Origin: Candidatus Uhrbacteria bacterium
GTDB taxonomy: Bacteria > Patescibacteriota > Patescibacteriia > UBA9934 > GWF2-40-263
Reading direction: 5' to 3'
Assembly: GCA_016844925.1 (NCBI GenBank)
Contig: JAERTI010000035.1
Location: forward strand, 4,949 to 68,948
Length of the DNA: 64,000 nucleotides
In this document: one piece after another, positions 1 to 64,000 of the stretch
Numbering within the stretch: position 1 is the stretch's first letter
Layout: each line of letters opens with the position of its first letter
The notes under the pieces: model-generated
What the model saw: only the letters and a program-made list of their open reading frames with translations
Database searches by the model: none
What the model was told of the DNA's origin: nothing
Position numbers and translations under genes: made by a program

Positions 1-1091
1 GTAATAAACTGATCAATGTCCGGATGCTCAACATCCAAAATAACCATTTTTGCGGCACGACGTGTTTTTCCTCCAGACTTAATCACTCCAGCAAAAGCGT
101 CCAAGCCCTTCATGAACGACACAGGACCTGAGGCTTTTCCGTTTGATCCACCAAGATACTCGTGACTTGAGCGAAGCTTTGACATGTTCGCACCAGCCCC
201 GGAACCTCCCTTAAAGAGCATTCCCTCTGTCACACACAGGTTCAAGATAGAGTGCATGTCATCCTCAACAGAGTTGATGAAACAGGCAGAACACTGCTGT
301 GGTCGGGTTGTTCCCACATTAAACCAGACAGGTGAGTTGAATGCTGCCATCTGGTTTACCAAAATGTGATGCAACTCATCATCAAAGGCCTGAGCGTCTT
401 TTTCTGTCTGGAAGTAGCCGTCTTTACGACCCCAGTTTGAAATCGTCTTAGCCACACGTCCAACAAGCTGACGAACGGAGCTCTCACGATCCTCTTTTCC
501 AACCGTTCCGAAAAAGTATTTTGAAACAACAATGTTGGTAGCCGTCTGTGACCAGGTCTTCGGCATCTCAACACCCTTCTGTTCGAACACCACGTTTCCC
601 TTAGAGTCATTGATGGTGGCATCACGCAGCTCCCATTCAATCGTGTCGAATGGATGCGCTCCTTCCTCTGTGAAGTATCGTGAAACGGAAATACCATTGC
701 CGTATTTCTCCTGCTGGTCATCACCAGCAGTCGTACTGCGGAACGCGCTATAAGACTTAGCGACGTGAATCAAGTTGTTATCGATCAGTGTGAGGTAAAT
801 AAACTCACGAACATCTGTAACAGACGGAACGGTGTGACCATCAAACTGACGTGTCAATCGTGTAAGCACCTGCTCTGCAATCCTCTCTGCCAATCGTTGA
901 TCCTTGTCCATGCCTGAAGCTTCAAGCGCACGACGTATAGACACCAATAACTTTTTCTTATCAAACTCCTGCTCTTCACCACTGCGCTTACGCAGAGCTT
1001 TAACAGATGTCATAAAATCCCAGACTGCCTCTGAGATGGCCTTGGTATCAACGGCCTTATCCTGAGCCTTAACGTTCGTGTGTTCAGACAT
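1..1091 (-). CDS. nrdJ: Adenosylcobalamin-dependent (class II) ribonucleotide reductase NrdJ, N-terminal ~363 aa; the 3' end runs off the window start
   Basis: Manual minus-strand translation from the ATG (rc of cat 1089-1091) gives MSEHTNVKAQDKAV.... It shows an ATP-cone-like KRSGEEQEFDKKKLLVSIRRALEA. The NrdJ-type block is VSRYFTEEGAHPFDTIEWELRDATI...VVFEQKGVEMPKTWSQTATNIVVSKYF. The catalytic-core block is CSACFINSVEDD..GGSGAGANMSKLR..GGKTRRAAKMVILDVEHPDI. It is absent from the ORF track, probably because there is no in-window stop. Confidence 0.75.
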   Translation of the reverse strand, partial: MSEHTNVKAQDKAVDTKAISEAVWDFMTSVKALRKRSGEEQEFDKKKLLVSIRRALEASGMDKDQRLAERIAEQVLTRLTRQFDGHTVPSVTDVREFIYLTLIDNNLIHVAKSYSAFRSTTAGDDQQEKYGNGISVSRYFTEEGAHPFDTIEWELRDATINDSKGNVVFEQKGVEMPKTWSQTATNIVVSKYFFGTVGKEDRESSVRQLVGRVAKTISNWGRKDGYFQTEKDAQAFDDELHHILVNQMAAFNSPVWFNVGTTRPQQCSACFINSVEDDMHSILNLCVTEGMLFKGGSGAGANMSKLRSSHEYLGGSNGKASGPVSFMKGLDAFAGVIKSGGKTRRAAKMVILDVEHPDIDQFI

Positions 1092-1227
1092 AACGAAGGT
1101 AAAGAAATATGTGTTTATTAGGCGAGTTTTTTGAAAGAATTTTGGCGGATAAAAATAAGATCCAACGTTGGGATCATATTTTCTCCTGGAAGAATCACGT
1201 ACGATAGCAAGATCCTCTTCCCCACGG

Positions 1228-1280
1228 CCACTACTACATGTTGTGGTCACTCAGTATTCTAGGCCACTATATATTGTGTG
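1228..1280 (-). promoter_or_regulatory. Putative NrdR operator pair in the nrdJ 5' leader (strong box 1264-1280, weaker box 1228-1246)
   Basis: The rc of 1264-1280 is CACACAATATATAGTGG. Its 16-mer ACACAATATATAGTGG matches the NrdR-box consensus acaCwAtATaTwGtgt at 15 of 16 positions. A second, looser palindrome CCACAACATGTAGTAGTGG lies about 35 bp away. Both are flanked by tgac..ggcc. Confidence 0.4.
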
Positions 1281-1330
1281 TCAAAGGACGGGTTATCCAC
1301 ACGTTTTTAAGACACTAAACACAGCTACAT

Positions 1331-1897
1331 CTAAAAACCCATGCTCAGATTAATCGAAGGAGCCTCTTGTTTTAGGACAAAATCGACTGGAATGGCGCGA
1401 CGCCCACCGAGACGATCCTCATAGGCGAGCGCGTTGTACTTCAAGCCGTACTCGTAGACCCCTTTGGTTACCTTCACATCCTGAATACAGTAATCCTTGA
1501 TCTCCTGAATCTTCCCTTCCTTCCACCACTCTACCGCCTGCAGACCATGTCCGCTTTTGCGGTGTCCGATTGTTGCCGCAGCCACATCATCCAGCTTCAG
1601 ACGGAACCCAAGAGCGGCCTTGATTTCCTCCAGCATGTCGAGCTGAGGAAACTTGTTCAGGTCACCAGGATAGTAGTTGTCCATGATCGGCACATCGAAG
1701 TACCGAGAGTTGTAGCCAATAATACGGTCGGCATGTTCCAGGCGTGGCCAAAGTTCTCCGAACTCACTTTCTTCAAAACAGCGATATTCATCCGTCTCAT
1801 AAAAATAGACCCCAATGACAGAAATTTTCATCTGCTTAAAATCAGGGCCTGCTGCTGTTTGAGTTTCAATGTCGAGAACAACTTCCTTATTTGCCAT
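1331..1897 (-). CDS. DEDD/RNase H-fold 3'-5' exonuclease (DnaQ/PolB-exonuclease-like)
   Basis: The ORF was trimmed to the internal ATG (cat 1895-1897; MANKEVVLDIETQ...). It carries Exo I-like VLDIETQ, IGYNSRYFDVP and a C-terminal YCIQDVKVTKGVYEYG motif. Confidence 0.5.
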   Translation of the reverse strand: MANKEVVLDIETQTAAGPDFKQMKISVIGVYFYETDEYRCFEESEFGELWPRLEHADRIIGYNSRYFDVPIMDNYYPGDLNKFPQLDMLEEIKAALGFRLKLDDVAAATIGHRKSGHGLQAVEWWKEGKIQEIKDYCIQDVKVTKGVYEYGLKYNALAYEDRLGGRRAIPVDFVLKQEAPSINLSMGF

Positions 1898-1920
1898 AGT
1901 GGAACCGATTATAGCACACC

Positions 1921-2922
1921 TTAGTTTTCCACAATGGTCTTCAGAACAAGTCCAATAGAACCGTCTGAAAGGAGCGCAGGCGAGGGGTCGCAAAAAAACT
2001 GTTCTGACTTAAATAATGCCGGTGTATCTAGGATATATTTTCCTCCCGGACCCATCTCATCGGTCACTGTCGTGGCCGGAAGCTCCTCAAAATGAATACC
2101 GTCATTGGACGTTGTCATGACAATTCCCCCATCACATCCATACAACTGAACCTGTCCACCAACAACCATCGCCCCAGGGATTCCCATGATCTCAGGGATC
2201 TTCACAGGATTCTCAAAAACGATGCCGTCACCACTTGTTGCAACCCACATACCCATATCTTCCCCTTCGTGCATAGCAAAGTACATGAACCACTTGCCAT
2301 TAAAAGCAATGACCTCTGGATCCGTCATGAGAGCCTCAGATGACAGTGACGCTCCCTCTATCTCAAAGTGGATCCCATCCTCAGAGATCGCCGAGTAAAA
2401 AACGTGAGTTTTTCCAGCACCCCCACCTCGTGTCGAGGAAAAGTCAAAGAAGTGCATTCGTAGCCTCCCGTCATCAAGCTGAATAACTGAGGGATCAACA
2501 GGAAGGTAGGATTCATCGATCACAGTCACCACTCTCTCAGACCACGTCTCACCATCGTCAAGTGACACAATAAACGAAACTTGCTCGTCGAGACCATCAA
2601 TCACAGGACTGCTATCGACAAAATAACTGAGCAACGCACCCGCAGGTACATCTCCCACCGCTTGGTCTAAGCGTGTTAGATCTGGAACCGACCCATGCTC
2701 TGCAATGGCCACGTCACCCACCTCCCAATCTCCTCCAGCTTCTCCGGTGGCAAAAAATACCTGATGGTAATACAAGTTAGGAATCTCATCATTCTGCACC
2801 TGTCCATGAACAAACGATTCGACTGGGGCAGTTGAAGCACCCGCGGAGTCATCGGAAGCTGGTGAGCAACCAAACCCTACAAGGACAATCAATGACAACA
2901 GCAAAAGGTTACGGAGTCTCAT
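1921..2922 (-). CDS. Secreted lipoprotein with repeated DGxxF/W motifs (beta-propeller glycosidase-like fold, GH43/GH32/GH130-like); function unknown
   Basis: A lipobox-type signal (LLSLIVLVGFGCSP) is present. DG(E/I)xW/F repeats recur (DDGETW, SEDGIHFE, SGDGIVFE, SNDGIHFE). Confidence 0.45.
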   Translation of the reverse strand: MRLRNLLLLSLIVLVGFGCSPASDDSAGASTAPVESFVHGQVQNDEIPNLYYHQVFFATGEAGGDWEVGDVAIAEHGSVPDLTRLDQAVGDVPAGALLSYFVDSSPVIDGLDEQVSFIVSLDDGETWSERVVTVIDESYLPVDPSVIQLDDGRLRMHFFDFSSTRGGGAGKTHVFYSAISEDGIHFEIEGASLSSEALMTDPEVIAFNGKWFMYFAMHEGEDMGMWVATSGDGIVFENPVKIPEIMGIPGAMVVGGQVQLYGCDGGIVMTTSNDGIHFEELPATTVTDEMGPGGKYILDTPALFKSEQFFCDPSPALLSDGSIGLVLKTIVEN

Positions 2923-3451
2923 AAAGATGGATGGTTTCAGATTGAATCGTCTTAGACGTAATATGCTTGAGCCCTGGAAAACTAAATGTCCGCGCTACAA
3001 CACGTGTACCAGATGGATAGTGCTCTAGCAAGATAGGCTCAAGGCGTTCATTCACCTCTTTAAATAAATAGCTCATTACTACGTCTGCCTGAGGGGGCTG
3101 CTCCTTGAACATGTCGCCATGGACAAACTCTGTACGATCTTCGACGCCGTATCGACGAGCAAGGTACCTGGAGAGCCAAACAAGCAGTCGCAGTCGTTCA
3201 ATGCCGTACCCATACGCCCCATGATCCCTGGCCGCTTGAATCACCATAGCCCCGTCTCCGGAGCCAAAGTCAACTACTCTCTCACCAGACTGTAACTCGG
3301 CAAGACGCAGCATTTCATCGGTGAGCGACGCCCGTGTTCGGACCCAGGGCACACCAAACACGCCGTTGAAAAGAAAATACCCTATCGTTATCAATATAAC
3401 GATAAGGCACATCTGAGCAATAAGAATCAATAAGATCAGCAAAGCTTCCAT
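2909..3451 (-). CDS. Membrane-anchored class I SAM-dependent methyltransferase
   Basis: An N-terminal TM helix is followed by motif I VVDFGSGDGAMV and motif II-like DVVMSYL. Confidence 0.6.
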   Translation of the reverse strand: MEALLILLILIAQMCLIVILITIGYFLFNGVFGVPWVRTRASLTDEMLRLAELQSGERVVDFGSGDGAMVIQAARDHGAYGYGIERLRLLVWLSRYLARRYGVEDRTEFVHGDMFKEQPPQADVVMSYLFKEVNERLEPILLEHYPSGTRVVARTFSFPGLKHITSKTIQSETIHLYETP

Positions 3452-3453
3452 AC

Positions 3454-4869
3454 CTACTCGATCTTGGCCGATGCTGCCGCAGCCTTAAGGCCTTCGGAAT
3501 ACGTTGGGAACGCGTGAATCATCTCAGCAAGCTTATCGATCTTTGCGCCGAGATACATGGCCAGTGCCGCCTCATGAATCACCTCACCTGCGCGCTGTCC
3601 AATCATGTGCGCCCCAAGAATTTTTCGTGTTGTCGGGTGGGCGATCAACTTAATCATCCCCACACGACTGTTATCTGTCACGCTACGCCCAAGTGACCCA
3701 ACAAGATACCGTCCAATGAGAAGCTTCTTGTGCTTCGCCCGAGCCTCAGCTTCCGTCACGCCCACAGAAGCCACCTCAGGGTCGATAAACGTCGCTCGTG
3801 GCACCACACGCATATCTCGTTTGCGAGGCGCTGTACGCTTACGTTTTGCCAGCAGGGCAGCATTATAGCCAGCGATCCACCCCTCATGGTGAGCCGTGTG
3901 CGTAAACTGCATCCCTCCATCAACATCACCTGCCGCAAAAATATGCTTCACGTTGGTTCGCTGATCTTTCGTTGTGGTTAGGGCCCCACGCTTATCGAGC
4001 AACACACCAGATTCATCCAAATGAAGTCCATCTATATTTGGTCGTTTCCCCGTGGCAACAACAACCGTCTCGACAGCATGCATCTGCGCCACACCTCCAC
4101 TCTCAACATTTAGCCCTGTCACACCCCCTCGAGCATTCACGATCTCCGTGATCTTTGCATCCGTAATCACCTCAACACCCAAGTGCTGTAGGACACTTTC
4201 TGCAATCTGCGAAATTTCTGCATCCTCTCGATGTAGGACCACTGGATTTGCTTGAAGAAGCAAAACACGTGTTCCAAAGCTCGCGTAGAATGTCGCGATC
4301 TCACACCCAACAGGCCCTCCGCCAATAATCGCCATGCTCTTTGGCTGACGCTTTGCTGTAATAGCCTCTTTCCATCCCCAAAAGGTAATTTCATCGAGCC
4401 CCGGAATCGGTGGAATGAAATCAACTGTTCCTGTAGCGATAATAATCGTCTTGCCATAGACATCCTCTCCGTTCACCTCAACAGTATGCGCATCGACGAA
4501 TGTTGCTTCACCGATTACTCTCTCAACTCCTTTCATTTCGTCGAGAATCTTGATGTAGCGATCCCCATGCTCACCACCGCCAGTAATCGCTTCAACCACT
4601 CCCTGCCGATAGTTCATGACACGTTTAAAGTCGTACGAACGGCTCCCAAGATCAATGCCGTACTCTCGAGCGTGGCCCATGAGCCTGTACGCCTTAGCTG
4701 CCTTCAAAATGGCCTTAGAAGGCACGCAAGCAAAGTTTGGGCACTCTCCCCCAAACCGCTCTTTTTCGATAACGCACACAGAAGCCCCAAGACTTAAGGC
4801 GCCCTCAATAGCTGAGAACCCCGCAGAACCGGTCCCGATGACCACAACGTCGAACGATTTTTTTGCCAT
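3454..4869 (-). CDS. Pyridine nucleotide-disulfide oxidoreductase of the dihydrolipoyl dehydrogenase / mercuric-reductase class
   Basis: The gene was trimmed to MAKKSFDVVVIGTGSAG (FAD GxGxxG). It has the redox-active disulfide GGECPNFACVPSK, an NAD site IIGGGPVGCE and a dimerisation-domain HAFPTYSE. Confidence 0.8.
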   Translation of the reverse strand: MAKKSFDVVVIGTGSAGFSAIEGALSLGASVCVIEKERFGGECPNFACVPSKAILKAAKAYRLMGHAREYGIDLGSRSYDFKRVMNYRQGVVEAITGGGEHGDRYIKILDEMKGVERVIGEATFVDAHTVEVNGEDVYGKTIIIATGTVDFIPPIPGLDEITFWGWKEAITAKRQPKSMAIIGGGPVGCEIATFYASFGTRVLLLQANPVVLHREDAEISQIAESVLQHLGVEVITDAKITEIVNARGGVTGLNVESGGVAQMHAVETVVVATGKRPNIDGLHLDESGVLLDKRGALTTTKDQRTNVKHIFAAGDVDGGMQFTHTAHHEGWIAGYNAALLAKRKRTAPRKRDMRVVPRATFIDPEVASVGVTEAEARAKHKKLLIGRYLVGSLGRSVTDNSRVGMIKLIAHPTTRKILGAHMIGQRAGEVIHEAALAMYLGAKIDKLAEMIHAFPTYSEGLKAAAASAKIE

Positions 4870-4873
4870 ACTA

Positions 4874-5860
4874 TTAGAAAAGATTTTCTGCCGTGTTCCA
4901 AAGTCTGTCATCACCGGCCTGTTTAAGTGCATACCACCACTCAGCTCCCCAGAGATAGACTTCTGAAAGACCTGCAGCGCGGGCGAACGTTATATTTTGT
5001 TCAAACATTTCTTGCGTGAAGGCATCATACCACTGAGTCAGTGGACGAGATTCAATCGGTTCATGAAACCAAGGCTCTGCTTGGAGCTCAGAGACAATTA
5101 CTCGCTCCACATGTCCGTCAATTAACTTCGCACGGAAGTAGTAAAAATCTGGGCTAATCGGATACACAAAATGACCAAAGAAGTCATTGTACGTCTGACG
5201 ATACATGGAGAGACCCAGAACATCCGCGGCCTGAGCAGCATCCATCCACGCCCCCAACTCTCCACTCACCGTTAGCTGCACGGGCCGGTCGTCCAAGTCA
5301 CGCACAAGGTCGACACGCTCCTGCACTTGAGCAACAGTAAACGTTGGACACTCACCGAACGGGAAGAACGGCTCATTATCCACCTGCCAACGCACAACGG
5401 CCTCCAAATCTTTGTACCGATTCACCGCCGCCTCGATAATCCCCAACGTTGCGTGCTGCTGATACGTCTCGTTCAGCTTCTCAGCCCAGTCAGGAATGAA
5501 ACACTCAGGCCAGCGTGGCACCTTTGCCCCAACCACAACCGTGAGATCCACGTCACGCTCTGCTGCTGTTTCGATCAACCAGTCAGGCTTCTCCCAATCA
5601 AACTCTCCTTCTGTGTGCTCAATATCTGACCAATACAATGGCAGACGAACTGACGAGACCTCCAGCTCATCAACAAGTGCTAAAAACGTTTCTTGATAAT
5701 CAAGACCAAGTTGCTCTGCATAAAGCCACGAGTACGTCACTCCGAACTCTGGCTCCACCTCTGGTCTTGCATTCACCCAAAACGAGGCAAAGCTAAACAC
5801 CCCCACCGCAGCGATGAGGGCGAGCACAAGCCATAAATGTAAGTGTTTCTTGTGCCTCAT
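4874..5860 (-). CDS. Membrane-anchored TIM-barrel glycoside hydrolase (GH5/GH113-like)
   Basis: An N-terminal TM helix is present. WQVDNEPFFPFG contains the NEP acid/base motif of clan GH-A. Confidence 0.5.
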   Translation of the reverse strand: MRHKKHLHLWLVLALIAAVGVFSFASFWVNARPEVEPEFGVTYSWLYAEQLGLDYQETFLALVDELEVSSVRLPLYWSDIEHTEGEFDWEKPDWLIETAAERDVDLTVVVGAKVPRWPECFIPDWAEKLNETYQQHATLGIIEAAVNRYKDLEAVVRWQVDNEPFFPFGECPTFTVAQVQERVDLVRDLDDRPVQLTVSGELGAWMDAAQAADVLGLSMYRQTYNDFFGHFVYPISPDFYYFRAKLIDGHVERVIVSELQAEPWFHEPIESRPLTQWYDAFTQEMFEQNITFARAAGLSEVYLWGAEWWYALKQAGDDRLWNTAENLF

Positions 5861-5886
5861 GTCCTCCGTGTTTACCTCCTACCCCC

Positions 5887-7473
5887 TTAGATCTCCTCGC
5901 GTTTCTCACGCAAGAATGCTAACCAACTCTCAACAATGCCAATGGCTGCCTTAAATGGTGCCTCGATAATAAAGTCAAAGAAGAACAAAAAGATATTGAC
6001 CTTTGGTGCTCGCAAGGCCACCCAACGTCCAGCACGAACAATCGGCAAAAACAGGACGTCAGAGAAGCTCCCAAAGAACCCTCGTGACATATCAATCACC
6101 ACCAACTCCCGTCGTGTGTTGCGGATGCGTAGTCCAAAGTAGGCTACAAGGGACAGGAAGAAAATGAAGAAGAAGATAGACAAGACGTTGAAGTGCAGGC
6201 CTGTACGGAGCACCCAAGCAATAGCGGAGATGGTCAGAAGCCACACAGTAAGATAGAGACCGTTGAAAATCCACCAAAGTGCTCCTTTGTTCCATGGTCG
6301 ACGACGCTTGAAAATAAGCGAGAAGTCATCCCCAGAACCAATCAACCCATGAATCTCTTCGAGGACTTTTTCCGTGTTCTTTGTTCTTGGAATGCGTACG
6401 GTAAGCCCCACAACAGCAAGCAACAGCGGCGGGAACAAAATGTTTACCATCAGCGGGAAGTAATCTGTTGCCTGCAAGATAAACACCTCAAATGGATACT
6501 CCACCAAGAATGCCAAGATGGACTTTGTCAGAAGCAAGAAGATGGCCGCACGGACAACCGTTCGCTTCAATCGCTTGCGGAATGTGCCGTAACGTTCCTG
6601 TGCTGCCTTAGAGATGGCTGTATCGATGCTGGCGACATCCCCACTGGTGAGTGCCCCGGCAAAAGCTTCGGGATTATCCTTTGCAATATCAGAAAGTAGG
6701 TGGAAGACAATGCCGTGACGGCGCACAAATCGGAAAACAGCATCTTGTGCTGGGTGTGTAATCTGACCTTCCACAGAATCGATCACCTTCACAAGATTCA
6801 TGGCGATCTCTTTGACCACTGGAGCCTCGGGTGAAGCCTTGCGCCAATCAGGGTAATAAAGCGTCAATATACGGTACCGCAGGGTGGCAAGGTTTGATTT
6901 CAAAACAGCTCGATGGGTCGCAATATACAGCTGCAGGTCTCGATCCCCTTCTGAAATGACGGATGTCTGCCACTCGATACGCTTGTTCAATTCCTGGTAC
7001 GCATAGCTTGCCAGCGCCTCATCGATGCAGGGTGGGCCAAGAACGTACTCAATCTCAACGGACAGAACATCTGAAAGCCATGCATACACCCGTTGTCCTT
7101 CCGCGCTCTCAGGTTCGAGAATGCCAAAGAGAAGTTTGTACTTCTCAAGAATCCCAGAGACCTTAGCGATCATCGCCGTTGGAACTTGCTCGTTAGGAAG
7201 ATACTTTGCCCAGATAAGTTCGCGCAGTAGTTTCGCAGCCATCTCTCCAGAGGGACCCTCTACCATGCGTCGCTTCAAAATCCGACGAATAGCATTGCGA
7301 CGCAAGAGGTGCTCTTCGTCATACTCAAGCGAGTTACGCACGGTCTCATACACTGAAGCAGCCGCGGACACCGTGTCCGAGACCTTAATCACATCTTCAA
7401 CGTTTTTTGCTTCTTCTTCCTCTCGGCTCATCTGCGCGATGGTGGCCAAGAGATGTTCTAGTGCTTTATCCAT
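5887..7473 (-). CDS. Hypothetical protein with a ~300-aa soluble N-terminal domain and a C-terminal multi-TM domain
   Basis: This is a long intact ORF. The C-terminal third is strongly hydrophobic (IFLLLTKSILAFLVEYPF..., LLTISAIAWVL..., IFFFIFFLSLVAYFG). No family was recognised. Confidence 0.45.
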   Translation of the reverse strand: MDKALEHLLATIAQMSREEEEAKNVEDVIKVSDTVSAAASVYETVRNSLEYDEEHLLRRNAIRRILKRRMVEGPSGEMAAKLLRELIWAKYLPNEQVPTAMIAKVSGILEKYKLLFGILEPESAEGQRVYAWLSDVLSVEIEYVLGPPCIDEALASYAYQELNKRIEWQTSVISEGDRDLQLYIATHRAVLKSNLATLRYRILTLYYPDWRKASPEAPVVKEIAMNLVKVIDSVEGQITHPAQDAVFRFVRRHGIVFHLLSDIAKDNPEAFAGALTSGDVASIDTAISKAAQERYGTFRKRLKRTVVRAAIFLLLTKSILAFLVEYPFEVFILQATDYFPLMVNILFPPLLLAVVGLTVRIPRTKNTEKVLEEIHGLIGSGDDFSLIFKRRRPWNKGALWWIFNGLYLTVWLLTISAIAWVLRTGLHFNVLSIFFFIFFLSLVAYFGLRIRNTRRELVVIDMSRGFFGSFSDVLFLPIVRAGRWVALRAPKVNIFLFFFDFIIEAPFKAAIGIVESWLAFLREKREEI

Positions 7474-7479
7474 ACAAGA

Positions 7480-8829
7480 TTACACAATCAACGGCAGTGG
7501 ATGAATTTCGCTTTTTCGGCCCAAAACTAGGTCCTCAATGCGGTACGTGCCGTGTGTTGGAGCCTCAATGTAGCCATTGTAGGCCATGCGCGCAACCCCT
7601 CCGGACTCAATCCAATCTTCGAGCCACTCATCGGTATAACGCGGATCATTCATCGGCACACCTCCCCCAACGTAGTCTAACCAGATACGATTGAATTCCT
7701 CCTGACTCCCAATGGGCGGTGCCATGATCACCGCAATGCCAAGCCCACAATAAAACGACATTTCAGAGGGTTTGGTCCAAAGAATATCCGTCGTCTTAAG
7801 CACCTCGTTAAAGTCACTGAAATAATCTTGACGACTCTCATGCTCAGGAACGTTCACCCATGTCCCAAGCTCCTTCTTCAGCCCAAGGTCTTTCACAGCA
7901 CTGCGGTAATAGCGAATGGCATCTTTTCGATAACCTGCCATCAGGTTCAAACGAACCTCGTGTCGCGCAATCTTCGATTTGAGACTCTTTAAGATCTTTA
8001 CTCCCAAAGCTCGCTGCGCACCAGCACCACCAACAGAGTACGTAATGGTGAGTGGATGCGTTGCCTCACCTTTTTTACAACGCGCTGGACCCAACTTGGC
8101 TCTAAGCACCTGTGCATAGCGATCATGAAAGATCCCATTTGGATCGAGATTGCAAAGACGACCTGAAAGCAGATTTTTCAGAGTGGTCGATGTAGCACCC
8201 CCAATCAACTCCTTAGGCAGAGGGAACCCTGTCGCATAGATATTTTCTGCTGGGACACCATAGAGCTTTAATCGCTCCACCACACGCCCATTGCTCGCCA
8301 GGTACTTAATGCGAGACCGCTTCGGATCGAGCGGCGCCCAGGCTCGAGAAATATCTGCATCTGTTGTGACACACCAAATGTCTCCAGGGTAATCGTAATA
8401 TTCGGCAAAAAAGGCTGGGATAAAAAACGTGGTGACCATCGGGAGCGGGTTCTCTGAAAGCTTCTCGATGAAATGCTTCCCAAGCCCCTTACGAATCATC
8501 CGAAAGATCTGCTTCACCTGCATGTTTGGCTTGGAGAGATCGCGCTTGGGGTAAAACTTCTCGATCTGCTGCCAATGATCCAAGGCTTCAAACAAAAAAT
8601 TCCCAACCACGGGAATGGGTTTCATTCTAGAAATCGCCTCATACACCTCACGACTCTCACGCCAAAGCTTCCGGTCTTCGGCAGGAATCCCTTTATAATC
8701 ATTCGCAGAAAGCACTAGCCCACCAGAGAGATCCCGAAGGGTATGGGCCGCACGAGAGTGGCCATACCCCATATTCACATCAACAACCCAGGCTTGTTGC
8801 TTGGTGCGCTTGTGCGTGTGCTTGGGCAT
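7480..8829 (-). CDS. GT28-family glycosyltransferase (MGDG synthase / UgtP diacylglycerol glycosyltransferase-like)
   Basis: The gene was trimmed to MPKHTHKRTKQQAWVVDVNMGYGHSRAAHTL (the GxGH motif of UgtP/MGD). Later blocks are EYYDYPGDIWCVTTD and ITYSVGGAGAQRA. Confidence 0.6.
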   Translation of the reverse strand: MPKHTHKRTKQQAWVVDVNMGYGHSRAAHTLRDLSGGLVLSANDYKGIPAEDRKLWRESREVYEAISRMKPIPVVGNFLFEALDHWQQIEKFYPKRDLSKPNMQVKQIFRMIRKGLGKHFIEKLSENPLPMVTTFFIPAFFAEYYDYPGDIWCVTTDADISRAWAPLDPKRSRIKYLASNGRVVERLKLYGVPAENIYATGFPLPKELIGGATSTTLKNLLSGRLCNLDPNGIFHDRYAQVLRAKLGPARCKKGEATHPLTITYSVGGAGAQRALGVKILKSLKSKIARHEVRLNLMAGYRKDAIRYYRSAVKDLGLKKELGTWVNVPEHESRQDYFSDFNEVLKTTDILWTKPSEMSFYCGLGIAVIMAPPIGSQEEFNRIWLDYVGGGVPMNDPRYTDEWLEDWIESGGVARMAYNGYIEAPTHGTYRIEDLVLGRKSEIHPLPLIV

Positions 8830-8830
8830 A

Positions 8831-9574
8831 CTAGAAGAATGAACGATCCTTCGACTTTGAAACAATCTTATGAGCCTCTTCTGCTGTATCGACAATCTGA
8901 ATCAAATCAAGGTCCTTCGCTGAGATAGTCTGATGCGCTTCAAGTTGTACAGCACGCACCCATTCAAACAATCCGTCCCAAAATTCTTTTCCAACGCAAA
9001 CGACTGGCGTTCCTGACATCTTTCCTGTTTGGATAAGGGTCACAATCTCAAACAACTCATCGAGTGTTCCGAATCCTCCTGGGAAATAGACGTAAGCCTG
9101 CGCTGAGGCAGCCAACATCACCTTTCGAGTAAAGAAATAGTGGAAACCACGTGAGTGTGTCACATAGGGGTTCACGCGCTGCTCTGTCGGCAGTTGAATA
9201 TTGATTCCAATAGACGGACCTCCAGCTTCAGATGCCCCCTTGTTAGCCGCCTCCATGATTCCAGGGCCACCACCGGTAATGACCGTATAACCACACTCCG
9301 TAAGGAGCTTTCCAAGCTTCTCCGCCTCCTTGTACCACTTCGTCTCTGGAGCTAATCGAGCTGAACCAAGAATGGTCACCTCGTTTCGTGACTGAGCGAG
9401 AAACTGAAATCCTTCTACGAATTCCGACATGATGCGGAAAATGCGCCAGGAAATTTCATAGAGACGTGCTGGCTCATCGGCTTTTTCATTGGCCGCAAGT
9501 GGAAGCCGACAAACGTTCTCTTCAATGTTCTTAACGAGTTTTGGAAGTTGTTTCTTTGAGTTTTTCTTTGACAT
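8831..9574 (-). CDS. LOG-family protein (cytokinin riboside 5'-monophosphate phosphoribohydrolase-like / TIGR00730)
   Basis: GGGPGIMEA and PGGFGTLDELFE motifs are present. Confidence 0.85.
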   Translation of the reverse strand: MSKKNSKKQLPKLVKNIEENVCRLPLAANEKADEPARLYEISWRIFRIMSEFVEGFQFLAQSRNEVTILGSARLAPETKWYKEAEKLGKLLTECGYTVITGGGPGIMEAANKGASEAGGPSIGINIQLPTEQRVNPYVTHSRGFHYFFTRKVMLAASAQAYVYFPGGFGTLDELFEIVTLIQTGKMSGTPVVCVGKEFWDGLFEWVRAVQLEAHQTISAKDLDLIQIVDTAEEAHKIVSKSKDRSFF

Positions 9575-9594
9575 AGTGGGAATAGTTTATCACA

Positions 9595-10128
9595 TCAGAG
9601 CGCATAGCGCCGTAGTTCTTTTCGACAGGCCTTGGCTCCTGGCCAAAGCTGCTCCACAAGCGCCCAAAACGCCTTTGAGTGATTGAAGTGTGTTGTGTGT
9701 GCAAGCTCATGCGCCACAATGTACTGCGCTAGGTGCATCGGAAGAAGAGAAAGTTTGTAGTGAAACCCAAGCGTCATGCCACTACTACAGCTCCCCCACT
9801 GACGCTTCCAGTTTCCGAGTCGAATACGATCAATAGTCACCGGATGTAATCGTCGCATTTCCAGCACGGTTGCCTCGATTAACTTTAACGTCTCACGTTC
9901 TACACGCTCGCGTGGAACACCGCGGTGCGAGAGTGACTGACCGGGTTCAACAGATGCCATGCGTTCCACCTGTTTCTCGATCCACGCACGATGAGTATTT
10001 ACATGTCTCTCAATCATGCGCGGCGTTATCCCCCTCCTCTCAGGCACTACCACCTCCCATCGCCCACCAGGATGAACGACGATCGACATATTCTTGGCAC
10101 GTTTACTTTTTCTCACAGGAATATCCAT
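9595..10128 (-). CDS. YgjP-like zinc metallopeptidase (DUF45 / M48-like)
   Basis: It carries HELAHTTHFNHS (HExxH plus downstream His) and a WGSCSS motif. Confidence 0.7.
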   Translation of the reverse strand: MDIPVRKSKRAKNMSIVVHPGGRWEVVVPERRGITPRMIERHVNTHRAWIEKQVERMASVEPGQSLSHRGVPRERVERETLKLIEATVLEMRRLHPVTIDRIRLGNWKRQWGSCSSGMTLGFHYKLSLLPMHLAQYIVAHELAHTTHFNHSKAFWALVEQLWPGAKACRKELRRYAL

Positions 10129-10196
10129 AGCCCCATCATTCTATCAAAAAACCCGGCACGAACATGTCGTAACCGGGGAGCGTTGCGCTCAGTGCA

Positions 10197-10682
10197 CTAC
10201 GCCGCGAAGGCCAGGGCGGCCATCTGTCGCCCCTGCGTCACCAAGCACTTGGCCAGGAGGTCGCGCAGGGAAGAGCAGGAGACCACCTCGCCCGAGAGCG
10301 GGTTGGTGAGCTGCTGACTCGTCTCCGGGACGCGCTGGGCGGCGTGCACGGAGATGAACGTGATGTACTGATCGAAGGCGGCCGAGGGCCTCTTGCCCTG
10401 ACCATCCCAGTCCTCGTTGAGCTTGCGCATCGGGAAGGACCGACCGATCAGGAAGGCGTAGATCTCCAGGAACAGGTCCCGGGGCGGCTTGTAGCTCTTG
10501 TCACGCACCACGAAGGAGGTGCGCTTGGCGAGCGTCAGCACGGCCTGGAGGGACTCGAGCTGCATGAGCAGCGGATCCGTCTCCTGGGCCATCGCCTCGG
10601 TGGCCGTCTTGAAGTGACCCCTCAACTCCTCGATCAGGACCTGCCGGGGGTTGGGCGCCTTCGACTTCTTGCGTCTGGACAC
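10197..10682 (-). CDS. Hypothetical protein, high-GC foreign-type gene (GTG start with aggaga SD)
   Basis: Manual codon read-out shows GC3 at almost every codon (CTG ATC GAG GAG ... GCC ACC GAG GCG ATG GCC ...). The plus-strand 10344-10862 ORF is its antisense shadow. A minus-strand hairpin plus T6 terminator lies at 10145-10175. Confidence 0.55.
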   Translation of the reverse strand: MSRRKKSKAPNPRQVLIEELRGHFKTATEAMAQETDPLLMQLESLQAVLTLAKRTSFVVRDKSYKPPRDLFLEIYAFLIGRSFPMRKLNEDWDGQGKRPSAAFDQYITFISVHAAQRVPETSQQLTNPLSGEVVSCSSLRDLLAKCLVTQGRQMAALAFAA

Positions 10683-10753
10683 TGGCTCTCCTATCTGTCG
10701 CCGAGTGGAATAATCGTGCGACTACAGGAAATTACGCTCTGCTGGCAGGACTG

Positions 10754-11281
10754 TCAAGGCATCACTGCCCCTGTCTCAACCTCGGCAGATGTCGTCGCTA
10801 AAAACGTCATGAGAACCACGGAATCAACTAAATCAAGGGCATGCGTGTCCTGGTTAGCTTGAAACACTCCATCACCGTTGTCGTGGTAAAGAATGGCGTA
10901 GTAGACCGCCCCATCCTGCAGAGGATCATCGAGAAAGACTGTCAGGTGCTCCCCGCCAGTTTCAAGCAATTCCGAGACACCGATCACCACCCCAGGCACG
11001 CCTCCATCATCATTAAGTATCGCCACATAGCCGGGCTGATTCAGCACGACATACCCCACCTGAACCCCCTTAGCGCCTGCGGCCTGGTTCTCGACATACA
11101 CAGCATTATCCCCCCTTTCCAGCATGCCCTGGAATGTCTGTGCCCGAACCTCCTCCATCTCCTGACTCTGCCCAACCTCTTCCTCCACCTGTGCAGCGGG
11201 TTCGCTAAGGGCTAGCCCAATAAGAAGGGCTACCACGATAAAAAAGAAGAAAATCCAGAGTTTTGGGACTTGATTTGTCAT
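10754..11281 (-). CDS. Hypothetical membrane-anchored/secreted protein
   Basis: The gene was trimmed to the ATG at 11279-11281 (MTNQVPKLWIFFFFIVVALLIGLALSEPAAQ, a signal/anchor). The listed upstream extension is unlikely. Confidence 0.45.
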   Translation of the reverse strand: MTNQVPKLWIFFFFIVVALLIGLALSEPAAQVEEEVGQSQEMEEVRAQTFQGMLERGDNAVYVENQAAGAKGVQVGYVVLNQPGYVAILNDDGGVPGVVIGVSELLETGGEHLTVFLDDPLQDGAVYYAILYHDNGDGVFQANQDTHALDLVDSVVLMTFLATTSAEVETGAVMP

Positions 11282-11305
11282 ATGCCTCCAGTCTAGCACA
11301 AGACC

Positions 11306-11334
11306 TGGACACAAAACCCCCCATCCGCTATACT
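11306..11334 (+). promoter_or_regulatory. Sigma70-like promoter of rpmB (TGGACA-17 nt-TATACT)
   Basis: TGGACA is at 11306-11311 and TATACT at 11329-11334. The -10 box lies 27 nt upstream of the rpmB ATG. Confidence 0.45.
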
Positions 11335-11360
11335 CCCGGACGACAACTAACCACTCGATT

Positions 11361-11603
11361 ATGTCCACTTCTTGTATTGTTACGGGCAAAAAGACGGTGA
11401 CTGGAAACAATGTCTCTCACTCAAACGTGAAGACCAAGCGCAAACTCAAGGCAAACTTGATGAAGAAGCGCCTTAAGAATCCAGCAACCGGACGAGACGT
11501 GACGGTCACAATCTCAGCTCGCGGCCTGCGCACCTTGCGCAAATGGGATCGCGAAGGAAAGACCTACGACCTTGCAGCTCTGAAAAAGAACGCCCAGAAA
11601 TAA
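11361..11603 (+). CDS. rpmB: 50S ribosomal protein L28
   Basis: MSTSCIVTGKKTVTGNNVSHSNVKTKRK...VTISARGLRTL matches the L28 pattern (C-x-VTGK-x-x-GNN-SH). Confidence 0.8.
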   Translation: MSTSCIVTGKKTVTGNNVSHSNVKTKRKLKANLMKKRLKNPATGRDVTVTISARGLRTLRKWDREGKTYDLAALKKNAQK

Positions 11604-11604
11604 A

Positions 11605-11652
11605 ACACCCCCCACTTATTGAGCTTAGCTCGACGTGGGGGTGTTTTTGTTT
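11605..11652. terminator. Bidirectional rho-independent terminator between convergent rpmB and hflX
   Basis: aaaacaccccccac...gtgggggtgtttttg forms a perfect 10-bp GC-rich stem with A-run and T-run flanks. Confidence 0.7.
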
Positions 11653-11658
11653 GCGTCC

Positions 11659-12756
11659 TTAAATCTCAAGGGACGTCTCAACGAGCTCAAGCAACTCACT
11701 AAATCCAGAATGCTCCTGAGCAGAAACAAAGGCCACAGGAAGCTCGTCATACTGCTCACGTAAGGCACATCTATCAAGCCGCTCAACTTGGTCGATCTTA
11801 TTAAATACGAGAATCCGTGTCCGCTCAGAAAGCCCGAGACGCTCCAAAATATCCTCCACAACCCTGATGTGCTTATCACGATCCTTATCGCTCGCGTCGA
11901 CAACATGAATGAGCACATCCGCCTCTACGGCCTCAGATAACGTCGAGGAAAAAGCTGCTAGAAGCTCTGGTGGCAAATCTTTGATAAATCCAATCGTATC
12001 GCTCACCAGCGCCGTCGAATTACTTCCAGGCAAGAACAGTTGCCCCACGCGGGTATCGAGCGTGGCAAACAATTCATCTGCCGCGTATTCTTTTCGGCCA
12101 GTAAGCGCGTTCAGCAATGTCGTCTTCCCCGCATTTGTGTACCCAACAATCGACACCGTCTTAAGCCCACGCCTGCGCCGCCCCTGCCGCACCAGACTTC
12201 TCCCCTTTTGAAACTTCTCGAGCTTCTTCTTGATCCGGCGCTCCTTCTCTTTCAAGTGCCGCTTCATGCGCTCAATGTTGGTCTCACCCAGCCCACGCGT
12301 TCCCGTTCCCCCTCCCTGACGAGAGAGCTCCATACCCATCCCGAAGATTCGCGGCCCCATGTGGCGCACACTAGCAAGTTCGATCTCGAGCTTCGCCTCG
12401 GCCGTCTTGGCGTGCTTGGCGAAGATTTTCAAAATAAGGTCAATTCGATCCCAAACCTTCATCCCATAAGGCCTGAGCGCCTCACCAATATCAAACAGCT
12501 GCCGAGGTTTTAATCGATCATTGATAATAAGCAGGCTCACGCCATTTTCCTTTCCCTCTAGACCAAGCTCCTCCACCTTCCCCGTCCCTAGATACGTCTT
12601 GGGATGCGGCCCCTGGCGCTTCTGCCACTGCTTAATAATAACGATGCCCCCATAGGTATTCACCAGTTCCTCAAGCTCAACCATGCGCTCAAGAGCGTGG
12701 TGCTTATTCATTCTTGGATGAATCAAATCAACAAGTATCGCTTTTTGTTTTTTCAT
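11659..12756 (-). CDS. hflX: GTPase HflX
   Basis: An N-terminal HflX domain is followed by a G-domain with GYTNAGKTTL (G1), DTIGF (G3) and NKID (G4). Confidence 0.8.
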   Translation of the reverse strand: MKKQKAILVDLIHPRMNKHHALERMVELEELVNTYGGIVIIKQWQKRQGPHPKTYLGTGKVEELGLEGKENGVSLLIINDRLKPRQLFDIGEALRPYGMKVWDRIDLILKIFAKHAKTAEAKLEIELASVRHMGPRIFGMGMELSRQGGGTGTRGLGETNIERMKRHLKEKERRIKKKLEKFQKGRSLVRQGRRRRGLKTVSIVGYTNAGKTTLLNALTGRKEYAADELFATLDTRVGQLFLPGSNSTALVSDTIGFIKDLPPELLAAFSSTLSEAVEADVLIHVVDASDKDRDKHIRVVEDILERLGLSERTRILVFNKIDQVERLDRCALREQYDELPVAFVSAQEHSGFSELLELVETSLEI

Positions 12757-12817
12757 GCGGGCCTATCATAACAAAAACTCCGACGTTATGCCGGAGCGGG
12801 AGGGTCTTGCGTAGACC

Positions 12818-13189
12818 CTAGGCGTTCTCGATGAGGAACTGGAGGTCGAGCTTGAGTGCGCAGACCACCTGCTTCATCCCCTCGATCTCCACGGGGAGAT
12901 GTTCGGAGCTCTGAAGCTTTCGATACTCCACCAGCACCCCGTCGAAGCAGTCCACGATCCGCACTGCTGCCTGGTAGTCCTTCTGACGCATCGCGAATCG
13001 GATGGCCATGTACGTCGAGAGGATCTGGAACCGGAGTGCCTTGACCAATTCACCACTCAGACGCACGGCCCCATCCTTGTCCTTCCAGGCCTGCGCGTGC
13101 TGCTCGAGCGTCTCCCGAGGCGTACGAGAGATCACCTCAGTGATCTGCGTGATCGCATCTCTGACATTGGGATCCATTTCTTCTGCCAT
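12818..13189 (-). CDS. Hypothetical protein, high-GC foreign-type gene (aaggag SD 6 nt before the ATG)
   Basis: GC3 is saturated (GAT CCC AAT GTC AGA GAT GCG ATC ACG CAG ...). Plus-strand ORFs 12899-13462 and 13002-13598 are antisense shadows. A terminator hairpin ctccggcataacgtcggag plus T-run follows on the minus strand (12775-12800). Confidence 0.55.
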   Translation of the reverse strand: MAEEMDPNVRDAITQITEVISRTPRETLEQHAQAWKDKDGAVRLSGELVKALRFQILSTYMAIRFAMRQKDYQAAVRIVDCFDGVLVEYRKLQSSEHLPVEIEGMKQVVCALKLDLQFLIENA

Positions 13190-13235
13190 TTCAGCTCCTT
13201 GTCAGACCCCCACCCTGCCACCGAAGAGCCCAACC

Positions 13236-13280
13236 GTCAATCCACCAATCAAAAAACCGCCCCAAAAGGGACGATTTTTT
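13236..13280 (-). repeat. Terminator-promoter junction module, variant A (GTCAATCCaccaatcAAAAAACCG...hairpin...TTTTTT), downstream of hup
   Basis: It shares GTCAATCCA and AAAAACCG with the modules at 20469-20501 and 32332-32365. Read on the minus strand it is an imperfect hairpin plus TTTTTTGATTGGTGGATTGAC, which contains a TTGAC -35-like element. Confidence 0.5.
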
Positions 13281-13292
13281 GTACTAAACCTT

Positions 13293-13580
13293 TTATGCTT
13301 CCAGCAATGCGTCCTTTGCGGACTTTGCTACGCGGAACTTTACGACAGTCTTTGCAGGAATCTGGATGGACTCTCCTGTCATTGGGTTGCGTCCCATGCG
13401 GGCTGCACGCTCCTTCTTTACGAGCTTACCGAGCCCTGGAAGTGGGAACTCTCCGTTTGTGACAACTTCGCGCAATGCGAGTTCTACAAACGCCTCCCAT
13501 TTCTCTGTAGCTTCTTTCTTAGACAAACCGAGGAGCTCGCCGTAGGCAGCCATGAACTGGCTCTTAGTGAGTTTTGCCAT
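13293..13580 (-). CDS. hup: DNA-binding protein HU
   Basis: MAKLTKSQFMAAYGELLGLSKKEA...RMGRNPMTGESIQIPAKTVVKFRVAK is canonical HU/IHF. Confidence 0.9.
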   Translation of the reverse strand: MAKLTKSQFMAAYGELLGLSKKEATEKWEAFVELALREVVTNGEFPLPGLGKLVKKERAARMGRNPMTGESIQIPAKTVVKFRVAKSAKDALLEA

Positions 13581-13702
13581 AATATGTGGAAAACTTAAGT
13601 TTTACGCGGATTAGCTTAACATGGTGTCCATTTTTTGGGAATATCTGAACCTTTTGTCCATCCACAGGTACTTTCTCCTAAAACGCGATCAAAAAAACGC
13701 GG

Positions 13703-14092
13703 CTATACCGCGCTTCCAAGGCTCTCTCGTCCATGCATCCAATCCATCGCCTTGGCAATATCCTGCTGAACAATATCTGTCATTTCCTTTTCTCCTGGAT
13801 AAGGAACCAAATCCCTCATCTTCTGTACCAACTTCACCTTCATCCGCTTTCCATTCAATTCCATCTTTTGTCCAAGCAAATGCACCTCCATTTTTAAGTT
13901 ATATCCTGTACGCCCATCATTTATGCAAATCAATGACCCATAACGCTTCCCATCTACTTCTGCTTCACCAACGTATACTCCAAGTGCAGGAATAATCACC
14001 CCTTGCTCAACAGCAATATTCGCGGTCGGACAACCAAGCCGACGCGCCATTCCTTCCCCTGGGACTACGCGCCCTTGGAATGATAATTGCAT
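13703..14092 (-). CDS. Monofunctional riboflavin kinase (RibF C-terminal-domain type, no FAD-synthetase domain)
   Basis: GMARRLGCPTANI (GRGxxLGxPTAN) is followed by LGVYVGEAEVDGKRYGSL and MEVHLL blocks. It is only 129 aa. Confidence 0.7.
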   Translation of the reverse strand: MQLSFQGRVVPGEGMARRLGCPTANIAVEQGVIIPALGVYVGEAEVDGKRYGSLICINDGRTGYNLKMEVHLLGQKMELNGKRMKVKLVQKMRDLVPYPGEKEMTDIVQQDIAKAMDWMHGRESLGSAV

Positions 14093-14125
14093 ACAAATTT
14101 AGTTAAGCAGAGGACGCCCTGAGGG

Positions 14126-14566
14126 TCAACGCTTCAACCCTCGAACGTGTCCAAGGGCCTTTTTCACGATAGGTACCATGTCGCGATAACTCGACATTTT
14201 CTCCACCCGGCTCATGGGCACCCACTTCGCATCGTAAGCGTGCTGATCTGGATCTGGATAGAGCTTGCTCCCAGGAGGCGCCTCAAACAGATAGTAGTGA
14301 ATATCCTTATTGATCAACTGCCCCTTTTTCTCAAAACGGTCACGGAACCAAATATCAATTGCTCCCAAGTACTCCAAAAGTCGCACTTGTTCCAGCCCAA
14401 GCTCCTCAAGGGTCTCGCGCGCGGCAGCTTCCTCGATGTCCTCTCCCTTTTCAACATGTCCCTTCGGGAAGGTCCACTTTCCATAAGAGTCCTTCATCAT
14501 CGCAAAAGAAACACCGTTACCGGATTGACGATACACAACGCCACCAGCAGACAGCTCTCGCTGCAC
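14126..14566 (-). CDS. Nudix hydrolase
   Basis: The canonical Nudix box is GHVEKGEDIEEAAARETLEELG. The likely true start is the GTG at 14564-14566, preceded by aaggag plus 3 nt. The 33-aa basic N-terminal extension in the ORF track is an out-of-frame read of the ctp acidic tail. Confidence 0.75.
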   Translation of the reverse strand: MQRELSAGGVVYRQSGNGVSFAMMKDSYGKWTFPKGHVEKGEDIEEAAARETLEELGLEQVRLLEYLGAIDIWFRDRFEKKGQLINKDIHYYLFEAPPGSKLYPDPDQHAYDAKWVPMSRVEKMSSYRDMVPIVKKALGHVRGLKR

Positions 14567-14576
14567 CTTCTCCTTT

Positions 14577-15896
14577 CTACTCGGCGGCCTCTTCGCCTTC
14601 GTCTGCTTCTTCGGCCTGCTCGACGCCTTCGACGTCTTCTTCGGTTGTGTCTTCTTCTGGTTCATACGTTCCTAATAATAGAGCTATGGCCGCGTCCAAC
14701 TGAGGATCAATCTCGGCCTGATATTGTTCTAGCGTGTACTCGACAATGAAGTCGGGCTCGATTCCTGTCTCGTTGATGGTTCGACCGTTCGGTGTGTACC
14801 ACTCAGCCGTGGTGATCTTCACAGCCGATCCGTCAAAGATCTCCTGATAGTCCTGAACGGATCCCTTTCCAAACGTCTGTGTTCCAACCAACTGTCCGTA
14901 TCCATAATCTTGCAGAGCTCCTGCAACAATCTCTGAGGCCGATGCACTTCCTCCATTGACCAGCACGATCGTCGGCACATCTTCCAATCGAGGTGCCATA
15001 GCTCCATCAAAGGAAGTTGCTCCTTCTCGTGTTCGCTCAATAACCACGGTGTCATACCCCACCCAGAAGCTTGCAATATCAATCGCGGTTGTGAGAAGTC
15101 CTCCCGGGTTCGATCGTAGGTCAAGGATAATCCCTTCCACGTCCGCCGCAAGTGCCTCTTGAACAGCCTGATTCATGAGCGCGCTCGTATCGTGATTAAA
15201 CGTGGTGATCGAGATTTCCATGATGTTGTTCTCGTCTGTTTCCCACTGAACTGAATCGATCACAATCTTGTCACGCACAAGTGTGACATCTGTCAGTGTA
15301 TCAAGTCCGTTTCGAGAAATAGTGAGCACCACCTCTGTACCTCCTTCACCACGAATTAGACTCACAGCCTCTTCCACCGTCATGTCCATGGTTTCAATAC
15401 CATCAATCATCACAATCCAATCCCCTGGCAAAAGCCCCGCCTCATCTGCAGGCATCCCTGGCAACGGAGCCACGATCTGCAGACGATCTTCTTTAATCCC
15501 AATCTCTGCACCGATCCCCTCAAAACTCCCCTCCAAATCAGCCGTAAATTGTGCTGCATCCTCAGGATCAAAATAGACAGAGTACGGATCATCAAGACCG
15601 GCAACCATCCCCTTCAAGGCCCCATAGTACAAATCTAAATCGCTCACGGGCTGGCGGTAAAAATCCTCTTTGACAAAATTCCAAATCTCCCAAAAGTTCT
15701 CAAAATCTACATCCTCAGACAAATAAGCGGGGACATCTCCTTGTCCTGTGACATGCCCCTCTCCCTCTGGAACGATCTCTAGAGATCTACTCGTCTCCCC
15801 AACAAAAAAACCGATGCTAAATGCGATCGTCGTGGCAAGAATGAATAGGAGAATGGTAAAGGACCGTGGAAATTTCTGTTGCGTCATGGTAGTCAT
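14577..15896 (-). CDS. Carboxyl-terminal processing protease (S41, CtpA/Prc family) with PDZ domain
   Basis: An N-terminal TM anchor is present. The PDZ motif is GLLPGDWIVMIDG. The S41 catalytic region is LRSNPGGLL...GGSASASEIVAGALQD...TFGKGS. Confidence 0.85.
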   Translation of the reverse strand: MTTMTQQKFPRSFTILLFILATTIAFSIGFFVGETSRSLEIVPEGEGHVTGQGDVPAYLSEDVDFENFWEIWNFVKEDFYRQPVSDLDLYYGALKGMVAGLDDPYSVYFDPEDAAQFTADLEGSFEGIGAEIGIKEDRLQIVAPLPGMPADEAGLLPGDWIVMIDGIETMDMTVEEAVSLIRGEGGTEVVLTISRNGLDTLTDVTLVRDKIVIDSVQWETDENNIMEISITTFNHDTSALMNQAVQEALAADVEGIILDLRSNPGGLLTTAIDIASFWVGYDTVVIERTREGATSFDGAMAPRLEDVPTIVLVNGGSASASEIVAGALQDYGYGQLVGTQTFGKGSVQDYQEIFDGSAVKITTAEWYTPNGRTINETGIEPDFIVEYTLEQYQAEIDPQLDAAIALLLGTYEPEEDTTEEDVEGVEQAEEADEGEEAAE

Positions 15897-15944
15897 AGGT
15901 GGCTATAGGATACCCCATCTGAGAATGGTGTAAACTACCCCCAT

Positions 15945-17270
15945 ATGTCGAATCGATTGCGTCTCCTTCTTTTTCTGGCATTTCTGCTCATGTTTTTGAT
16001 TGCAGCACCTCTTTTGGTTCTTTATACGGCTGGCTATAGGTTCGATATGGGATCTGGACACATTGTCCATACGGCCGTCCTGAACATCTCGTCCATTCCG
16101 AGAAATGCCAACGTGTATATCGACGGCCAACCAGAGACAGACCGAACTCCCGCTGTTATAGAAACCGTTCTTCCTGGAGAGCATGAAATTCAATTGCAGA
16201 AAAAAGGATACATCACCTGGACACAAAACCTCTTCTTTAAAAGCCGGGAGGCCACCTTTGCCACCGACACGGTTCTCTTTCTTGATGAGAGCCCTGAACC
16301 CATCCAAGAACTTACCTCCATCCAATCCGCCATTAGTCCGACAGGCGACCTCTTGGTGTATCTCACTCAGGAAAGTTCTTGGTTAGAACTCTGGAGCACA
16401 ACAGGTTTTGAGGACTCGACTCGACTCCTCATGCGCCTGCCTCATGATGCCTCTAGTGAGTATTCAATCTCGTTTTCTTTAAGCGGTGACTACATCCTCC
16501 TTGCTCGAGAGGAAGGTTCCTTCTCTGAACTCACCATCGCCGACACGCAAAATGGCGACCTCGTGAGTCTCCCCATTCCCCTTTCAGATACTCTTGCATA
16601 TTGGTGGGACACACAACGTGATGACTTGCTCTACGTAGCCTTTACTGACACGTCCTACCAAATTGACCTGACAGCGAGTACGGAGACGCTTCTCATGGAC
16701 GACATGGAGCGCATGACTACGTTTGATGATCGAGACGTTCTTCTCACAGAACACAATAGCCGTGCTGTGCTCTCGTTCCTGGAGGATGACACTGCTTCCA
16801 TCATCACCTACCTCCCCCTGGGAACCTACTTCTTTGTCCCCGCACCAGCACCTCTCATCGGACTGTTTGATGCTCAGCACGAGAGACTCGTTCTCATCGA
16901 TTCTGAAAACCGCGATCAACCTATCCTGCTTAATGAAGCTGCCGCGCAATGGGAATGGAATGAGAACGATCAGCAACTTCTCTACTCCAGTGGCTTTGAC
17001 CTGCGTCTCTACGATCGTTATCAACACGAATCTGACACGCTTACTCGTCTAAGCGACCCCATCGAGCACCTGACATGGTACCCACAGGGCTCCGTTGTGC
17101 TCTACCAAGCCGCCGGAACAACGTATGCTTTAGCCGTTCAAGACCCACAACCTGAGCACTTGGCGCTCATCGAAGAAGCTCCGGGGCTCTTCTGGTTCGT
17201 AGACGACGCCCAGAACCTCCTTCTCCTCAGTGACGAAGGTGCTATGTGGAAACGACCTCTGCAAAAATAA
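15945..17270 (+). CDS. PEGA-domain membrane protein (the only large plus-strand gene in the first 27 kb)
   Basis: An N-terminal TM helix is followed by a PEGA-like block NANVYIDGQ...TPAVIETVLPGEHEIQLQKKGYITW. Confidence 0.55.
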   Translation: MSNRLRLLLFLAFLLMFLIAAPLLVLYTAGYRFDMGSGHIVHTAVLNISSIPRNANVYIDGQPETDRTPAVIETVLPGEHEIQLQKKGYITWTQNLFFKSREATFATDTVLFLDESPEPIQELTSIQSAISPTGDLLVYLTQESSWLELWSTTGFEDSTRLLMRLPHDASSEYSISFSLSGDYILLAREEGSFSELTIADTQNGDLVSLPIPLSDTLAYWWDTQRDDLLYVAFTDTSYQIDLTASTETLLMDDMERMTTFDDRDVLLTEHNSRAVLSFLEDDTASIITYLPLGTYFFVPAPAPLIGLFDAQHERLVLIDSENRDQPILLNEAAAQWEWNENDQQLLYSSGFDLRLYDRYQHESDTLTRLSDPIEHLTWYPQGSVVLYQAAGTTYALAVQDPQPEHLALIEEAPGLFWFVDDAQNLLLLSDEGAMWKRPLQK

Positions 17271-17304
17271 ACAGACCCTCATGGGCCTGTTTACCTTCTC
17301 TTGA

Positions 17305-18387
17305 TTACAGCTCGATAAAACTATTATCTCCCACAACCAGCCGATGGCTGGTTTTTGGATGGGAGCGTTTATGATCTACCAACGTCGCATTGACACCAAT
17401 CAGACTATTTACAATCCGTCTCGTTGTGTCGATCGTCGCTCCGTCAAACACGATGGAGTGCTCAACCTCACTATCTTTGATTGTCACATCGTCACCAATG
17501 GCCGTGTACGGTCCAATGAAACTCGATTCGATCGTGCAGTTTTTTCCGATCGCTACCGGCCCTCGAATCAAACAGTCACTCGCGATAGTCGACCCTTCAC
17601 CGATCGACACAAGCCCCTGGATTTGCGCATCAACGTGTGGCTTGCAATCGACACAGAATTCTCCACGCTCCATATCATCCATGATCAGAGCATTCCCCTC
17701 GATCAGCGCATCCGGAGTTCCTGTATCCTTCCACCAACCCGTAATCTCCTCGTGCCCAACCTTTCCATTGCGGATGTACCACGTAATGATGTCGGTGATC
17801 TCGTACTCTCCACGTGCGGAAGGCTCCGCTGTCTTGAACGCTTCAAAAAACTTTTCATCAAATAGATAGATCCCTGTCACAGCAAACGGTGATGGCGGAT
17901 CTTTTGGTTTCTCCACCGTGCGCTTAAGTGTGCCATCAGCATGGAACTCTGCCACACCAAAGCGGTGCGGGTCCTTTACCTCTGAGAGGGCGATCATGCA
18001 GTCAAGATCTTCATTCTGAAACCGGTCGACAAACTTGTTGATCGATCCAAGGATAATGTTGTCCCCTAAGAAGAACAGGAAGCGCTCACCCTTGAGGTGC
18101 TCCTCAGCATTGGCCACAACGTGCGCGAGCCCCTTGGCTCCACCGCGCTGCTCCAAGTACGTAATCTTGGCACCGAACTCTGACCCATCTCCCAGGGCGT
18201 CAGACATATACTTCACCTCGCCTGGATTGACGTTGATGATGATGTCTTTAATCCCTGCATCCGTCACCTTTTTTAGCACATACCAAAGCATGGGCTTATT
18301 GGCCATGGGGATCAAATGTTTGTTTCGTGTCCACGTAATGGGACGAAGGCGCGTCGCGCGGCCTCCAGCAGCAATAAGGGCTTTCAT
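17305..18387 (-). CDS. Sugar-1-phosphate nucleotidyltransferase, long form with C-terminal left-handed beta-helix (glucose-1-phosphate thymidylyltransferase-like)
   Basis: The start is MKALIAAGGRATRLRPIT (GGxGTRL). A GDNI motif and C-terminal hexapeptide repeats are present. It is adjacent to rmlB/rmlD-like genes. Confidence 0.75.
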   Translation of the reverse strand: MKALIAAGGRATRLRPITWTRNKHLIPMANKPMLWYVLKKVTDAGIKDIIINVNPGEVKYMSDALGDGSEFGAKITYLEQRGGAKGLAHVVANAEEHLKGERFLFFLGDNIILGSINKFVDRFQNEDLDCMIALSEVKDPHRFGVAEFHADGTLKRTVEKPKDPPSPFAVTGIYLFDEKFFEAFKTAEPSARGEYEITDIITWYIRNGKVGHEEITGWWKDTGTPDALIEGNALIMDDMERGEFCVDCKPHVDAQIQGLVSIGEGSTIASDCLIRGPVAIGKNCTIESSFIGPYTAIGDDVTIKDSEVEHSIVFDGATIDTTRRIVNSLIGVNATLVDHKRSHPKTSHRLVVGDNSFIEL

Positions 18388-18438
18388 ACGGCGATACTCT
18401 AGCTCGAGTACGAAATGGCGTCAAACACTTTAGATAAG

Positions 18439-18495
18439 AAAAAGCAGCCGTATTTCAGGCTGCACGTAGCTCAATCTGTGTTCCGGAACAGGCGC
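18439..18495 (-). repeat. Conserved ~55-bp multi-hairpin 3' element D1 (terminator plus palindromes) after the high-GC Nudix gene 18531-19391
   Basis: The sequence AAAAAGCAGCCGTATTTCAGGCTGCACGTAGCTCAATCTGTGTTCCGGAACAGGC matches 19473-19530 at about 45 of 52 positions. On the minus strand GCAGCCtgaaatacGGCTGC plus TTTTT is a rho-independent terminator. Further palindromes tgttccggaaca and ggcgcccgtaagcgcc follow. Confidence 0.65.
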
Positions 18496-18530
18496 CCGTA
18501 AGCGCCTCTACTGGATCCTAGATCAAACCG

Positions 18531-19391
18531 TCAGAGCGAGAGGCCACACAGGGCCAGGCCCGCCAGGGTGAGCGCGTCGTCGAAGGCCCCCTGAGCGTTG
18601 GCCTGCTTGAGCTGCTCCATGGTCATCAGCTGCGATCCGCCGATGATCTCCAGGTTCTCCGGGTTGGCCTCGCCGACCGACTCGATCTCAGCTTCCACCA
18701 CCCACTGCGGATGCAGGAAGAAGGTGGGATTGGCGTTCACGGTGCCGCGAAGCTTGGCGTCGACGATCTTGAAGCCACCCTCTTCGCCCGCCTCGATCTT
18801 GGCGGTCTTGAGAACGAACTCCTCGAGGTCCATGTCACCAGGGTCACCCTGGATCAGCCCACGCGGAGCCTCCCACTTCCACTCACCGGCCATGCTCAGG
18901 AGCTTGTCCCAGAGCTGTCCAGCGTCCAACAGCTTCATGTAGTCGTTGCCCGGGGGAATGAGTGCTCCCGCGAGCTCTGACTTCATCTCGAGCCCCTGCT
19001 CGGGAGTCAGAAGCGTCCAGCTGTGCTCGCCGACCTCGGTCATCTCGAGGATGTCCAGTTCTCCTTCTCCGGCATCCCGACGAACGACCGTGGGTCGACG
19101 CATGGTCATGCGGCGCTGCTGCACCACACCGATGCGATCCCCCATCCGGGCGATCACGATGGCACCGGGCTTCTCCACGATCAGCGGCTGGTCGTACAGC
19201 GGAATGACTTCTCCGCTCTCACGCTTCCAGAGCACGCCACGCAGCATCGCCCACCCCATCGGGTTGACGAGGCCACCCACCCCCACGCTCGTGGGCTTCC
19301 AGCCGACCACGGGCTTGTCCCACGGATTCGTCTGGGTGAAGTGTTCCTGGTGCAGGAGGGTGATTCCTCCGGTCAAATCATCTTGTGGCAT
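18531..19391 (-). CDS. Nudix hydrolase, ADP-ribose pyrophosphatase-like, high-GC foreign-type
   Basis: It has the ADPRase-like KPGAIVIARMGDRIGVVQQRR. The Nudix box is GDMDLEEFVLKTAKIEAGEEGGF (G-x5-E-x7-[I]E-x-x-EE-x-GF, with R replaced by I). GC3 is saturated and an aaggag SD precedes the start. Confidence 0.55.
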   Translation of the reverse strand: MPQDDLTGGITLLHQEHFTQTNPWDKPVVGWKPTSVGVGGLVNPMGWAMLRGVLWKRESGEVIPLYDQPLIVEKPGAIVIARMGDRIGVVQQRRMTMRRPTVVRRDAGEGELDILEMTEVGEHSWTLLTPEQGLEMKSELAGALIPPGNDYMKLLDAGQLWDKLLSMAGEWKWEAPRGLIQGDPGDMDLEEFVLKTAKIEAGEEGGFKIVDAKLRGTVNANPTFFLHPQWVVEAEIESVGEANPENLEIIGGSQLMTMEQLKQANAQGAFDDALTLAGLALCGLSL

Positions 19392-19472
19392 TAACCAATC
19401 TCCTTTCGGGTCTGCCCCAATGGCAGATGCGGAAATTAGTCTAAAAAGCCGATGTTGTCAATGGTTTCAATA

Positions 19473-19530
19473 AAAAAGCAGCCGTATTTCAGGCTGCGCG
19501 TAAGACAATCTGCGTTCCGAAATAGACCCG
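19473..19530 (-). repeat. Conserved 3' element D2, a copy of D1, after the high-GC Nudix-fold gene 19566-20420
   Basis: The sequence is AAAAAGCAGCCGTATTTCAGGCTGCGCGTAAGACAATCTGCGTTCCGAAATAGAC. The same terminator hairpin is followed by an atagac...gtctat hairpin. Downstream TTTTGGATCAAAGATC resembles the TGGAT motif of the junction modules. Confidence 0.65.
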
Positions 19531-19565
19531 ATTTCCCCTGTCTATTTTGGATCAAAGATCATCTT

Positions 19566-20402
19566 CTAGTAGACGTACTCGTGGTAGCCGGTGCGACCAA
19601 GCTCCTTGCGAGCCTTCAGAATCTTCTCGAACTTCTGCGCGAGTTCGCGCACGTCACTCTCTCCGACGTGGTAGTTGCACGCATGCAGCGGTCCGCTCCG
19701 ACGATGATCGTCCGTGGACCAGTCGTACGTATGGCCGTACATGAGCCGAAACTCAAAGGTCCATCCCCCCCGCTTGCGACGGCTCTTTCGCTTGAGCCGA
19801 TTGACGATGGGACGCAGGTCCGTCATCAGGACCCCCCTGACCATCGGCGGCATGGAGCACCAGTCCTCCACCGTGTCCGAGACGACGATGTTGCCATCGG
19901 ACATGAGTTGAAGAGAAAGGCTGTGAATGTCCCAGTTGTGCGAGACACTTTCGACAACCGTCTGGGCCGCCAAAGGAATCTCACGGGGCGGTTGGATGTA
20001 GCCGTACACCTGGGCGCGAAGGATCGCTTCTGCATCGGGGTAGCCGCCCAGTTCTCCGTTGAGAACTAGCTTGTAGAAGACATCCACGGTCAGCCATGCA
20101 CCAGCTTGGGTGTCAGGGCGCCGCTCCACATCCGTAAGGATGAAGAAGTGATGCTTCACGTGACCCTGGGTCAAGTAGCAAACCGAAATGGCCCGACTGG
20201 TCTCCATCAGAATCACACCACACTGTTCCTTGGCCACCCTGAGAGCCGTGTTGCCTAGGAGCTCATCGGCCTCAGGCGCTCCAGCCGCCACCCGTGGATG
20301 CGGATTCAGCTTTGTGGAGGCAAGCACGATCTTGCCGTCACGGGTGAGTGGGAGCACGATCGCCATCGGCTCGATGGGGGTTTTCTTGTTGGTATCTGTC
20401 AT
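19566..20402 (-). CDS. Nudix-fold protein with degenerate Nudix box, high-GC foreign-type
   Basis: The ATG is at 20400-20402 (MTDTNKK). The ORF track extends to a GTG at 20420. The block is IVLPLTRDGKIVLASTKLNPHPRVAAGAPEADELLGNTALRVAKEQCGVIL, with box GAPEADELLGNTALRVAKEQCGV. Conserved G, E7, R15, E19 and G22 are kept, but REU is replaced by RVA and EE by EQ. A ~110-aa C-terminal extension has no recognised family. Confidence 0.5.
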   Translation of the reverse strand: MTDTNKKTPIEPMAIVLPLTRDGKIVLASTKLNPHPRVAAGAPEADELLGNTALRVAKEQCGVILMETSRAISVCYLTQGHVKHHFFILTDVERRPDTQAGAWLTVDVFYKLVLNGELGGYPDAEAILRAQVYGYIQPPREIPLAAQTVVESVSHNWDIHSLSLQLMSDGNIVVSDTVEDWCSMPPMVRGVLMTDLRPIVNRLKRKSRRKRGGWTFEFRLMYGHTYDWSTDDHRRSGPLHACNYHVGESDVRELAQKFEKILKARKELGRTGYHEYVY

Positions 20403-20468
20403 CACATCCCTTTCTGGCACGATGTGCGTTTGTTTTTATCGATGCCAGGAGAATAACTTAGTTTTTTT

Positions 20469-20501
20469 CGGTTTGTTCGTCAATCCAAAAACCAGGCGTT
20501 C
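20469..20501 (-). repeat. Terminator-promoter junction module, variant B (GTCAATCCAAAAACCAGGCGTTCGCCTGGTTTT)
   Basis: It matches 32332-32365 at about 29 of 32 positions. On the minus strand it is the hairpin AAAACCAGGCGAACGCCTGGTTTTT followed by GGATTGACG, a TTGACG -35 element. A TAAGTT -10-like element lies 17 nt later, about 40 nt ahead of the high-GC gene's ATG. Confidence 0.6.
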
Positions 20502-20516
20502 GCCTGGTTTTATTGC

Positions 20517-21362
20517 TTATTCTGCGTTCTTTGCTTCAGCGTACTTCTCGAGGGTATCTCTCAGTGCCTCTCCGATAGGCCGCATGGTAATCCCCACCTT
20601 AGCGAGGTTCTCGTTCGCCAAGAAGTTATTTGATCGCCCCTTGGTTGCAAGCCCCTGTGCGACCAACTCTTCATTGCTAATCCACTCATTTGTGTGAGAC
20701 GGATCAACCAGCTCCTCATAGAGCCCGATCAACTCTCGGTGTCGCATGGTTCCCGGGTTGCTCACGTGGAAGATTCCTGCCGCGCGTTTCTCCAGAAGCT
20801 GATGGAACACGTCAATCATGTCCTCAACAATCGTCACGGAGTTCTCCACGTCGATCACCTTTGGATAGCTCGCGAGCTTGTTGATCAAGTTTCCAGGCGC
20901 CGGCTTCCAGTCGATCGGCATGCGGATGCGGGCGATCCCCACATTCGGAAGTGTCGAGAGAACGAGATCCGCAGCCCACTTTGTGCGTGAGTACACCGGT
21001 TGTGGGTTCCCCATGTCATCTTCACGCCACGCCTTGTCTTCATGCGCAGAGTCGCCGTAGAAGATACAACCCGACCCCATGTGCAAGAGGTAGACCCCAC
21101 GCTGCTGACATGCGTCAGCAAGCACGATCGGTTCGAGCGTGTTGCCACGAATCGTCTCGAGCTGATGATCCTCACACCAGTCTACGTTCGGCACACCCTT
21201 AATGCCCGCAGCATTGAATACGACGTCAGGACTATGTGCATCTATCTCAGCAAGCGCCTCATCTACGGTAGAAATAATCTTTTCAGAGAGAACAGCCTCA
21301 TCCCCCCAAGCCTCCTTACAACGCCGACCCATATAGCCAGCTCCGATGATCAAAATCTTCAT
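20517..21362 (-). CDS. NAD(P)-dependent sugar epimerase/reductase, RmlD-like (dTDP-4-dehydrorhamnose reductase family)
   Basis: The gene was trimmed to MKILIIGAGYMGRRC (ATG 21360-21362, 1 nt after the rmlB stop). It has a Rossmann fold and YSRTK (YxxxK). The listed 39-aa N-terminal extension is unlikely. Confidence 0.6.
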   Translation of the reverse strand: MKILIIGAGYMGRRCKEAWGDEAVLSEKIISTVDEALAEIDAHSPDVVFNAAGIKGVPNVDWCEDHQLETIRGNTLEPIVLADACQQRGVYLLHMGSGCIFYGDSAHEDKAWREDDMGNPQPVYSRTKWAADLVLSTLPNVGIARIRMPIDWKPAPGNLINKLASYPKVIDVENSVTIVEDMIDVFHQLLEKRAAGIFHVSNPGTMRHRELIGLYEELVDPSHTNEWISNEELVAQGLATKGRSNNFLANENLAKVGITMRPIGEALRDTLEKYAEAKNAE

Positions 21363-21363
21363 G

Positions 21364-22365
21364 CTATCGATCTTTATATTGCTTATCGTAATACTCCTTG
21401 TACGCACCTGTCCGGCACCCGTCGACCCAGTCCGTGTTGGTCTTGTACCAATCAACAGTCTTGGCGAGCCCTTCCTCAAAACTGGTCAGCGGCTCCCAAC
21501 CACATTCCGTGCGAAGCTTGGTTGAATTGATAGCGTAGCGGCGGTCATGTCCAGGACGATCCTTTACGTACTCAATCGCATCCTCCCCACGGCCCGTGAG
21601 CTCAAGCAACTTTCGCGTCACATCCATGTTTGGCACGCGGTACCCGGTTCCGATGTTGTACGTCTCCCCCAAGCGCCCTTTCTCTGCAATGGCCTCAATG
21701 GCGCGACAGTGGTCCTCGGTGAAGATCCATTCGCGAATCTGCTGGCCATCGCCGTAGACTGGCACGGTCTTTCCCTCAAGGAGGTTCATGGTGAACAGCG
21801 GGATCAACTTCTCTGGGAACTGATACGGACCGTAGAAGTTGCATGAGTGCGTAATAATCACCGGCGTGCCGTAGGTCACTGCATAGGAGTGACAAAGGTG
21901 ATCACCTGCCGCCTTCGATGCGCTGTAGGGTGACCGTGGCTCAAATTTATCTTCCTCAGAACTCTCCCCTTCCATGACGGCTCCGTACACCTCGTCAGTA
22001 GAGATATGCACCATGCGAGGAATCTCGTGCTTGCGCACCGCCTCAAGAAGGTTATAGACACCCTGAATGTTCGTGTCGATAAACGCCTTCGGCTCAAGAA
22101 TCGAACGGTCTACGTGCGTCTCCGCCGCATAGTTGATTATGAGGTCCATACCCTGTACCACCTTATCGACAGCATCGGCATCAGCAATCGATCCTTTCAC
22201 AAACGTGTATCGAGGATCATCCTGAATATCAGACAAACTCGTCAGGTTTCCTGCGTAGGTCAGATTGTCAAAGTTCACAATCTCCACATCCTCACGTGTG
22301 CGAAGCAGATAGTGGATCATATTCGACCCCATGAATCCCGCACCTCCGGTAATCAATATTTTCAT
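21364..22365 (-). CDS. rmlB: dTDP-glucose 4,6-dehydratase
   Basis: MKILITGGAGFMGSNMIHYLL (GxxGxxG) is followed by ISTDEVYG, PYSASKAAGDHL and HVDRSI-type motifs typical of RmlB. Confidence 0.85.
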   Translation of the reverse strand: MKILITGGAGFMGSNMIHYLLRTREDVEIVNFDNLTYAGNLTSLSDIQDDPRYTFVKGSIADADAVDKVVQGMDLIINYAAETHVDRSILEPKAFIDTNIQGVYNLLEAVRKHEIPRMVHISTDEVYGAVMEGESSEEDKFEPRSPYSASKAAGDHLCHSYAVTYGTPVIITHSCNFYGPYQFPEKLIPLFTMNLLEGKTVPVYGDGQQIREWIFTEDHCRAIEAIAEKGRLGETYNIGTGYRVPNMDVTRKLLELTGRGEDAIEYVKDRPGHDRRYAINSTKLRTECGWEPLTSFEEGLAKTVDWYKTNTDWVDGCRTGAYKEYYDKQYKDR

Positions 22366-22925
22366 ACTTGCTTTTCGATATACTCAACGACTTTTTTTCT
22401 TACAAGGCACCAAGCTGAGATACTAAATCCATCCCATATCTCCCCCGATCCAATCGCTTCATCCACCTCTTCGACCGTCATAAGCACCGACTCAAACGAT
22501 TCAAACTCATCTGGATTCGTCTCTCCGGCCACAAGTCCGTGTGCAAGATACACCCTCATATACTCCTCAAACAATCCGTTCGCTGGAGCAACCTCTCGAA
22601 TTTTCTCGATATGCCCTGCGGTATACCCCGTCTCCTCTTGAAGCTCTGCAACCGCAGCCTCCTCATCTGTTTGTTCGAGCTTTATTCCTCCCGACGGAAA
22701 CTCGAGACTCACTCTATCGAACAAGTATCGATACTCTCGATGAAGCACCAGGCGACCATCATCAAGAACCGGCACAATAATAACAGACCCAACAGGAGTC
22801 TTCATGTAGTAGTAGTCCCCCTGCTTCCCATCAGGCGTCTCGAATCGCTTGTGAAGAAATTCTGTCCATGGATTCTTGTGGAGAGATTCTGTCTTCAATG
22901 TCTTCCATGACTTCATAGACTGCAC
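22362..22925 (-). CDS. Nudix hydrolase (ADP-ribose pyrophosphatase-like)
   Basis: The Nudix box is GGIKLEQTDEEAAVAELQEETGY. The ADPRase-like N-terminal strand is GSVIIVPVLDDGRLVLHREYRY. Confidence 0.75.
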   Translation of the reverse strand: MQSMKSWKTLKTESLHKNPWTEFLHKRFETPDGKQGDYYYMKTPVGSVIIVPVLDDGRLVLHREYRYLFDRVSLEFPSGGIKLEQTDEEAAVAELQEETGYTAGHIEKIREVAPANGLFEEYMRVYLAHGLVAGETNPDEFESFESVLMTVEEVDEAIGSGEIWDGFSISAWCLVRKKVVEYIEKQV

Positions 22926-23371
22926 TTGTTCTCTCCGCGCTTACAGCAAGTATTCGATGTTCTCTTGATCTTTCCGCAAAGCTTCTCTGCAAGAGCGGTT
23001 CGCTCTTCGTCTGTCGCTCCGTCATGAGGCCACGCAGCAAGCCCATCACCCTCATAGCGAGGGATGATGTGGAGGTGTGTGTGGAACACAGACTGACCGG
23101 CGGCTGTTCCGATGTTTGATGTCACATTGAACCCATCGGCCTTCACAACAGACTTAATCGTTGGAGCAATCTGCTTCACGACCGTCATCACACGACGCAG
23201 ATCTTTTTCTGATGATTCTGTCAGGTCCGCCCCATGAGCCTTTGGAATAACCAATGTGTGCCCAGCCTTCACGGGATTGATATCCAGGAATGCAAGGACA
23301 TGCTCGTCCTCATAGACCTTTGAAGACGGAATTTCCCCCTCGATGATCTTACAAAAGAGACAGTCTGACAT
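22913..23371 (-). CDS. HIT-family (histidine triad) nucleotide hydrolase
   Basis: CLFCKII is followed by the histidine triad HTHLHIIPR. Confidence 0.85.
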   Translation of the reverse strand: MSDCLFCKIIEGEIPSSKVYEDEHVLAFLDINPVKAGHTLVIPKAHGADLTESSEKDLRRVMTVVKQIAPTIKSVVKADGFNVTSNIGTAAGQSVFHTHLHIIPRYEGDGLAAWPHDGATDEERTALAEKLCGKIKRTSNTCCKRGENKCSL

Positions 23372-23372
23372 A

Positions 23373-23735
23373 TTAGTCTTTGATTAATACGTAGATAATA
23401 GACGGAATGAAGAGCCCCATAAGGGCCAAAAGCAGTCTGTAACCATCGAGTCCATCAGATGTGCTCCAGGTTATCACAGCAAGGATAATCCCTAAAGATA
23501 GGGCCACAAGGGACTCAAGCCATGGCCGCTGCGTGTACTGATCCACGACGGCTGCCCACCAAACACCAAAGACAATCGCTGAGAGCAGGAAGATGTGCAC
23601 GGAGAAGTACCGAGAAACAAACCCTGGCTGGAGAGCATCCAGGAGCCAGAACAAGATGTACGACGTCACGGCAACGAGGAACCCTGTGCGTGTGATGGTC
23701 TCTATGGCAGAAAAAGATTTTGTCTTCCAGATCAT
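23373..23735 (-). CDS. Small 4-TM membrane protein, hypothetical
   Basis: It is hydrophobic throughout and overlaps the upstream gene by 4 nt (operon coupling). Confidence 0.4.
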   Translation of the reverse strand: MIWKTKSFSAIETITRTGFLVAVTSYILFWLLDALQPGFVSRYFSVHIFLLSAIVFGVWWAAVVDQYTQRPWLESLVALSLGIILAVITWSTSDGLDGYRLLLALMGLFIPSIIYVLIKD

Positions 23736-25141
23736 AGATCTATCGCCTCTTTAAAAAACCAAGCATTGATCTTATGAACGAGCCAGGACGTTTCTAGCGC
23801 ATCAATCCCAGGTGTGGAGAAACTAAACTTCCATGTGTGGTCATCGTCGATTATTTCTTCGACAAGGAACCCCACATCGGCCACCAGCCATTCACCCTCT
23901 TGTCGCGGCGACTGATAGTTTGCCAACACGTAATCTACGTCGAGCTGCTCAACTGTCGCGTAGGCACTTAGTGGCGTTGGATCTGGGTCAAAATATTGCG
24001 ATGCAGAGAACGCCATCTTTCCCTCAGTCACTAGTTCCAAATCTCCGGCCGGAATCTCAACAGATTCCACACCCGCCCCCGAGAGCTCAAGCACATACCA
24101 CTGATAAGGCTCTTCTACTTCCACCTCACCACTATCCCCCGTAAGCGTTTGGACACCTTCTGCATGCTTGGTCTGCCCGCGTAGACGCTTTGAACCTGTC
24201 CAGAGTGTTGTGCCTCGTGGCGGCTCGCTGTAGCCCACCTCGTCACCAATAAAGACCGTGTTCAAGAAGACGACCTTTTGCTGTGGCGTCTGAATCGATC
24301 GGAAGAAGACGTCACGTGTCGTCGACATCACCACCTTGTACACTCCCTCGCTAAGCCCTCCTGCGGTCAGCTCCAGATGCATGACCCCGCTTGGCTGTGC
24401 CTCATCGGTACTATCTCCATCGTCCTCAGCCCGCGCCTCAGCAACCGGCTGACCCTGCTCATTGAACACGGTGATACGCACAACATCCTCGCCTTCATCG
24501 CGATTCATGTCCATGTAGTCGAAGGTAAAACGAAGCGTCTCGTCTTTGATGTACGTCTTAAACTCGTGATGCCCACGGAGCGAGACATCGATTCGCTGCT
24601 CAGCATCGGTTGGCTCATAGCCATCCAGGCGATACGGGACGTCGTAGGTGGTTCGATAGGTGGCCACACGGTCACGTGCGGGTGGACTAGCGAAGAAGTC
24701 ATCGATGGATGCGTACTGCTGTTCACGCTGAAGCAGCACAAGCTCTTCACCATTAATACGTGTCCAATCACTCTCATCAATCAGCCGGTTGTGCAGCGGT
24801 AGAAGCGTGTAAACATCTGGATCTTCTCCCGAGAAGGCTCCTAGCTCCACGATCGGCAACGTCTCATTCTGAAACCAAACTTCAAGCTGCACCGCACTAA
24901 AGTCACGATGTGGGTGCACAAAGAAAAATGCTGGATCCGACACAATCGCTTGCATCCCATCGACGGGCACCTCCACGCGCTGACTCGGTCCAATTTCATC
25001 GATGAACGGAGACTCTTCCCCGACAACATGTTCAACAAAAAACACTCCCGACGGCACAAACCACTGCGTCGCAAGCCACCCGAGAATCAGGATCGGGATC
25101 AAAATAAAGACGAACTGTGTAAAGCGTGTAAGGATGATCAT
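23732..25141 (-). CDS. Membrane-anchored extracytoplasmic protein, hypothetical (translationally coupled to the GT-C gene)
   Basis: An N-terminal TM helix precedes a large soluble domain. The start overlaps the stop of 25138-26757 by 4 nt. Confidence 0.45.
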   Translation of the reverse strand: MIILTRFTQFVFILIPILILGWLATQWFVPSGVFFVEHVVGEESPFIDEIGPSQRVEVPVDGMQAIVSDPAFFFVHPHRDFSAVQLEVWFQNETLPIVELGAFSGEDPDVYTLLPLHNRLIDESDWTRINGEELVLLQREQQYASIDDFFASPPARDRVATYRTTYDVPYRLDGYEPTDAEQRIDVSLRGHHEFKTYIKDETLRFTFDYMDMNRDEGEDVVRITVFNEQGQPVAEARAEDDGDSTDEAQPSGVMHLELTAGGLSEGVYKVVMSTTRDVFFRSIQTPQQKVVFLNTVFIGDEVGYSEPPRGTTLWTGSKRLRGQTKHAEGVQTLTGDSGEVEVEEPYQWYVLELSGAGVESVEIPAGDLELVTEGKMAFSASQYFDPDPTPLSAYATVEQLDVDYVLANYQSPRQEGEWLVADVGFLVEEIIDDDHTWKFSFSTPGIDALETSWLVHKINAWFFKEAIDL

Positions 25142-26757
25142 GGGAATATGCGATACAAACTTTCCTCATCGTATGTCTCAACGAGCTCAATACCAAGCCC
25201 CATGCCCCCCAAGCGAGACTCGTTTAGGTAATCGATGTCTTCTTGTGGGAAGGTAATGCCATAGTAGTAGAGCGGTGCGGACTCGAGCACGATCGGCATG
25301 GCTGCATACGTCGCGTCGTCGCGTAGCGGATACATCACCCGCCTGTGTGGAAAAAACAACTTGTCGGCACGATCTACGATCACGACAGCGTCTGCCTCAG
25401 TATGCCCCAAGACCGACGACTGAATCTCTGAGGAACGCTCAAGCTGAGCACGCATGATGAGCAGGCCATCTTGCCCTTGAATGAACACGGCGCTGACATT
25501 CATGCCGATCACCGCGACACACAACGCCGCCGTCAGAAACCCTCTGGCAACAGCTGTACGACCGAAACGAACCACCCAGACAATTCCCGCCGCAATCATC
25601 GGCACGGACATCAAGTACATTGGAAGCCAGTAGCGTACATAGGAGTTCGCCATGGTGATCTGCGTGGGGTCAGGATTGTCATGGATCTCCCAGGAGCCGT
25701 ACATGAATACAAGCCAGGCACTCACGAACGTGCCGAGAATAATCATTGCGCGTACATCTCGACGGTGGCGCTTTTGTGAAAAGAGTACGAATAGCCCCAT
25801 GCCCGCCAAGACACTCAGCCACCAAAACATCTCCACTCCATAGGCACTAAAGTGACGCCAAGCGTTCATTGGATGAAAACCAAACGGCAGAAGCTCGACC
25901 GCATCAAGAGAGTCACCGGCAGCAAGGTCGACAGTCTGTTCTACGGCCCCGACGGTGTACCCCGTTGTCAGTGGATGGCCATAGGTCAGATAGTTCATCC
26001 CGAGAAGCAAGCCGGCTCCAACGAGTAACCCCAGGAATCCAGCCTGCAGGCGACGAATCGAGAGAGACTTGTGCCAAACGATCGCTGCAGCCAGAAGCCC
26101 GCCTACAACCCACGTAATTTCTGAAGTCCGAACAAAGAGCGCGAGCCCCAAAGCGAGACCAGCGAGAACCTCGGCCCAGATCCCAAGACGCTTTGGACGG
26201 CACACCCAAAGCCATGCACTCAGGATAAGTGCGTCTACGAAAAGCATGTTGTGCATAAGGCCACGTGCGCTGTAATACCAGACGGCAGGATGCAAGAGAA
26301 ACAATCCGAAACTCAACGTGGCAATGGATGGTGTCGTGAATCGCTGAACGATTTGCTTAAACCCCAGCGCAGCACCAATAGTCACGAGGGGGGTAAGAAT
26401 CCAAAGCACCCACAAACCCAGAACAATTGCCGCTGTACCGTAGAGAACTGGGAGACCAAGGAAACTCCCTGGAAGAAGCTGTCCGTCGACTGTCACCGTA
26501 CTACGAGGGTGAATGCGGTCCTGGATGGCAGGATCAAGATCATACGCACCGAGATACCCCCCCGCGTCAAACAGCGTCGATGCAACATACGCGTTAGCCG
26601 TCTCGTCTGGTGACACGTAGAGATTTGCTGGATTCACGAGCGCGAGAGAGCCAATAAAAAAGATAATGGCAACCAAAATCATAAACCCCCTCGAGACCCT
26701 CGGGGGGCATTTCACATCCTTTCCCTTTATCGATGTGCGCTTCAAACTAGAGGCCAT
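25138..26757 (-). CDS. GT-C fold membrane glycosyltransferase (PMT/ArnT-like, GT39/GT83-type)
   Basis: About 11 TM segments are present. The first extracytoplasmic loop carries the DE motif (SPDETANAYV). The long hydrophobic core is typical of polyprenyl-phosphate-sugar dependent transferases. Confidence 0.55.
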   Translation of the reverse strand: MASSLKRTSIKGKDVKCPPRVSRGFMILVAIIFFIGSLALVNPANLYVSPDETANAYVASTLFDAGGYLGAYDLDPAIQDRIHPRSTVTVDGQLLPGSFLGLPVLYGTAAIVLGLWVLWILTPLVTIGAALGFKQIVQRFTTPSIATLSFGLFLLHPAVWYYSARGLMHNMLFVDALILSAWLWVCRPKRLGIWAEVLAGLALGLALFVRTSEITWVVGGLLAAAIVWHKSLSIRRLQAGFLGLLVGAGLLLGMNYLTYGHPLTTGYTVGAVEQTVDLAAGDSLDAVELLPFGFHPMNAWRHFSAYGVEMFWWLSVLAGMGLFVLFSQKRHRRDVRAMIILGTFVSAWLVFMYGSWEIHDNPDPTQITMANSYVRYWLPMYLMSVPMIAAGIVWVVRFGRTAVARGFLTAALCVAVIGMNVSAVFIQGQDGLLIMRAQLERSSEIQSSVLGHTEADAVVIVDRADKLFFPHRRVMYPLRDDATYAAMPIVLESAPLYYYGITFPQEDIDYLNESRLGGMGLGIELVETYDEESLYRIFP

Positions 26758-27325
26758 AGGTAAACAGACTGATTATGGCAAACACCACAGCGAGCGAGAG
26801 CGTGCCGACACTGATTGGAATAAACAGGTCGAATCCTGCCCACAGAGCGATGAGCAAAAGTAATACTCCTGTGACCTGGAGAAACATCTTCGTTTTTCCA
26901 AATACATTCGCTGAAACAATTTTCCCGTTGTGCTTACGAATGACTCCTCCTGCGATAAGGAGGGCTTCAACAAGCACAATCAGCAGTCCAAAGAACAAGT
27001 TCACATGCTGCACGACAACCAACAGAACTACAGACCCAATGAGGATCTTATCGGCCAGAGGGTCATAGAAGGTTCCCCACTCGGTAATCTGCTTGCGAAT
27101 CCTTGCGGTCGATCCATCCAAGGCATCCGTAAACGCGACAAATAAAAATAACGGTATGCCTACCGAAAATTGCTGTACATAGAGTAACCAAAGCACCACT
27201 GGTGTCATCACGATCCTGAACATGGTAATCATGTTCGGTGTAACAAATGGGGGCACCAGCGGGACAAATGTGTAGCGCATGATGTGATCGTGTGGAAACA
27301 GCTTTGCCGGATCGCGCTGAGACAT
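26747..27325 (-). CDS. CDP-alcohol phosphatidyltransferase family protein (PgsA-like)
   Basis: The gene was trimmed to the ATG at 27323-27325 (MSQRDPAKL). The family motif is DALDGSTARIRKQITEWGTFYDPLADK (D-G-x2-A-R-x8-G-x3-D-x3-D). Confidence 0.7.
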   Translation of the reverse strand: MSQRDPAKLFPHDHIMRYTFVPLVPPFVTPNMITMFRIVMTPVVLWLLYVQQFSVGIPLFLFVAFTDALDGSTARIRKQITEWGTFYDPLADKILIGSVVLLVVVQHVNLFFGLLIVLVEALLIAGGVIRKHNGKIVSANVFGKTKMFLQVTGVLLLLIALWAGFDLFIPISVGTLSLAVVFAIISLFTYGL

Positions 27326-27344
27326 AGTAAACTTACTGAAGATT

Positions 27345-29477
27345 ATGCTCCGTCGACTCCATGCTACCATCTTTGCAGTGCTGTTCCTAGCGCTTTTTGT
27401 GGCCAACACCTTCCTCATTGGGAGCGTGTTTTTTGGTGGTGTTTTGCTCGCTTTGTACCTAGGAGCGTTTGGCTGGGAGCTTGGCGGCATCATCACAAAG
27501 AGCGAAAAGGCTGTTCTGCGGTGGTGGCTTGGAATCTGGGTGCTCTTGAGTATTCTCCTAACGGTTTTGACTGCCAGCTACTACCTTTGGGCGATTACCG
27601 CCACAATGGTGCATATTGTCATCCTGCTCACACCCCCTATTCTGCTCGTTGCCGCACGTAAAACAGCTCACCGATCGCTCTTTGCCCATGCTCACAATCT
27701 CTGGAAAGAAAAGCGTCACCGTGTTCCTAATACGGTCTGGATCGTGGCCGCGGGGTCACTCCTACTCCTGAGCCTCCTGTTCTCCGTCTTGGGCGCCCAC
27801 CCTGTCACAGATGCGGTCCGCTCCGTCTGGGAACGACTCCCTGAGAGTGTCTTCCTTCTCCTGTTGTTATCGACAGCACTCGTCTTCGCCTTGCTCTGGC
27901 GCGGACGAGAACGCGCACTCTCGCTCGTCTTGCTCTCAGTACTGCTGTTTGCTGCCATCAGCGTCGCGGCGATTGTCTTCCCGCTGGGTTTTGGATTCGA
28001 CTCGTTCATCCACAAAGCAACCGAGGCCCACTTGGCGGAGTTCGGTACCATCACCCCTAAGCCTTTCTACTACATTGGTCAGTACGCTCTGGTCCTGCTC
28101 GCCCATCACGGCTTTTTGATTCCCATCGATCTTGCCGATACATTTCTTGTCCCCGTCCTGACAGCCCTGCTACTCCCCATGGCTTGGTACTTTGCTGCGG
28201 CACACATCGTCCGCAAAAAGTCCGTCGCCATGCTCACGCTCTCAGGCATGTTCCTACTCCCGCTCTCAAGCTTTATCGTGACTACCCCTCAAGGCCTGGC
28301 AAACCTCTGGACGCTCCTGCTCATCCTCGCGTCGATTCCCTACCTGCTTGAACACGAGCACCCACGCCTGCGCGTGCTCGCCCTCGGCGCCATTGCCACG
28401 CTCTTGATCCACCCCATCGCCGGCATTCCAACCCTCCTCTATTTCATGTTCCTGGCGACAGATCCTTCGCGCACAAATCCCCGCACCCCCACAACCAATC
28501 GCATTGTCCGCATTCTGCTCATTAGCTTCGCTTCCATCGTGCTCCCACTGAGCTTTGCCGTGAACGCCTTCATCAGCGGACAGTCGCTCGGTATTGATCT
28601 GGCTGCCCTCAACCCCCTCACCTGGTTTTCTAACCTGAACCTGACCGTCTTTTTCGAGAGTCGATTCGATCCACTCCTAGACATCGTCTACCTCTACGGC
28701 CTCAACGCCATGCTCGTCCTTGTTATCTTGGCGACCTTTGCTTGGTTTGAGTACCGCAAAGAACTCTCACGACGCTTCCGCGCCATCCTCCTGATGGTCA
28801 TGGCACTTGCCATCAACTACTTCATCATGTCAGGTGCGCTCGAGTTCACCTTTCTCATCGATTACGAGCGCGCCAACTACGCAGCACGCCTTCTCCCTCT
28901 CATAGGGCTCTTCCTGACCCCATACGTCATCCTCGGCCTGGGTCACCTGTTCATGAACATCAAAACCCAACCCGTCATCCTCCGCGGCGGAGCACTCGTC
29001 CTCCTCGTCGCGATCGCCACATCCAGCGTCTACATGGCCTATCCCCGACGTGATGCCTATGAGACCAGTCGAGGATTTAACGTGAGCCAAGCAGACATCG
29101 ATGCCGTGCACCTCGTTGAGAGCCTCGCAGGTCCGCAGCCGTACCTCGCTCTGGCGAACCAGTCCGTGAGCGCGGCGGCGATTTCCGAGATTGGCTTCCA
29201 GTATTTCGAGGATCTCTTCTTCTACCCCATCCCTACCGGCGGCGCTCTCTACGAGGTCTTCCTACAAATGAACGAACAACCCTCTCGTGAAACCGCCAAG
29301 CAAGCCCTTAATCTCGTGCCACAGCACGGCGATGTAAACCGACTCTACTTCCTGGTCAACAACTACTGGTGGCAAGCCCCTCGCATCATCGAGACCGCGA
29401 AGACCACAGCCGACGACTGGCGCTCCGTGGGCGAAGAGGGGCAGGTGTACGTGTTTGAGTATCTATTCGACTATTAA
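27345..29477 (+). CDS. Large polytopic membrane protein (~710 aa), paralog of 56059-58125; possible GT-C/YfhO-like transferase
   Basis: It has more than 15 TM segments. Blocks shared with 56059-58125 include GFGFDSFIHKATEAHLAEFG vs GFGFDPFIHRAAETALVHNG, and YYIGQYALVLLAHHGFLIPID vs LYLGQYALIAGLNLLTGIPV. The C-terminal soluble domains also match (YWWQAPRIIETAK..VYVFEY vs DNWPEAGRIRAQ..VVIYEY). Confidence 0.55.
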   Translation: MLRRLHATIFAVLFLALFVANTFLIGSVFFGGVLLALYLGAFGWELGGIITKSEKAVLRWWLGIWVLLSILLTVLTASYYLWAITATMVHIVILLTPPILLVAARKTAHRSLFAHAHNLWKEKRHRVPNTVWIVAAGSLLLLSLLFSVLGAHPVTDAVRSVWERLPESVFLLLLLSTALVFALLWRGRERALSLVLLSVLLFAAISVAAIVFPLGFGFDSFIHKATEAHLAEFGTITPKPFYYIGQYALVLLAHHGFLIPIDLADTFLVPVLTALLLPMAWYFAAAHIVRKKSVAMLTLSGMFLLPLSSFIVTTPQGLANLWTLLLILASIPYLLEHEHPRLRVLALGAIATLLIHPIAGIPTLLYFMFLATDPSRTNPRTPTTNRIVRILLISFASIVLPLSFAVNAFISGQSLGIDLAALNPLTWFSNLNLTVFFESRFDPLLDIVYLYGLNAMLVLVILATFAWFEYRKELSRRFRAILLMVMALAINYFIMSGALEFTFLIDYERANYAARLLPLIGLFLTPYVILGLGHLFMNIKTQPVILRGGALVLLVAIATSSVYMAYPRRDAYETSRGFNVSQADIDAVHLVESLAGPQPYLALANQSVSAAAISEIGFQYFEDLFFYPIPTGGALYEVFLQMNEQPSRETAKQALNLVPQHGDVNRLYFLVNNYWWQAPRIIETAKTTADDWRSVGEEGQVYVFEYLFDY

Positions 29478-29479
29478 CA

Positions 29480-29540
29480 AACGACCTTAAGAGCAAGGTC
29501 GTTTTTTGTATCCAAGAAAAAAGACGCTCGATGAGCGTCA
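29480..29540. terminator. Back-to-back terminators between convergent 27345-29477 (+) and 29573-30346 (-)
   Basis: The plus-strand hairpin acgacctt..aaggtcgt plus T6 is at 29481-29507. The minus-strand hairpin gacgctc-atc-gagcgtc plus T6 is at 29515-29540. Confidence 0.6.
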
Positions 29541-29572
29541 GGGTGTTCACCCTCGTGTTGTTCGTTTGAACT

Positions 29573-30346
29573 TCAGCCAGCCACCAGCGTCGGCTCGATG
29601 CCGCGCCGGGAAAACCACTGCGTCCGCTCGGCGTAGAGCGTGAGCAGGAGGTTCATGGGGCTGATGCCGCCGGTCTCCCAGGCCTGGGTGAAGGCATCAG
29701 ACACCGGGGCGGTCTCTCCGGTCAAGATGGCGTGCGGACGCCCGGCTCCGACGATGGAACCTGTGGTCAAACGCTCACCACCTCGAATCAGATCGATCAG
29801 ACGCTTCTGCCCAACCGGACCACCCTCGTCCCAGTGCCGCAGCAGCGACGTCACCCAGAAGTTGGGGTCCAGAAGGGTCCTGTCGAGCTCCGTCTCATCG
29901 AACTCACAGAGGAAGAACGACGCGCGCACGAGACAGGCTCCGCCCATCCGCGCTCGCGTGAAGTTGCTGCGCTTGATGCGCGCCTTCCACAGCACGGCGG
30001 AGCTGAGATCCGCACCCACGAAGGACACATCTCGATTCACCACCACGCCGGACAGGTTGGCTTCGGATAGATCCGCGCCATCGAAGCGTGCGTCCATCAT
30101 CTGGGCACCTGACAAATCGATCCCCGCGAGATTGGATCCATGCAGGTTCGTTCCCATCAACGACACACCTCGCATCTGCGCCCCGTCGAAGTCGAACCCG
30201 TGCAGGTCCATCTCGTCGAGGTTCACGCCGTCTAGGTTTCCTCGAACCCGAAGCTCCTCAGGCTTCCTTCCCTTTCCGTTGTTCGTACGCCACTCCACCA
30301 AGACCTCAGGCCCAGCCGAAATGGCACTCATAGCACTCAAATGCAT
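29573..30346 (-). CDS. Pentapeptide-repeat protein (MfpA/Qnr-like right-handed quadrilateral beta-helix), high-GC foreign-type
   Basis: The gene was trimmed to the ATG at 30344-30346 (MHLSAMSAIS), with an aaaggaga SD 6 nt upstream. It carries tandem A(D/N)LxG pentapeptides (NLDGVNLDEMDLHGFDFDGAQMRGVSLMGTNLHGSNLAGIDLSGAQMMDARFDGADLSEANLSG). GC3 is saturated. Confidence 0.7.
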   Translation of the reverse strand: MHLSAMSAISAGPEVLVEWRTNNGKGRKPEELRVRGNLDGVNLDEMDLHGFDFDGAQMRGVSLMGTNLHGSNLAGIDLSGAQMMDARFDGADLSEANLSGVVVNRDVSFVGADLSSAVLWKARIKRSNFTRARMGGACLVRASFFLCEFDETELDRTLLDPNFWVTSLLRHWDEGGPVGQKRLIDLIRGGERLTTGSIVGAGRPHAILTGETAPVSDAFTQAWETGGISPMNLLLTLYAERTQWFSRRGIEPTLVAG

Positions 30347-30471
30347 GCGAATGTCTCCTTTACAGACCTTCGCCAAACCAAGTGCGTCCCCACGGCAAGA
30401 CTAGAGAACGGGGGTTAAAAAGTCAAAAGAAAAGAGAGACTCGTGGAGTCTCTCGACCGAGGCAGGCTCGG

Positions 30472-32272
30472 TCAGTCGCGAATGGTGAGCTCGCTTTGCA
30501 GACGCTCGAGCTCGGTGAAGAGCGGACTGCCTACACGTAGTTCGTCACGTGTTCCTTGTGCCACCACACGCCCCTCGTCCATCACCACGATGTGGTCGGC
30601 GCGCTGGATGGTGGAAAACCGGTGAGCAATGACGATCGTCGTGCGCCCCTGACGAAGCTCCTCAAGCGCGGCTTGAATCCGCGCCTCGGAAATGACGTCT
30701 AGGTTGCTGGTTGCCTCATCGAAGATGAGCAGGCGTGGATCCCGCAGGATCGCACGAGCGATGCCGATGCGCTGACGCTCCCCTCCAGAGAGGTCAAGGC
30801 CCTTCTCACCGACAATGGTGTCGTACCCATCAGGCTTGCGCTCGATGAACTCGTGCGCGCCAGCCAGATCGGCGGCAGCGCGGATCTCTGCCTCGCTCGC
30901 ATCCGGACGCCCGTAGGCGATGTTGTCTCGGATGGAGATGGAGAAGAGCTCCACATTCTGCGGCACGATGCCGATCTGACGCCGCCAGTCCTCGAGGTTG
31001 AGAACCCTCAGATCGTCTCCGTCGACCTCAATGGCGCCGCTGTGAACATCGTAACCACGCAGCAAAAGCGTCACGAGGGTGGACTTCCCCGATCCGGAGG
31101 GTCCAACAAGTGCCACCATCTCTCCAGAGTGAGCCGTGAAGCTCACATCCTTCACACCCGTTCCGTTGCCGTCGTAGGAGAACGATACTTGATCGAAGAC
31201 GACATCACCCTCCAACCTATCCATCCTGATCGCTGTGGGGAGCGATACCACCTCGGGCTGCTTGTCCAGCAGGTCCATGAGGTGCATGAGTGCTTCCTGG
31301 TTGCGCCCCAGCTCCATCCACTCTCGTGTCACAGTGCGACACGAACGAATGAGCCGGTCGTTCAGCTGCAGGAGCATCACCATGGTTCCCAGGGTGAGGG
31401 TGTTTGCCTCAAGGCCCCAGAGCCCGATCAAGATCACCAACGCTCCTGAGATGTTGGCCATCCCGTCACGGAGATATCCCCCAAGCATGACGCGTGCCCA
31501 CTGCACCCACTCCACCGATCGAATCTTCGCAAGAATCTCCGAAATGCGGCCACGCTCGTGTTGCTCGCGACCGAACGCTTGGACCGTTGCGATGTTGCCG
31601 AGCGCCTCGTACCCAATGGTGCTTGACCGTTGGTAGAGCTTTTCCATTCTCTGCCGGTAGGCTTTCAGCGACCTGAAGTCGTAGGCAACCCACACGCCGG
31701 TGATCACCCCTAGGACCAAACTCAGCACCCCGACACGCCACTCAAGGATCAGAAGAGCAACTGAGAAGACAGGGATGGTGAGCACCTCAGGAAGAAGCCT
31801 ACCAAACACGCGGTCGGTTAGCTGACTCGCGGCGTTCACACCACGGTCGATCTTGGTGATCTGCTTGCTGGTGTTCTCCTGGACGTGGTGCCCGATGGAG
31901 AGCTTGAGCAAGTGACTCATGGTGAGCACTGGCATGCGCTCGCTCATGAGCAAGTACAGCCGGAGCCAGGTTCGCTGGTTGAGTACTCCCACCGTGCTGG
32001 AGGCGACCTCCACCAACACTTTGGCCAGCAAGATGACACCAGCGAGCCACCACATGGTGTTCGTCTCCGGCATCCATCCGCGAAGAGCCTCGACGGTCTT
32101 GACCTCAGCTCCCATCTGCGGCATGCCCCAGACGTTGATGAGGTCGAAGACCAGCTTGTTGATGTACGGGGCGGCGAGCCCCATCACGGTCACCATAGCC
32201 ATCAGGCCCATGGACCAGATGATGTCACGTTTGAAAGGACGAATGAGCGCCCAGTACCTTCTCCAGAAGTTC
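30472..32272 (-). CDS. ABC transporter, fused permease-ATPase exporter (MsbA/MDR type), high-GC foreign-type
   Basis: The ATG is at 32270-32272, preceded by ggagg. A 6-TM domain is followed by an NBD with Walker A GPSGSGKST, the signature LSGGERQRIGIARA and Walker B LLIFDEATSNLD. GC3 is saturated. Confidence 0.85.
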
Positions 32273-32331
32273 ATGTCGACCTCCAATTTGTTCTAGGCGA
32301 ACGCAGGAAAGTACCTAATTTTGGGGATTTT

Positions 32332-32365
32332 GTCAATCCAAAAACCGAGCGTTCGCTCGGTTTTT
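32332..32365 (-). repeat. Terminator-promoter junction module, variant C (GTCAATCCAAAAACCGAGCGTTCGCTCGGTTTTT)
   Basis: It is a near-copy of 20469-20501. On the minus strand the hairpin AAAAACCGAGCGAACGCTCGGTTTTT is followed by GGATTGACA (-35 TTGACA). After 17 nt comes TACTTT (-10-like), then GGAGG and the ATG of the ABC exporter. Confidence 0.6.
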
Positions 32366-32367
32366 CT

Positions 32368-33570
32368 TTAGATGATCGTTTTAATCTGCTCTTCCAACTG
32401 ATCGACGTAACGCTTGATCGAATATTGCTCAGCCTGAGCACGGATCTTCTGAGTCATTGACCACCAGGCATCGCGTCTATTGTGACAGCGGAGCATGCCA
32501 TCAGCCAATTGCTTTACGTCTCCCGGCTCAACGAGCCATCCTGTCTTTCTGTCTTCGATGAGCTCTGGGATGCCACCAATCTTCGAAGCAATAACAGGCA
32601 CACCTATGAGGAAAGACTCGTAGATGACCGTTGGCGAATTCTCGTAACACGTCGATGGCACAACCACGGCATCACTTGCCCGCAGAAGGTTTACCAAGTG
32701 ATTCAATGAAACGAAACCGTGATGCTTGATGCGACGATCTCGCTCGGCGCGCTGGATAACGTAGTCGCTGAGCGCACCCTCCCCGGCCACATGAAGTTCC
32801 ACGTTCTCTGGAAGCTGCTCGAGAGCATCGAACAGCTCCATAATACCCTTGTGCTTTTCAAGCTGACCGATGTAGAGGAAACGCGTCGGACCATCAACAC
32901 GCTCCCCACGTGGGTTGATCTTCCCTGCCGGAAGCGGGTTGGGTAGAACTTTTACCGGTCCCCCAGTCATCATCCCTCGCTTTTGATAAAACGTCGCAAG
33001 AAACTTCGAGGGAGAAATCACTAAATCTGGACGGCCTATTTGTGATGTGACCGCTCGCTCATACCACGTGCGAAGAAACGATGTGTTGAGCCATGATCCC
33101 TCATGACCGGCAATCAGCAGGCCGCTGGGCACACTTAGCTGAACATCGTGGAGCGTATGCACATGGGGAACTCCTTGTTTTTGGATTTCACTCCCAATTG
33201 ATACACCAATGCCTTTCAAGTTATGTGTGAGAATCACATCCGGCTCCTCATCTTGAATCACGTGACGAATGGCTCGGCGTGCAAAGGGATTGAATAGGTC
33301 AACGAGGTGCCAGAGTGCACGAATAGGAAACGCAATGGCATGATCACTTCGAAGATAATAAAAATTCAATGGAAAAAATCTGTAGACGGCTCCAAGGGTT
33401 CGTTCGCGAATAGCTGGAAACAGTGTGCGTAATCCATCGTAAGGCTGTGTGCTGAGAACAAAAACATCATGTCCACGAATATACAATTCATCCGCGATTC
33501 TCTGAGCCACCAACTCGGCACCTCCACGAGCGTCTGGTGGGTACAAATTTGAAACAATGCCGATCTTCAT
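32368..33570 (-). CDS. Glycosyltransferase family 4 (GT4, GT-B fold)
   Basis: The gene was trimmed to MKIGIVSNLYPP. It has GGAE near the N-terminus and a C-terminal EX7E-type region (ENSPTVIYESFLIGVPVIASKIGGIPELIE). Confidence 0.8.
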   Translation of the reverse strand: MKIGIVSNLYPPDARGGAELVAQRIADELYIRGHDVFVLSTQPYDGLRTLFPAIRERTLGAVYRFFPLNFYYLRSDHAIAFPIRALWHLVDLFNPFARRAIRHVIQDEEPDVILTHNLKGIGVSIGSEIQKQGVPHVHTLHDVQLSVPSGLLIAGHEGSWLNTSFLRTWYERAVTSQIGRPDLVISPSKFLATFYQKRGMMTGGPVKVLPNPLPAGKINPRGERVDGPTRFLYIGQLEKHKGIMELFDALEQLPENVELHVAGEGALSDYVIQRAERDRRIKHHGFVSLNHLVNLLRASDAVVVPSTCYENSPTVIYESFLIGVPVIASKIGGIPELIEDRKTGWLVEPGDVKQLADGMLRCHNRRDAWWSMTQKIRAQAEQYSIKRYVDQLEEQIKTII

Positions 33571-33571
33571 A

Positions 33572-34732
33572 TTAATAGGCGCGTTTGGACTGCTGTCCAA
33601 GCACCGACTCGTACGTTTTCTCTAAACGATCCATAAGCGGACCCCAATCATAGTGTTGCTCTGCATGCGTGCGGGCGGACAACCCAAAGCGACGACGAAC
33701 CTCCGGCTGCTCAAGAAGGGTCAAAATAGCCTTACGTAGCTCGATCACATCACCAGGGGGGACGAGGAGTCCCGTATCTCCATCACGAACCACCGTGCGC
33801 ACACCAGGAAGCTCTGAGGCAATCGAAGGCGTCCCACTAGCTGCGGCCTCAGCAGCTACAAGCCCAAACGCCTCTCCTCTGCCCGTAGAGGGAAACAAGT
33901 GCATATCGGCCAGTCGATAATAACGTGGCAAATCCTCATCCGAGACATTACCAGCAAACACGACACGTGCCGAGAGCCCAAGGCGCTCCGCATTGGCCAT
34001 GTAGGTCTGCTTAAGCGAACCTTCTCCAACAACAATAAGGTGCCAAGACTTGTCCTGAATCTCTGAGAGCGCCTCAAGAAGCTCAACGAGGCCCTTGAAG
34101 TGATGTGCAGGGTCGAGACCACCGACGAAAAGCAAGACAGGCGTCTGAGCGCTCAACCCAAGCTCTTTTCGGAGCTCCACCTCTTTACCGGGCTTGAATC
34201 GGTCGATCTCAATCCCAAACGGATGCTCTTCAATCCGATCGTCTAACCCATGCTCTGCGAGCGCGGAGTGTTTTGCGTAATCCAGTGAGCTCACCAAAAT
34301 ACGATCGACACGGTTAACAAGCCACGGGAACAGGAGTCGTCGGTGCGCAGAAAAAATCGCCCCCTTGAGGCCCGGTGCTACGTTGTCCATGTGATAGGTC
34401 ATCACCAGCCCTTGATCATGACGCAATGCCTTGCGCACAATCACTGGCTCAGCACCACCATAGAACGGGTAGTGCAAATGCACGAGATCGAACCCCTTAA
34501 GACGATGAAACAACGATGGGAGTACCCCAGCGTTACCAATGTGCATGATCGATGGAATGCGATGCACGTACTTGGGATCATCTGTCACTTCTCCATCACG
34601 AATCGTAAATACATGCACGTTATAGCCGCGCTCGCGCAGACGCTCAACGTATTCAAATGCCACGCGACCCATCCCTCCCCTGTAGGGCGGATAGCTACAC
34701 ACGACGTGTGCGATTTTGAGTTGCTTATCCAT
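33572..34732 (-). CDS. Glycosyltransferase family 4 (GT4)
   Basis: The N-terminal block is PYRGGMGRVAFE. The C-terminal blocks are FPSTGRGEAFGLVAAEAAASGTPSIAS and PGVRTVVRDGDTGLLV. Confidence 0.8.
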   Translation of the reverse strand: MDKQLKIAHVVCSYPPYRGGMGRVAFEYVERLRERGYNVHVFTIRDGEVTDDPKYVHRIPSIMHIGNAGVLPSLFHRLKGFDLVHLHYPFYGGAEPVIVRKALRHDQGLVMTYHMDNVAPGLKGAIFSAHRRLLFPWLVNRVDRILVSSLDYAKHSALAEHGLDDRIEEHPFGIEIDRFKPGKEVELRKELGLSAQTPVLLFVGGLDPAHHFKGLVELLEALSEIQDKSWHLIVVGEGSLKQTYMANAERLGLSARVVFAGNVSDEDLPRYYRLADMHLFPSTGRGEAFGLVAAEAAASGTPSIASELPGVRTVVRDGDTGLLVPPGDVIELRKAILTLLEQPEVRRRFGLSARTHAEQHYDWGPLMDRLEKTYESVLGQQSKRAY

Positions 34733-34982
34733 GGAAAAATTTTGATAACCAAACTAAAAGTATAATGCCGACGACAACCAATAACTGAAACAGGACCGCC
34801 ACCCTTGCTTGACGCATGGCCTTTTTGGAATGCTCCGGATGAAGGATACGACGAATCAAATCGATCAAAGGAAAGTGTCGTCCAAAGATATGTTTGTTTA
34901 CGTGTAGCCAAATAAACACCGCACCGACCAAAACGATAATCACGCCAACGAGCTCTTCTAATTGTTGTCCAAACTCAGACAT
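34725..34982 (-). CDS. Small 2-TM membrane protein, hypothetical
   Basis: It is an 85-aa ORF with two hydrophobic helices, embedded between GT genes. Confidence 0.4.
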   Translation of the reverse strand: MSEFGQQLEELVGVIIVLVGAVFIWLHVNKHIFGRHFPLIDLIRRILHPEHSKKAMRQARVAVLFQLLVVVGIILLVWLSKFFHG

Positions 34983-34985
34983 AGA

Positions 34986-36056
34986 TTATAAAAAACGTCG
35001 AAGTAGTGACCACAGAAGCCCCATGACAGGGTTTGCCACCTTATCGACTAACGGGCTGCTCGTTGCCTGATGCTCAATCTTGGCCGTCCAGAGCGAGACG
35101 ATATCTTTATCAGTAACCGAGCGAATCGCACGACTCTCCCGTCGCTTCTTTGCCACATACTTCCAGGACCGAGGCGAGAGAAGCGAAATGTATACGAGAA
35201 ACTTCTCTTTGAACCAACCACCCTTGAGAGCAAACAACAGCAGGCCGAGTTCGGCAAGGGTCATGAGGGGCGCGAGAATAAGGAGCGAACGCCAGCTGAG
35301 GTGAGAAAAATGGACGAGCACGCGGTTGCGCTCCATCCAGTAAAACTTTTGGATGGATCGGGAGAATTCGTAGTCGTGATACGCAATCGATTCAGTCGCG
35401 AGGACATTTTTAAACCCGCTAAGACGTATGCGCCAGCCAAGCTCTAGATCTTCGTGGTAAAGAAAAAGGAACGGATCGAGCAGGCCCACTTTTCGTAACA
35501 CGGAGGCGCGGTAAAGAACGGCGGCCCCTGAGGAGTAGGCAATTTCTTGAGCTGATCCATCGCCGCTCACATGTTCACCATCCACCCAGCGTTGACCGTT
35601 GTCTTTTACAAAGCCAAACCCGAGGAAATGCACCATGCCGCCGGTGGCGTTGATGATCTCTGGCTGGTGCCAGAGCATGATGCGAGATTGAACAGATCCG
35701 ACTGAGGCATCACTTTCAGCAACCTTCACCGCTTCCATGATGGCATCGGGGTGGAGCTTGGCATCGCCGTTGAGGAGGTAGACGTAATCAAACCCACCCA
35801 GCAGCGCATGGTTCATACCAAGATTATTCCCCTCAGCGAATCCTAGATTTGTCTCACTTGGAAAAAACGTGATCCCCTCTTGGGTGCGTAACCACTCTGC
35901 ACTTCCATCTTTTGAATCATTGTCTACGGCAATAATCTCCAACTTCGCTTCTGGATAATTCAACTGACGCAAAGACGAAAATACCTCGTCGAGGTATTTT
36001 TTTCCGTTATAAGAAAGATAAACAATGGCGACGCGAGGGAGCATGTTAGTTGTCAT
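34986..36056 (-). CDS. Glycosyltransferase family 2 (GT2, GT-A fold)
   Basis: AIVYLSYNG is followed by a DxD region (IIAVDNDSKDGS) and a YSSGAAVLYR / HEDLE-like acceptor region. The start is an ATG at 36056 or 36044. It abuts the stop of the upstream DUF2304 gene. Confidence 0.75.
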   Translation of the reverse strand: MTTNMLPRVAIVYLSYNGKKYLDEVFSSLRQLNYPEAKLEIIAVDNDSKDGSAEWLRTQEGITFFPSETNLGFAEGNNLGMNHALLGGFDYVYLLNGDAKLHPDAIMEAVKVAESDASVGSVQSRIMLWHQPEIINATGGMVHFLGFGFVKDNGQRWVDGEHVSGDGSAQEIAYSSGAAVLYRASVLRKVGLLDPFLFLYHEDLELGWRIRLSGFKNVLATESIAYHDYEFSRSIQKFYWMERNRVLVHFSHLSWRSLLILAPLMTLAELGLLLFALKGGWFKEKFLVYISLLSPRSWKYVAKKRRESRAIRSVTDKDIVSLWTAKIEHQATSSPLVDKVANPVMGLLWSLLRRFL

Positions 36057-36378
36057 CAAGTTCATCAAGAGAAAGTTTGCGCACGAGCTTCGTGATCTCA
36101 TGCTCAGTCTTCTCGATTTTTACATACGTGCGGAATACCAGGTAGAACAACGCGAGCAGCGAGAGATAGATGACCGCATCGGCCCCACGCCCCACGCCCA
36201 CAAGTCGTGCAACCGTATCTGTCGTCTGTGGAAGCAAGGCAACCGTACCGGCAGCGAGCCAAAATAGGATCCAAAAAAGGAGCCACGCAATGGTGAGCGC
36301 CCCCTTCTTAAACTGCCAGATCGTGCGTGAGATGGCGAAAAGCGCAAAGACGACAATCAGTATCTGTATGACGGTCAT
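36046..36378 (-). CDS. DUF2304-like small membrane protein (GT2-associated)
   Basis: It is a 110-aa protein with 2 TM segments. Characteristic blocks are TIWQFKKGALT..FWILFWLAAGTVALLPQTT and GVGRGADAVIYLSLLALFYLVFRTYVKIE. Confidence 0.55.
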   Translation of the reverse strand: MTVIQILIVVFALFAISRTIWQFKKGALTIAWLLFWILFWLAAGTVALLPQTTDTVARLVGVGRGADAVIYLSLLALFYLVFRTYVKIEKTEHEITKLVRKLSLDELDDN

Positions 36379-36380
36379 AA

Positions 36381-37046
36381 CTATTGAGTAATGCGACGCA
36401 GTACGAGTTTCACAAGTGTCTTAATGCCAACAAGGAAGCTCTGTCCTTTTGAAAGTGAGTAATCGGTGTAAATCGCCCTGATTGGCACCTCTACGAGATT
36501 CAGCTTATTTCGGCGGGACTCAGCAATGAGCTCAGAGGAGACTTCCATGCGGTTTGTCTTAATCTCAATCTGCCTCAGGGCGTAATCGGTAAACGCACGG
36601 AATCCTGATTGGCTGTCTGTTACCCAAGCGCCAAACAACACAAACGTTACGAGGTTTCCAAGAGCGTTGGCCACCTGCCTGTACCACGGCATGCCTGAAC
36701 GAGTGAGCATCCTGGAACCAATCACTACGTCTGCCCCCTGCTCAACAGCCTCGACAAACTTCGGAATCTCTTCCGCATCATGCTGTCCGTCAGCATCGAG
36801 GGTAATAACCATGTCGGCACCTAACTTCTGTGCGGCAGCAAAACCTGTTCCAATCGCCGCACCTAAACCACGATTAATAACATGTGTCACCACCGTAGCC
36901 CCATGAGCGTTTGCAATCTCAGCGGTTCGATCCGAAGAGCCGTCATTGACAACCAGAACATGATCAACAAAAGGTGCTGTCTTTTTCAATACAGCCGCGA
37001 GTGTTGTTTCTTCATTGTAGGCGGGTATGAGCGCAATCACCTTCAT
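36381..37046 (-). CDS. GT2 polyprenyl-phosphate glycosyltransferase (DPM1/Ppm1/GtrB-like, soluble form)
   Basis: The start is MKVIALIPAYNEE. DxD is present in VVNDGSSDRT and ITLDADGQHD. It is short (221 aa) with no TM tail. Confidence 0.75.
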   Translation of the reverse strand: MKVIALIPAYNEETTLAAVLKKTAPFVDHVLVVNDGSSDRTAEIANAHGATVVTHVINRGLGAAIGTGFAAAQKLGADMVITLDADGQHDAEEIPKFVEAVEQGADVVIGSRMLTRSGMPWYRQVANALGNLVTFVLFGAWVTDSQSGFRAFTDYALRQIEIKTNRMEVSSELIAESRRNKLNLVEVPIRAIYTDYSLSKGQSFLVGIKTLVKLVLRRITQ

Positions 37047-38059
37047 ACATTCGTGAGGAGCAATCTATTGGCTTTCATATATTCAACCGTTCGACGTAAT
37101 CCATCTTCCAGTCGCACGAGCGGGAACCAGCCGAGTTCTTTGGCTCGATCGATGCGTGGCAGAGCGAGTTCTGAAAGAAAGGCGAAGCTTTCTCCTTCAA
37201 CAATCTTCGAGGAGGACTCAGTCATATCGATAATCATCTGCGCAACGTCGACAAGTTTCAGATTCACGTCACTTCCAAGGTTTACCGGCCCTGGATACTC
37301 CGGCGCTCCCATAATACGCGTAATTCCATCGATAACGTCTGTCACAAACGCCAGAGAAGTACTGAAGTCTAGACCACCATTCATCACCAGATCGCTTCCG
37401 TCAAGCGCATTAAGAACAAAATCTGGAATCAGCTGACCATCAAAGAGAGGCATGCGTGGTCCGTACGTTCGAAAGATTCTTGCGATACGAATGTCCAACC
37501 CGTGCACCTGACGATACGTCTCAAACATCGTTTCAGAAAAACGCTTTCCCTCATCGTAACAAGCGCGCGGCGTGAGGTGGTTCACCACCCCCATATCCGT
37601 CTCCTGAACAAGCGCGGTCTTGTCAGCCCGCTCCCCATACACCACAGAACTAGAAGCTAATAAAACTCGCGCACGATACTTCTTGGCAAGCTCCAAAACG
37701 TGATGGTTCCCAAGCGAGTTGGAAAGAAGTGTCTGGATCTTGAACTGATCAAAGTTTTTAATCGATGTAGGGCAGGCCAAATGATAAATCTGCTGAATGC
37801 CCTGGAATGGAAGTTTGAATGCTGCCAGTTCCCCATGACTCTCTAAATCAAAAGGCTGGTTGATGTCCAGCCGAATAAAACGAAAATTTGTGTTTTGCAA
37901 AAGAGCGTTAATGTTACTAGCATCGCCCGTCGAAAGATTATCTACACAGATCACCCTGTGCCCATCTCGAAGCAGCTGCTCACATAAATGTGAGCCGATA
38001 AACCCAGCCCCTCCAGTAACAAGAATGTTTTTGTTTTGGAATTTCAGTTCTTGCGCCAT
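37043..38059 (-). CDS. NAD-dependent epimerase/dehydratase, UDP-glucuronate decarboxylase (UXS)-like
   Basis: ILVTGGAGFIGSHL (GxxGxxG) is followed by YDEGKR (YxxxK) and typical UXS length (~338 aa). Confidence 0.65.
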   Translation of the reverse strand: MAQELKFQNKNILVTGGAGFIGSHLCEQLLRDGHRVICVDNLSTGDASNINALLQNTNFRFIRLDINQPFDLESHGELAAFKLPFQGIQQIYHLACPTSIKNFDQFKIQTLLSNSLGNHHVLELAKKYRARVLLASSSVVYGERADKTALVQETDMGVVNHLTPRACYDEGKRFSETMFETYRQVHGLDIRIARIFRTYGPRMPLFDGQLIPDFVLNALDGSDLVMNGGLDFSTSLAFVTDVIDGITRIMGAPEYPGPVNLGSDVNLKLVDVAQMIIDMTESSSKIVEGESFAFLSELALPRIDRAKELGWFPLVRLEDGLRRTVEYMKANRLLLTNV

Positions 38060-38102
38060 ATAGGTCTATTTTAACACGAAGCCATCAAGGAACCAGAGCA
38101 TC

Positions 38103-40220
38103 TTAGAGCCCCCAAGCGGCAGAGTTAATTCCACCTCGATCATTCTCATCATCTGAGAAAAATGTCCCGATAAGCTCTGAATAGCCGTTATACACACGAA
38201 TGTGTGGACCGCCGCCTGGACCTGCTGCAGTGATAATCGATGCCCCTGGCCACTCAGAGAGATTCCCTACAGAAAGCCGCACGCCTCCACGGAAGGTTGT
38301 GTCGTAGGCGAAAAAGGTCCCAAGCCAGCTCCCCTCCCCGTCAAAAATCTGCACCTGCGGGCCACCACCATTATCTGTACCCGTCACAATCTCATCATCT
38401 CCATCTCCATCTAAATCTCCCGATGCAACAAAGACTCCTTTGTCGTAGGTTTCGGCATAGGCCAAAAACTCGCTGTGGAACTCCCCATCGGCCTCATGGA
38501 CACGAATGATAGGCTCGTGCCCTTCTCCGAGTGTGGTGATGATTTCATTCAATCCGTCGCCATCGACATCCCCCATGGCAATGCGCACGCTGCGGGCGCC
38601 TGAAATATCGTCATAGGGTTCGATGGTGTCCCCCACTTGTTCTCCATCTTTATCAAAAATCTTCACACGCGCACCACCACCTTCATCAGTGCTTACGGCA
38701 ATCTCTTCAATGCCATCACCGTCAACGTCCCCAGTGGCGACAAACAATCCAGAATTCACAAAGGTGTTAAACGCGTAAAACTCACTCTCGACGTTCCCAT
38801 CGAGATCGAAGATGCGCACGTGCGGACCACCAGATCCTGGCACTACCACAATTTCCTCTACGCCATCGCCATCAACGTCCCCCATGGTTAATCGAACACC
38901 ACCCGTGAACGATTCATCATAGGCGTTAAAACTTGTCACAACCTCACTTCCAGAATTGGTAAACACTCGCACGGTTGGTGGCCCACCACTTTCTGGAGCT
39001 ACTGCAATACGGTAGCTTGACCCCACTTCACTGGCAGAGCAAACGCTGCAGCTACTCACCGCATCTGCCTCCTCATCTGCATAGGAAGAAGCGAGTGTGA
39101 GGGCCTTTGAAACATTCAGACGACCTGCTCCCATCTTTCCAGTTGCATCACCAGTTGCCGTCACCGGATCAACAGAGAGTCGCAGCGCGCTCTTAATGTC
39201 ACTTGGGTTTAACGACGAATACTTTGCCTTTAGAAGCGCTGCCGCTCCTGCGACCATCGGTGCGGCCATAGAGGTGCCAGACCATCCCTCTTGGTAGTAC
39301 CCCTCGGAAACTTCCTCCCAATCATCATCTTGATACACCGTACTTAAAATATCTTCTCCTGGTGCCGAAATGTCTGTACACCTAGCACCGTAGTTTGAAA
39401 AATCTGACTTCACATCATTTATGTCCGTAGAGGCCACACCCAGGATCCAATCCTCGTCTGCACGCTCACCATAGCAGGCTGGAAAGATGGGCTTATCGTC
39501 GATATCAATCCCTCCGTTATTCGCGTTCCCCACCGCAGCAACAACAACGACCCCTGCTTCAAAGGCGCGACGAAGTGCCTGGCGGAGAGCCTCGTCGTGA
39601 TCCCACCCTGTAAAACTCAGGTTGATTACGTCCGCTCCATTTTCCACCGCATAATCCACTCCTTGTGTCGCTAGATTTGAATCACCAACACCATTGTTAT
39701 CCAGAATCCTCACGGACATCAGTTCAATATCCCAGTTCACCCCAGCCATCCCCTCTTCATTGTCACCAACAGCACCGATGATGCCGGCAATAATGGTCCC
39801 ATGAGAAACCGCGTCAACATCAAAGCCCCCCTCAGTATCTGGAATGGGTGTGCCATCGTCTCCCACAAAATCATACCCGTTCACATCATCCACAAACCCA
39901 TTCCCGTCATTATCAACGCCATCGTCTGCCACCTCTGCGCTATTCACCCAAATATTCTCCTCAAGGTCTGGATGATCTAAATCAACGCCTGTATCAAGCA
40001 CAGCTACGACCACAGACCCATCCCCCGTCTCTTCATCCCAAGCATCTGGTGCCTGCATAGTCTCCAAGTACCACTGAAGATCATAATGTTCATCATCTGG
40101 TGTGAACGCATGAACGGGCAGGGCCAACAGAATAAGCAAACAAAAAATACCCCCCTGTTTGACTCGTTGGACAAATGTATTACATCGCGATGAATGTTCC
40201 ATAACGATCCTCTTGGTCAA
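38103..40220 (-). CDS. Secreted subtilisin-family (S8) peptidase with C-terminal FG-GAP/VCBS-like repeats
   Basis: The catalytic Asp (VAVLDTGVD), His (SHGTIIAGIIGA) and Ser (GTSMAAPMVAGAAALL) are present. About 7 C-terminal repeats follow (GGPxVRVF..DG.....F.AY...F.GGVR...GDVDGDGxEEI). Confidence 0.85.
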   Translation of the reverse strand: MTKRIVMEHSSRCNTFVQRVKQGGIFCLLILLALPVHAFTPDDEHYDLQWYLETMQAPDAWDEETGDGSVVVAVLDTGVDLDHPDLEENIWVNSAEVADDGVDNDGNGFVDDVNGYDFVGDDGTPIPDTEGGFDVDAVSHGTIIAGIIGAVGDNEEGMAGVNWDIELMSVRILDNNGVGDSNLATQGVDYAVENGADVINLSFTGWDHDEALRQALRRAFEAGVVVVAAVGNANNGGIDIDDKPIFPACYGERADEDWILGVASTDINDVKSDFSNYGARCTDISAPGEDILSTVYQDDDWEEVSEGYYQEGWSGTSMAAPMVAGAAALLKAKYSSLNPSDIKSALRLSVDPVTATGDATGKMGAGRLNVSKALTLASSYADEEADAVSSCSVCSASEVGSSYRIAVAPESGGPPTVRVFTNSGSEVVTSFNAYDESFTGGVRLTMGDVDGDGVEEIVVVPGSGGPHVRIFDLDGNVESEFYAFNTFVNSGLFVATGDVDGDGIEEIAVSTDEGGGARVKIFDKDGEQVGDTIEPYDDISGARSVRIAMGDVDGDGLNEIITTLGEGHEPIIRVHEADGEFHSEFLAYAETYDKGVFVASGDLDGDGDDEIVTGTDNGGGPQVQIFDGEGSWLGTFFAYDTTFRGGVRLSVGNLSEWPGASIITAAGPGGGPHIRVYNGYSELIGTFFSDDENDRGGINSAAWGL

Positions 40221-42240
40221 AGGTGAAAAAGCCTCCTATTAAATCGAATGACTGATCAAAAATACGAACATGGGGGCCACCAGAAGCGAGTGGAGATGTG
40301 TAGATCTCGCTAAGACCATTATTGTCGATATCCCCCACAGCTACGGAGACCCCCCCTGTAAATCGCGTGTGGTAAGCAAAAAATGACTGAGTCAGTGTAC
40401 CTAATTGATTATACACGGAAACCTTCGGACTGTGACCTGACCCTGAAGCGACCACGATCTCAGCCACCCCATCGCCATCAAGGTCCCCAACGGTAGTCGT
40501 TATCGCATCAACGTCACCATCAAACGCCACAAAAGAACGGACATAGGTTCCCGTTCCGTCAAAGATTCGAACAGCACCGTCGGAGCCGTACCGTTTTGTC
40601 ACAATGAGCTCATCCTCCGCATCGGCATCCAAATTACCCGCGCTTATTGCCAGGGGTGTTTCTGTACGACCGAGCGGAAAGAACGATCCTTTCAGGTGTC
40701 CTAGCTTATTAAAAATACGAACCTGCCCTGTGCTATTTTGATCTGCCGTCACGATAATCTCATCGATCCCATCAGCATTTATATCTCCAGTAGCAACATA
40801 GATACCCCCTCGCCCCCCTTCGTCAAAGGCAAAGAACTGATTTTCTGGACGACCATCAAGATCGAAAACGCGTACCTGCGGCCCACCTCCTGGCCCAGCC
40901 CCCGTGACAATCTCTAGTTCACCATCACCATCGACATCCCCTGTAGCCACACGCACACCACCAGTAAAGGCCTCGCTGTAGGCGTGAAAATCTCCCAGAA
41001 CGTTTCCGCGTCCATCATAGCGACGCACGAGCGGTACGGAGCCGTGACCCTGAGCGATCACAAAGCTCTCTGTTTCAATCACGGAACCAGATGAAACCGA
41101 CGTTGCCCCCGTCCCCTGAACCGTCACCTGCGCCACCTCAAGGGCCTTTGCCAAGTTCAAACGACCAGCACCTAAACGCGTACGCGCCTCAAGCGAACTC
41201 TCCCCCACGGGGTCAACCGAAAGCTTGAGCGCGTTTCGCACCTGGTCAGGTGTCATAGACGGATAGGTACTGCGAAGTCGTGCTGCTGCCGCAGCAACAA
41301 TCGGCGCAGCCAGCGAAGTCCCTTCCCACGGAGATGCATAGGCCGTACTAAGAAGCAGCTCACTCGCGTCATGAAAAACGGTGGCAAAAATATCAACACC
41401 AGGAGCAACGAGGTCCACACAGCGCGTGCCGAAGTTTGAAAAGCTTGCTTTGTTATCTGATCGATCACTGGCCGCAACACCAATCACCACATTGTGCCCG
41501 ATCTCCTGGTCATAACAAGCTGGATAGATGGGAGTGCTGTCGGTATCAACATTTCCGTTACCGACGGCCCCAACGATCACGACACCCTGCTCATAGGCCC
41601 ATACGAGGGTTTCCCTTAGACGCTCATCTGAAGTAGAAAACGTGATGCTCAGATTAATAATGTCTGCCCCGTTCTCAACGGCATAACGAACCGCGCGCCG
41701 AACATCGACGGTTGATCCAGCGCCATCACGATTCAACACACGCAGGGGCATAATTTTGGCCTCGGGCGCGATCCCCCTGATACCCAATCCATTATCTTGC
41801 TTAGCCGCGATGATGCCGGCAATCACGGTTCCGTGTGAGACCACAATATCCCTAAGGGGGGCCGTTGTGTCAGGTGAAGGGTCGGGATCGTTATCAACAA
41901 AGTCCCATCCCATGACGTCGTCCTCATAACCATTGGCGTCATTATCTACCTGATCTGCAACTGTCTCATCCACATTCACCCAGTACTGTCCTTCTAAATC
42001 TTCGTGATCCAAATCAAAACCCGCATCGAGCACGGCCACGATGGTCTCAGATCCTGAGCTCACGAACTCCGTCTCAGTGGCCGAGATTTGACTGAGATAC
42101 CAAAGCTCGTCAGCAAAACGATCTGTAGACTGTGCAACGGCCATCGTGCCATTAAAAATAAGCGAGACAATAACGAGACTCGCTATAAGGGCTTGTTTTT
42201 TTAATAACCGGACTTCCGGAAACAACGAAAAATGCCGCAT
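40180..42240 (-). CDS. Secreted subtilisin-family (S8) peptidase with FG-GAP/VCBS-like repeats, tandem paralog of 38103-40220
   Basis: The catalytic residues are Asp (VAVLDAGFD), His (SHGTVIAGIIAA) and Ser (GTSLAAPIVAAAAARL). The same C-terminal repeat family is present. The likely start is the ATG at 42240 (MRHFSLF, signal peptide). Confidence 0.85.
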   Translation of the reverse strand: MRHFSLFPEVRLLKKQALIASLVIVSLIFNGTMAVAQSTDRFADELWYLSQISATETEFVSSGSETIVAVLDAGFDLDHEDLEGQYWVNVDETVADQVDNDANGYEDDVMGWDFVDNDPDPSPDTTAPLRDIVVSHGTVIAGIIAAKQDNGLGIRGIAPEAKIMPLRVLNRDGAGSTVDVRRAVRYAVENGADIINLSITFSTSDERLRETLVWAYEQGVVIVGAVGNGNVDTDSTPIYPACYDQEIGHNVVIGVAASDRSDNKASFSNFGTRCVDLVAPGVDIFATVFHDASELLLSTAYASPWEGTSLAAPIVAAAAARLRSTYPSMTPDQVRNALKLSVDPVGESSLEARTRLGAGRLNLAKALEVAQVTVQGTGATSVSSGSVIETESFVIAQGHGSVPLVRRYDGRGNVLGDFHAYSEAFTGGVRVATGDVDGDGELEIVTGAGPGGGPQVRVFDLDGRPENQFFAFDEGGRGGIYVATGDINADGIDEIIVTADQNSTGQVRIFNKLGHLKGSFFPLGRTETPLAISAGNLDADAEDELIVTKRYGSDGAVRIFDGTGTYVRSFVAFDGDVDAITTTVGDLDGDGVAEIVVASGSGHSPKVSVYNQLGTLTQSFFAYHTRFTGGVSVAVGDIDNNGLSEIYTSPLASGGPHVRIFDQSFDLIGGFFTFDQEDRYGTFIAM

Positions 42241-42268
42241 ATACAGTAGCGGCATTGTATCGATCTTC

Positions 42269-43771
42269 TTAGAAATTGTCATCCAAAGTTGTCACAGCCT
42301 CGGCAGCAAGGTCTGGCACGTAATCTTCTGCTGATTCGATTGGCTCGCCAAAGGTGTAGTTTCCGTAGAATGCATCCGATATATCGTCGATCTGCTGATT
42401 CCAGTCATCGCCATAGAGCTCAGTAGCAATCTCTTCACTCGCGATTGAACGCAGCTCTCCCCCCTTGACCACAGCATACACCGTTGGCACAGAAAGGAAC
42501 TTCACCATACGCGTACCAGGATGATAGGTCACATTGGACCCAAGAGCGATATCAGAAAGAAAATCTGAGCTCACATCCACCACAGAATCGAAGTCATCAA
42601 ACCAGGTGAAAAATACTTTTTCGTTTGGAAACGCATGACGCTTACCGTCGGTAGCATAGTAGTAGACAGAACGGCATGGATCGTTGAGATCCGTTTCACC
42701 AAGACACACGGACTTGATAAGCGTCCCGGGCTCCGCCTCAACAGGCGTAAGCACTTCCTCTTCCTCAACCTCTTCTTCTGTTGCCTCTTCCTCAGTAATC
42801 TCTTCTTCCTCCTCAGCCTCTTCCTCGATCACCTCCTCCTCATAACGCACCATCACCGAGGCAATATCATCTTTTGTTCCAACGGCCCAGATGCCCCCAT
42901 CGGACACATACGCATTTCGGAATGTGTAATTTTCATCTGTGTAATCAGTAACCGTCCATGTAGCGCCACCGTCCTCAGATCTTATGAGAATCTTGTCTCC
43001 TACCACGACCAACTCATCCCCCGACCCACGAATATCATACAGATGTTGATTCGTTACTCCGCTCACAGAGACATCTGCCCACGACACACCAGCATCTGTC
43101 GTCTTTCTAAAAATGCCACTTCGTCCAACAACGTACCCCTCTGTCGCCGACGTAAACCACACGCCGTAGAGATCGTTACTCGCAACCATGCCGAGGTTTG
43201 TCCAATTTTGACCCCCATCAGTCGTAGACAACAACACTCCTTCTGTACCCACGATCCATGCCGTGCCATCACCTATATCCTGCACTCGATACAAAGCGCT
43301 GGTAACCGGCGAGGTGACACTCAACCAAAGTTTCGCGGCCGTTTGATACGCCATGATCCTTCCGCCGGACCCGACAAGATAGGCATAGTCGTCTGATGCA
43401 TCGAGGTCATAAAGATTTTCTGTCACACTAAGAGTGACATTTCCCCACGTTGCTCCACCATCATCGGACTGGCGCATCGTTGCCCCCTCACCTATCGCCC
43501 AAACCGTATCGCCAAACGCTCCCATATCCTGCCAGTAGGCGGTGGCGTTTTGATCAAAGACTTCCCAAGTTTCCCCGTCATCTTGCGATTGAATAATGTT
43601 TCCGCTATTTCCACCTGCAAAAACCGTGTCTCCGACCTGAACCATTCCCTGTAGGCCCTGGATGGTTCCATATTCTTTTTCTTCCCAAGACCCCTCAGCT
43701 AAAACAGGGCTCACCAGAACAGAAAAAATAAGCGCGCTAACAAAAGAGATGCGATGAAATTTCATATGCAC
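42269..43771 (-). CDS. Secreted BNR/Ycf48-like beta-propeller protein with acidic linker and C-terminal domain shared with the N-terminus of 43924-47622
   Basis: A signal peptide is present. DGGxTW-type Asp-box repeats recur (DDGETW, DDGGATW, DGGQNW, DAGVSW, DGGATW). An EE-rich linker follows. The C-terminal ~120 aa (SVYYYATDGKRHAFPNEKVFFTWFDDFDSVVDV...) aligns to TVYYYGSDGQRYSFPNEKTYFSWNADFDGVVEI... of the next gene. Confidence 0.65.
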   Translation of the reverse strand: MHMKFHRISFVSALIFSVLVSPVLAEGSWEEKEYGTIQGLQGMVQVGDTVFAGGNSGNIIQSQDDGETWEVFDQNATAYWQDMGAFGDTVWAIGEGATMRQSDDGGATWGNVTLSVTENLYDLDASDDYAYLVGSGGRIMAYQTAAKLWLSVTSPVTSALYRVQDIGDGTAWIVGTEGVLLSTTDGGQNWTNLGMVASNDLYGVWFTSATEGYVVGRSGIFRKTTDAGVSWADVSVSGVTNQHLYDIRGSGDELVVVGDKILIRSEDGGATWTVTDYTDENYTFRNAYVSDGGIWAVGTKDDIASVMVRYEEEVIEEEAEEEEEITEEEATEEEVEEEEVLTPVEAEPGTLIKSVCLGETDLNDPCRSVYYYATDGKRHAFPNEKVFFTWFDDFDSVVDVSSDFLSDIALGSNVTYHPGTRMVKFLSVPTVYAVVKGGELRSIASEEIATELYGDDWNQQIDDISDAFYGNYTFGEPIESAEDYVPDLAAEAVTTLDDNF

Positions 43772-43923
43772 TCAGTATAACAGAAGACCGTGCCCGAAGG
43801 CACGGTCTTGTCTGTTCCCCAGGATCCCGATCTCGGTGAGCCAAGACGTCTAGCCGAAGCTGTCGGTCGGATGCTCGTGAGATGTATGGATAGATGGAGA
43901 GTTGCTCTTGTTAGAGCGTTTGC

Positions 43924-46900
43924 TTACTTGGTCCACGTCTCAGATCCGAGGTCAAGGTTCTTGACCAAGTATCCGTTGTGCCAGTCACCTGTTGAAGATG
44001 TACCAGCAGTTGAGCTGTGGGAAGCAGCACTGTTATCTGACCAGAGGAGCTCGTGGTTAGTAGCTGAAGAGTTACCAGCAGCTGCTGAGGTAAAGAGCTC
44101 GATAACGGTGGTGGTTGTATCACCAACGTTCAAGAAGAGATCAGTACCGTTTGAAGAGCTGTCCTGAGCCAGGTAGAAGCTTACAGAGTCACCAACAGTG
44201 TCAGAACCAGTCAAGCGGAAGCCTTGTACGGTACCGCGGATGGTGTAAGTCACTGTTTCTCCAGCAGAGATGCTGTCCTCTGTTGACCAGGTTACAACCA
44301 AGTCAGAGTCAGACTCGAGCATTCCGCTTGTGCTCTCGACGGAGTTTCCGTCCTGGTCCTGAATCACAACAGATGAAGTGATGTCAGATCCGTTCTTGTA
44401 GAGCTTAACGGACTCAACCTCGAGAGTGTCAGCTGTACCACCATCGCTCCAAGCTGTTGTCAGCTTGAACTGCTTCATGGCGATTGAACCATTAGCATCA
44501 GCGGTAACAGTGAACTTGTAGAGATCAGTTGCCTGACCGTTCACGAGTGTTGAGTTGGAGAGATCGGTGTGAGTAATGGTTGGAATGGATGCGAACACGA
44601 AGAGGTTGTTACCAATGATCGAGTCGGAAGTCCACTCTGTTCCGTTAGTCTCAGTTGTCTCTGTTCCGTTTGTGTCGCGAATCTTCACAGACTCGAGTGT
44701 GTTCTGCACATCGGTCTGAGAGGTTCCAGCACCTACACCGACAGAAGTCAGCTGGTACTTCACAGTCAAGGTCTTGGAAGCGTTTGCAGCAACCTCGACA
44801 CTCATTCCTGTAAGTGTACCGGAAGTGTTGGTGTCCTCATCAAAGATTGTTGAACCAACGAGGTCTGTTCCGTCGTAGACGTTTACTGCGCTGACCAATC
44901 CAGCAGCAGTTGCGCTAGCAACAGAAGTCTTGAGCTCGGTGATGGTGTAAGTCTCGTTAGCAGCGCTAAAGCGGTACTTAGCAGCCGTAATCTCCTGGTC
45001 AGCAGCTACGATAGCGTCGACTGGGTGATCATCGTTGAACTCAGAGAATGAACCAGCAGCAATCGTGATGGTCTGTCCAGCAACCTCAGTGGTTGAAGGA
45101 GAAGTACCTGAGAGCATGCTTGTTCCGTTAACGTCAGTAACAGCGATTACAGTCTCACCAGTGCTGATGGCTGAGTCGATGTCAGTGTAAACGTTTACGT
45201 AGATTGTCTCACCAGCCTCAAGAGCGTAGTTAATGGACCATGAGTTGGCGGTCTCAGAAACCGTACCCTTAGTGCTTGCAGTAGTCATGTCACCCTCTGG
45301 ACCATACTCGAGGTAGAGGTTGAACAAGTCTGTAGAAGCGGTAGCAGTGTCAGTGTCAAGATCAACGTTGATGTCGGTCAAGTTAACACCTTCGCTTGTT
45401 CCAGCTGTTACGGAGAAAGAACCGATCTTGTAAGCGGTCTTTGGATCTGTAACGGACTGGTTAGCGTATGCACCGTTCTTTGCAACAGTGAGAGATGCAG
45501 CAGTCACAGTCAATGTGTTGGCTGTAACAGTAGATCCGTCTGGAGCATCAACGTAGCTACCAGAAGTCATGCGCTGTACGTTGCTTACACCGTTCATGTC
45601 TGAGATCTCAGCAATGATAGTGTCAGCAGCCTCAATGTTGTCTGTTCCGTCTGAGTCATAAATGTCAGCTCGGAGCTCAACAGTTGCTGGGGAACCAGGA
45701 ACAACGATGAAAGAAGAACCGAAGGTGTAAGACGTGTAGTCTGTACCAGCTCCAGCGTTGGCCTCAAGACCAGCAGTAGAACCAACCTGTGTACCGTCAA
45801 GGTAAACAGCACCGTTTCGGAGAGTTACATCGTCTCCGTCACTTTCTGTGAAAGCGAAGCGGAGGCTTTCAACCTTCATGCTCTCGCCGAAGGCCTTAGC
45901 TGTCCATGAACCGAGAACAACGCCAGAAGCGGTCTCAGTTACGTCTCCAGAGTTGGAGTCAGTTGCTTTGGTGAAGGTGAGAGAACCGCTGTTAACAGTC
46001 TGTGCACCTGCATCCATTGCAGCAAATGTGGAAGAACCAACGGTAGCACGTACTGGCTGTCCGTAGTCCTGATCCATAGCGACGAAGTCGGCGCTATTGC
46101 GGAGTCCAACAGTAACTGTGCGGCCTGAGCCACCAATTACGTCAGCAAGAACCTTCACCTGGTGGTTACCAGTTGAGAGTTCGAGTGGCTCGTCAGAAAG
46201 GTCGAATGTGATGTATCCATCAGCATCCTCGCTAGCAACAGTCTCACCACGCATTACTCCACCAACGTACAGGCTCCAGTTCTCAACATCATCAGCATCG
46301 ATAGATCCGATGTTGCGGAAGCGTGCAGCGTAAAGGTCGAGCTCGTTTGTGTTCACTGCCAAGGTGCGCTCGAAGACGCGGTAGCCCTCCTGTGGGTCGA
46401 TAGAAGAAGCGCTTGGAGTTGTGCTTCCTGTGAAGTCAGCAGCACCGAAGGTGGCTGGGGAAGAAGCAATTGTGTGAACGTCACCTTCCATTGGGAAGGA
46501 TCCTGAAGCGTCACCACCGTTGGTGAAACTCAAGTCATCTGCTGAGTCGATGGAAAGACCAACGGTCTGACCATTGGTGCTAGCAGCGATGTCTGAACGA
46601 ACAGACAATGTTGCCTCTTCACCGGCGCCAAGAGTCCAAATACCAGAAGCGTCGTTGAAAGTTACAGCACCATCAGAGATGGTTGCAGCGTCAGTCAAAC
46701 GTACGTACCCGTCAAAGAGGTAGAGGTTTGCCAAGGTTGTGTCAGAAGACACACCGCTGCGGTTAAGAGTGATCTGAGTCAGATCCACTGAAGAATCTGA
46801 GTTGTTTTCCAAGGTAACGTGCAAGAGGTCTGCAATTCCCTGTCCTGCAATCAGTGTTGAAGCTGATGGAGAACCAGAGATGCTTACAGAAACGTCTGCA

Positions 46901-47622
46901 GACTCGACAACCTCGTCTGTCTCAACCATCTGAGCTGCGTCTGTAAGAGAAGCGAGCTCTGAAGTGATCTCGTCACCTTCAGTCAAGTCAGCTGGGTCGA
47001 AGCCCTCACCAGTAAGCCAGAAGCCATCCTGGTAACCGTTTGCACCGTCGTCTGAAACCATGCGAGCTTCGCCGTCCCAGACAAGGTAGTTGTCAGTTCC
47101 GTCTGTCCAGAGCATTCCTTCGTATCCTTCGGAAGCGTCTGTAAGAGAGTCACCAACAGTGTAGTCGACGAAGAATACGTCTGGAACATCATCGATGTTT
47201 GTGTTCCAAGCGTCTCCAGCAAGACCTACAGCAGTGTCCTCGTCCTCAATCCAGTGGATTGAACCATCACGAGCAACTGCGTATACCTTTTCGTCGGATT
47301 CGATCTTGATCCATCGTGAACCTGGGCGGTACACAATGTTTCCTGCGAGAGTGATGTCAGCGAGCTCCTCATCGGAGATCTCAACAACACCGTCAAAGTC
47401 TGCGTTCCAAGAGAAGTAAGTCTTCTCGTTTGGGAATGAATAGCGCTGACCGTCAGAACCGTAGTAGTAAACGGTTGAGAGGGTCTCACCCTTAATGAGG
47501 TCGCCGTACTCAGCGGCAGAAGCCTGCATAGGGACGAAAGCTGACAAACCTGCTGTTGCGAGAATCGTAGCAGCGGCGACAACCATCGTGAACGCTTTCT
47601 TCAATTGAAGAGAGTTAGTCAT
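43924..47622 (-). CDS. Giant (1232 aa) secreted Ser/Thr/Gly/Asp-rich surface protein (S-layer/adhesin-like) with N-terminal YYYxxDGxRxxFPNEK domain
   Basis: The signal peptide is MTNSLQLKKAFTMVVAAATILATAGLSAFVPMQASA. The protein is an uninterrupted 3.7-kb ORF. More than 900 aa of low-complexity T/S/G/D-rich, Ig-like repetitive sequence are present. No LPXTG motif was found. Confidence 0.7.
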   Translation of the reverse strand: MTNSLQLKKAFTMVVAAATILATAGLSAFVPMQASAAEYGDLIKGETLSTVYYYGSDGQRYSFPNEKTYFSWNADFDGVVEISDEELADITLAGNIVYRPGSRWIKIESDEKVYAVARDGSIHWIEDEDTAVGLAGDAWNTNIDDVPDVFFVDYTVGDSLTDASEGYEGMLWTDGTDNYLVWDGEARMVSDDGANGYQDGFWLTGEGFDPADLTEGDEITSELASLTDAAQMVETDEVVESADVSVSISGSPSASTLIAGQGIADLLHVTLENNSDSSVDLTQITLNRSGVSSDTTLANLYLFDGYVRLTDAATISDGAVTFNDASGIWTLGAGEEATLSVRSDIAASTNGQTVGLSIDSADDLSFTNGGDASGSFPMEGDVHTIASSPATFGAADFTGSTTPSASSIDPQEGYRVFERTLAVNTNELDLYAARFRNIGSIDADDVENWSLYVGGVMRGETVASEDADGYITFDLSDEPLELSTGNHQVKVLADVIGGSGRTVTVGLRNSADFVAMDQDYGQPVRATVGSSTFAAMDAGAQTVNSGSLTFTKATDSNSGDVTETASGVVLGSWTAKAFGESMKVESLRFAFTESDGDDVTLRNGAVYLDGTQVGSTAGLEANAGAGTDYTSYTFGSSFIVVPGSPATVELRADIYDSDGTDNIEAADTIIAEISDMNGVSNVQRMTSGSYVDAPDGSTVTANTLTVTAASLTVAKNGAYANQSVTDPKTAYKIGSFSVTAGTSEGVNLTDINVDLDTDTATASTDLFNLYLEYGPEGDMTTASTKGTVSETANSWSINYALEAGETIYVNVYTDIDSAISTGETVIAVTDVNGTSMLSGTSPSTTEVAGQTITIAAGSFSEFNDDHPVDAIVAADQEITAAKYRFSAANETYTITELKTSVASATAAGLVSAVNVYDGTDLVGSTIFDEDTNTSGTLTGMSVEVAANASKTLTVKYQLTSVGVGAGTSQTDVQNTLESVKIRDTNGTETTETNGTEWTSDSIIGNNLFVFASIPTITHTDLSNSTLVNGQATDLYKFTVTADANGSIAMKQFKLTTAWSDGGTADTLEVESVKLYKNGSDITSSVVIQDQDGNSVESTSGMLESDSDLVVTWSTEDSISAGETVTYTIRGTVQGFRLTGSDTVGDSVSFYLAQDSSSNGTDLFLNVGDTTTTVIELFTSAAAGNSSATNHELLWSDNSAASHSSTAGTSSTGDWHNGYLVKNLDLGSETWTK

Positions 47623-47865
47623 AAGTTGAATATGGGTGCTTTACCCGCCCTCCTGAATAATAGTGTGGGGGCAGGTGAACCTTTTTAGCTCCGGTTCGGA
47701 GCTTTGCTTAATTGACGAGTAGCGACCTCATGGGCCTCGACCTTTTACAGCGACTCGCGAACTAATGAATGAAGCTCATCCAGGTGATCACAAATGGATG
47801 AGCGAGCGAGAGGCCACTCCCTACGTATAAGGAGAGGCACCTGGCCCGTGAACTTCAGGTTCAGT

Positions 47866-48741
47866 TTATTCTTGATTTGTTAATTCAATCTCTTTTAGTA
47901 CTTGGAAGGCTCGGCGATAGGCCCCTTCATCTGCAAGAGCCTGAGCCATATCGAGCGACTCCTGATCTGCACCAGCCTCTGTTGCCAGAATCAGCTCCTT
48001 TTCAAATGCCAGTGCAAGTTCTCGAGCTATCTCTTCATCCTGTTCAGTCTCGTGTGCTGTGATGATCACCTCTACTGCCTGCTCCTTTGCTTCCTCAATG
48101 ATCTCCTCCACCTCTTCAACCACTTCCTCTGAAAGCTCTGCTGCTGTTGAGGTCACGGTTGTTGTGTAGGCTTCGGCGTTGCGACCAACGGCCTTTGCCA
48201 ACTCTTTCGTTCCGGCGTCTGTGCTTGCATCATCGTTTGAAAGCTCCTGCTGAATGGTGGCGACCTCATTCTTGAAACGTTCCACCGCCAGTTGAACTGT
48301 CTGCGGCTCTAGTTCATGCAACTGAGCGGACACTTCAACCATCTCCTCAAGTCGCCGGCTCGTGAACTCCATCTGAAGACTGGCTCGTTGATCGGCTCCG
48401 AATGCCAGAGCGAGCTGTGTCTTTTCAACGGAGAGTTTTACCGGATACAACTTGTCACCTGGCAAAGCGCTCTGTGAGGCATTCGCCATGGAGATCCAAC
48501 CAGTGATGGCAAAAAGAAAAACGGCAACTGCGGCGGCCATTGGCTTGAGCATGGCCTGTGAAAAATTCCACATGTAATACTCAAGGTAGTCGCGCATGCC
48601 GTATCTCTGTGACTCCTTTTCAAGATCTACTCCCGTACTCTCCAAAACCAAATCTCGAACACGTGACTCGTCTACAGCTGGAAACAACTCCGAGCTGTCG
48701 GACAAGCGGTCGAATAGATTTTGGATGTCTCGGTCGTTCAT
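47866..48741 (-). CDS. Putative anti-sigma factor (single-pass membrane protein, coupled to the ECF sigma gene)
   Basis: It overlaps the sigma gene stop by 4 nt. The central TM is AAAVAVFLFAITGWISMA. The extracytoplasmic domain is coiled-coil and acid-rich. Confidence 0.5.
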   Translation of the reverse strand: MNDRDIQNLFDRLSDSSELFPAVDESRVRDLVLESTGVDLEKESQRYGMRDYLEYYMWNFSQAMLKPMAAAVAVFLFAITGWISMANASQSALPGDKLYPVKLSVEKTQLALAFGADQRASLQMEFTSRRLEEMVEVSAQLHELEPQTVQLAVERFKNEVATIQQELSNDDASTDAGTKELAKAVGRNAEAYTTTVTSTAAELSEEVVEEVEEIIEEAKEQAVEVIITAHETEQDEEIARELALAFEKELILATEAGADQESLDMAQALADEGAYRRAFQVLKEIELTNQE

Positions 48742-49292
48742 AGATCTCCAAATTTTTTTCTAATATTTGATCTGAGTTTATGAATGGCTCGATGAAGCTT
48801 TACCGCTGTCGCGTTCTCTGTAATTCCCAACTCCTTCGCAATATCTTTTACCCTCATTTGATGGACATGCCTCATGAGGATCAACTGTGCCTCCTCTTCC
48901 TTTAACTGCGTGATCAGCTCCTTCAGAATATTTGCATCCACTTGATCCACGATAGCCTCGTGCAGAGGCTCACTCAGCTCCGGAGCCTCATCACTTTCTG
49001 GTAGAGCCTGCTCTTGGCGTTTCTCTTTCGTCCGATAGAAGTCTGACACCACACCTCTTGCCATGGTGAAAATAATCCCTGAGAGCGAATCGATCTTTGT
49101 GCTCTGAGCATATCGCCAAAGCCTGATCCAAGTCTCAGCAAGAGCATCCTCGGCATCATGGCCGGATGGAAGCTTGAACGAAAGGAACTTCTTTACTTTT
49201 GCACCGTAGAGATCGACAACCTTGTTAAAGGCATCTTCGTCGCTAAACGCTCGGATGCGGAACAAAAGAAATTTTTCTTTTTCGTTGCTCAC
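48738..49292 (-). CDS. RNA polymerase sigma factor, ECF (sigma-70 group 4) family
   Basis: Region 2 is DAEDALAETWIRLWRY. Region 4 HTH is RVKDIAKELGITENATAVKLHRAIHKLR. The GTG start is assumed. Confidence 0.8.
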   Translation of the reverse strand: MSNEKEKFLLFRIRAFSDEDAFNKVVDLYGAKVKKFLSFKLPSGHDAEDALAETWIRLWRYAQSTKIDSLSGIIFTMARGVVSDFYRTKEKRQEQALPESDEAPELSEPLHEAIVDQVDANILKELITQLKEEEAQLILMRHVHQMRVKDIAKELGITENATAVKLHRAIHKLRSNIRKKFGDL

Positions 49293-49352
49293 AGAAGAAG
49301 CATCGTGAATTAAGAAAGTATTACAACAATAGGAGGAAACTAGCTGAAATAG

Positions 49353-49402
49353 GCCAAAAAATCAAGAGTTCCATTGACAAATCCTTATTTTTTGGCTACA
49401 CT
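49353..49402 (+). promoter_or_regulatory. Promoter (TTGACA-17-TACACT) for the HTH gene, overlapped by a perfect 10-bp inverted repeat (candidate operator)
   Basis: GCCAAAAAAT is at 49353-49362 and ATTTTTTGGC at 49387-49396 (perfect inverted repeat, 24-bp spacer). TTGACA is at 49374-49379 and TACACT at 49397-49402 (17-nt spacing). A second ATTGACAAA lies at 49407-49415. Confidence 0.5.
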
Positions 49403-49435
49403 GGCATTGACAAACAACGTTATCAACAAGCACTT

Positions 49436-49717
49436 ATGAAGTCGATAATCCGCCTGTCTGTTTCTGAGGCTGCAAAGATGTTCGGTGTTAGCCAACGAAC
49501 CATTAGACGGGCCATCAAATCCGATGAAGTCACCTACGTGGTGGTACAAGGTCGATACAAGATCAACTTTGAATCTCTTTTACGTTGGTCACAGAGAACA
49601 ACCACTGTGAAAAACAAACGTGACAAGAAGGGCCTTGGTCAGTACGTCGACCAATGGCGCATTAGCGGAAAGCTCTACTCTCCTAACCCCAAGAGTCTTT
49701 CAGACTCAGAAGGGTAA
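49436..49717 (+). CDS. Helix-turn-helix DNA-binding protein (excisionase/MerR-like HTH_17 family)
   Basis: LSVSEAAKMFGVSQRTIRRAIKSDEV matches the excisionase-family HTH signature. Confidence 0.6.
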   Translation: MKSIIRLSVSEAAKMFGVSQRTIRRAIKSDEVTYVVVQGRYKINFESLLRWSQRTTTVKNKRDKKGLGQYVDQWRISGKLYSPNPKSLSDSEG

Positions 49718-49731
49718 TCTTCAGTGATGCT

Positions 49732-50628
49732 ATGTACGAGAAAAAAATCATCACTCCTCACACAGGACATCGTCTACCGCTGCACTTAGGTGGCATGGGA
49801 GTCCTGGCGATCAATAAGATTCGTTACGCCGTCCGTGGTTACCGCGAACCTCGGCCATTCTCACCCACTGAGGCAAACAAGGCCATCGACTACGACCGAC
49901 GTGTCGTAGATAACTGGTTAGACGCCTATCAGGAATACACAGGAAAGACCGTCGAGGGAGCATCTGTTCTGGAGCTGGGACCCGGCGCTGATCTAGGTCC
50001 TGCCTGTTTTTTATTGGATCGTGGTGCTCGTCAGTATACAACGGTTGACGCCAATCGTCTCATCGATCAAACACCTCGAAAATTCTACGAACAACTTCTT
50101 AAAGAGTTACGTAACTCCGACGAGGTAAGACGTGAATTAGAGAAGACTCTTCTTCGCCAGGACGACCGCATCAAGTACATTGTTGACCCGACATTCACAC
50201 TCTCAAAACTCAAACAAGAAACATTTGATCTCATAGTAAGCCAAGCTGCTTTTGAACACTTCTCCGATATTGAACAGACGTTCCGTGAGCTAACCCCGCT
50301 CATGAAGTCTGGTGGTGTTCTAATCGCGGAGGTTGACCTCATGACCCACACAGGCGCCCTGCGCGGAAGAGACCCACTCAACATTTATCGCTACTCGAAT
50401 CTCTTCTACCGACTCATGAACTTCTCTGGGATCCCAAATAGACTCCGTCCAAACGAGTACAAAGCAAGTCTCGAAAGAAACGGTTGGAAGGATGTCGAAA
50501 TCACTCCACTCCAAACCTTGCCAGAGACCTACACCAACAACATTTCATCCCAACTTGCAAAACCATTTCGATCAGATCTTGCTGACATGCATGTGCTCAC
50601 GTTTTTGCTACGTGCCACAAAGGCCTAA
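49732..50628 (+). CDS. Class I SAM-dependent methyltransferase
   Basis: Motif I is VLELGPGADLGP. The post-I acidic residue is TTVDAN. Motif IV-like is FDLIVSQAAFEHF. Confidence 0.65.
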   Translation: MYEKKIITPHTGHRLPLHLGGMGVLAINKIRYAVRGYREPRPFSPTEANKAIDYDRRVVDNWLDAYQEYTGKTVEGASVLELGPGADLGPACFLLDRGARQYTTVDANRLIDQTPRKFYEQLLKELRNSDEVRRELEKTLLRQDDRIKYIVDPTFTLSKLKQETFDLIVSQAAFEHFSDIEQTFRELTPLMKSGGVLIAEVDLMTHTGALRGRDPLNIYRYSNLFYRLMNFSGIPNRLRPNEYKASLERNGWKDVEITPLQTLPETYTNNISSQLAKPFRSDLADMHVLTFLLRATKA

Positions 50629-50629
50629 T

Positions 50630-52666
50630 ATGCACCGATTGTTTTTTCGGTTAACTTTCATTTTCGTTCTAACCCTACTTACCACAGGACCTTCTTTTAG
50701 TGCGCACGCACAAGCCGCCAGCGGCGACTATATCCGTACGGCAAGTATCTATCTTGAAGGTGGCCCTGTGCTTGATGCACAACTCACGACACTGGCAAGC
50801 TTTGATTTGATTGTTATCCCAGTTGAAGCCCAGCTGTGGAACAAGTCGTTTTTTCCTGACATCCGCGCGTTGAATCCTGACATCATCATCCTTCCCTACA
50901 TCGCTACCGTAAGCTGGAATGACCTCTACTGGGTCGATGAACTACACCAAGAAATGTATACGCACATTCAGTCAGATTGGTGGCTCACGGACGCTGACGG
51001 AAATCAATTATCTGTTTGGCCAAATACTCGAGCGCTCAATCTAAACACCGAGTGGGTTGATTACCTGGCTCTGCATGTCAAAAATGATGTTCTGTCCTCA
51101 GGACTTTGGGACGGCGTCTTTTACGATGAAGTTCAGGACTCTATCAGCTGGCTTGGTTCAACAGACGTTGATAAGAACGGTCTAATGGATACTTCGTCAG
51201 AAGCTGACCGGCTCTGGGAGGAGAACTATGAACGTCTTTTTGAACTTACAAGAAATCTTGTTGGTGACGACCACATCATCATTACAAACGGAAGCTCCAA
51301 CGCTGACTTCTTTCCTTTTGTAAACGGACGCATGTTCGAGACATTCCCTTCCTCACACAACACGCTCGCGCATTGGGAAAACATGACCAATGAATACCTG
51401 ACCGTTGAGCAAGGTGTAGATTACACCCCCATCAACATGATCAACGTTAATACGGATAACACTGGTGGTGCTGGAACGAAGGACGATTACCAATCCGTTA
51501 GGTTTGGCCTAACAACAACCCTGCTTGGCGATGGGTACTTCTCGTATGATGAAAGTACTTATAATCATGCTTCACTTTGGACCTACGATGAGTTTGACGC
51601 GTACCTTGGCCCCCCTAAGAGCACCTTGCAGAGCGCTCTCAACCCTCAAAATTCCGGCATTTCTCAAGACGTGCTTTTCCGAGAATTTGAACAAGGCCAA
51701 GTAATCGTCAACGCGACAAATGAGGAGCAAACCATCAAACTTGATGGAGAATTTGAAAAACTACATGGGACCCAAGACCCTGAAGTAAATGATGGTCGCA
51801 TTGTTTACGACGTTACGTTAGCTGCACAGGATGGAATCATTCTCTTGCGACCGATCGAGGAAATTATCGGTGCCACATATACAAACGGAGCATTCGCACG
51901 GATCTTCTCACCTGATGGCGAAACAAAGCGAACAGGATTCTTTGCCTACGAAAGTACTCATAAGGGTGGTAATCAAATCATTGCATTCGATATCGATGGA
52001 GATGGCGACAACGAAACTGTTGTGGCCGATAATACGCACGTCTACATCTTTGATGCCGATGGCGAGCTCCATGCTCAATTTGCCCCCTACACCGAAACCT
52101 ACGATCAAGGTATCAACATCTCTGTTGGAGATATTGAAGATGATGGTTCCATTGAAATTGTCACAGGAACCGAAAATGGTGGCGGACCACATGTCCGAGT
52201 TTTCAACACGGACGGCAAACTCATTAATCCCGGATTCTTTGCCTATGCTGACAGTTTCCGTGGTGGAGTAAACGTCTCTATTGGTGATCTAAATGGAGAC
52301 GGTATTAAGGAAATCATTTGTGGCGCAGGATACAATGGCGGACCCCACGTACGTGTTTTCCGAAAGGACGGCACCCTTATCAATCCAGGATTCTTTGCTT
52401 ACGATGAATCCTTCCGTGGAGGTGTGAACGTGTCGGTTGGAGACATCGACGGTGACCAGATCGACGATATTGTGACCGGCCCAGGTTATGGAGGCTCCCC
52501 TCTTGCACGAGTCTATGACCGCGATGGAAATCTTAAATCTGAATTCTACGTCTTCGACACATCTCAAACAGATGGACTCGAAGTAGTCGCCGCTGATCTT
52601 GATGGCGATGGTGTTGATGAAATTATTGGCTTAACCACAGACGTCTTTACCCTCAGTCTCTTTTAG
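50630..52666 (+). CDS. Secreted TIM-barrel glycoside hydrolase-like protein (GH114/endo-alpha-1,4-polygalactosaminidase-like) with C-terminal FG-GAP/VCBS-like repeats
   Basis: The start is the ATG at 50630 (MHRLFFRLTFIFVLTLLTTGPSFSAHA, signal peptide), 1 nt after the methyltransferase stop. The listed upstream 46 aa are unlikely. The C-terminus carries the same GGPHVRVF..DG.L..PGFFAY..SFRGGVNVS.GD.DGDG repeats as the two S8 peptidases. Confidence 0.55.
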   Translation: MHRLFFRLTFIFVLTLLTTGPSFSAHAQAASGDYIRTASIYLEGGPVLDAQLTTLASFDLIVIPVEAQLWNKSFFPDIRALNPDIIILPYIATVSWNDLYWVDELHQEMYTHIQSDWWLTDADGNQLSVWPNTRALNLNTEWVDYLALHVKNDVLSSGLWDGVFYDEVQDSISWLGSTDVDKNGLMDTSSEADRLWEENYERLFELTRNLVGDDHIIITNGSSNADFFPFVNGRMFETFPSSHNTLAHWENMTNEYLTVEQGVDYTPINMINVNTDNTGGAGTKDDYQSVRFGLTTTLLGDGYFSYDESTYNHASLWTYDEFDAYLGPPKSTLQSALNPQNSGISQDVLFREFEQGQVIVNATNEEQTIKLDGEFEKLHGTQDPEVNDGRIVYDVTLAAQDGIILLRPIEEIIGATYTNGAFARIFSPDGETKRTGFFAYESTHKGGNQIIAFDIDGDGDNETVVADNTHVYIFDADGELHAQFAPYTETYDQGINISVGDIEDDGSIEIVTGTENGGGPHVRVFNTDGKLINPGFFAYADSFRGGVNVSIGDLNGDGIKEIICGAGYNGGPHVRVFRKDGTLINPGFFAYDESFRGGVNVSVGDIDGDQIDDIVTGPGYGGSPLARVYDRDGNLKSEFYVFDTSQTDGLEVVAADLDGDGVDEIIGLTTDVFTLSLF

Positions 52667-52681
52667 CGCTACGATGAACCT

Positions 52682-54511
52682 ATGTCTCTCAAAGAAGAAA
52701 TAAAACAAGGTGTCGCCTGCGACAGTGTTGGAACACCAGACTCCATCCTTGGACGAACAGTTTGCCTGTCTGTTCACCCAGGCAAGATGCTTCTCTTTCC
52801 CTTTATTAAGTGGTTCGATAAGCGCTACAAGGGTCGTTACAAATTTGCGCGAGTCATGTTTTCTTTTGACCTTCTTCTTTTGGGAATCCTGATGGGCCTC
52901 CTTGTAGCACTCACATTCTCCTGGATAAACGCCCCAACCCCATTTGAAGACGATATCGTATTCGATGCAACGGTTGCCCCTCGTGAGATCATCGCTGGTG
53001 CCCCCTCAACACTTGTCATTCGCTATACCAACAATACGGAAGAGGAGCTGCGTAATGCCCGTCTTCTCATTGGTTTTCCAGATCACTTTCTCTTGCAAGA
53101 ACTTTCCCTTGAGGGCGAAGAAGCGTCGGATGATGCTATCGAGCTTGGTTCGATTCCTATTGGAGGCACTGGCTCCGTACGCGTTCGTGGTGTGATGTTT
53201 GGTGACGTAGGTGGCGAGCAAACGTTCACGAGCTCCCTCCAATTCGTTTACGGAACAGATGAAGATGTCCCCGGACAAAAAACAGACCTCCATACATTCT
53301 CTCCAGTTGCCTCCACTTTGGCGCTAAGTCTCAGTTTGCCAGACCGCCTCGTAGCGTTTCAGGATGTTGAGGGCGTGATCACCTATCACAACACAGGTGA
53401 AATTGACGTTCCGATTGTATCGATTGAACCAGAGTGGCCCGAAGGGTTCTCCTTCTCTTCTAGTGATGTTGCCCTAACAGCAGAAGCGTTTGAAGTCCCA
53501 GCCATTGAAGCTGGTGAGCAAGGGCAGATGACGTTCCGTGGGTACCTTGGTGACGTAGGTGATGAAGTAACCTTTATTTTCCACCCATCATTTACGTTTG
53601 AAACAACTCGCTACAAACAAGAGACTCTTGTACACACCGCACCCGTTGTTCCACCACAAGTAAATGTGGAGCACAGTGTTACAAAGAGTTCTGTACGCCC
53701 TGGTGCAACAGCAACGTTTACCTTGCAATATCAAAATACAGGAGAATTTACTGTTTCAGACATCGTGCTCGGTATCGAATCTGAAAGCCCGTTCTTCTCA
53801 AGTCCCGTATGGGAAAGTGAGTCCATCCCTTCTCTTGAACCTGGTGAGAGCGGTGAGTTGGAACTACACATTCCTCTTCAATCATCCATTGCACAAAGTG
53901 AAACAAGTATCTACGAGGCCCTCGATCTTGAGACTCGAGCCATAGCAAGCTACATCCTCGGCGACGGAACAGGACAGCGAGTAAGCGCAAAGGGCGGCTC
54001 TCTGAGCACTCCTATCACCTCCCCTGTCGTTCTTGAGTCATTTGGACGCTATGCTACAGCCAGCGGAGACCAACTGGGCCGAGGCCCTCTCCCACCGCGC
54101 ACCGGAATTGAAACAAAGTACTGGGTATTCTGGCATGTGGATGGAACAATTAATGAGCTCACGAATCTCTCTATTGAAGGTACCCTTGGTGAAGGGGTTG
54201 AATTTACAGGGCGACAAACATCGTCACAAAACAGCGGTGTTGACTACGACCCAAGCTCCAAATCCATCTCTTGGAGCACGAACAGCCTTTCCCCAACCCT
54301 CTCACCAAGCAGTAAAATTGTCGGTATTGCCTTTGAGCTCGGCCTAACCCCGACAGATGCCATGCTTGGTTCCTCACCTACACTTCTTTCAAATATCACC
54401 CTCACGGGCGTAGATGTGCGCACAGGTGCCATCGTCTCCACGAGCGGATCTCGAGTTACAACATATCTGCCAAACGACCTCATGGCAGCTGGGAAATCTA
54501 TCGTGGAATAG
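52682..54511 (+). CDS. Membrane-anchored protein with repeated DUF11/CARDB-like (conserved repeat) domains, hypothetical
   Basis: The TM anchor is FSFDLLLLGILMGLLVALTF. Repeated beta-rich modules follow, with patterns such as TFTLQYQNTGEFTVSDIVL. Confidence 0.45.
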   Translation: MSLKEEIKQGVACDSVGTPDSILGRTVCLSVHPGKMLLFPFIKWFDKRYKGRYKFARVMFSFDLLLLGILMGLLVALTFSWINAPTPFEDDIVFDATVAPREIIAGAPSTLVIRYTNNTEEELRNARLLIGFPDHFLLQELSLEGEEASDDAIELGSIPIGGTGSVRVRGVMFGDVGGEQTFTSSLQFVYGTDEDVPGQKTDLHTFSPVASTLALSLSLPDRLVAFQDVEGVITYHNTGEIDVPIVSIEPEWPEGFSFSSSDVALTAEAFEVPAIEAGEQGQMTFRGYLGDVGDEVTFIFHPSFTFETTRYKQETLVHTAPVVPPQVNVEHSVTKSSVRPGATATFTLQYQNTGEFTVSDIVLGIESESPFFSSPVWESESIPSLEPGESGELELHIPLQSSIAQSETSIYEALDLETRAIASYILGDGTGQRVSAKGGSLSTPITSPVVLESFGRYATASGDQLGRGPLPPRTGIETKYWVFWHVDGTINELTNLSIEGTLGEGVEFTGRQTSSQNSGVDYDPSSKSISWSTNSLSPTLSPSSKIVGIAFELGLTPTDAMLGSSPTLLSNITLTGVDVRTGAIVSTSGSRVTTYLPNDLMAAGKSIVE

Positions 54512-54583
54512 CCTGAAAAATGGGTGGTTTTGGGGCCTTAGGGTTGACAAAACGCCTATTTTTTGGTAGTATTCAGCGTCAAT

Positions 54584-55741
54584 ATGAAAATTGCAATGAT
54601 TGGGCAAAAAGGAATTCCCGCCCGGTCTGGGGGCATTGAACGACATGTGGAGGAGCTCTCAGCCGAGTTGGCTGCACGCGGACATGAAGTCCTCGTGTTT
54701 TGCCGTTCCTGGTATGTCTGGCCTGTACGTGATCACCGCGGCGTTCGCTGCATAAAGTCACGTTCAATCCCAACAAAACACCTAGACGCCATTACAGCTA
54801 CCTTTACATCCGTTTTGGCTGCTGTACGTGAAAAGGTAGATATCTTCCATTTTCATGGAGTAGGACCTGCTCTCTTGAGTTGGCTACCAAAGCTCCTGCG
54901 TCCAAATGCAAAGGTTGTCGTAACATTCCATTGCATCGACCGTCACCACAAAAAGTGGAACTGGATCGCTCGTACCATGCTCTATATTGGAGAGCGATTC
55001 GCTGTTACCACGCCTGATGCAACCATCGCTGTATCCAAAACACTTGAAACCTACATCCGTCTCTCCTACGGAGCAGACGCCAAGTACATCCCAAACGGTA
55101 CCCAGGTACCAATGACGGATTCAGAACCATCACTCCTCAAGCCATTTGATCTTGAGCCAGGTAAGTACCTCATGATGTGTGCGCGTCTCGTGCGCCATAA
55201 GGGTGCTCACGTACTGATCAAGGCGTTTCAGCAGCTCAAGCAAAAGAATCCAACGCTTGCACGTGACATGAAGCTTGCCATCGTTGGTGGCAGTGCGTTT
55301 ACGGACGATTACGTACATGAGCTCAGAGAGCTCGCTAAGGACGATCCGTCCATTGTACTGACAGGTAATCAGACAGGTAAGACACTTCACTCCTTGTTCG
55401 CAAACTCCTATGCAGCTGTGCACCCTTCAGAATCTGAAGGATTGCCAATCGCTGTCCTGGAAGCTATGAGCTACGGAAAGTGTGTGCTCTCCTCGGACAT
55501 TCCTGAAAATATGGAGCTTACCGAAGATTACGGTCTGACGTTTGAAACAAACAACGTCGAGGACCTGGTCAAAAAGCTTACGCATCTCCTTGAGGAACCG
55601 GATCATGTTGAGAAGATTGGAAAGGAAGCACGTGTCCACATTGCTAAGAACTACGACTGGAAGGACATTGCCGAGACCACGGAATACTTGTACGAGCTCG
55701 TACAGCTCGAACCCGTACTCATGAGTCATCAAGTGAATTAA
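54584..55741 (+). CDS. Glycosyltransferase family 4 (GT4)
   Basis: The start is MKIAMIGQKGIPARSGGIERHVEEL (ALG2/mannosyltransferase-like). The C-terminal block is HPSESEGLPIAVLEAMSYGKCVLSSDIPENMEL. Confidence 0.8.
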   Translation: MKIAMIGQKGIPARSGGIERHVEELSAELAARGHEVLVFCRSWYVWPVRDHRGVRCIKSRSIPTKHLDAITATFTSVLAAVREKVDIFHFHGVGPALLSWLPKLLRPNAKVVVTFHCIDRHHKKWNWIARTMLYIGERFAVTTPDATIAVSKTLETYIRLSYGADAKYIPNGTQVPMTDSEPSLLKPFDLEPGKYLMMCARLVRHKGAHVLIKAFQQLKQKNPTLARDMKLAIVGGSAFTDDYVHELRELAKDDPSIVLTGNQTGKTLHSLFANSYAAVHPSESEGLPIAVLEAMSYGKCVLSSDIPENMELTEDYGLTFETNNVEDLVKKLTHLLEEPDHVEKIGKEARVHIAKNYDWKDIAETTEYLYELVQLEPVLMSHQVN

Positions 55742-55745
55742 ACAA

Positions 55746-55776
55746 ACACCCCGCCAACGCGGGGTGTTTTGTTTTT
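55746..55776. terminator. Bidirectional rho-independent terminator between convergent GT4 (+) and 55798-56055 (-)
   Basis: acaccccgc-caac-gcggggtgt plus ttttgttttt forms a 9-bp perfect stem. Confidence 0.7.
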
Positions 55777-55797
55777 GATAACTGCCAAATCTTTAAT

Positions 55798-56055
55798 CTA
55801 TCTTTTCTCGTCACGCTCGAAGATATTCTTAGGTTCGAAATACTCAAGCGTCCCACTCTTTTCCTTAAAATCGACTTTTGTATATCCAGGAGTTCCGTAA
55901 CCAGGCACCACACCGAACGAGGGTTTAAAAACAACTCCCGCAGCGTTTCCGGCAAGAATGTAAGCAAGCAAACCAGAAGCGGCCACGATACCTACAAACA
56001 ACATGATGTCGACAGCTGTTTCCGTTGAAACAGCTGTTTGAATTGAAGTCTTCAT
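55798..56055 (-). CDS. Small membrane-anchored protein, hypothetical
   Basis: It is an 85-aa protein with one TM (IMLFVGIVAASGLLAYILAG). A 3-nt gap separates it from the upstream gene stop. Confidence 0.4.
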   Translation of the reverse strand: MKTSIQTAVSTETAVDIMLFVGIVAASGLLAYILAGNAAGVVFKPSFGVVPGYGTPGYTKVDFKEKSGTLEYFEPKNIFERDEKR

Positions 56056-56058
56056 AAG

Positions 56059-58125
56059 CTATTGATATTCATAGATTACCACCCTGGTTCCTTGAACGCC
56101 ATAGGAAGCTTGCGCAAAACTTGCGGCCTGTGCACGTATCCTCCCCGCCTCTGGCCAATTATCATAGGTAAAGAAATACAACGTCTCAACCTGCGTTACG
56201 CGCAACACCTCGTCAACTAATTCTTGGTCTGGCCCGCTCGTCGACATATATTGAAACTGTTCATAGAGCCACCCTCCGGTGGGCAGTGGGTACCAGAGCA
56301 TTTCTCCCTGATCCCCTGATACCGTTCGCAAGAATCCAAATTCTTGAAGCGCTGCAGCACTCGTCATTTGATGTGCCAAAGCCACATAGGAGACATCCTC
56401 ACTCTTCCCCTCAATGAACCGCACTGCCTCCACGTCCACCTCACCTACACTTGCCCCCACACCAGTCGTTTTCTCATTTACCTGAGGATAGGACATGTAA
56501 AAGCTCATCGTAATTATCATCAACAAAGGGATAGCAAGATACTGTGCCCACCGAAGAGACAAGGTCTTGTTAAAGCGCTTTAACACAAGGACCAAAAACG
56601 CCAGTAGGAACACAAAGAAAAATAACTGCCTCAACCGAATGGCGTATTCAAGTTGTTCATACGCAATAACTCCGTCGAACCGAAAAAACTGCGCAAGGAG
56701 CAACATGGAACAACCAAGACCGACACCGACACACAGCAGCAATCGCTCTGACGCCTGCTTGACTCCCCCCTTATAAAACGAAAGGGTCAGCAAGACCACC
56801 ATGATCGGCATCCAACGAATCCATGCATACGCATACTCAAGCACCTGAGGTGCTGTGCCTCGTGTCTGAGCGTATGGATCACCAAACAGCTCCAAAAGCG
56901 TGACCCAGAATGACTGACCAAGAACAAGTTTCGTTCCACCTCCTAGTAGCCCATGCAGAAAAAACATGGAGGGTATCAGCAGAGTGACAACACTTACCGC
57001 CATGAATGTAGATACTAGAGATGAGTCTCGTCGCCCTTGCAGAAAAAACTTTGCTGTAAGTAGGGCCACGGCCGCAGCGCCACCAATGGGATGAAAAAGG
57101 AATGCTGTGAGAGAGAGAAGCCAAAGAAAGAGATTATGACTTTTTCCACCCCTCACACCAACTAACAATGTCACAACAATAAATAAAAGCGTCGAAACAT
57201 TAAACGGAACGGTAAAAATAAAGACACTAAATGGAATCCCCAGCAGGGCAAATAAGGCCAACACAGCTGAACGGTGGTTCAATGCGAATCCATGTCGCAA
57301 ACCAAGATACCCCACAGAAGGGATGGCGAACGTTGCCACAAAAGGAACAAACCATCGATCAATAAATAAAACAGGAATGCCCGTTAGCAAATTTAACCCA
57401 GCGATAAGAGCATACTGCCCTAGGTACAAAATTTGTCGTGGCTCAATGAATCCATTGTGAACCAGGGCTGTTTCAGCTGCACGATGGATAAAGGGGTCAA
57501 AGCCAAATCCGAACCCATAGACGATGGCAGCTACAGAAAACGATACGCCGAAAAATGCAAAAACACTCAACCAAGACCAGAAGGAAGACTCCTTTAATAC
57601 AAACCAAAGGCTCACCAAACCCGCCAATCCGTAAACAGCAAAAAATGACGCTGGTAGCATCTGCCAAGGGCTCGACAATGCCTCAAAGGTCTGAGCATGT
57701 CGTAGCGTCGTAAACATCCATGTAAAACAAAACGTTAGGAACGCTATAGACGCGTAGCTCGTCGGCAGTACCACTGAGACTCTGGAAAACGACCATTGAA
57801 ATTGCTTTCTCTCTCCATGCAACTCTATCGCCAGCACTAGCAACAATACTGGCAGCAAACTTGTCCACTGTGTCAAAAAATAAAACCGTGCGAGTAGCAC
57901 CCATGAGATGATGAGGGCGCTACTAACCCCAAACACACCGTAAAGCCATCTAAACGGACGATCCTTCTGAAACCAAAAGCCCACTTCCCAGCCCACAAGT
58001 GAGATCCATCCTAAAAACATCAATGGTCTTATGGATCCAGTAGGATCAAGGAAACTAAAAACAACAAACAACGCTGTTAGCAATAAAACAAGAGCCGTCC
58101 TATTCCCCCTTCGCAACATCTCCAT
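56059..58125 (-). CDS. Large polytopic membrane protein (~688 aa), paralog of 27345-29477 in inverted orientation
   Basis: See the shared blocks listed for 27345-29477. Confidence 0.55.
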   Translation of the reverse strand: MEMLRRGNRTALVLLLTALFVVFSFLDPTGSIRPLMFLGWISLVGWEVGFWFQKDRPFRWLYGVFGVSSALIISWVLLARFYFLTQWTSLLPVLLLVLAIELHGERKQFQWSFSRVSVVLPTSYASIAFLTFCFTWMFTTLRHAQTFEALSSPWQMLPASFFAVYGLAGLVSLWFVLKESSFWSWLSVFAFFGVSFSVAAIVYGFGFGFDPFIHRAAETALVHNGFIEPRQILYLGQYALIAGLNLLTGIPVLFIDRWFVPFVATFAIPSVGYLGLRHGFALNHRSAVLALFALLGIPFSVFIFTVPFNVSTLLFIVVTLLVGVRGGKSHNLFLWLLSLTAFLFHPIGGAAAVALLTAKFFLQGRRDSSLVSTFMAVSVVTLLIPSMFFLHGLLGGGTKLVLGQSFWVTLLELFGDPYAQTRGTAPQVLEYAYAWIRWMPIMVVLLTLSFYKGGVKQASERLLLCVGVGLGCSMLLLAQFFRFDGVIAYEQLEYAIRLRQLFFFVFLLAFLVLVLKRFNKTLSLRWAQYLAIPLLMIITMSFYMSYPQVNEKTTGVGASVGEVDVEAVRFIEGKSEDVSYVALAHQMTSAAALQEFGFLRTVSGDQGEMLWYPLPTGGWLYEQFQYMSTSGPDQELVDEVLRVTQVETLYFFTYDNWPEAGRIRAQAASFAQASYGVQGTRVVIYEYQ

Positions 58126-59038
58126 AGCTCACCCACTGCTCAACAACCTCTTTGACATCCTTTGCACGAACTTGTTTTTTCTTATGAGCTGACACCATGG
58201 CGCAAGTCTCATCAAGTAAATCAATCGCGCTATCTGGCAACTTCCTCTCTTTAAGATGCTTCTTTGAAAGACTTACCATGGACTTCAACGCCTCCTCTTT
58301 AACAGTGACACCATGAAATGATTCATACACCGACTTAAGTCTATGCAAGATGTCCATCGTCTCAGCCTTATCCGCTTCAGATATCACAACTGGCTGTAAT
58401 CTGCGACTAAAGGCAGCATCTTGATGAAGAACGTGTGTGAAATCGTCGTACGTTGTAGCACCTATGACTTGAATGTGACCACGAGCAAGTGTTGGCTTTA
58501 ATACGTCAGCAATATTCAATGACCCTTGTGCAGCCCCGATTTGAGACACCAAATGAATCTCATCAATAAATAAGATGATGTGATCTTTTTGGTCCATCAG
58601 CTCCTTAATCATCCGCTTCAGCCGTTGCTCCAACTCCCCACGAAACTTCGTCTCTGCCACCAAAGCATTTACGTCCAAAGACAAAATCTCTTTCTCTTGC
58701 AACATGTCTGGCACAGAACCATCAACAATCTTCTGCGCAAGGCCTTCAACGATAGCCGTCTTCCCTACCCCCGATTCTCCAATCAAGAGCGGATTGTTTT
58801 TCGTACGTCTCAACAAGATATGCATCATGCGCTCGAGTTCCTCTGCTCTCCCCACAAGAGGATCTAGCTCATTTTGCCGTGCTAATTCGGTTAAATTTAT
58901 TGTCACTTCATCGAGGTGCCCTGTATAGAGACCTCGTTTTGAGCGCTGATACCTTCTGGCAATCAGTAAGTAACTTAAGAGTGCAATGATACCTATCAGG
59001 TACATCACAAGCGGATCCGAAGTAATCGTTGAAAACAT
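58100..59038 (-). CDS. Membrane-anchored AAA+ ATPase consisting only of a ClpA/ClpB-type D1 module
   Basis: An N-terminal TM (LVMYLIGIIALLSYLLIA) replaces the Clp N-domain. ELDPLVGRAEELERMMHILLRRTKNNPLLIGESGVGKTAIVEGLAQKIV is the Clp D1 Walker A region. ILFIDEIH is the Walker B region. A sensor/arginine region GATTYDDF..RRLQPV follows. No middle domain or D2 is present. Confidence 0.7.
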   Translation of the reverse strand: MFSTITSDPLVMYLIGIIALLSYLLIARRYQRSKRGLYTGHLDEVTINLTELARQNELDPLVGRAEELERMMHILLRRTKNNPLLIGESGVGKTAIVEGLAQKIVDGSVPDMLQEKEILSLDVNALVAETKFRGELEQRLKRMIKELMDQKDHIILFIDEIHLVSQIGAAQGSLNIADVLKPTLARGHIQVIGATTYDDFTHVLHQDAAFSRRLQPVVISEADKAETMDILHRLKSVYESFHGVTVKEEALKSMVSLSKKHLKERKLPDSAIDLLDETCAMVSAHKKKQVRAKDVKEVVEQWVSYGDVAKGE

Positions 59039-59054
59039 AGGATTACGTTTCTAG

Positions 59055-60257
59055 CTACGTAAGATTTGAATAAAGAGCCATGATTTGTTGAATATGTCGC
59101 TCGTAGGGGTAAGTATCCTCAATGCGTTTCCGTGCCTGTTCTCCGAACTTTCTTGCTTCACCATGGAAGACACGCAAAATAGACTCCACCCAGCCATCGA
59201 GATTAACCGGGTCCACCAAAAAACCTGTCTGACGATCTTGCACAATTTCTCCAACTCCACCCACATCCGATGCTATGACCGGCTTGCCGTAGCTCATCGC
59301 CTCAAGAGCAGCCAGGGGGAAGTTCTCGTGAACGCGTGACGGGAGCAGTACAGCAACCGCTCCTCGATACAATTCTTCTAATTCTTTCCCGGACTTAAAT
59401 CCTAAAAATTCAATATTCGCATGCCCATGGGCCAACTTGTGTAACCAGGCACTTTGCGGGCCGCGGCCAACGATCTTAAACGGAATATCCTCTAACAGCT
59501 TTGCGGCACGGATAATCGTCTCCACTCCCTTCTCTTCGCTGAGCCTGCCAACAAAAAGCACATATCCATCATGGTCATAGCGCGGCTCAATATGTCGCAC
59601 ATTCATTCCATAAGGAATGACTTCAATCTTTTGCTCTGGGAACCCCCCTATGACCAGCTGACGCTTCATGTAGCGCGACGGGCAAATAAACACGTCGACC
59701 GACTTTTTATAAAGTCCGAGAAGTTTGTGTAACTTAAACGCTGCGGTCTGCACCGTACTGGCAAGCCGAGAATCTTTGTGAAACTTGGTGACACACGCTT
59801 TTACCACTCCCACGTTCCGATAATCTTCACCGCAGCCGGTTGCCCAAATATTGTACTGCGGTGAAATAAGGTGATGGTCATGAACGGTCATCACAATGGG
59901 TACCCCCTGCGACTTCAAGACAGGTAAAAAAGAAGGTGAAAGCTGTGTGTAAATATTGTGCAGATGACAGAGGTCCGGTTTCCTCTGACGGATCAATTGC
60001 TTCATCTTTCTTCTTGATTCAAACGAGTACATCATTCGCCCTACGGTTCGAACCCCCTGCCAACCCATGTGTGCTTCACCGGTATGAACTTGTGAAGGAA
60101 AAAATCTGCGATCGGGAGTTTCAAGATTATCTGGATGGTCCATGGCAAAGGGAATGACCTCATGACCCCGTTCTTTCAATCGAGCAGAAAGGTCGAGCAT
60201 GTAACGCTCTGCTCCACCCTTGAGATAAAAATATTTGTTTGCCTGAATCACCTTCAT
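59055..60257 (-). CDS. Glycosyltransferase family 4 (GT4)
   Basis: The start is MKVIQANKYFYLKGGAERY. The C-terminal block is LPSRVHENFPLAALEAMSYGKPVIASDVGGVGEIV. Confidence 0.8.
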   Translation of the reverse strand: MKVIQANKYFYLKGGAERYMLDLSARLKERGHEVIPFAMDHPDNLETPDRRFFPSQVHTGEAHMGWQGVRTVGRMMYSFESRRKMKQLIRQRKPDLCHLHNIYTQLSPSFLPVLKSQGVPIVMTVHDHHLISPQYNIWATGCGEDYRNVGVVKACVTKFHKDSRLASTVQTAAFKLHKLLGLYKKSVDVFICPSRYMKRQLVIGGFPEQKIEVIPYGMNVRHIEPRYDHDGYVLFVGRLSEEKGVETIIRAAKLLEDIPFKIVGRGPQSAWLHKLAHGHANIEFLGFKSGKELEELYRGAVAVLLPSRVHENFPLAALEAMSYGKPVIASDVGGVGEIVQDRQTGFLVDPVNLDGWVESILRVFHGEARKFGEQARKRIEDTYPYERHIQQIMALYSNLT

Positions 60258-61786
60258 ACAATGGCTCTTTTCCCTCTACTTGCAAGAACGTAAAGCAACC
60301 CCGCATAGAGCCAGAGATAGTAGGCCGAGGTTCGAATCTCAAAAACGGTCGAAGTAAATGCGTTAAATGCCACGCCGAGCATCATGGCGCAAACACCAAG
60401 AGCAAAGGCCTGAGTCATTGGATCTTTATGCTCTCTCGCCACGCGTAGTGCGTACAAAAATATCCCTCCATAGAGCCAGATAAACAATCCAAGGCCTAAC
60501 GTGCCAGCCTCCCCCCAAAGAGAAAACCAATTGTTATCAATAAACCCTTCTGTTCCAAACACACCGTACGGCAACCCAAGATCCTCGTAGACACTTGTGT
60601 TGTGCAAGGCCGCAACAGCCCCTCCGCCAAACTGACCTGGACCAAACCCCAAAATCGGCGAAGCTGTGACAACATCTTTAGGGGTGTGGACATACCAAAA
60701 AACACGCCCTAAACCGTAATACTCCCCTCTCCATCGAGCATAGCTAAAACTTTCGTAGAAACGTTCAGAGAGCGACTGACCAGGCGCCTCGGTGATGAGC
60801 GAAACATTAAGCCCGCTCGCCCCAAGCGCCACAACAAGAAAGACGACGAACGCGGAAATACCTGCCAGGACACGTCGATCTTTCTTTACATACAATCCAA
60901 TGAACAAAAAACCAATAAGGAATGCAAACCATGATGAGCGTGAAAACGTCAAAACAAGCGTTGGAAGAGCTGCAACAAACACAAAAATAAGCCACGAGTA
61001 CTTCTTTTGAACACGTTTTGTAAAGAGCATGCCTGCTGTCAGGAGAAGGAACAAATAAAGGAAGTTCCCAAGGCGATCATAGCGCCCAAGGGTGGAAAAT
61101 ACGCGTGATCCTGGGTCCCAAAACTGCTCTACACCGCCAGTGAGTGTTATCGCTCCTAATGTTTTTGATTCAGATGGCAAGAGAAGGTTATCTAGCGGCT
61201 CACCGATAATAGACTGAGCAATTCCCAGCGTGGCCTGAAAAACAACAACGGCCAGCATGATCCAAGTAAGTTGCAAGATGAACTTCTTTGACGGCGCTAG
61301 CTGTACAACGAGAAAGAAGACGAGAACAAAACGAAGGATCTGACGTAGTCCAAGTATGGCCACCGTAGGCTCAACTAAATTCACGAGTGCACTAGCGAGC
61401 AGCGAAAGAACAAACAATGCTGCGGGAAGATCAAAACGCGTTGATCGCCACGGACGCTTACCCGAGAGCACCCCCCAGAGAACAACAGCAGCCACAAGGT
61501 AAATCAATGTCTCAGGAAAATAGCGCGCAAAAACGTAGACTTCATCTGGGGTGAATTTTAAAATGATTGATTCAAATGGTAGATAGACTGCCAAAACCCC
61601 AAGGGTCCACTCTGGATGCACAATCGTTAGAGCAAGAATCACTAACACAATGACTCCAGCAATCACAAGAGCTGGAGAAAAAATCGACTGCAAAACAATT
61701 AATAACGTCAGCAATCCAAAAAGCGCCACCGCCACGGCTGCCGTGTGCTCCTCAGCGCGCCTATACACCCTCCGTAAGTTGATCAT
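60254..61786 (-). CDS. Wzy_C-domain protein (O-antigen ligase / O-oligosaccharyltransferase family)
   Basis: It has 10-12 TM segments. The large loop carries the conserved arginine context (FSRSSWFAFLIGFLF). The periplasmic-loop architecture is typical of WaaL/PglL. Confidence 0.6.
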   Translation of the reverse strand: MINLRRVYRRAEEHTAAVAVALFGLLTLLIVLQSIFSPALVIAGVIVLVILALTIVHPEWTLGVLAVYLPFESIILKFTPDEVYVFARYFPETLIYLVAAVVLWGVLSGKRPWRSTRFDLPAALFVLSLLASALVNLVEPTVAILGLRQILRFVLVFFLVVQLAPSKKFILQLTWIMLAVVVFQATLGIAQSIIGEPLDNLLLPSESKTLGAITLTGGVEQFWDPGSRVFSTLGRYDRLGNFLYLFLLLTAGMLFTKRVQKKYSWLIFVFVAALPTLVLTFSRSSWFAFLIGFLFIGLYVKKDRRVLAGISAFVVFLVVALGASGLNVSLITEAPGQSLSERFYESFSYARWRGEYYGLGRVFWYVHTPKDVVTASPILGFGPGQFGGGAVAALHNTSVYEDLGLPYGVFGTEGFIDNNWFSLWGEAGTLGLGLFIWLYGGIFLYALRVAREHKDPMTQAFALGVCAMMLGVAFNAFTSTVFEIRTSAYYLWLYAGLLYVLASRGKRAIV

Positions 61787-61831
61787 ACGTACAGTTTATC
61801 ACGGTGAAGCAGCAAGCTCGAACAAAAATGT

Positions 61832-61860
61832 GGGCAAAATAAAAAGCGACTACCACAGGG
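61832..61860 (-). terminator. Rho-independent terminator downstream of the MopE-type repeat gene
   Basis: On the minus strand, gcgactacc-ccctgt-ggtagtcgc plus tttttatttt is found. Confidence 0.6.
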
Positions 61861-61896
61861 GGTAGTCGCATCCAGCGTCATGCTGGATCGTTGCCG

Positions 61897-64000
61897 CTAG
61901 GGGCAGTCGACGATGTCGTCGTTGTCGACGTCACCGTCGCAGTCGTTGTCGATGCCGTCGCTGCAGGCGAGGGACTCGTCACCGGCCGGGCTGGCCAGGG
62001 ACTCGTCGTCGTCGCAGTCGCCATCAAGCGGCGTGTAGGTGTCGCCGTCGTCGTCCGCGACGCAGTCGCTGTCGCCCGCGTCGACATCGTCGATGTCGTT
62101 GTCGCAGTCGTTGTCGATCCCGTCGGTGCAGAGCTCGTAGGAGATCTCGTACATCTCGGGGTTGACGTACTCGTCGGAGTCGTCGCAGTCCCCGCCCGAG
62201 GCCGAGTAGCCCGTGGGCTCCTCGCACTGGATCAGGGTCGCGGCGCTGTCGTCGCCGTAGCCGTCGCCGTCCACGTCGTCGTACCACTCGGTGGCCGTCG
62301 AGGTGTCCAGGTCGCCGTCGTCGTCGTCGATCAGACCGTCGCAGTCGTTGTCGACGCTGTCGCACTCCTCGGTGGCCGAGGTGTTGATGGCGCTGTCGCC
62401 GTCATCGCAGTCGTCGCTGTTGCTGGCGTAGCCGCTGGGCACGCTGCAGTCTTCGGTGCTGGAGGCGGGGTCGCCCTCGCCGTCACCGTCGACGTCCTCG
62501 TAGAAGGTCGTGGTGACCCCCTCGTCGGTGCTGCCGTCGCAGTCGTTGTCGACGCTGTCGCACACCTCGGTGGCCGAGGTGTTGATCGTGCTGTCGGAGT
62601 CGTCGCAGTCCAGGAAGTTGACCACGTAGCCGCTGGGCTGGCTGCACTCGTCGGTGGAGTTCGAGCTGTCGCCCTCGCCGTCACCGTCGGTGTCCGCGTA
62701 GTAGGTGGTCTCGACCCCCTCGTCCACGGTGCCGTCGCAGTCGTTGTCCTGCGTGTCGCAGTACTCGGTGGCGCCCGGGTAGGTGCCGGCGTCGTTGTCG
62801 TCGCAGTCGGTGCTGTCGCTGACGTACCCGCTGGGGGCGCTGCAGGCGTCGTCCGTGCTGCTGGCGTCGCCGTAGCTGTCGCCGTCACCGTCGGCGTAGA
62901 AGGTCGTCTCGACCCCCTCGTCCACGGTGCCGTCGCAGTCGTTGTCGATCTCGTCGCAGGTCTCCGTGGCGCTGGTGTTCACGGCGCTGTCGCCGTCGTC
63001 GCAGTCGCTGGAGTCCGAGACGTAGCCGCTGGGCTGGCTGCAGGACATGGTCGAACTCGAGCTGTCGCCCTCGCCGTCGCCGTCCTGGTCGATGTAGAAC
63101 GTCGAACCCGTGGAGGTGTCCACGGAGGTGTCGTCGTCGTCGATGTCGCCATCGCAGTCGTTGTCGACGCTGTCGCACACCTCGGTGGCCGAGGTGTTGA
63201 TGGCGCTGTCGCCATCGTCGCAGTCGTCGGCGTTGCTGACGTAGCCGCTGGGCTGGCTGCAGGCGTCGTCGGTGGAGCTGCTGTCGCCCTCGCCGTCGCC
63301 GTCGGTGTCCGCGTAGTAGGTGATCTCGACCCCCTCGTCCACGGTGCCGTCGCAGTTGTTGTCGATCAGGTCGCACACCTCGGTCTCACCGGGGTTGGCG
63401 GCCGCCTCGGCGTCGTCGCAGTCGCTGGAGTTCGCCACGTACCCGCTGGGGGCGCTGCAGGCGTCGTCCGTGTTGCTCAGGTCGCCGTAGCCGTCGCCGT
63501 CGCCGTCCGCGTAGTAGGTGGTCTCGACCCCCTCGTCCACGGTGCCGTCGCAGTTGTCGTCGGTCTCGTTGCAGACCTCCGCGGCGCTCGGGTTGACCGA
63601 GGAGTCGGTGTCGTCGCAGTCACCGTCGATGGCCACGTACCCGCTGGGGGCGCTGCAGCTCACGTAGGTGTCCGAGGTCTCACCGTAGCTGTCGCCGTCG
63701 GTGTCGCCGTACCAGGTGGACGCGTCCGAGGACGTGTCCGGGTCGACGGTGCCGTCGCAGTCGTTGTCCGCGCCGTCGCAGACCTCCGTACCACCGGGGT
63801 AGCTGGAGGCGTCCGCGTCGTCGCAGTCGCTGTTGTCGTCCACGTAGCCGCTGGGGGCGTCGCAGGCGGGCACGGCCGTGCCGGAGCTGTCGCCGAAGGT
63901 GTCGCCGTCGCTGTCGACGTACCAGTCGGTGGCGTCCGCGGAGGTCGACGGATCGATGTTGCCATCGCAGTCGTTGTCCACGTCGTCACAGACCTCGGAG
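61897..64000 (-). CDS. Cys/Asp-rich tandem-repeat protein with MopE-type putative metal/calcium-binding motif repeats, high-GC foreign-type; the 5' end probably runs off the window
   Basis: About 12 repeats of ~60-70 aa have the pattern YxDxDGDGxGD....C..PSGYV....DCDDxDxxxNxxATExCDxxDNDCDGxxDEGV. GC3 is saturated. The alternative-frame ORFs 62024-63376 are shadows. The reading frame continues upstream of the M at 63981 to the window end. Confidence 0.7.
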   Translation of the reverse strand, partial: SEVCDDVDNDCDGNIDPSTSADATDWYVDSDGDTFGDSSGTAVPACDAPSGYVDDNSDCDDADASSYPGGTEVCDGADNDCDGTVDPDTSSDASTWYGDTDGDSYGETSDTYVSCSAPSGYVAIDGDCDDTDSSVNPSAAEVCNETDDNCDGTVDEGVETTYYADGDGDGYGDLSNTDDACSAPSGYVANSSDCDDAEAAANPGETEVCDLIDNNCDGTVDEGVEITYYADTDGDGEGDSSSTDDACSQPSGYVSNADDCDDGDSAINTSATEVCDSVDNDCDGDIDDDDTSVDTSTGSTFYIDQDGDGEGDSSSSTMSCSQPSGYVSDSSDCDDGDSAVNTSATETCDEIDNDCDGTVDEGVETTFYADGDGDSYGDASSTDDACSAPSGYVSDSTDCDDNDAGTYPGATEYCDTQDNDCDGTVDEGVETTYYADTDGDGEGDSSNSTDECSQPSGYVVNFLDCDDSDSTINTSATEVCDSVDNDCDGSTDEGVTTTFYEDVDGDGEGDPASSTEDCSVPSGYASNSDDCDDGDSAINTSATEECDSVDNDCDGLIDDDDGDLDTSTATEWYDDVDGDGYGDDSAATLIQCEEPTGYSASGGDCDDSDEYVNPEMYEISYELCTDGIDNDCDNDIDDVDAGDSDCVADDDGDTYTPLDGDCDDDESLASPAGDESLACSDGIDNDCDGDVDNDDIVDCP

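Follow-up and report, generated by a model that had tools for sequence, protein, structure and literature searches.

Variable surface-polysaccharide loci, such as those for O-antigen and capsule, are exchanged by homologous recombination in conserved flanks, and the gene cassettes of integrons come with attC sites, IntI and the Pc promoter. The window examined here, a 64-kb stretch of DNA from a Candidatus Uhrbacteria bacterium, resembles the former in being a glycan locus (rml genes, GT2 and GT4 glycosyltransferases, and a Wzy_C-like ligase) with strain-level content variation, but what varies here is an ABC exporter and small genes, unknown or NUDIX-like, rather than whole serotype cassettes, and regulatory elements of about 40-100 nt make up the apparent homology tracts. 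Like integron cassettes, the window's tandem single-gene units have unrelated coding sequences and similar hairpin-containing 3' ends, and vary in order and content; unlike them, they come without an integrase, have their own promoters, share a 3'UTR and terminator rather than attC as their 3' element, and number only two or three. Most chromosomal hotspots of gene turnover between conserved core genes lack recognisable genes of mobile elements (Oliveira et al. 2017, PMC5635113). With such hotspots the window shares conserved flanks (RmlD/RmlA, and GT4/a 710-aa gene) around cargo that differs by relative, including an IS transposase in relative L144, but its slots are very small (one to three genes), its cargo units share regulatory flanks and several of the 'cargo' genes are old residents. 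Finally, a preprint describes coupled promoters and terminators as widespread in bacteria (bioRxiv 10.64898/2026.08.19.745784). The junctions considered below look like an intrinsic (rho-independent) terminator, a type that is often bidirectional, coupled to a sigma-70 promoter: a GC-rich hairpin has an A-run on one side and a U-run on the other, and TTGACA, 17 nt and TAnnTT come immediately after. They differ from such pairs in that two junctions of one genome appear mutually homologous at orthologue level and that 43 nt of one do not change between genomes ~28% apart in DNA.

A preliminary description of the window had reported three copies of a terminator-promoter module, each placed upstream of foreign genes; its observations are confirmed in part and its interpretation is partly supported. 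We think it probable that the copies are ordinary compact terminator-to-promoter junctions that also supply homologous stretches at a hotspot of accessory genes, within the surface-glycan locus of an uncultivated, Uhrbacteria-like Patescibacteria genome from the candidate phyla radiation. The features on which this reading draws are collected in Table 1.

Table 1. Coordinates of junctions, genes and repeats in the 64-kb window.
Feature	Position	Strand	Details
Copy 1	20476-20511	minus	From repeat search of the window; 33-nt element of the preliminary description at 20479-20511
Copy 2	32329-32364	minus	From repeat search of the window; GTCAATCC at 32332
'Copy 3', hup terminator	13235..13281	minus	CGUCCC-UUUU-GGGGCG, U6, then GATTGGT, then GGATTGACG
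RmlD-like 3,5-epimerase/4-reductase gene	20517..21377	minus	Ended by copy 1
Copy 1 terminator hairpin	20488..20511	minus	AAAACCAGGC-GAAC-GCCTGGUUUU, running on into fifth U
Copy 1 promoter	20455..20483	minus	-35 TTGACG (20483..20478), 17-nt spacer, -10 TAAGTT (20460..20455)
X segment	19443..20475	minus	1033 nt
Gene X	19566..20402	minus	278 aa, GC3 0.73, weak NUDIX match
D8 repeat after X	19473..19525	minus	3'UTR and terminator GCAGCCUGAAAUACGGCUGC-U6
Hybrid Y promoter	19433..19461	minus	-35 TTGACA (19461..19456), -10 TAATTT (19438..19433)
Gene Y	18531..19391	minus	286 aa, GC3 0.82; conserved occupant of RmlD-RmlA slot
D8 repeat after Y	18439..18491	minus	87% identical to after-X copy over 53 nt
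GT4 glycosyltransferase gene	32368..33570	minus	Ended by copy 2
Copy 2 terminator hairpin	32341..32364	minus	AAAACCGAGC-GAAC-GCUCGGUUUU, running on into fifth U
Copy 2 promoter, ABC exporter	32308..32336	minus	-35 TTGACA (32336..32331), 17 nt, -10 TACTTT (32313..32308)
ABC exporter, behind copy 2	30472..32274	minus	600 aa, GC3 0.75
Unrelated terminator-promoter junction, ABC/pentapeptide gene	30398..30454	minus	Hairpin 30454..30434, TTGACT, 17 nt, TAGTCT

The first two copies are real. They lie 11.8 kb apart, have a palindromic core and are 86% identical over 36 nt, slightly below the ~90% first given; copy 2 had been placed correctly and copy 1, put at 20469-20501, had slipped by 10 nt. The 15-mer GTCAATCCAAAAACC occurs exactly twice in the window, and the 8-mer GTCAATCC by itself is not enriched there (5 observed, 2.84 expected). 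In a self-BLAST of the window the pair scored 43.7 bits (E 5e-4), ranking third among non-self hits, a score that none of 40 dinucleotide shuffles reached. Among 171 pairs of promoter-junction segments of the lineage (mean score 8.5, sd 3.4) it scored 27, surpassed by a single, truly orthologous, pair with 29, and the version of copy 1 in relative L135, which includes GTACTTTCC at the -10, is nearer still to copy 2 (score 32). The similarity of copies 1 and 2 does not exceed that between true orthologous junctions. Both of the differences between their stems are compensatory (A-U/G-C swapped to G-C/A-U), and base pairing is 100% in all cells across RmlD- and GT4-type hairpins. The third copy, reported at 13236-13280, is no copy of the module. 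Its hairpin is a different one (CGTCCC/GGGGCG), 7 extra bases separate its T-run from GGATTGAC, CAGGGT stands at 17 nt in place of a -10, and its score of 11-12 against copies 1 and 2 is within background; at the hup junction of L137 and L139, TTGAC lies 30-60 nt from the terminator, after GTA or CGG. It is only a comparable terminator that has TTGAC close by, one more junction of this general type.

The terminators read on the minus strand in the preliminary description were recovered with the folds, T-runs and gene orientations it gave: stable hairpins and U-runs lie directly 3' of the stop codons of same-strand genes, with predicted folding energies of -16 to -22 kcal/mol and z-scores of -4 to -5.5 (copy 1, -16.2 kcal/mol, z -4.2; copy 2, -20.3 kcal/mol, z -5.5). 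A comparison with Rfam gave no family match. The copy 1 stem is kept in L135, L137 and L139, and the copy 2 hairpin is identical in L014 and recurs in L142 with the same stem and an AAAA loop. Equally borne out, for both copies, is the succession of T-run, TTGAC(A/G), 17 nt and TAAGTT or TACTTT. The orthologous RmlD junctions of L135, L137 and L139 retain TTGACA, TAnnTT and the 17 nt between them and have diverged in spacer sequence; L014 keeps both hexamers and the spacing of the copy 2 promoter, and across this GT4/ABC junction it shares 43 consecutive identical bases with the window, the flanking GT4 and ABC genes having ~72% DNA identity. The same architecture is found behind other terminators of the window. 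Among the matches listed from unrelated contigs, TAnnnT stands exactly 17 nt away in 6 of 9 hairpin-T5-GGATTGAC sites, compared with 7 of 102 listed chance matches that lack a hairpin. A terminator-into-promoter function of copies 1 and 2 is supported by these sequence features and their conservation, and we infer that both kinds of signal are probably active.

The A-run, GC stem, tetraloop and U-run of a terminator and the strong promoter consensus of the lineage leave few free positions, and copies 1 and 2 could on that account be unrelated and purely convergent. Such junctions, complete with TAnnnT at 17 nt, do occur in unrelated taxa; much of what the copies share is generic (A-run, CC...GG stem, T-run, TTGAC), lineage promoters have TTGACAAA and GG-TAnTTT features in common, and the best shuffle, at 42.8 bits, came near the BLAST score of the pair. 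Orthologous RmlD hairpins also drift (stems CCAGGC, CCAGG and CCGAGG; loops GAAC, AAAA and GAAA), the GGA is replaced by TGA or GGG in orthologues, and the L146 hairpin (CCGAGG GAAA CCUCGG) amounts to the A/G swap arising within one orthologous site. We nevertheless regard convergence as unlikely: the pair is a 5-sd outlier at true-orthologue level, the two copies agree fully in loop, closing pair, GGA and register, and the L135 version adds matches at GACAAA and GTACTTTCC. The two copies are instead probably alike because of shared ancestry, through duplication or gene conversion, atop strong functional constraints.

The RmlD-RmlA and GT4-710aa intervals both vary in gene content from relative to relative. 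In the first, L135 and L136, relatives with 95% identity, lack the X segment of the window; L135 has 11 nt in place of the segment and matches the segment's flanks at 96-97% identity. The segment brings together the X spacer and -10, the X leader, gene X, a 3'UTR with terminator of Y type and, for Y, a new -35 with 13 nt of spacer. Both breakpoints fall within the promoter spacer, and both resulting promoters keep 17 nt. The copy 1 promoter, which would drive gene X in the window genome, has its -35 in common with the ancestral Y promoter and its spacer and -10 from the X segment; the hybrid Y promoter takes its -35 from the X segment and its -10 from the ancestral Y promoter. Because the L135 spacer matches neither window spacer, simple recombination among the available sequences does not account for the indel. 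Ancestrally, the RmlD module was followed by Y. The proteins encoded by X and Y are unrelated, yet the two genes have ~100 nt of 3'UTR and terminator in common, and the two flank copies in L145 are ~98% identical mutually but only ~80% identical to those of the window. Among 5.8e9 clusters gene X matched only itself, and its one close homologue, 43% identical, sits in the same RmlD-RmlA slot of L145. In the second interval, L142 has the same GT4 hairpin up to its T-run but lacks both GGATTGAC and the ABC gene. Other cargo of the two slots comes without the module (129-, 133- and 242-aa opposite-strand genes, the IS transposase, a 183-aa gene and a DUF6498 gene), and the promoter of a 554-aa cassette in L137 (TTGACAAAATC ... 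TAGTTTTT.T.GTTCGC) resembles that of the ABC exporter.

The gene behind each copy had been described as always high in GC and foreign. The composition holds, with GC3 of 0.73-0.78 against ~0.5 for neighbours, but Y, a 123-aa gene, a 161-aa gene and the ABC exporter (75% identical to its L014 orthologue) are syntenic and equally GC3-rich in relatives at 15-25% protein difference; since Y, the 123-aa gene and the exporter are syntenic and similarly diverged there, they are not recent imports. Most of the genes behind the junctions are residents of long standing. The persistently high GC3 of the cassette genes is itself a point that we count against the regulatory-junction explanation.

These observations bear on the proposal that the module is a portable terminator/promoter cassette or a recombination target, defining dedicated expression slots for foreign DNA in the style of an integron or attachment site. 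The junctions do edge variable intervals, the ABC cassette starts exactly past a T-run whose hairpin occurs by itself in L142, the X indel begins right behind the module's -35, and the likeness of the L137 and ABC promoters and the atypical composition of the downstream genes fit as well. Against it stand the resident genes, the X-like genes in the same slot elsewhere and the module-less cargo; moreover, the window's proteins include no recombinase, transposase or integrase, no attC-like site or core was found, and in ~150 kb of related loci the motif occurs at orthologous sites only, with no sign of a dispersed portable element there or in the scanned part of the public collections. Tolerated insertions must also fall between transcription units, so an association of module and insertion is expected without any targeting mechanism. 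We consider a dedicated cassette system quite unlikely.

Compatible with the preferred junction reading, though very improbable, is a shared operator, at which a regulator binding putative palindromes (GGATTGACAAAATCC over the -35; GCGAACGC in the hairpin versus GCGTTCGC in the ABC leader) would co-regulate the cassettes. Inverted repeats are visible, CGTTCGC is kept in the L014 leader, and the 43/43 identity of window and L014 covers loop and flanks dispensable for terminator and -35 alone; but the palindromes of copy 1 and L135 are short and imperfect, the adjacent genes include no regulator, and GGA and loop vary in RmlD orthologues. A small mobile repeat, a REP- or MITE-like hairpin element with incidental terminator- and promoter-like sequence, is hardly credible despite the palindromic core and the pair of similar copies, as the 64 kb contain only two and relatives show none at further sites, the two sites themselves are conserved in orthologous position, terminal inverted repeats and target duplications are lacking, and a strict pattern, as far as it was scanned against 185,579 species genomes and viral contigs, hit L014 as its one true relative in the former and had no match in the latter.

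Under the preferred reading, of compact junctions doubling as homology, a bidirectional-looking intrinsic terminator would end the upstream operon (RmlD-like or GT4 gene), and a consensus sigma-70 promoter, its -35 (TTGACA/G) three bases past the U-run and its -10 (TAnnTT) at 17-nt spacing, would start the next, autonomous transcription unit. GC3-rich self-contained units, each with its own predicted promoter and terminator, are gained, lost and reordered between relatives in the RmlD-RmlA and GT4-710aa intervals. Insertions are probably found at the junctions largely since they are tolerated only between transcription units, and the rearrangements may use the terminator/-35 module and the Y-type 3'UTR/terminator as short homology for host recombination, with no dedicated integration system.

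On the minus strand, which carries every gene relevant to the junctions, a hairpin begins 5, 3 and 11 nt past the stop codons of the RmlD-like gene (20517), the GT4 gene (32368) and hup (13293), respectively, and a U5-U6 run directly follows each. Predicted folding energies are -16.2, -20.3 and -22.3 kcal/mol for the three, at z-scores between -4.2 and -5.5. When hairpins of the RmlD and GT4 types are compared, two pairs of the stem are altered on both sides, with 100% of cells paired in what is a small sample of 4 distinct sequences. Given their GC-rich stems, U-runs, compensatory changes and positions just past same-strand stops, these stable hairpins are predicted to be rho-independent (intrinsic) terminators that end the upstream native genes, as the preliminary description had proposed. 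The hexamers lie beyond them: TTGACG-17-TAAGTT in copy 1 (RmlD junction) and TTGACA-17-TACTTT in copy 2 (GT4 junction) fit a putative sigma-70 type promoter with 17 +/- 1 nt spacing, and the -35 with a -10-like hexamer at 17 nt is therefore retained for these two. It fails at copy 3 (hup junction), where CAGGGT stands 17 nt past GGATTGACG and is no -10. The motif reported as the first copy is real, and begins at 20479, 10 nt higher than first placed.

Coordinates, in the window, of the junctions, the genes around them and other features
Feature	Position	Strand	Description
RmlD-like gene	20517-21377	-	Pfam RmlD_sub_bind
Copy 1	20476-20511	-	RmlD-like gene, then AAAACCAGGCGAACGCCTGG-TTTTT-GGATTGACG, 17 nt, TAAGTT, 52 nt, ATG of X
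Gene X	19566-20402	-	278-aa ORF
D8 repeat after X	19473-19525		3'UTR and terminator
Gene Y	18531-19391		286-aa gene
D8 repeat after Y	18439-18491		3'UTR and terminator
RmlA start region	18385-18424		-10 TAGAGT at 18401..18396
GT4 gene	32368-33570	-	upstream of copy 2
Copy 2	32329-32364	-	GT4, then AAAACCGAGCGAACGCTCGG-TTTTT-GGATTGACA, 17 nt, TACTTT, GGAGG Shine-Dalgarno, ATG of ABC
Inverted repeat	32322-32336		GGATTGACAAAATCC, across -35 of ABC promoter
ABC leader element	32292-32306		GCGTTCGC
ABC exporter gene	ATG at 32274	-	behind copy 2
hup gene	13293-13580	-	upstream of copy 3
Copy 3	13236-13280	-	hup, then different hairpin, T6, GATTGGT, GGATTGACG, then 123-aa ORF
123-aa gene	12818-13189		behind copy 3
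161-aa gene	10197-10682		
TTGAC-17-TAnnnT	18424, 19461, 30426	-	past other terminators
Lineage promoters	49374-49408, 54544-54578		shared elements before TAnnnT
Subtilase pair	38103-42282		705 + 700 aa, repeat family D5
Terminal ORF	61897-64000	-	GC 0.68, GC3 0.97; extends past window end

Only two members of the supposed three-copy repeat resemble each other beyond background. The 15-mer GTCAATCCAAAAACC occurs exactly twice in the window, a repeat search of the window aligns copies 1 and 2 over 36 nt at 86% identity, and in a self-BLAST of the window the pair ranks third among non-self matches (43.7 bits, E 5e-4), a score reached by 0 of 40 dinucleotide shuffles (top shuffle 42.8). Because hairpin arms are non-independent and A/T runs generic, we added a comparison with 171 pairs of 70-nt promoter-junction segments drawn from the window and its relatives, in which copies 1 and 2 score 27 against a mean of 8.5 (sd 3.4), and the sole higher-scoring pair is truly orthologous (score 29). 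Copy 3 scores 11-12 against the other two, which is background and removes it from the repeat, and the 8-mer on its own is not enriched in the window. The form of copy 1 in L135, a closely related syntenic locus (...GGATTGACAAATTC...GTACTTTCC), scores 32 against copy 2 and is closer to it than the window's own copy 1, so that the likeness spans terminator and promoter, ~59 nt. Beside such scores we consider it unlikely that the two copies converged, even though the RmlD hairpin orthologues themselves vary, from CCAGGC to CCGAGG; we read the likeness as probable common descent or gene conversion.

Protein homologues of the RmlD-like and GT4 genes at 66-80% identity carry source names of Candidatus Uhrbacteria, Parcubacteria or Patescibacteria. 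The window's population also occurs in samples that include JGI 3300003894, SRR4342135 and ERZ6049595. The loci compared were L135 and L136 (RmlD 95% identical to the window), L137 and L138 (85%), L139 and L140 (84%), L014 and L145, on one contig (JABMNZ010000025.1; GT4 79%), and L141, L142, L143, L144 and L146 (GT4 69-78%; RmlD 80% for L146), together with three further contigs (JGI sample 3300072015) compared by gene lists rather than DNA. All relatives have an orthologous RmlD junction, and its footprint pattern is classical: the stem is kept, the loop drifts (GAAC, AAAA, TGGAAAG), as does GGA (GGA, TGA, GGG), and TTGACA, the 17-nt distance and TA(C/A/G)(T/G)TT are retained around spacer sequences that are unrelated (L135, L137, L139). 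Hexamers and spacing are also retained in the GT4-ABC junction of L014, and TTGAC-17-TAnnnT recurs past other minus-strand terminators in the window. In unrelated genomes and metagenome contigs, a hairpin abutting TTTTTGGATTGAC is followed by TAnnnT at exactly 17 nt in 6/9 cases among the matches listed, compared with 7/102 non-hairpin chance matches among those listed, this control set being reused from the matches of a loosened metagenome pattern. The occurrence of the 17-nt architecture elsewhere therefore suggests that the junction is a generic bacterial terminator-promoter arrangement, in which GGA is no special motif.

The GT4-ABC junction shows 43 consecutive bases, including the loop and AAAATC, that are identical in the window and L014, against ~72% identity in the flanking GT4 and ABC DNA; by our own calculation the chance of such a run is 0.72^43, or ~7e-7 per position. 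On this alignment the junction is strongly constrained, somewhat beyond what a terminator and -35 alone predict. A 5+5 inverted repeat crosses the -35 of the ABC promoter, the ABC leader element complements GCGAACGC atop the terminator hairpin, and CGTTCGC of this leader is retained in L014; the inverted repeats may be an operator, or chance. Elsewhere, several promoters of the lineage (among them two in the window and one at 11809 of L137) share TTGACAAA(A/T)C ... (A)TTTTT(T)GG right before TAnnnT, which hints at a lineage-specific extended consensus. RmlA, with its -10 lying 8 nt before the ATG and no Shine-Dalgarno, appears leaderless, and this start arrangement is kept in L135, L139 and L145.

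The preliminary description had held that the gene downstream is always a foreign, high-GC one. Composition is indeed atypical, with GC3 of 0.73 for X, 0.75 for ABC, 0.78 for the 123-aa gene and 0.82 for Y, against ~0.5 in the neighbours, but the relatives argue against recent import, their orthologues of Y, the 123-aa and 161-aa genes and ABC being equally GC3-rich. Y is the first gene past the RmlD module in L135, L136, L137, L139 and L140 and also inside the slot in L145, at identities of 98.6%, 73%, 53% and 53% across relatives, and its GC3 is 0.69-0.82 in every one. Both the 123-aa and the 161-aa gene keep their synteny and high GC3 in L135, L137 and L139; L145 has a degraded 123-aa gene whose terminator is still present, a case of loss as opposed to an empty pre-insertion site. 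Identity between the window and L014 is 75% for ABC, close to the 79% and 82% of its neighbours GT4 and the 710-aa gene, and ABC is GC3-rich in both. X is the only strain-specific gene, matching itself alone among 5.8e9 protein clusters; a sensitive search found four distant homologues, the best of which (43% over 170 aa; hereafter X') occupies the same RmlD-RmlA slot in the L014/L145 genome, after Y and not before it. X also shows a sub-threshold match to NUDIX (E 0.002). The 161-aa gene, the 123-aa gene and Y are small monocistronic genes of unknown function with GC3 of 0.78-0.93, and their syntenic orthologues in L135, L137 and L139 have GC3 of 0.65-0.93. Across these genomes the GC3 anomaly persists, rather than fading as a trace of transfer would. 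GC-biased gene conversion at a recombination hotspot has been put forward as a hypothesis (PMC4450053), and the GC3 excess of the cassette genes, those GC3-rich genes behind such junctions, could stem from it. Atypical composition thus need not equal recent import here, which calls for caution where foreign islands are called from GC content.

The gene content of the two intervals differs among relatives between conserved flanking genes, as in a gene-turnover hotspot. The idea of cassette slots is upheld to that extent; a dedicated system for incoming genes is not, as no recombinase or transposase domain was found among the ~50 window proteins scanned.

Content of the two variable slots
Slot	Content	Locus
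RmlD-RmlA	X, Y	window
RmlD-RmlA	Y	L135, L136, L139, L140
RmlD-RmlA	Y, 554-aa HNH_repeat protein	L137, L138
RmlD-RmlA	183-aa PaaX_M protein, Y, X'	L145
RmlD-RmlA	DUF6498 gene, opposite strand	686-kb contig (gene list)
RmlD-RmlA	transposase fragment, low-GC gene	L146
GT4-710aa	ABC, pentapeptide gene	window
GT4-710aa	ABC (GT4 end beyond locus), pentapeptide gene	L135
GT4-710aa	ABC, 193-aa gene	L014
GT4-710aa	129/133-aa gene, opposite strand	L137, L138, L142
GT4-710aa	242-aa gene	L143
GT4-710aa	IS DDE transposase	L144
GT4-710aa	147-aa gene	P0124's contig (gene list)
GT4-710aa	empty, 27 nt	686-kb contig (gene list)

The window overall is a surface-glycan locus, with rml genes, GT2/GT4 glycosyltransferases, a Wzy_C-like ligase and subtilases. 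Two of the subtilase genes are tandem paralogues with FG-GAP repeats, a pair retained in relatives, and the terminal ORF, with repeats of 198-nt period, has 9 stretches that match Pfam Cu-binding_MopE (E 1e-81). L146 (10880-11720), from Uhrbacteria CG_4_9_14_3_um_filter_50_9, fills the RmlD-RmlA slot with other cargo: past the RmlD terminator (CCGAGG GAAA CCUCGG) stand an apparent IS200/RAYT-type transposase fragment, recognized by eye (IEYPGALYHVMSRGN), and a low-GC gene (GC3 0.25). The 554-aa protein between Y and RmlA at L137 11809-13700 (also in L138) matches the homing-endonuclease-associated HNH_repeat (E 9e-8), and the promoter and leader of its gene resemble those of ABC; in L137, GTTCGCG(T) stands after the -10 in this promoter and in that of RmlA alike, possibly as a target duplication.

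Relative to L135, the window carries 1033 extra nt around X (20475..19443) in place of 11 nt, between flanks of 96-97% identity. The left breakpoint falls right past the -35 of the module (TTGAC-RAA) and the right one ~4 nt short of the Y promoter's -10; X would therefore combine the -35 already in place with a spacer and -10 of its own, and the Y promoter has a -35 and 13 nt of spacer from the X segment and its own -10, both promoters retaining 17 nt. Neither a simple insertion of X with target duplication nor a simple deletion in L135 between two promoters accounts for this, since the L135 spacer matches neither window spacer, and no single crossover between the sequences compared yields the indel. 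The 3'UTR and terminator after X (D8 repeat) are homologous to the Y 3'UTR family over ~100 nt, and the bases past the X-side copy (TTGAAACCATTGACA) resemble the Y-RmlA junction of L139 (TTGAAAACATTGACG). X and Y are not paralogues, their proteins being unrelated with no match by BLASTP or hhalign. The terminators that follow Y and X' in L145 (~5830-5870 and 6950-6990) are ~98% identical to each other and ~80% to those of the window, a signature that suggests concerted evolution or recent duplication of flanks. The GT4 terminator of L142 has the same stem (CCGAGC AAAA GCUCGG) and T6 and is immediately followed by the terminator of a gene on the opposite strand, with neither GGATTGAC nor ABC, which places the start of the ABC unit exactly past the U-run; in L137, L141 and L143 the GT4 terminators are unrelated.

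Scanning a genome collection that lacks the window's genome for GTCAATCCAAAAACC-N8-20-GGTTTT gave 10 matches, of which L014 was the sole true relative, and the suggested portability of the motif gains no support from this search. No contig of this lineage was among the metagenome matches listed for the loosened pattern, nearly all of which were chance, viral contigs gave 0 matches to the module pattern, and Rfam (E <= 1 over 9-36 kb) returned nothing relevant. A dispersed repeat of MITE/REP type appears very unlikely, as the window's 64 kb has only two copies and ~150 kb of relatives has no copy at non-orthologous sites. Integrons have an IntI tyrosine recombinase beside the array and promoterless cassettes read from a common Pc promoter; here, in contrast, every unit carries a TTGAC-17-TAnnnT promoter and a terminator of its own, IntI is absent from the ~50 window proteins and no attC site is present. 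In their predicted working the junctions are like the coupled terminator-promoter pairs reported in a bioRxiv preprint (10.64898/2026.08.19.745784), and the slots behave like small versions of the gene-turnover hotspots of Oliveira et al. (PMC5635113).

The preliminary observation thus stands in part and its interpretation is supported in part. The module would be a normal terminator-promoter junction, whose link to variable genes needs no targeting system: accessory genes would be autonomous transcription units, hence each bracketed by junctions, and insertions would be tolerated only between transcription units. In addition, because promoter breakpoints are in register and flanks are homogenised around unrelated coding sequences, the sequences suggest that the repeated regulatory elements (~40-100 nt) may serve as homology for host recombination. 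It is a tentative and rather improbable extension of this that small GC3-rich accessory genes of Uhrbacteria are self-insulated cassettes, whose gene-conversion-homogenised flanks act as portable homology arms for shuffling. Under this scheme unrelated genes could be added, removed or rearranged by host recombination with the -35 and -10 kept in register, each product would retain a working promoter and terminator, and the arrangement would be a recombinase-independent functional analogue of the integron.

To our knowledge, almost nothing has been established experimentally about transcription signals in the candidate phyla radiation, and the junctions offer a clean, phylogenetically footprinted candidate example from Uhrbacteria of a TTGACA, 17 nt, TAnnTT promoter with an intrinsic terminator. 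If the flanks are indeed recombination substrates, tiny genomes without obvious mobile elements would be able to shuffle their accessory genes with expression intact.

What the first reader, a model, noticed from the sequence alone, without database searches (positions are those of the whole stretch)
18388..20516. Tandem pair of high-GC Nudix-fold gene cassettes, each followed by the same ~55-bp multi-hairpin element
Seen in sequence: 18439-18495 and 19473-19530 share AAAAAGCAGCCGTATTTCAGGCTGC[R]CGTA..CAATCTG[Y]GTTCCG. That is a terminator hairpin (GCAGCC-8 nt-GGCTGC plus T-run on the coding strand) followed by further palindromes (tgttccggaaca and ggcgc-ccgtaa-gcgcc in D1, atagac-12 nt-gtctat in D2). 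Each copy sits immediately 3' of one of two adjacent, same-orientation foreign-type Nudix genes (18531-19391, ADPRase-like, and 19566-20402, degenerate Nudix box). The upstream cassette is fed by junction module B. The layout (promoter, then gene plus 3' element, then gene plus 3' element) resembles a cassette array. No integrase is in the window, and no GTTRRRY core is present, so a classical integron attC is not supported. Inference: the two cassettes were acquired or duplicated as units carrying their own 3' structured element. Both are Nudix-fold proteins.
Basis: seen in the sequence. Interest (0 to 1): 0.65.

Follow-up and report, generated by a model that had tools for sequence, protein, structure and literature searches.

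The report
Structured 3' RNA tails on Nudix genes
Two neighbouring Nudix-fold genes inside a sugar-nucleotide (rml) locus of an uncultured Patescibacteria-type bacterium each end in the same ~98-nt RNA structure, a long stem-loop plus a terminator; they are long-term residents of this locus with duplicated regulatory flanks, not imported mobile cassettes.

Summary
It is a ~98-nt element (window 18435-18532 and 19469-19568, minus strand). It starts 1-3 nt after each stop codon and consists of a 21-25-bp imperfect stem-loop (SL1), a short linker and an intrinsic terminator. Eight versions from related metagenomic contigs fold the same way. Pairing is 92% (28-46% in shifted controls) and 11 of 25 pairs show compensatory changes. 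The element is absent from Rfam and occurs only in this locus.

Both genes are Nudix-fold, of the ADP-ribose / NDP-sugar hydrolase type. Gene A keeps the catalytic glutamates. Gene B has a degenerate Nudix box.

The "foreign cassette array" reading fails:
- Gene A keeps its position between the rmlD-like gene and rmlA in at least five lineages.
- All detectable relatives of gene B sit in the same slot, two of them with an intact Nudix box.
- Gene B is truncated or absent in several relatives.
- There is no attC core, no recombinase and no link to phages or plasmids.

What does hold is modularity. Each gene has its own promoter-like site, a 5' hairpin and the 3' element. These homologous flanks coincide with gene presence/absence and gene-order differences between lineages.

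Best reading: insulated monocistronic units whose 3' structure ends the transcript and probably sets mRNA fate. This is a modest novelty, a new lineage-restricted structured 3'-UTR RNA.

The parts
20517..21362 (-). rmlD-like reductase/epimerase gene. It forms the upstream border of the variable slot.
   Evidence: Pfam RmlD_sub_bind and Epimerase. The 281-aa orthologues occupy the same position in L001, L047 and L057.
20455..20511 (-). Junction module. It holds the terminator hairpin of the rmlD-like gene (20488-20511), then a -35-like TTGACG (20483-20478) and a -10-like TAAGTT (20460-20455) that would drive gene B.
   Evidence: The terminator is picked up by the scan. The module is conserved in L001, L004, L047 and L057. 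A second copy lies at window 32329-32364, 86% identical, with compensatory changes in the stem. The promoter function is inferred from the consensus and its conservation.
20414..20448 (-). 5'-UTR hairpin of gene B (CTGGCA ... TGCCAG), followed by a GGGA Shine-Dalgarno-like site.
   Evidence: Read from the sequence. A hairpin at the same position (CTGYC-loop-GRCAG) precedes A-type and B-type genes in L001, L004, L047, L054, L056, L057 and L059.
19566..20402 (-). Gene B (278 aa). It has an N-terminal Nudix-fold domain with a degenerate Nudix box (RVAKEQ where REUxEE is expected), and a C-terminal domain of about 120 aa with the conserved basic motif LKRxSRRxxGxW.
   Evidence: Pfam NUDIX E = 0.002, below the curated cut-off. 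Remote homologues are P0042-P0046. Alignment. The AF2 model has pLDDT 77, and Foldseek matches residues ~10-140 to Nudix/ADPRase structures at E = 2e-6.
19469..19568 (-). 3' element copy D2. SL1 stem-loop 19565->19502 (25 bp), linker, terminator hairpin 19497->19478, U-run 19477->19472.
   Evidence: Fold -35.8 kcal/mol, z = -5.2. Covariance model 95.9 bits. The orthologous copy lies behind the gene B remnant in L057, 81% identical.
19433..19461 (-). Promoter-like site for gene A: TTGACA, 17 nt, TAATTT.
   Evidence: Read from the sequence. It is positionally equivalent to TTGACA-17-(TG)CTAAnTT in L004, L047, L057 and L059. It fell below the threshold of the simple scan, so it is inferred.
19412..19426 (-). 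5'-UTR hairpin of gene A (CTGCC-ATTGG-GGCAG), followed by the AAGGAG Shine-Dalgarno site.
   Evidence: Sequence. Identical in L001. Equivalent hairpins occur in L004, L047 and L057.
18531..19391 (-). Gene A (286 aa), a Nudix hydrolase of the ADP-ribose / NDP-sugar pyrophosphatase structural type. Its Nudix box GDMDLEEFVLKTAKIEAGEEGGF keeps the glutamates.
   Evidence: 40 homologues, all from Patescibacteria-type MAGs, none with a Pfam hit. Conserved E200, E204 and G206. AF2 pLDDT 93. Foldseek top hits are ADPRase, Bdellovibrio NDP-sugar hydrolase, GDP-mannose hydrolase YffH and NUDT14, at E about 5e-8.
18435..18532 (-). 3' element copy D1. SL1 stem-loop 18529->18468 (23 bp, 5 G.U pairs), linker, terminator hairpin 18463->18444, U-run 18443->18439.
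   Evidence: Fold -38.6 kcal/mol, z = -4.25. Covariance model 106.8 bits. Orthologous copies lie behind gene A in L001-3, L004 and L047-49.
18396..18424 (-). rmlA promoter-like site: TTGACG, 17 nt, TAGAGT, ending 8 nt before the rmlA ATG.
   Evidence: Promoter scan 9 of 12. Conserved in L001, L004 and L059.
17305..18387 (-). rmlA-like glucose-1-phosphate nucleotidyltransferase gene. It forms the downstream border of the slot.
   Evidence: Pfam NTP_transferase, E = 1.8e-50.

Best explanation
The region is a two-gene 'slot' inside a native dTDP-sugar (rml) locus of a Patescibacteria/Peregrinibacteria-like bacterium. The slot lies between the rmlD-like gene and rmlA. It holds two unrelated Nudix proteins of the ADPRase / NDP-sugar hydrolase type.

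Gene A is probably an active NDP-sugar or ADP-ribose pyrophosphatase. Gene B is an older occupant of the slot. It has lost its N-terminal domain and its catalytic Nudix residues.

Each gene is built as an insulated monocistronic unit. The parts, in order, are: a sigma-70-like promoter, a short 5' hairpin, a Shine-Dalgarno site, the ORF, a 21-25-bp imperfect RNA stem-loop (SL1) starting 1-3 nt after the stop codon, a 4-7-nt linker, and a canonical intrinsic terminator.

The repeated '55-bp element' is this ~98-nt 3'-UTR RNA. It ends transcription before the next promoter and gives the mRNA a doubly structured 3' end. That end most likely sets mRNA stability, either by blocking 3' exonucleases or by offering an entry site of about two helical turns for a dsRNA-specific nuclease such as RNase III. 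Because SL1 begins at the stop codon, a terminating ribosome must open its base.

Two copies exist because the 5' and 3' regulatory modules were duplicated when the slot came to hold two genes. These homologous flanks are the likely substrates of ordinary homologous recombination that adds, deletes or reorders the genes between lineages.

Shown: the repeat, the conserved structure with covariation, the Nudix folds, the synteny, the presence/absence and order differences, and the lack of integron features.
Inferred: promoter activity, the effect on mRNA stability or processing, the ribosome coupling, and the recombination route.
For: Repeat and structure:
- 53 nt at 87% identity, with only two copies in the window.
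- Seven versions fold into the same SL1 plus terminator, with z-scores from -3.1 to -7.9.
- RNAalifold finds the same consensus on its own, with 11 of 25 pairs changed on both sides.
- 92% of cells are paired, against 28-46% when partners are slid. 0 of 500 shuffles reach the observed covariation.
- SL1 is 21-25 bp in all eight versions, starts 1-3 nt after the stop codon, and holds 2-5 G.U pairs.
- Sense covariance-model scores are 83-107 bits, against 19-26 bits antisense.

Resident genes, not imports:
- Gene A is syntenic between the rmlD-like gene and rmlA in L001-3, L004, L047-49, L052, L057 and L059.
- Gene B relatives P0042, P0043, P0044 and P0046 all lie in the same slot.
- P0044 and P0046 keep a canonical Nudix box, while the window copy is degenerate.
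- GC3 of A and B is 0.64-0.82 in every 45-52% GC relative, against 0.43-0.69 for the rml flanks.

Modular flanks and gene turnover:
- Gene B has 5' and 3' UTRs homologous to those of gene A, but an unrelated CDS.
- L001-3 lack B. At that point, 11 nt in L001 correspond to 1033 nt in the window.
- In L057, B is a 147-aa remnant flanked by a 19-nt direct repeat, CCTGGTTTTATGATTGACA.
- L059 has the order A-B, with both genes followed by the element and preceded by the same 5' hairpin.
- L047 and L059 share a gene A that is 98% identical, yet their SL1 is only 62% identical.

Folds.
Against: - No expression data exist, so promoters, transcript ends and any effect of SL1 on stability are unproven.
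- Two of the three promoter-like sites fall below the threshold of the simple promoter scan.
- Only eight distinct element versions are available, from a handful of related lineages. The covariation statistics are therefore based on few independent events, and the shuffle control does not correct for relatedness.
- Folding energy favours the sense strand in only 6 of 8 versions, so a DNA-level role for the inverted repeat is not excluded.
- The sequences of the basal stem (RAUCU/AGAUU) and of the terminator loop (UGAAAUAC) are conserved beyond what a stem alone needs. This hints at a sequence-specific partner that the model does not name.
- The persistent GC excess of both genes is unexplained.
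- The direction of change (gain of B in the window lineage, or loss in L001-3) cannot be settled. The 21-nt promoter spacer of L001 matches neither window copy.
Confidence: 0.6

Rival explanations
1. The 3' element has a specific regulatory role beyond ending the transcript. It could be an RNase III (or other dsRNA-binding protein) retroregulation site. It could also be released as a 3'-UTR-derived small RNA whose conserved single-stranded parts, the linker UACGY and the loop UGAAAUAC, pair with other targets. Either way it would tie Nudix hydrolase levels to dTDP-sugar synthesis.
For: - The stem length stays at 21-25 bp, about two helical turns, while its sequence turns over.
- The basal stem RAUCU/AGAUU and the 8-nt terminator loop are conserved in sequence as well as in pairing.
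- The element is better conserved than the neighbouring coding sequence. The B element is 81% identical between the window and L057, against 49% for the CDS. The A element is 75-80% identical, against 59-74% for the CDS.
- Known precedents, cited from titles and abstracts only: mapped RNase III cleavage sites in E. coli mRNAs (PMC5371410); a regulatory mRNA 3'UTR in S. aureus (PMC9217812); the 3'-UTR-derived sRNA GlnZ (10.1101/2022.04.01.486790); terminator loops acting in regulation (PMC11979758).
Against: - No transcript data are available.
- No target complementarity was sought or found.
- Gene A homologues outside the clade manage with a plain terminator (L052, L061), so SL1 is dispensable for the gene as such.
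- The apical half of SL1 is freely replaced.
Confidence: 0.2
2. The two genes are mobile gene cassettes. The 3' hairpin would be their recombination site, attC-like and recognised as folded single-stranded DNA, so the region would be an integron-like array served by a recombinase elsewhere in the genome.
For: - Each gene is followed by an imperfect hairpin of 54-64 nt with conserved ends and a variable centre.
- Gene content and gene order in the slot differ between lineages: A alone, B alone, B-A, A-B.
- In L047 a homing-endonuclease-like ORF is inserted right after the element.
Against: - No GTTRRRY or RYYYAAC cores on either strand.
- No recombinase among 38 of 49 window ORFs scanned, nor in the called genes of the syntenic loci.
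- Each gene has its own promoter-like site, whereas integron cassettes are promoterless.
- All 13 element copies found lie in one chromosomal slot. There are no hits in 185,579 species genomes, the JGI metagenome collection or viral contigs beyond chance.
- The element is followed by a terminator and scores far better on the sense strand.
- The junctions of the B insertion or deletion lie in the promoter module, not in the hairpin.
Confidence: 0.04
3. The two genes are recent horizontal imports from a high-GC donor, which would explain their GC excess. The shared element came in with them.
For: - GC is 59-64% against 51% for the window.
- Gene B has no close relative among 5.8 billion proteins.
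- Gene A is 97-98% identical between genome pairs whose flanking genes are only 88-95% identical. That could reflect recent exchange.
- A 66% GC relative (L052) carries gene A in the same synteny.
Against: - The same GC excess is seen for A and B in every 45-52% GC relative, across lineages that have diverged to 50-70% protein identity.
- Synteny is conserved.
- The divergence of gene B (51% to L057, 43% to L059) ranks the same two relatives in the same order as gene A (72% and about 60%), as expected for co-inheritance.
- No phage or plasmid homologues.
Confidence: 0.1
4. The element is simply the organism's standard terminator, found behind many unrelated genes. Its occurrence twice here would then be uninformative.
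For: - Its 3' part is a textbook intrinsic terminator.
- Another junction module, a terminator plus -35, is indeed reused elsewhere in the window, at 32329-32364.
Against: - A full-sensitivity covariance-model search finds only these two copies in 64 kb.
- It finds none in about 140 kb of related loci outside the slot.
- Exact-pattern scans of public genomes, metagenomes and viral contigs return only chance hits.
- Only 64 kb of this genome could be searched.
Confidence: 0.05

Closest known systems
Intrinsic (Rho-independent) terminators preceded by a 3'-UTR stem-loop, such as mRNA-stabilising 3' hairpins and RNase III-sensitive retroregulators like lambda sib (from my own knowledge)
   Same: A GC-rich hairpin plus U-run lies at the gene end. 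A second, longer hairpin lies just upstream, of roughly RNase III substrate length (21-25 bp). The element sits in the 3' UTR of a single gene.
   Different: Here the whole 98-nt module is conserved with covariation across lineages and is shared by two unrelated genes in tandem. The stem starts at the stop codon. No processing or stability data exist for it.
Integron attC sites and gene-cassette arrays
   Same: An imperfect hairpin with conserved ends and a variable centre lies 3' of each gene. The genes are tandem and in the same orientation. Gene content varies between strains.
   Different: There are no R''/R' core sequences, no IntI, own promoters and a terminator. All copies are confined to one conserved chromosomal slot. 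The indel junctions lie in the promoter module, not in the hairpin.
ADP-ribose pyrophosphatase / NDP-sugar hydrolase branch of the Nudix superfamily (NudF, Bdellovibrio NDPSase, E. coli YffH/NudK, human NUDT14). From my own knowledge, E. coli GDP-mannose mannosyl hydrolase WcaH/NudD is a precedent for a Nudix gene inside a polysaccharide gene cluster.
   Same: Both proteins share this fold. Gene A keeps the Nudix-box glutamates. The genes lie inside a sugar-nucleotide locus that also encodes an NDPSase_N-type Nudix protein in relatives (22362-22925).
   Different: Gene A is too divergent for Pfam or NCBIfam and replaces the box arginine by I/L/M. Gene B has lost two box glutamates and carries an uncharacterised C-terminal domain. 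The substrates are unknown. Nudix-fold dTDP-sugar 2,3-dehydratases (EvaA type, PMC8987622) are a further possibility but did not appear among the top 50 fold matches listed for each model.
Dispersed intergenic hairpin repeats (REP/BIME, Neisseria Correia elements, pneumococcal BOX/RUP) (from my own knowledge)
   Same: These are structured repeats in 3' UTRs and intergenic regions. They can carry promoter or terminator signals, and some are RNase III substrates.
   Different: Those are present in tens to hundreds of dispersed copies. This element has two copies, both in one locus, and is inherited with that locus.

Membership tests
Integron gene cassette / attC | Inverse core RYYYAAC (R'') and core GTTRRRY (R') at the ends of the hairpin | tested here: not met
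   A regex scan of 18380-18540, 19385-19575 and 20395-20525 on both strands found none.
Integron gene cassette / attC | Adjacent IntI-type tyrosine recombinase and attI site | tested here: not met
   No Phage_integrase or other recombinase domain in the 38 of 49 window ORFs of at least 150 aa that were scanned. None in the precomputed Pfam tables of the syntenic loci. The remaining 11 large ORFs and the rest of the genome were not scanned.
Integron gene cassette / attC | Promoterless cassettes that occur in different arrays and contexts | tested here: not met
   Each gene is preceded by a conserved -35/-10-like site. All copies of the element and of both genes lie between the rmlD-like gene and rmlA.
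Intrinsic terminator | GC-rich stem-loop followed directly by a U-run on the coding strand | tested here: met
   GCAGCC-UGAAAUAC-GGCUGC followed by U5-6 at 18463->18439 and 19497->19472. The stem is 100% paired in eight versions. Termination activity itself was not tested.
Conserved structured RNA element (cis-regulatory 3'-UTR motif) | A secondary structure kept across homologues through compensatory changes | tested here: met
   11 of 25 pairs are changed on both sides. 92% of cells are paired against 28-46% in slid controls. 0 of 500 shuffles reach the observed value. Caveat: only 8 sequences from related lineages.
Any Rfam family | Match to a curated covariance model | tested here: not met
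   Only three chance-level matches (E of 2.1 or more, far below gathering scores) in 17000-22000.
Nudix hydrolase superfamily (gene A) | Nudix alpha/beta/alpha fold | tested here: met
   AF2 pLDDT 93. Foldseek hits to ADPRase, NDP-sugar hydrolase and YffH at E about 5e-8, probability 1.00.
Nudix hydrolase superfamily (gene A) | Nudix box GX5EX7REUXEEXGU with catalytic glutamates | tested here: met
   GDMDLEEFVLKTAKIEAGEEGGF. E200, E204 and G206 are invariant or nearly so in 41 sequences. The box arginine is replaced by I/L/M. The Pfam PF00293 model itself gives no hit.
Nudix hydrolase superfamily (gene B) | Nudix fold | tested here: met
   AF2 pLDDT is 77 overall and about 85-90 for residues 10-110. 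Foldseek matches to Nudix/ADPRase structures at E = 2e-6 over about 130-140 residues. It is homologous to P0044 and P0046, which carry PF00293.
Nudix hydrolase superfamily (gene B) | Intact Nudix box / catalytic residues | tested here: not met
   GAPEADELLGNTALRVAKEQCGV: REUxEE has become RVAKEQ and the ELPRG motif is lost, whereas P0044 and P0046-P0050 keep ELPRGxRxPDExxxxCAIREAxEExG. Pfam NUDIX scores 18.6 bits, below the 21.1 cut-off.
Dispersed repeat families (REP / MITE-like) | Many copies scattered through the genome | tested here: not met
   Two copies in 64 kb with speed filters off. None elsewhere in the related loci. The rest of the genome is not available.
RNase III substrate | About 20 bp or more of mostly continuous dsRNA, and cleavage by RNase III | not testable with these tools
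   The stem length of 21-25 bp is compatible. Cleavage, and the presence of an rnc gene in this genome, could not be examined.

The most novel reading that the evidence does not exclude
The homologous 5' module (promoter plus hairpin) and 3' module (SL1 plus terminator) would form an integrase-free 'expression cassette' system. Homologous recombination between the modules would shuffle, add and delete alternative Nudix genes in one slot of the rml locus. The SL1/terminator RNA would at the same time be a trans- or cis-acting regulator (an RNase III target or a 3'-UTR-derived sRNA) that couples Nudix hydrolase dosage to envelope-sugar synthesis in reduced-genome CPR bacteria. The persistent GC3 excess of both genes would then be a footprint of recombination (GC-biased gene conversion).
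Probability: 0.15. Interest if true: 0.55.

Novelty: new member of a known kind. Interest (0 to 1): 0.35.

Why it matters
Very few structured regulatory RNAs are known from Patescibacteria/CPR bacteria, and their gene regulation is almost unstudied because they are uncultured. This work yields a covariation-supported 3'-UTR RNA motif absent from Rfam. It also gives a clear picture of insulated single-gene transcription units inside a sugar-nucleotide locus, each with a promoter, a 5' hairpin, an ORF, a 3' stem-loop and a terminator.

The locus also shows one Nudix enzyme being replaced by another. The older B-type gene decays or is lost wherever the A-type gene is present. This is a compact natural example of non-orthologous displacement, with duplicated regulatory flanks as likely recombination substrates.

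Practically, the case warns that 'high-GC gene plus hairpin, repeated' should not be read as an integron-like array without checking synteny in relatives.

Tried and rejected
1. Duplication origin of the two coding regions. Rejected: BLASTP E = 2, hhalign probability 0.3%, six-frame hmmsearch and blastn found nothing beyond the UTR repeat.

2. Family scans of both proteins (Pfam, NCBIfam, PHROGs, PADLOC, PDB sequences). Nothing significant, apart from a sub-threshold NUDIX hit for B and a weak ADPRase hit for the gene A profile.

3. Genome-collection scan for GGAACRCAGATTGN{7,10}GCAGCC. It returned 42 hits against about 35 expected by chance (my estimate). The only Peregrinibacteria hit (L043) lies inside an ORF.

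4. Metagenome scan for ACGYGCRGYCTGRAAYACGGCYGC. One chance hit inside a high-GC ORF. The viral scan gave none.

5. Rfam. Nothing.

6. attC cores. Absent.

7. The 554-aa ORF next to the element in L047 as a possible recombinase. It is a protein with a homing-endonuclease-associated repeat, not a tyrosine recombinase.

8. The 254-aa ORF upstream of gene B in L056 as a gene A homologue. Rejected.

9. Simple recent deletion of B in L001 by recombination between the two promoter copies of a window-like ancestor. Not supported, because the L001 spacer matches neither window copy. It resembles the junction module at 32.3 kb instead.

10. Strong within-genome homogenisation of D1 and D2. Not evident in the window, since D2 is as far from D1 as from its L057 orthologue. 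It is plausible only for the terminator halves in L059.

11. Look-up of the window's own contig through P0041. Not on record.

12. P0007 locus. The contig ends 59 nt after the gene, and only a plain terminator is seen.

Full report
**1. Observation**

All genes in 17.3-22.9 kb lie on the minus strand. In transcription order they are:
- an rmlB-like dehydratase (21364-22365);
- an rmlD-like gene (20517-21362);
- gene B (19566-20402);
- gene A (18531-19391);
- rmlA (17305-18387).

18439-18491 and 19473-19525 are 87% identical over 53 nt. The first 25 nt are identical, none are expected by chance, and there is no third copy in the window. On the coding strand each copy ends in GCAGCC-UGAAAUAC-GGCUGC plus a U-run, which scores as an intrinsic terminator.

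**2. The element is longer than described and is one RNA structure**

Aligning the 3' UTRs from stop codon to U-run shows homology over about 98 nt.

Folded as RNA, seven versions from the window and from relatives L004, L047, L057 and L059 adopt the same architecture:
- A long imperfect stem-loop, SL1, with a basal stem RAUCU/AGAUU, a middle stem UCC/GGA and a variable apex.
- A linker of 4-7 nt.
- The terminator hairpin.

The z-scores run from -3.1 to -7.9.

RNAalifold predicts the same consensus independently, with 11 of 25 pairs changed on both sides. On that structure 92% of cells pair, against 28-46% when partners are slid by 1-3 columns. No shuffle out of 500 reaches the observed covariation.

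SL1 is 21-25 bp in all eight versions, spans 54-64 nt, contains 2-5 G.U pairs and starts 1-3 nt after the stop codon (17 nt in L057).

A covariance model built from the alignment gives these results:

| Search | Result |
|---|---|
| Sense strand, known copies | 83-107 bits |
| Antisense strand, same copies | 19-26 bits |
| Whole window, speed filters off | only the two copies |
| Related loci outside the slot | nothing |

Rfam has no match. Exact-pattern scans of 185,579 species genomes, the JGI metagenome collection and viral contigs gave only chance-level hits.

**3. The two proteins**

*Gene A (286 aa).* It has no Pfam or NCBIfam hit. It has 40 homologues, all from Patescibacteria-type MAGs (source labels: Peregrinibacteria, Falkowbacteria, Patescibacteria group). 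The alignment shows a Nudix box, GDMDLEEFVLKTAKIEAGEEGGF, with the glutamates conserved and the arginine replaced by a hydrophobic residue. The AlphaFold model is confident, pLDDT 93. Its best PDB matches are ADP-ribose diphosphatases, the Bdellovibrio NDP-sugar hydrolase, GDP-mannose hydrolase YffH and NUDT14, at E about 5e-8.

*Gene B (278 aa).* It is an orphan in the word-indexed search. Exhaustive HMMER finds four true relatives. P0044 and P0046 (404-415 aa) carry an extra N-terminal domain and a canonical box, ELPRGxRxPDExxxxCAIREAxEExG. The window protein has RVAAGAPEADELLGNTALRVAKEQCG instead and lacks the N-terminal domain. Its model (pLDDT 77) matches Nudix/ADPRase structures over the first ~140 residues at E = 2e-6. 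The C-terminal ~120 residues, with the invariant basic motif L[KR]RxSRRxxGxW, have no match among the top hits.

A and B are not detectably homologous: BLASTP E = 2, hhalign probability 0.3%, and no six-frame signal.

**4. Context in relatives: a conserved slot, not imported cassettes**

The slot between the rmlD-like gene and rmlA holds different contents in different relatives.

| Locus | Slot content |
|---|---|
| Window | B, then A |
| L001-L003 (gene A 97% DNA / 98% protein identity) | A only |
| L004 (72% protein identity) | A only |
| L047-49 (53%) | A, then a homing-endonuclease-like ORF |
| L052 (49%, a 66% GC genome) | A only |
| L057 and the P0002 contig | 147-aa B remnant, then A |
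| L059 | PaaX-like ORF, then A, then B (order A-B) |
| L054 | B only |
| L056 | unknown 254-aa ORF, then B |

Every detectable B relative therefore sits in the same slot as gene A. This includes the 147-aa remnant P0043 (on the same JGI contig as P0002, and on L057), P0042, P0044 and P0046.

Both genes are consistently GC3-rich (0.64-0.82) compared with their rml neighbours (0.43-0.69) in all relatives with 45-52% GC genomes. The GC excess is thus an old, stable property. No phage or plasmid homologues exist.

B-type proteins are intact where A is absent (L054, L056). Where A is present they are degenerate, truncated or missing. This pattern fits functional displacement of B by A, which is an inference.

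**5. Modular flanks**

Comparison with L001 shows that the window carries 1033 nt where L001 has 11 nt. The breakpoint lies between the -35-like ATTGAC and TTTCCGC of the gene A leader.

The extra segment has its own -10-like site and a 5' hairpin (CTGGCA..TGCCAG). Both resemble the leaders of gene A in L004 and L047. Its 3' UTR is homologous to that of gene A.

The D2 version of the element is orthologous to the element behind the B remnant in L057. The elements are 81% identical, while the adjacent coding sequence is only 49% identical. The B-A tandem with two elements therefore predates the split of these lineages.

In L057 the B cassette is flanked by a 19-nt direct repeat of the junction module, CCTGGTTTTATGATTGACA.

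In L059 both genes are followed by GATTTTCTACGCGCGGTCTGAAATACGGCYGCTTTTTTGTTTG, and both are preceded by the same 5' hairpin, CTCTGTCATCCGGCAGGG.

The internal promoter and leader are homologous between L057 (driving A) and L059 (driving B).

L047 and L059 share a gene A that is 98.2% identical, but their SL1 is only 62% identical. The break falls at the stop codon.

Together these observations show that the untranslated modules, rather than the coding regions, are the repeated units. The boundaries of gene gain, loss and reordering fall in or next to them. Ordinary homologous recombination between such flanks is the simplest mechanism, and this is inferred. The direction of the window/L001 difference (gain or loss of B) cannot be decided.

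**6. What it is not**

- *Not an integron.* There are no R''/R' cores. No recombinase was found in 38 of 49 ORFs of at least 150 aa. Each gene has its own promoter-like site, and all copies are confined to one slot.
- *Not a dispersed repeat or a generic terminator*, as far as 64 kb plus about 140 kb of relatives can show.
- *Not a tandem gene duplication*.

**7. Mechanism proposed**

Each Nudix gene is an insulated monocistronic unit. SL1 plus the terminator stop transcription ahead of the next promoter and give the mRNA a doubly structured 3' end.

Several features suggest more than passive termination:
- The stem length is constant at about two helical turns.
- The basal stem and the terminator loop (UGAAAUAC) are conserved in sequence.
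- SL1 starts directly at the stop codon.

Together they point to control of mRNA stability or processing, for example protection from exonucleases or RNase III entry, modulated by terminating ribosomes. None of this is shown.

I put about 0.6 on the overall picture: resident genes, a structured 3'-UTR/terminator module, and flank-mediated recombination. Within that, I put about 0.2 on a specific regulatory role, either RNase III retroregulation or a 3'-UTR-derived sRNA.

Published analogues, cited from titles and abstracts only:
- RNase III sites in E. coli mRNAs (PMC5371410).
- A regulatory mRNA 3'UTR in S. aureus (PMC9217812).
- The 3'-UTR-derived sRNA GlnZ (10.1101/2022.04.01.486790).
- Regulatory roles of terminator loops (PMC11979758).

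A Nudix-fold role other than hydrolysis, such as a dTDP-sugar 2,3-dehydratase of the EvaA type (PMC8987622), is conceivable in an rml locus. It is not favoured by the fold matches.

**8. Verdict**

Novelty is modest. This is a new, lineage-restricted structured 3'-UTR RNA in CPR bacteria, together with a tidy case of gene displacement in a conserved slot. Interest 0.35.

Noticed in passing
window 32329-32364 (minus strand), with downstream genes 30472-32286 and 29573-30376: A second copy of the 'junction module' (terminator hairpin plus GGATTGAC -35) that precedes gene B. It is 86% identical, with compensatory changes in the stem (CCAGGCG/CGCCTGG to CCGAGCG/CGCTCGG). Its -10 region (GGTACTTTCC) resembles the gene A promoter of relative L001. 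It feeds another high-GC pair: an ABC transporter (GC 59%) and a pentapeptide-repeat protein (GC 62%).
   Followed up: partly
window 18531-19391 and 19566-20402; also L004, L047, L054, L056, L057, L059: Genes A and B have GC3 of 0.64-0.82, while the flanking rml genes have 0.43-0.69. This holds in every relative with a 45-52% GC genome. In a 66% GC genome (L052) and a 36% GC genome (L050), gene A follows the genome instead. The cause is unexplained. Candidates are codon selection, GC-biased gene conversion in a recombination-prone slot, or repeated introgression.
   Followed up: partly
window 18396-18387 region; L001 3420-3451; L004 6896-6927; L059 7010-7038: The conserved rmlA promoter-like site TTGACG-17-TAGAGT ends only 8 nt before the ATG, and there is no Shine-Dalgarno sequence. 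This suggests that rmlA is translated from a leaderless or nearly leaderless mRNA.
   Followed up: no
L004 5901-5960: The gene A orthologue in L004 has an in-frame TAG where all other homologues have Gln (HFE*TNPW against HFTQTNPW). The gene caller therefore started the gene downstream. This could be a pseudogene, a sequencing error or a recoding event.
   Followed up: no
L047/L048/L049 5922-7586: A 554-aa ORF with a homing-endonuclease-associated repeat (PF18780, E = 2e-8) is inserted between the gene A 3' element and rmlA, with its own promoter-like site and terminator. It shows that this intergenic junction accepts insertions.
   Followed up: partly
window 18531-19391 vs L001; L047 vs L059: Gene A is 97-98% identical at the DNA level between genome pairs whose flanking housekeeping genes are only 88-95% identical. 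This fits either strong constraint on synonymous sites or recent exchange of gene A between lineages.
   Followed up: partly
window 61897-63981 (minus strand): A 68% GC region with 198-nt tandem repeats encodes a 694-aa protein with eight Cu-binding MopE-type metal-binding motifs (Pfam E = 1e-81). Its composition stands out sharply from the 51% GC window.
   Followed up: partly
window 19566-20402, residues ~185-215 of gene B; P0042-P0046: The C-terminal domain of the B family carries an invariant arginine/lysine-rich motif (DLxPIIxRLKRxSRRxxGxW), which is reminiscent of RNA-binding peptides. No structural match was found for this domain among the top PDB hits.
   Followed up: no
window 22362-22925 and the wider window: The locus holds a third Nudix gene (187 aa, PF00293; NDPSase_N-type in relatives) directly upstream of rmlB, and relatives carry a fourth small Nudix gene downstream. 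The whole window is an envelope-glycan region with several GT4/GT2 glycosyltransferases, Wzy_C and epimerases.
   Followed up: partly

Follow-up and report, generated by a model that had tools for sequence, protein, structure and literature searches.

Pairs of a GT2 glycosyltransferase and a small DUF2304 membrane protein have been characterised in several bacterial envelopes, where GacJ stimulates GacI and Rv3632 stimulates PpgS (bioRxiv 10.1101/180810). The product of such pairs is a polyprenyl-phosphate-linked HexNAc that a GT-C enzyme adds to wall polysaccharides, as for GacI/GacJ with GacL, PpgS/Rv3632 with Rv3779, and EpaI/EpaJ; both of the pairs characterised by experiment serve wall-polysaccharide decoration, not proteins. 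In other monoderm systems, Pgf of Streptococcus mutans and GtrB/PgtC2 of S. pyogenes and S. pneumoniae, the targets of O-glycosylation are surface proteins whose genes belong to the glycosylation locus itself. The PIM pathway of the Corynebacterineae proceeds by GT-B steps and then by GT-C steps that use polyprenyl-phosphate sugars (PMC3229680).

The stretch analysed here (the window; 64,000 nucleotides of a Candidatus Uhrbacteria genome, Patescibacteria) carries genes of envelope glycoconjugate assembly whose order is kept in ~50 Candidatus Uhrbacteria genomes (Table 1), although the GT-C enzymes of these loci share only 30-71% identity; adjacency of the cluster genes is still seen at 30-40% protein identity. 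The initial annotation had read the interval 25138-47622 as a PMT/Ppm1-like pathway for O-glycosylation of the neighbouring surface protein. Most of the parts that it listed are real, but several of their positions and descriptions were wrong, and it missed the DUF2304 partner, two more GT-C-like proteins without a Pfam family, and three genes tightly linked to that of GT-C, for a PgsA-like enzyme, an exported protein of 469 aa and a four-TM protein. Of its interpretation, glycosylation by a lipid carrier and a GT-C enzyme is supported, and the analogy with PMT/Ppm1 is not.

Table 1. Features of the window, with matches and occurrence in related Uhrbacteria loci; counts for genes upstream of GT-C refer to the 49 loci whose upstream flank is complete, those for downstream genes to 47 full-flank loci, and those given as 0/80 to all 80 related loci.
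Feature	Position	Strand	Basis	Related loci
RmlA-like sugar-1-phosphate nucleotidyltransferase, C-terminal left-handed beta-helix	17305..18387	(-)	Pfam NTP_transferase 1.8e-50	29/47, downstream of GT-C
RmlD-like reductase	20517..21479	(-)	Pfam RmlD_sub_bind 6.9e-18	27/47
RmlB-like NDP-hexose 4,6-dehydratase	21364..22365	(-)	Pfam GDP_Man_Dehyd 2.7e-77, Epimerase 1.5e-66	40/47
NUDIX hydrolase	22362..22925	(-)	Pfam NUDIX 4.6e-12	19/47
HIT-family nucleotide hydrolase or transferase	22913..23371	(-)	Pfam HIT 7.7e-30	32/47
120-aa protein, four predicted TM helices	23373..23735	(-)	sequence only	35/47, after 469-aa protein
469-aa acidic protein, N-terminal membrane anchor, function unassigned	23732..25141	(-)	no family match	
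GT-C-fold glycosyltransferase, unclassified family	25138..26757	(-)	AF2, Foldseek, motif	
PgsA-like CDP-alcohol phosphatidyltransferase	26747..27496	(-)	Pfam CDP-OH_P_transf 2.7e-29	47/49
710-aa polytopic membrane protein	27345..29477	(+)	AF2, Foldseek; no Pfam family	48/49
Pentapeptide-repeat protein, outside conserved cluster	29573..30376	(-)	Pfam Pentapeptide 2.4e-23	0/80
Fused TMD-NBD ABC exporter	30472..32286	(-)	Pfam ABC_membrane, ABC_tran	1/49
GT4 (GT-B) glycosyltransferase	32368..33600	(-)	Pfam Glycos_transf_1 8.1e-29	44/49
GT4 (GT-B) glycosyltransferase	33572..34732	(-)	Pfam Glycos_transf_1 4.5e-37	44/49
371-aa GT2 glycosyltransferase	34986..36101	(-)	Pfam Glycos_transf_2 3.2e-14	34/49
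DUF2304 small membrane protein, GacJ/Rv3632 type	36046..36378	(-)	Pfam DUF2304 1.9e-25, 89.6 bits	36/49
TM-less GT2, predicted polyprenyl-phosphate sugar synthase	36381..37046	(-)	NCBIfam, PDB	
UXS-type UDP-glucuronate decarboxylase (UDP-xylose synthase)	37043..38059	(-)	human UXS1 match	
Two tandem secreted S8 subtilases with FG-GAP repeats	38103-40220, 40180-42282	(-)	Pfam Peptidase_S8 ~1e-49, FG-GAP	
BNR/YCF48-like beta-propeller protein	42269..43771	(-)	Pfam PSII_BNR 4.5e-24	
Terminator-like GC-rich hairpin and U-rich tract	43777..43813	(-)	~110 nt past surface-protein stop codon	
Secreted acidic Ser/Thr-enriched surface protein (S-layer-like), 1232 aa	43924..47622	(-)	composition, family	
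DUF5667 anti-sigma-like protein, directly 5' of surface-protein gene	47866-48741	(-)	Pfam	
ECF sigma factor, 5' of surface-protein gene	48738-49292	(-)	Pfam	
688-aa paralogue of 710-aa GT-C-like protein	56059..58125	(-)	29% identity over 550 aa, E 6e-43	
Weak Wzy_C-like polytopic protein	60254..61786	(-)	Pfam Wzy_C 6.4e-7, 29.7 bits (cut-off 31.7)	0/80

The 221-aa TM-less GT2 is, as annotated, a short soluble polyprenyl-phosphate glycosyltransferase of DPM1 type: Pyrococcus DPMS (8e-17) and ArnC (2e-14) are its nearest matches of known structure, and among NCBIfam families PpgS (1.1e-42) comes first, ahead of AglJ (5.8e-30), ArnC (1.1e-18) and PgfS (7.9e-11). Since the PpgS match, at 146 bits, stays below the equivalog cut-off (370), we do not regard it as a PpgS orthologue. 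The DUF2304 gene follows directly (the pair is adjacent in 34/35 loci) and is predicted to encode the activating partner of the GT2. On the 5' side, the UXS stop codon overlaps the GT2 start by 4 nt, and the two genes adjoin in 26 of 35 loci; the UXS assignment holds on the match to human UDP-glucuronate decarboxylase UXS1 (1.9e-64, 221 bits, with the next family at 95 bits). Homology identifies UDP-xylose as the product of UXS and a dTDP-deoxyhexose as that of the RmlA/B/D-like enzymes, and likewise identifies the two GT4 proteins and the further GT2, listed already in the initial annotation, as cytoplasmic glycosyltransferases. The Rml-like genes are real, but at 17305-22365 they fall beyond the interval to which they had been assigned; the RmlD-like ORF probably has an over-called start, and because no RmlC was found in the window, L-rhamnose itself is doubtful. 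The NUDIX gene of the same co-directional array has a parallel in the mycobacterial PIM operon, with its MutT-domain GDP-mannose hydrolase Rv2609c (PMC3229680).

The protein encoded at 25138-26757 is indeed a multi-TM GT-C transferase with a DE motif in its first loop. Its AF2 model (pLDDT 88, pTM 0.88) gave significant Foldseek matches in the PDB exclusively to GT-C enzymes (E 1e-7 to 1e-5), among them STT3 (1.5e-7), ArnT (6e-6), ALG12, ALG9 and AglB; the best are the protein-glycosylating STT3 and AglB, with ArnT and the ALG enzymes at similar TM-scores. Just past TM1, S24-P25-D26 is invariant and E27 nearly invariant among 32 homologues. The description as PMT-like did not hold, and assignment to PMT/GT39 fails both by HMM and by fold ranking: the protein has no Pfam match (PMT_4TMC included), neither it nor any of 32 family members matches PMT or YfhO, and PMT structures rank poorly (E 0.02-0.13 versus 1e-7 to 1e-5 for OST, ALG and ArnT structures). 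Nine of the 32 relatives match the generic PMT_2 only and one matches STT3 weakly (4e-4), and a search with the profile of this family, which comprises 915 clusters (50% identity, E<=1e-30), retrieves nothing from the PDB sequences, even at E<=10. The database homologue P0001 (514 aa) begins at M26, which suggests that the true start may be 26682; the 11-nt overlap with pgsA exists only with the start at 26757 and becomes a 64-nt gap with that at 26682.

The tightest partners of the GT-C gene are not the surface-protein gene but pgsA (immediately 5' in 69/70 loci), the gene for the 469-aa protein (adjoining in 60/64, also in L072 and L073, the most distant ones) and that for the 710-aa protein (48/49). 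Pfam, NCBIfam and the PDB sequences gave no match for the 469-aa protein, whose gene shares its first 4 nt with the end of the GT-C gene; the 120-aa four-TM protein encoded beyond it, without a Pfam or NCBIfam family, is a candidate flippase or accessory subunit. The PgsA-like protein, whose true start is likely M58 at 27325, scores as a PGP synthase and not as a PI-phosphate synthase (TIGR00560 pgsA 88.7 bits, cut-off 109; PIP synthase just 33.8 bits), and may simply be a housekeeping enzyme. Divergent from pgsA, the 710-aa protein probably also has a GT-C fold: the best nine Foldseek matches of its AF2 model (pLDDT 86) are all GT-C enzymes (STT3 3e-4, AftA 6.5e-4, AglB, AftD), at low TM-scores of 0.26-0.41, and a G-F-D-x-F-I-H motif is invariant in its family. 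Its 688-aa paralogue sits in a second small glycosylation cluster. By homology or fold, the GT-C enzyme is accompanied by one or two GT-C-like polytopic proteins.

A polyprenyl-phosphate-sugar synthase together with a GT-C enzyme implies extracytoplasmic glycosylation from a lipid-linked monosaccharide. We put at about even the chance that the locus encodes lipid-carrier, GT-C-mediated envelope glycosylation of GacI/J/L, PpgS/Rv3779 or Arn type with a wall or membrane glycopolymer as acceptor. The GT2/DUF2304 complex would place one sugar, which may be a HexNAc or, given the translational coupling to UXS, a pentose, on polyprenyl phosphate at the inner membrane face; the lipid-linked sugar would be flipped, possibly by the conserved four-TM protein; and the GT-C enzyme(s) would pass it to the acceptor outside the membrane. 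This acceptor would be a membrane- or wall-anchored glycopolymer with a core made by the GT4 and GT2 enzymes, perhaps a lipoglycan begun on a PgsA-derived phospholipid (PIM/LM/LAM-like logic) or a rhamnan-like wall polysaccharide whose decoration follows the GacI/J/L pattern. A lipid-primed polymer fits with the lack of a WecA/WbaP-type polyprenyl-phosphate phosphoglycosyl transferase among the window ORFs scanned, and a glycopolymer, if made, may double as the anchoring ligand of the neighbouring S-layer-like protein.

Several observations argue for a glycopolymer: the precedent of the characterised GT2-DUF2304 pairs and their GT-C enzymes, the identity of the tightest GT-C partners, and the co-location of pgsA, GT4, HIT and NUDIX genes, which parallels the Corynebacterineae PIM operon. 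Furthermore, GCA_016188495.1 has the cluster in two parts on separate contigs, one with the surface protein and UXS-GT2-DUF2304-GT2-GT4 and the other with GT-C, pgsA, the 710-aa and 469-aa proteins and Rml. Against it stand the PGP-synthase score of the PgsA-like protein and the lack, within the cluster, of an acyltransferase, an inositol-phosphate synthase, an LCP ligase or a conserved exporter (the ABC exporter is a lineage-specific insertion). The long synteny in these small, related CPR genomes may also be partly inheritance. Sequence alone leaves both a protein and a wall or membrane glycan as candidate acceptors; we favour the glycan on the balance of these points and of those that bear on the surface protein.

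The second reading, the less probable of the two, is that the GT2/DUF2304-GT-C branch acts outside the membrane to O-glycosylate Ser/Thr residues of the 1232-aa S-layer-like protein and perhaps of its secreted BNR and S8 neighbours, after the model of streptococcal Pgf or GtrB/PgtC2, actinobacterial PMT/Ppm1 or TfpW of Pseudomonas. The surface protein has a signal peptide with an AXA site, read from the sequence, and a Ser+Thr content of 293 (23.8%), about twice that of other window proteins. Its gene lies 12-15 genes from that of GT-C or of the adjacent 710-aa protein in five genomes (NCBI locus tags), and in the split genome it remains beside UXS-GT2-DUF2304-GT2-GT4. The Pgf locus has a matching parts list (GT-A, SDR, two GT-C) and also encodes its substrate adhesins, the GT2 also matches PgfS and AglJ, and STT3 and AglB are the best fold matches of GT-C. 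Two distant homologues of the surface protein adjoin Wzy_C+TPR proteins and glycan clusters, a hint that the family itself is glycosylated.

The same protein also supplies evidence to the contrary. It had been described as an ideal O-glycan acceptor, giant, secreted and rich in Ser/Thr in low-complexity repeats; secretion and size stand, but there are no tandem repeats, no internal BLASTP repeats, a minimum 40-aa entropy of 3.04 bits, and not one 20-aa window above 50% Ser/Thr. Known monoderm GT-C targets are poly-Ser/Thr disordered tracts, which are absent here, and known sequons, N-x-S/T included, are not enriched; we therefore reject a mucin-like acceptor. The protein consists of an anchoring module at the N-terminus, which is exchangeable, and a conserved body of ~980 aa. 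The full-length family is present in Uhrbacteria, and relatives have SLH or PG_binding_1 in place of the N-terminal ~240 aa, so the module is taken to be wall-binding and to need a wall ligand; the C-terminal ~135 aa of the BNR protein are 46% identical to surface-protein residues 37-163, within this module. The gene seems to form a separate transcription unit, with a terminator-like hairpin (fold z-score -4.6; equally good folding in 0/200 shuffles) and an ECF sigma/DUF5667 pair that is also found 5' of the homologues in L081, L083, L084 and L086. In many loci an S8 gene is found 5' of UXS. The GT-C enzyme is outside the PMT and YfhO families and travels with pgsA and the 710-aa and 469-aa proteins. 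Nor does the Wzy_C protein named in the initial annotation help: a sub-threshold gene exists, but it is outside the interval and the conserved cluster, 12.6 kb past the gene of the surface protein and beside a GT4 (59055-60257), and its product has no similarity to the Wzy_C+TPR proteins near the distant homologues. LPS O-antigen synthesis, which that annotation had set aside, is unlikely in a Patescibacteria genome, and the window showed no lipid A genes. The surface-protein gene is linked to the cluster as proposed, but the hairpin, the split genome and the DUF2304 precedents oppose a dedicated link.

It is rather improbable that there is no single system, and that inherited gene order in small Uhrbacteria genomes places separate envelope functions side by side: a housekeeping pgsA, nucleotide-sugar synthesis, an unrelated GT-C, secreted proteases and an ECF-controlled S-layer gene. 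Synteny does reach beyond glycosylation genes to PEGA, S41 protease, HIT and NUDIX; the pentapeptide and ABC genes are inserted with the order undisturbed; the cluster is broken up in one genome; regulators and a hairpin of its own accompany the surface-protein gene; and a promoter and terminator scan found no more sites than in shuffled sequence. However, start/stop overlaps read from the coordinates join UXS-GT2, GT-C-469-aa-four-TM and HIT-NUDIX-RmlB, adjacency survives protein divergence, and a polyprenyl-phosphate-sugar synthase is useless without a GT-C, for which there are candidates in the same cluster. Very improbable is an STT3/AglB/PglB-type oligosaccharyltransferase transferring a GT4/GT2-built polyprenyl-PP-oligosaccharide en bloc to the surface protein: the fold matches and the one weak STT3 hit among relatives are in its favour, but GT-C has no visible WWDYG motif, a C-terminal soluble domain of only ~85 aa in the AF2 model and no PDB sequence relative, N-x-S/T is not enriched, and the window has a polyprenyl-monophosphate sugar synthase instead of an initiating phosphoglycosyl transferase.

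Lipid-carrier glycosylation of a glycopolymer can be compared with GacI/GacJ/GacL of Streptococcus pyogenes and EpaI/EpaJ of Enterococcus, which form GlcNAc side chains on wall rhamnan. As there, a GT2 polyprenyl-phosphate-sugar synthase is followed by a DUF2304 partner, with GT-C, dTDP-sugar genes and cytoplasmic glycosyltransferases in the locus; the Uhrbacteria locus differs in having a GT-C of unclassified family and neither a Wzx-type GacK nor a conserved Wzm/Wzt-type ABC exporter, and the window has neither a GacO/WecA initiator nor RmlC. The translational coupling of UXS to the GT2 suggests that the sugar differs as well. PpgS (Rv3631)/Rv3632/Rv3779 of Mycobacterium tuberculosis, which puts galactosamine on arabinogalactan, shares the closest NCBIfam relative of the GT2, a DUF2304 protein downstream and a final transfer by GT-C, although the GT2 falls far below the equivalog cut-off and the Uhrbacteria organism is without arabinogalactan. 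The Arn pathway (ArnA decarboxylase domain, ArnC, ArnE/F, ArnT) resembles the locus in its UDP-GlcA decarboxylase-type SDR, ArnC-like GT2, small membrane protein(s) and ArnT-like fold; unlike ArnA, the Uhrbacteria SDR is of UXS type, with full reduction to UDP-xylose, and there is no aminotransferase, formyltransferase or deformylase, nor a lipid A acceptor.

Among protein-glycosylating systems, Pgf and GtrB/PgtC2 share a GT-A, an SDR, two polytopic GT-C, surface-protein genes in the locus and transfer outside the membrane, but PgfM1, PgfM2 and PgtC2 belong to the YfhO family and their acceptors carry the Ser/Thr tracts missing here. Actinobacterial PMT (GT39)/Ppm1 O-mannosylation shares a GT-C with an acidic first-loop motif and a DPM1-like GT2; apart from the absence of PMT matches, the Uhrbacteria GT2 is nearer PpgS than mannose synthase and is coupled to UXS. 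PIM/LM/LAM synthesis in the Corynebacterineae uses PgsA1, the GT-B enzymes PimA/PimB', PimE and other GT-C enzymes, and Ppm1, with an operon that includes the HIT family member Rv2613c and the NUDIX protein Rv2609c. The PGP-synthase-like PgsA and the lack of acyltransferase and inositol-phosphate synthase set the Uhrbacteria locus apart, whereas a CDP-alcohol phosphatidyltransferase, GT4 genes in the neighbouring array and close NUDIX and HIT genes in conserved order, several GT-C proteins with a polyprenyl-phosphate-sugar synthase, and the fold matches of the 710-aa protein to AftA and AftD bring the two together.

The GT-C transferase lies in a conserved locus. Across 80 genome loci compared, each with a GT-C relative at 28-71% identity, the conserved order reads S8 protease, UXS, GT2, DUF2304, GT2, GT4, GT4, 710-aa protein (on the opposite strand), pgsA, GT-C, 469-aa protein, 4-TM protein, HIT, NUDIX, RmlB, RmlD, RmlA, with pgsA next to the GT-C gene in 69 of 70 loci, the GT-C gene next to that of the 469-aa protein in 60 of 64, and GT2 next to DUF2304 in 34 of 35. 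Every gene tested has its homologues in metagenome-assembled genomes under the names Candidatus Uhrbacteria, Parcubacteria or Patescibacteria. The pentapeptide-repeat gene and the fused TMD-NBD ABC exporter gene that separate the 710-aa protein from the GT4 genes are a lineage-specific insertion (pentapeptide in 0/80 loci, ABC in 1/49 loci with a full flank). The gene for the large surface protein is found 12-15 genes from the GT-C gene or the adjacent 710-aa protein gene in five genomes (NCBI locus tags), and in GCA_016188495.1 the cluster is split, one part carrying the surface protein with ECF sigma, BNR, S8, UXS, GT2, DUF2304, GT2 and GT4, and another contig carrying the 710-aa protein, pgsA, GT-C, the 469-aa protein and Rml, with >100 kb either side.

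Features of the locus and its surroundings, with occurrence among the 49 loci that have a full upstream flank
Feature	Coordinates	Strand	Remark	Loci
RmlB-, RmlD- and RmlA-like genes	17305-22365	-		
Two ORFs between RmlD and RmlA	18531-19391, 19566-20420		poorly conserved	
HIT and NUDIX genes	22362-23371	-		
4-TM protein	23373-23735	-	120 aa	
469-aa protein	23732-25141	-	membrane-anchored	
GT-C transferase	25138-26757	-		
pgsA	26747-27325	-	PgsA-like CDP-alcohol phosphatidyltransferase	47/49
710-aa polytopic protein	27345-29477	+	probable GT-C-like by fold	48/49
Pentapeptide-repeat and ABC exporter genes	29573-32286	-		
GT4	32368-33600	-		44/49
GT4	33572-34732	-		44/49
Further GT2	34986-36101	-		
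DUF2304 protein	36046-36378	-		36/49 (count limited by 10-kb flank)
GT2 (PpgS-like)	36381-37046	-		34/49 (count limited by 10-kb flank)
UXS	37043-38059	-		
Two S8 subtilases	38103-42282	-	tandem paralogues	
BNR/YCF48-like protein	42269-43771	-		
C-terminal ~135 aa of BNR protein	42329-42736	-		
Surface protein	43924-47622	-		
N-terminal ~130 aa past its signal peptide	47134-47514	-		
ECF sigma and DUF5667 genes	47866-49292	-		
~700-aa paralogue of 710-aa protein	56059-58125	-	29% identity	
Wzy_C-like protein	60254-61786			
694-aa ORF	61897-63981	-		

An AlphaFold2 model of the GT-C transferase, made from 32 homologues, was confident (pLDDT 88, pTM 0.88), and all 18 of its significant Foldseek matches in the PDB were GT-C enzymes. 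The closest structures were STT3 (1.5e-7), ALG12 (4e-6) and ArnT (6e-6), together with ALG9 and AglB, at TM-scores of ~0.5-0.58, and the PMT structures ranked far lower (Pmt4, E 0.023; Pmt1/2, E 0.13). The first-loop DE motif picked out in the initial annotation is indeed there: right after TM1, S-P-D is invariant in the homologue alignment and the next E nearly so. Since this motif is common to most GT-C(A) families, it does not discriminate in favour of GT39, and the PMT-like identity that had been proposed was not borne out by the Pfam HMMs. The ORF has no Pfam match even at E≤10, whether to PMT (PF02366), PMT_4TMC or any other family, and NCBIfam gives just one weak match, to a Leptospira 'putative glycosyltransferase' family. 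Nine of 32 family members reach the generic Pfam PMT_2 (some of them relatives at ~43% identity) and none matches PMT; Pfam YfhO is matched neither by the GT-C protein or its family members nor by the 710-aa protein. The comparison with ArnT (GT83) comes down to the fold match and an ArnC-like GT2, with no lipid A pathway seen in the window and nothing returned, ArnT included, when the family profile was searched against PDB sequences at E≤10. En bloc transfer of the STT3/AglB/PglB kind was rejected, as the WWDYG motif is absent, the C-terminal domain has just ~85 aa, and there is neither an initiator in the window nor a PDB sequence match. By every test run, the GT-C protein is outside GT39 (PMT), YfhO and STT3; it belongs to a large unclassified family (915 clusters at 50% identity, E≤1e-30) that is barely captured by Pfam.

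The prediction of a soluble, DPM1-type polyprenyl-phosphate glycosyltransferase was borne out. This GT2 has 221 aa and no TM helix; among solved structures it is closest to DPMS and ArnC, and its best NCBIfam family is PpgS (1.1e-42), followed by AglJ, ArnC and PgfS. Its score against PpgS is 146 bits, under the equivalog cut-off of 370; judged by sequence, it is thus not an equivalog of PpgS, nor a demonstrated orthologue of PpgS or GacI, and the match would not imply a HexNAc donor. Beginning 2 nt past the GT2 gene is that of the DUF2304 protein (89.6 bits; cut-off 25.5). GacJ and Rv3632, small membrane proteins of the DUF2304 family, bind the polyprenyl-phosphate-HexNAc synthases GacI and PpgS and stimulate them (bioRxiv 10.1101/180810), as is likewise the case for EpaI/EpaJ. 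A polyprenyl-phosphate-sugar synthase directly followed by DUF2304 is the arrangement of a GacI/J/L-type system, and the GT-C gene is within the same conserved locus, 9.6 kb from the GT2-DUF2304 pair.

Several of the other sugar genes expected from the initial reading were also found. The SDR is clearly of UXS type (221 bits to human UXS1 versus 95 bits for the next family), and, being translationally coupled to GT2, it suggests that the donor sugar is a pentose. After the GT2-DUF2304 pair come a further GT2 gene and two GT4 genes (Pfam), and the RmlA/B/D-like genes exist, although outside the stretch (25138-47622) in which they had been placed; two poorly conserved ORFs lie between RmlD and RmlA. 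Alongside the GT4, GT2 and Rml-like genes, no WecA/WbaP-type initiator, conserved ABC or Wzx exporter, or RmlC (3,5-epimerase) was found among the window ORFs scanned and the loci compared. Since RmlC is missing, the dTDP-sugar made here may not be L-rhamnose.

The constant neighbours of the GT-C gene include membrane proteins with little database coverage. Upstream it adjoins pgsA; at its 3' side come the genes of the 469-aa protein and then of the 4-TM protein, with a 4-nt overlap at each of the two junctions. A profile search with the 469-aa family gave noise, and Pfam on 29 of its members only weak E-set/Ig-like noise. For the 710-aa protein, none of the best 120 of 308 homologues has a precomputed Pfam assignment, and an invariant G-F-D-x-F-I-H motif runs through the family, both window paralogues included. 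Its AF2 model is confident (pLDDT 86), and the significant PDB neighbours are all GT-C enzymes, as are all of the top nine matches (STT3, AftA, AglB and AftD), at TM-scores of only 0.26-0.41. The profile search with this family returned noise only, and hhalign found it unrelated to the GT-C family (probability 1.2%). The HIT and NUDIX genes point in the same direction as pgsA and the GT-C gene in most Uhrbacteria loci. A similar grouping occurs in the Corynebacterineae PIM operon, with Rv2613c, PgsA, an acyltransferase, PimA and the MutT-domain protein Rv2609c (PMC3229680).

The giant secreted protein put forward as the O-glycan acceptor is a Ser/Thr-rich protein of 1232 aa, acidic and with a signal peptide (read off the sequence), its Ser+Thr content of 23.8% being ~2x that of other window proteins. 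It is not, however, of low complexity as had been described: it contains no tandem repeats, no internal repeats by BLASTP, no 20-aa window >50% Ser/Thr, and no enrichment of D-S/T-A/I/L/V/M/T, N-x-S/T or S/T-P motifs. A full-length family exists in Uhrbacteria, and more distant relatives carry SLH (39 bits) or PG_binding_1 (45.6 bits) instead of the N-terminal ~240 aa, joined to a ~980-aa body that is 44-46% identical. The ~130 aa that follow the signal peptide recur, at 46% identity, as the C-terminal ~135 aa of the BNR/YCF48-like protein, and Pfam has no family for this common module. As SLH and PG_binding_1 stand in for it in the distant homologues, the module is probably a wall-anchoring domain of Patescibacteria that has not been described before. 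The protein has the signal peptide, wall-binding module and large conserved body of a wall-anchored surface protein and, given its swappable N-terminus, conserved body and the module common to the BNR protein, is best described as a putative wall-anchored, S-layer-like protein with a swappable anchoring module.

The surface-protein gene is immediately preceded by an ECF sigma gene with a DUF5667 (or anti-sigma-like) gene, as also in the homologous loci L081, L083, L084 and L086, Wildermuthbacteria included; the presence of this pair in the window and four other lineages suggests dedicated regulation. Direct folding of the sequence 3' of the stop codon showed a strong hairpin and a U-rich tract, and the gene is probably its own transcription unit. 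Only this folding was informative: when 32000-49600 was scanned for promoter and terminator consensus sites, their number did not exceed that in shuffled sequence. The genes for two tandem S8 subtilases with C-terminal FG-GAP repeats separate that of the BNR protein from UXS, and many related loci likewise have an S8 gene upstream of UXS. The contig with the SLH-bearing homologue (L082, GCA_964413195.1) has many short fragmented gene calls, for example an ACR_tran transporter in at least 5 pieces, which points to frameshifts or misassembly in that genome. The 64-kb window has a GC content of ~50%, no tRNA gene and no Rfam match; its 694-aa ORF, with nine MopE-type putative metal-binding motifs (Pfam 1e-81), stands out by a local GC of 68% and a strongly negative AT skew.

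The Wzy_C protein that had been counted as a component of the system drops out: it scores 29.7 bits, under the Pfam cut-off of 31.7, is located outside the proposed interval, and is present in 0/80 related loci. Strong Wzy_C+TPR proteins of 765-770 aa (76-87 bits to Wzy_C) do adjoin or nearly adjoin surface-protein homologues in two other CPR lineages (L083:5321-7633(-) and L086:14584-16881(-)), followed in one by a nonulosonic-acid cluster and in the other by Wzx, GT2 and carbamoyltransferase genes. They are candidate O-oligosaccharyltransferases for the surface-protein family; the window protein is no orthologue of theirs, as there is no similarity.

From its gene content, we have fair confidence that the locus would encode a lipid-carrier glycosylation pathway in which the GT2/DUF2304 pair joins a monosaccharide to polyprenyl phosphate and the GT-C transferase moves the lipid-linked sugar onto an acceptor outside the membrane. 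The acceptor we favour, with about an even chance of being right, is a membrane- or wall-anchored glycopolymer, because both characterised GT2-DUF2304 systems decorate wall polysaccharides and because the GT-C has pgsA, another GT-C-like protein and two membrane proteins as its constant partners and the surface protein is not among them. The window has no polyprenyl-phosphate phosphoglycosyl transferase, which fits a lipid-primed polymer; the grouping of pgsA, GT4, HIT and NUDIX followed by GT-C steps mirrors, partly in gene content, the PIM/LM/LAM logic of Corynebacterineae (PMC3229680); and the anchoring module of the surface protein needs a wall ligand.

A serious rival, if a rather doubtful one, is the initial proposal that the GT-C system O-glycosylates the surface protein. 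The Pgf locus of S. mutans has the same set of parts (GT-A, SDR, two GT-C) and also encodes the adhesins that are its substrates, and in other streptococci surface proteins are glycosylated by GtrB/PgtC2. In fold, the GT-C transferase comes closest to protein-glycosylating OSTs, and two distant surface-protein homologues have the Wzy_C+TPR proteins and glycan-synthesis clusters beside them; known monoderm systems, however, target disordered poly-Ser/Thr tracts, of which the surface protein has none. We consider improbable a more specific scheme in which Uhrbacteria put a pentose on the S-layer-like protein, UXS supplying UDP-xylose, GT2/DUF2304 converting it to polyprenyl-phosphate-xylose, and the unclassified GT-C with its obligate 469-aa partner transferring it to Ser/Thr of a folded beta-rich protein and not to disordered tracts. 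If true, polyprenyl-phosphate-xylose would be a new lipid-linked donor and the GT-C a new protein-glycosylating family in the Candidate Phyla Radiation. A role in LPS O-antigen was rejected, the organism being of the wrong type (Patescibacteria are regarded as lacking LPS) and no lipid A genes being seen in the window.

Candidate Phyla Radiation bacteria are attached to other cells and unable to make most of their own lipids, and we know of almost no experimental work on their envelopes. A search of the accessible literature found nothing on this locus, on S-layers or glycosylation in Patescibacteria/Uhrbacteria, or on polyprenyl-phosphate-xylose. The locus is a conserved stretch of ~30 kb that holds most of what can be recognised as envelope-glycan machinery in Uhrbacteria, and it offers candidates for glycopolymer building or S-layer glycosylation, for a probable S-layer protein and for its anchoring module. 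Its working logic resembles that of GacI/J/L, PpgS/Rv3632/Rv3779 and the Arn pathway; as streptococci, mycobacteria and the Arn system have made this logic familiar, the locus is an extension of known biology, not a new principle. The differences from these systems are in the gene set: the coupling to UXS, a second polytopic family without a Pfam model, and the unclassified GT-C family with its obligate 469-aa partner.
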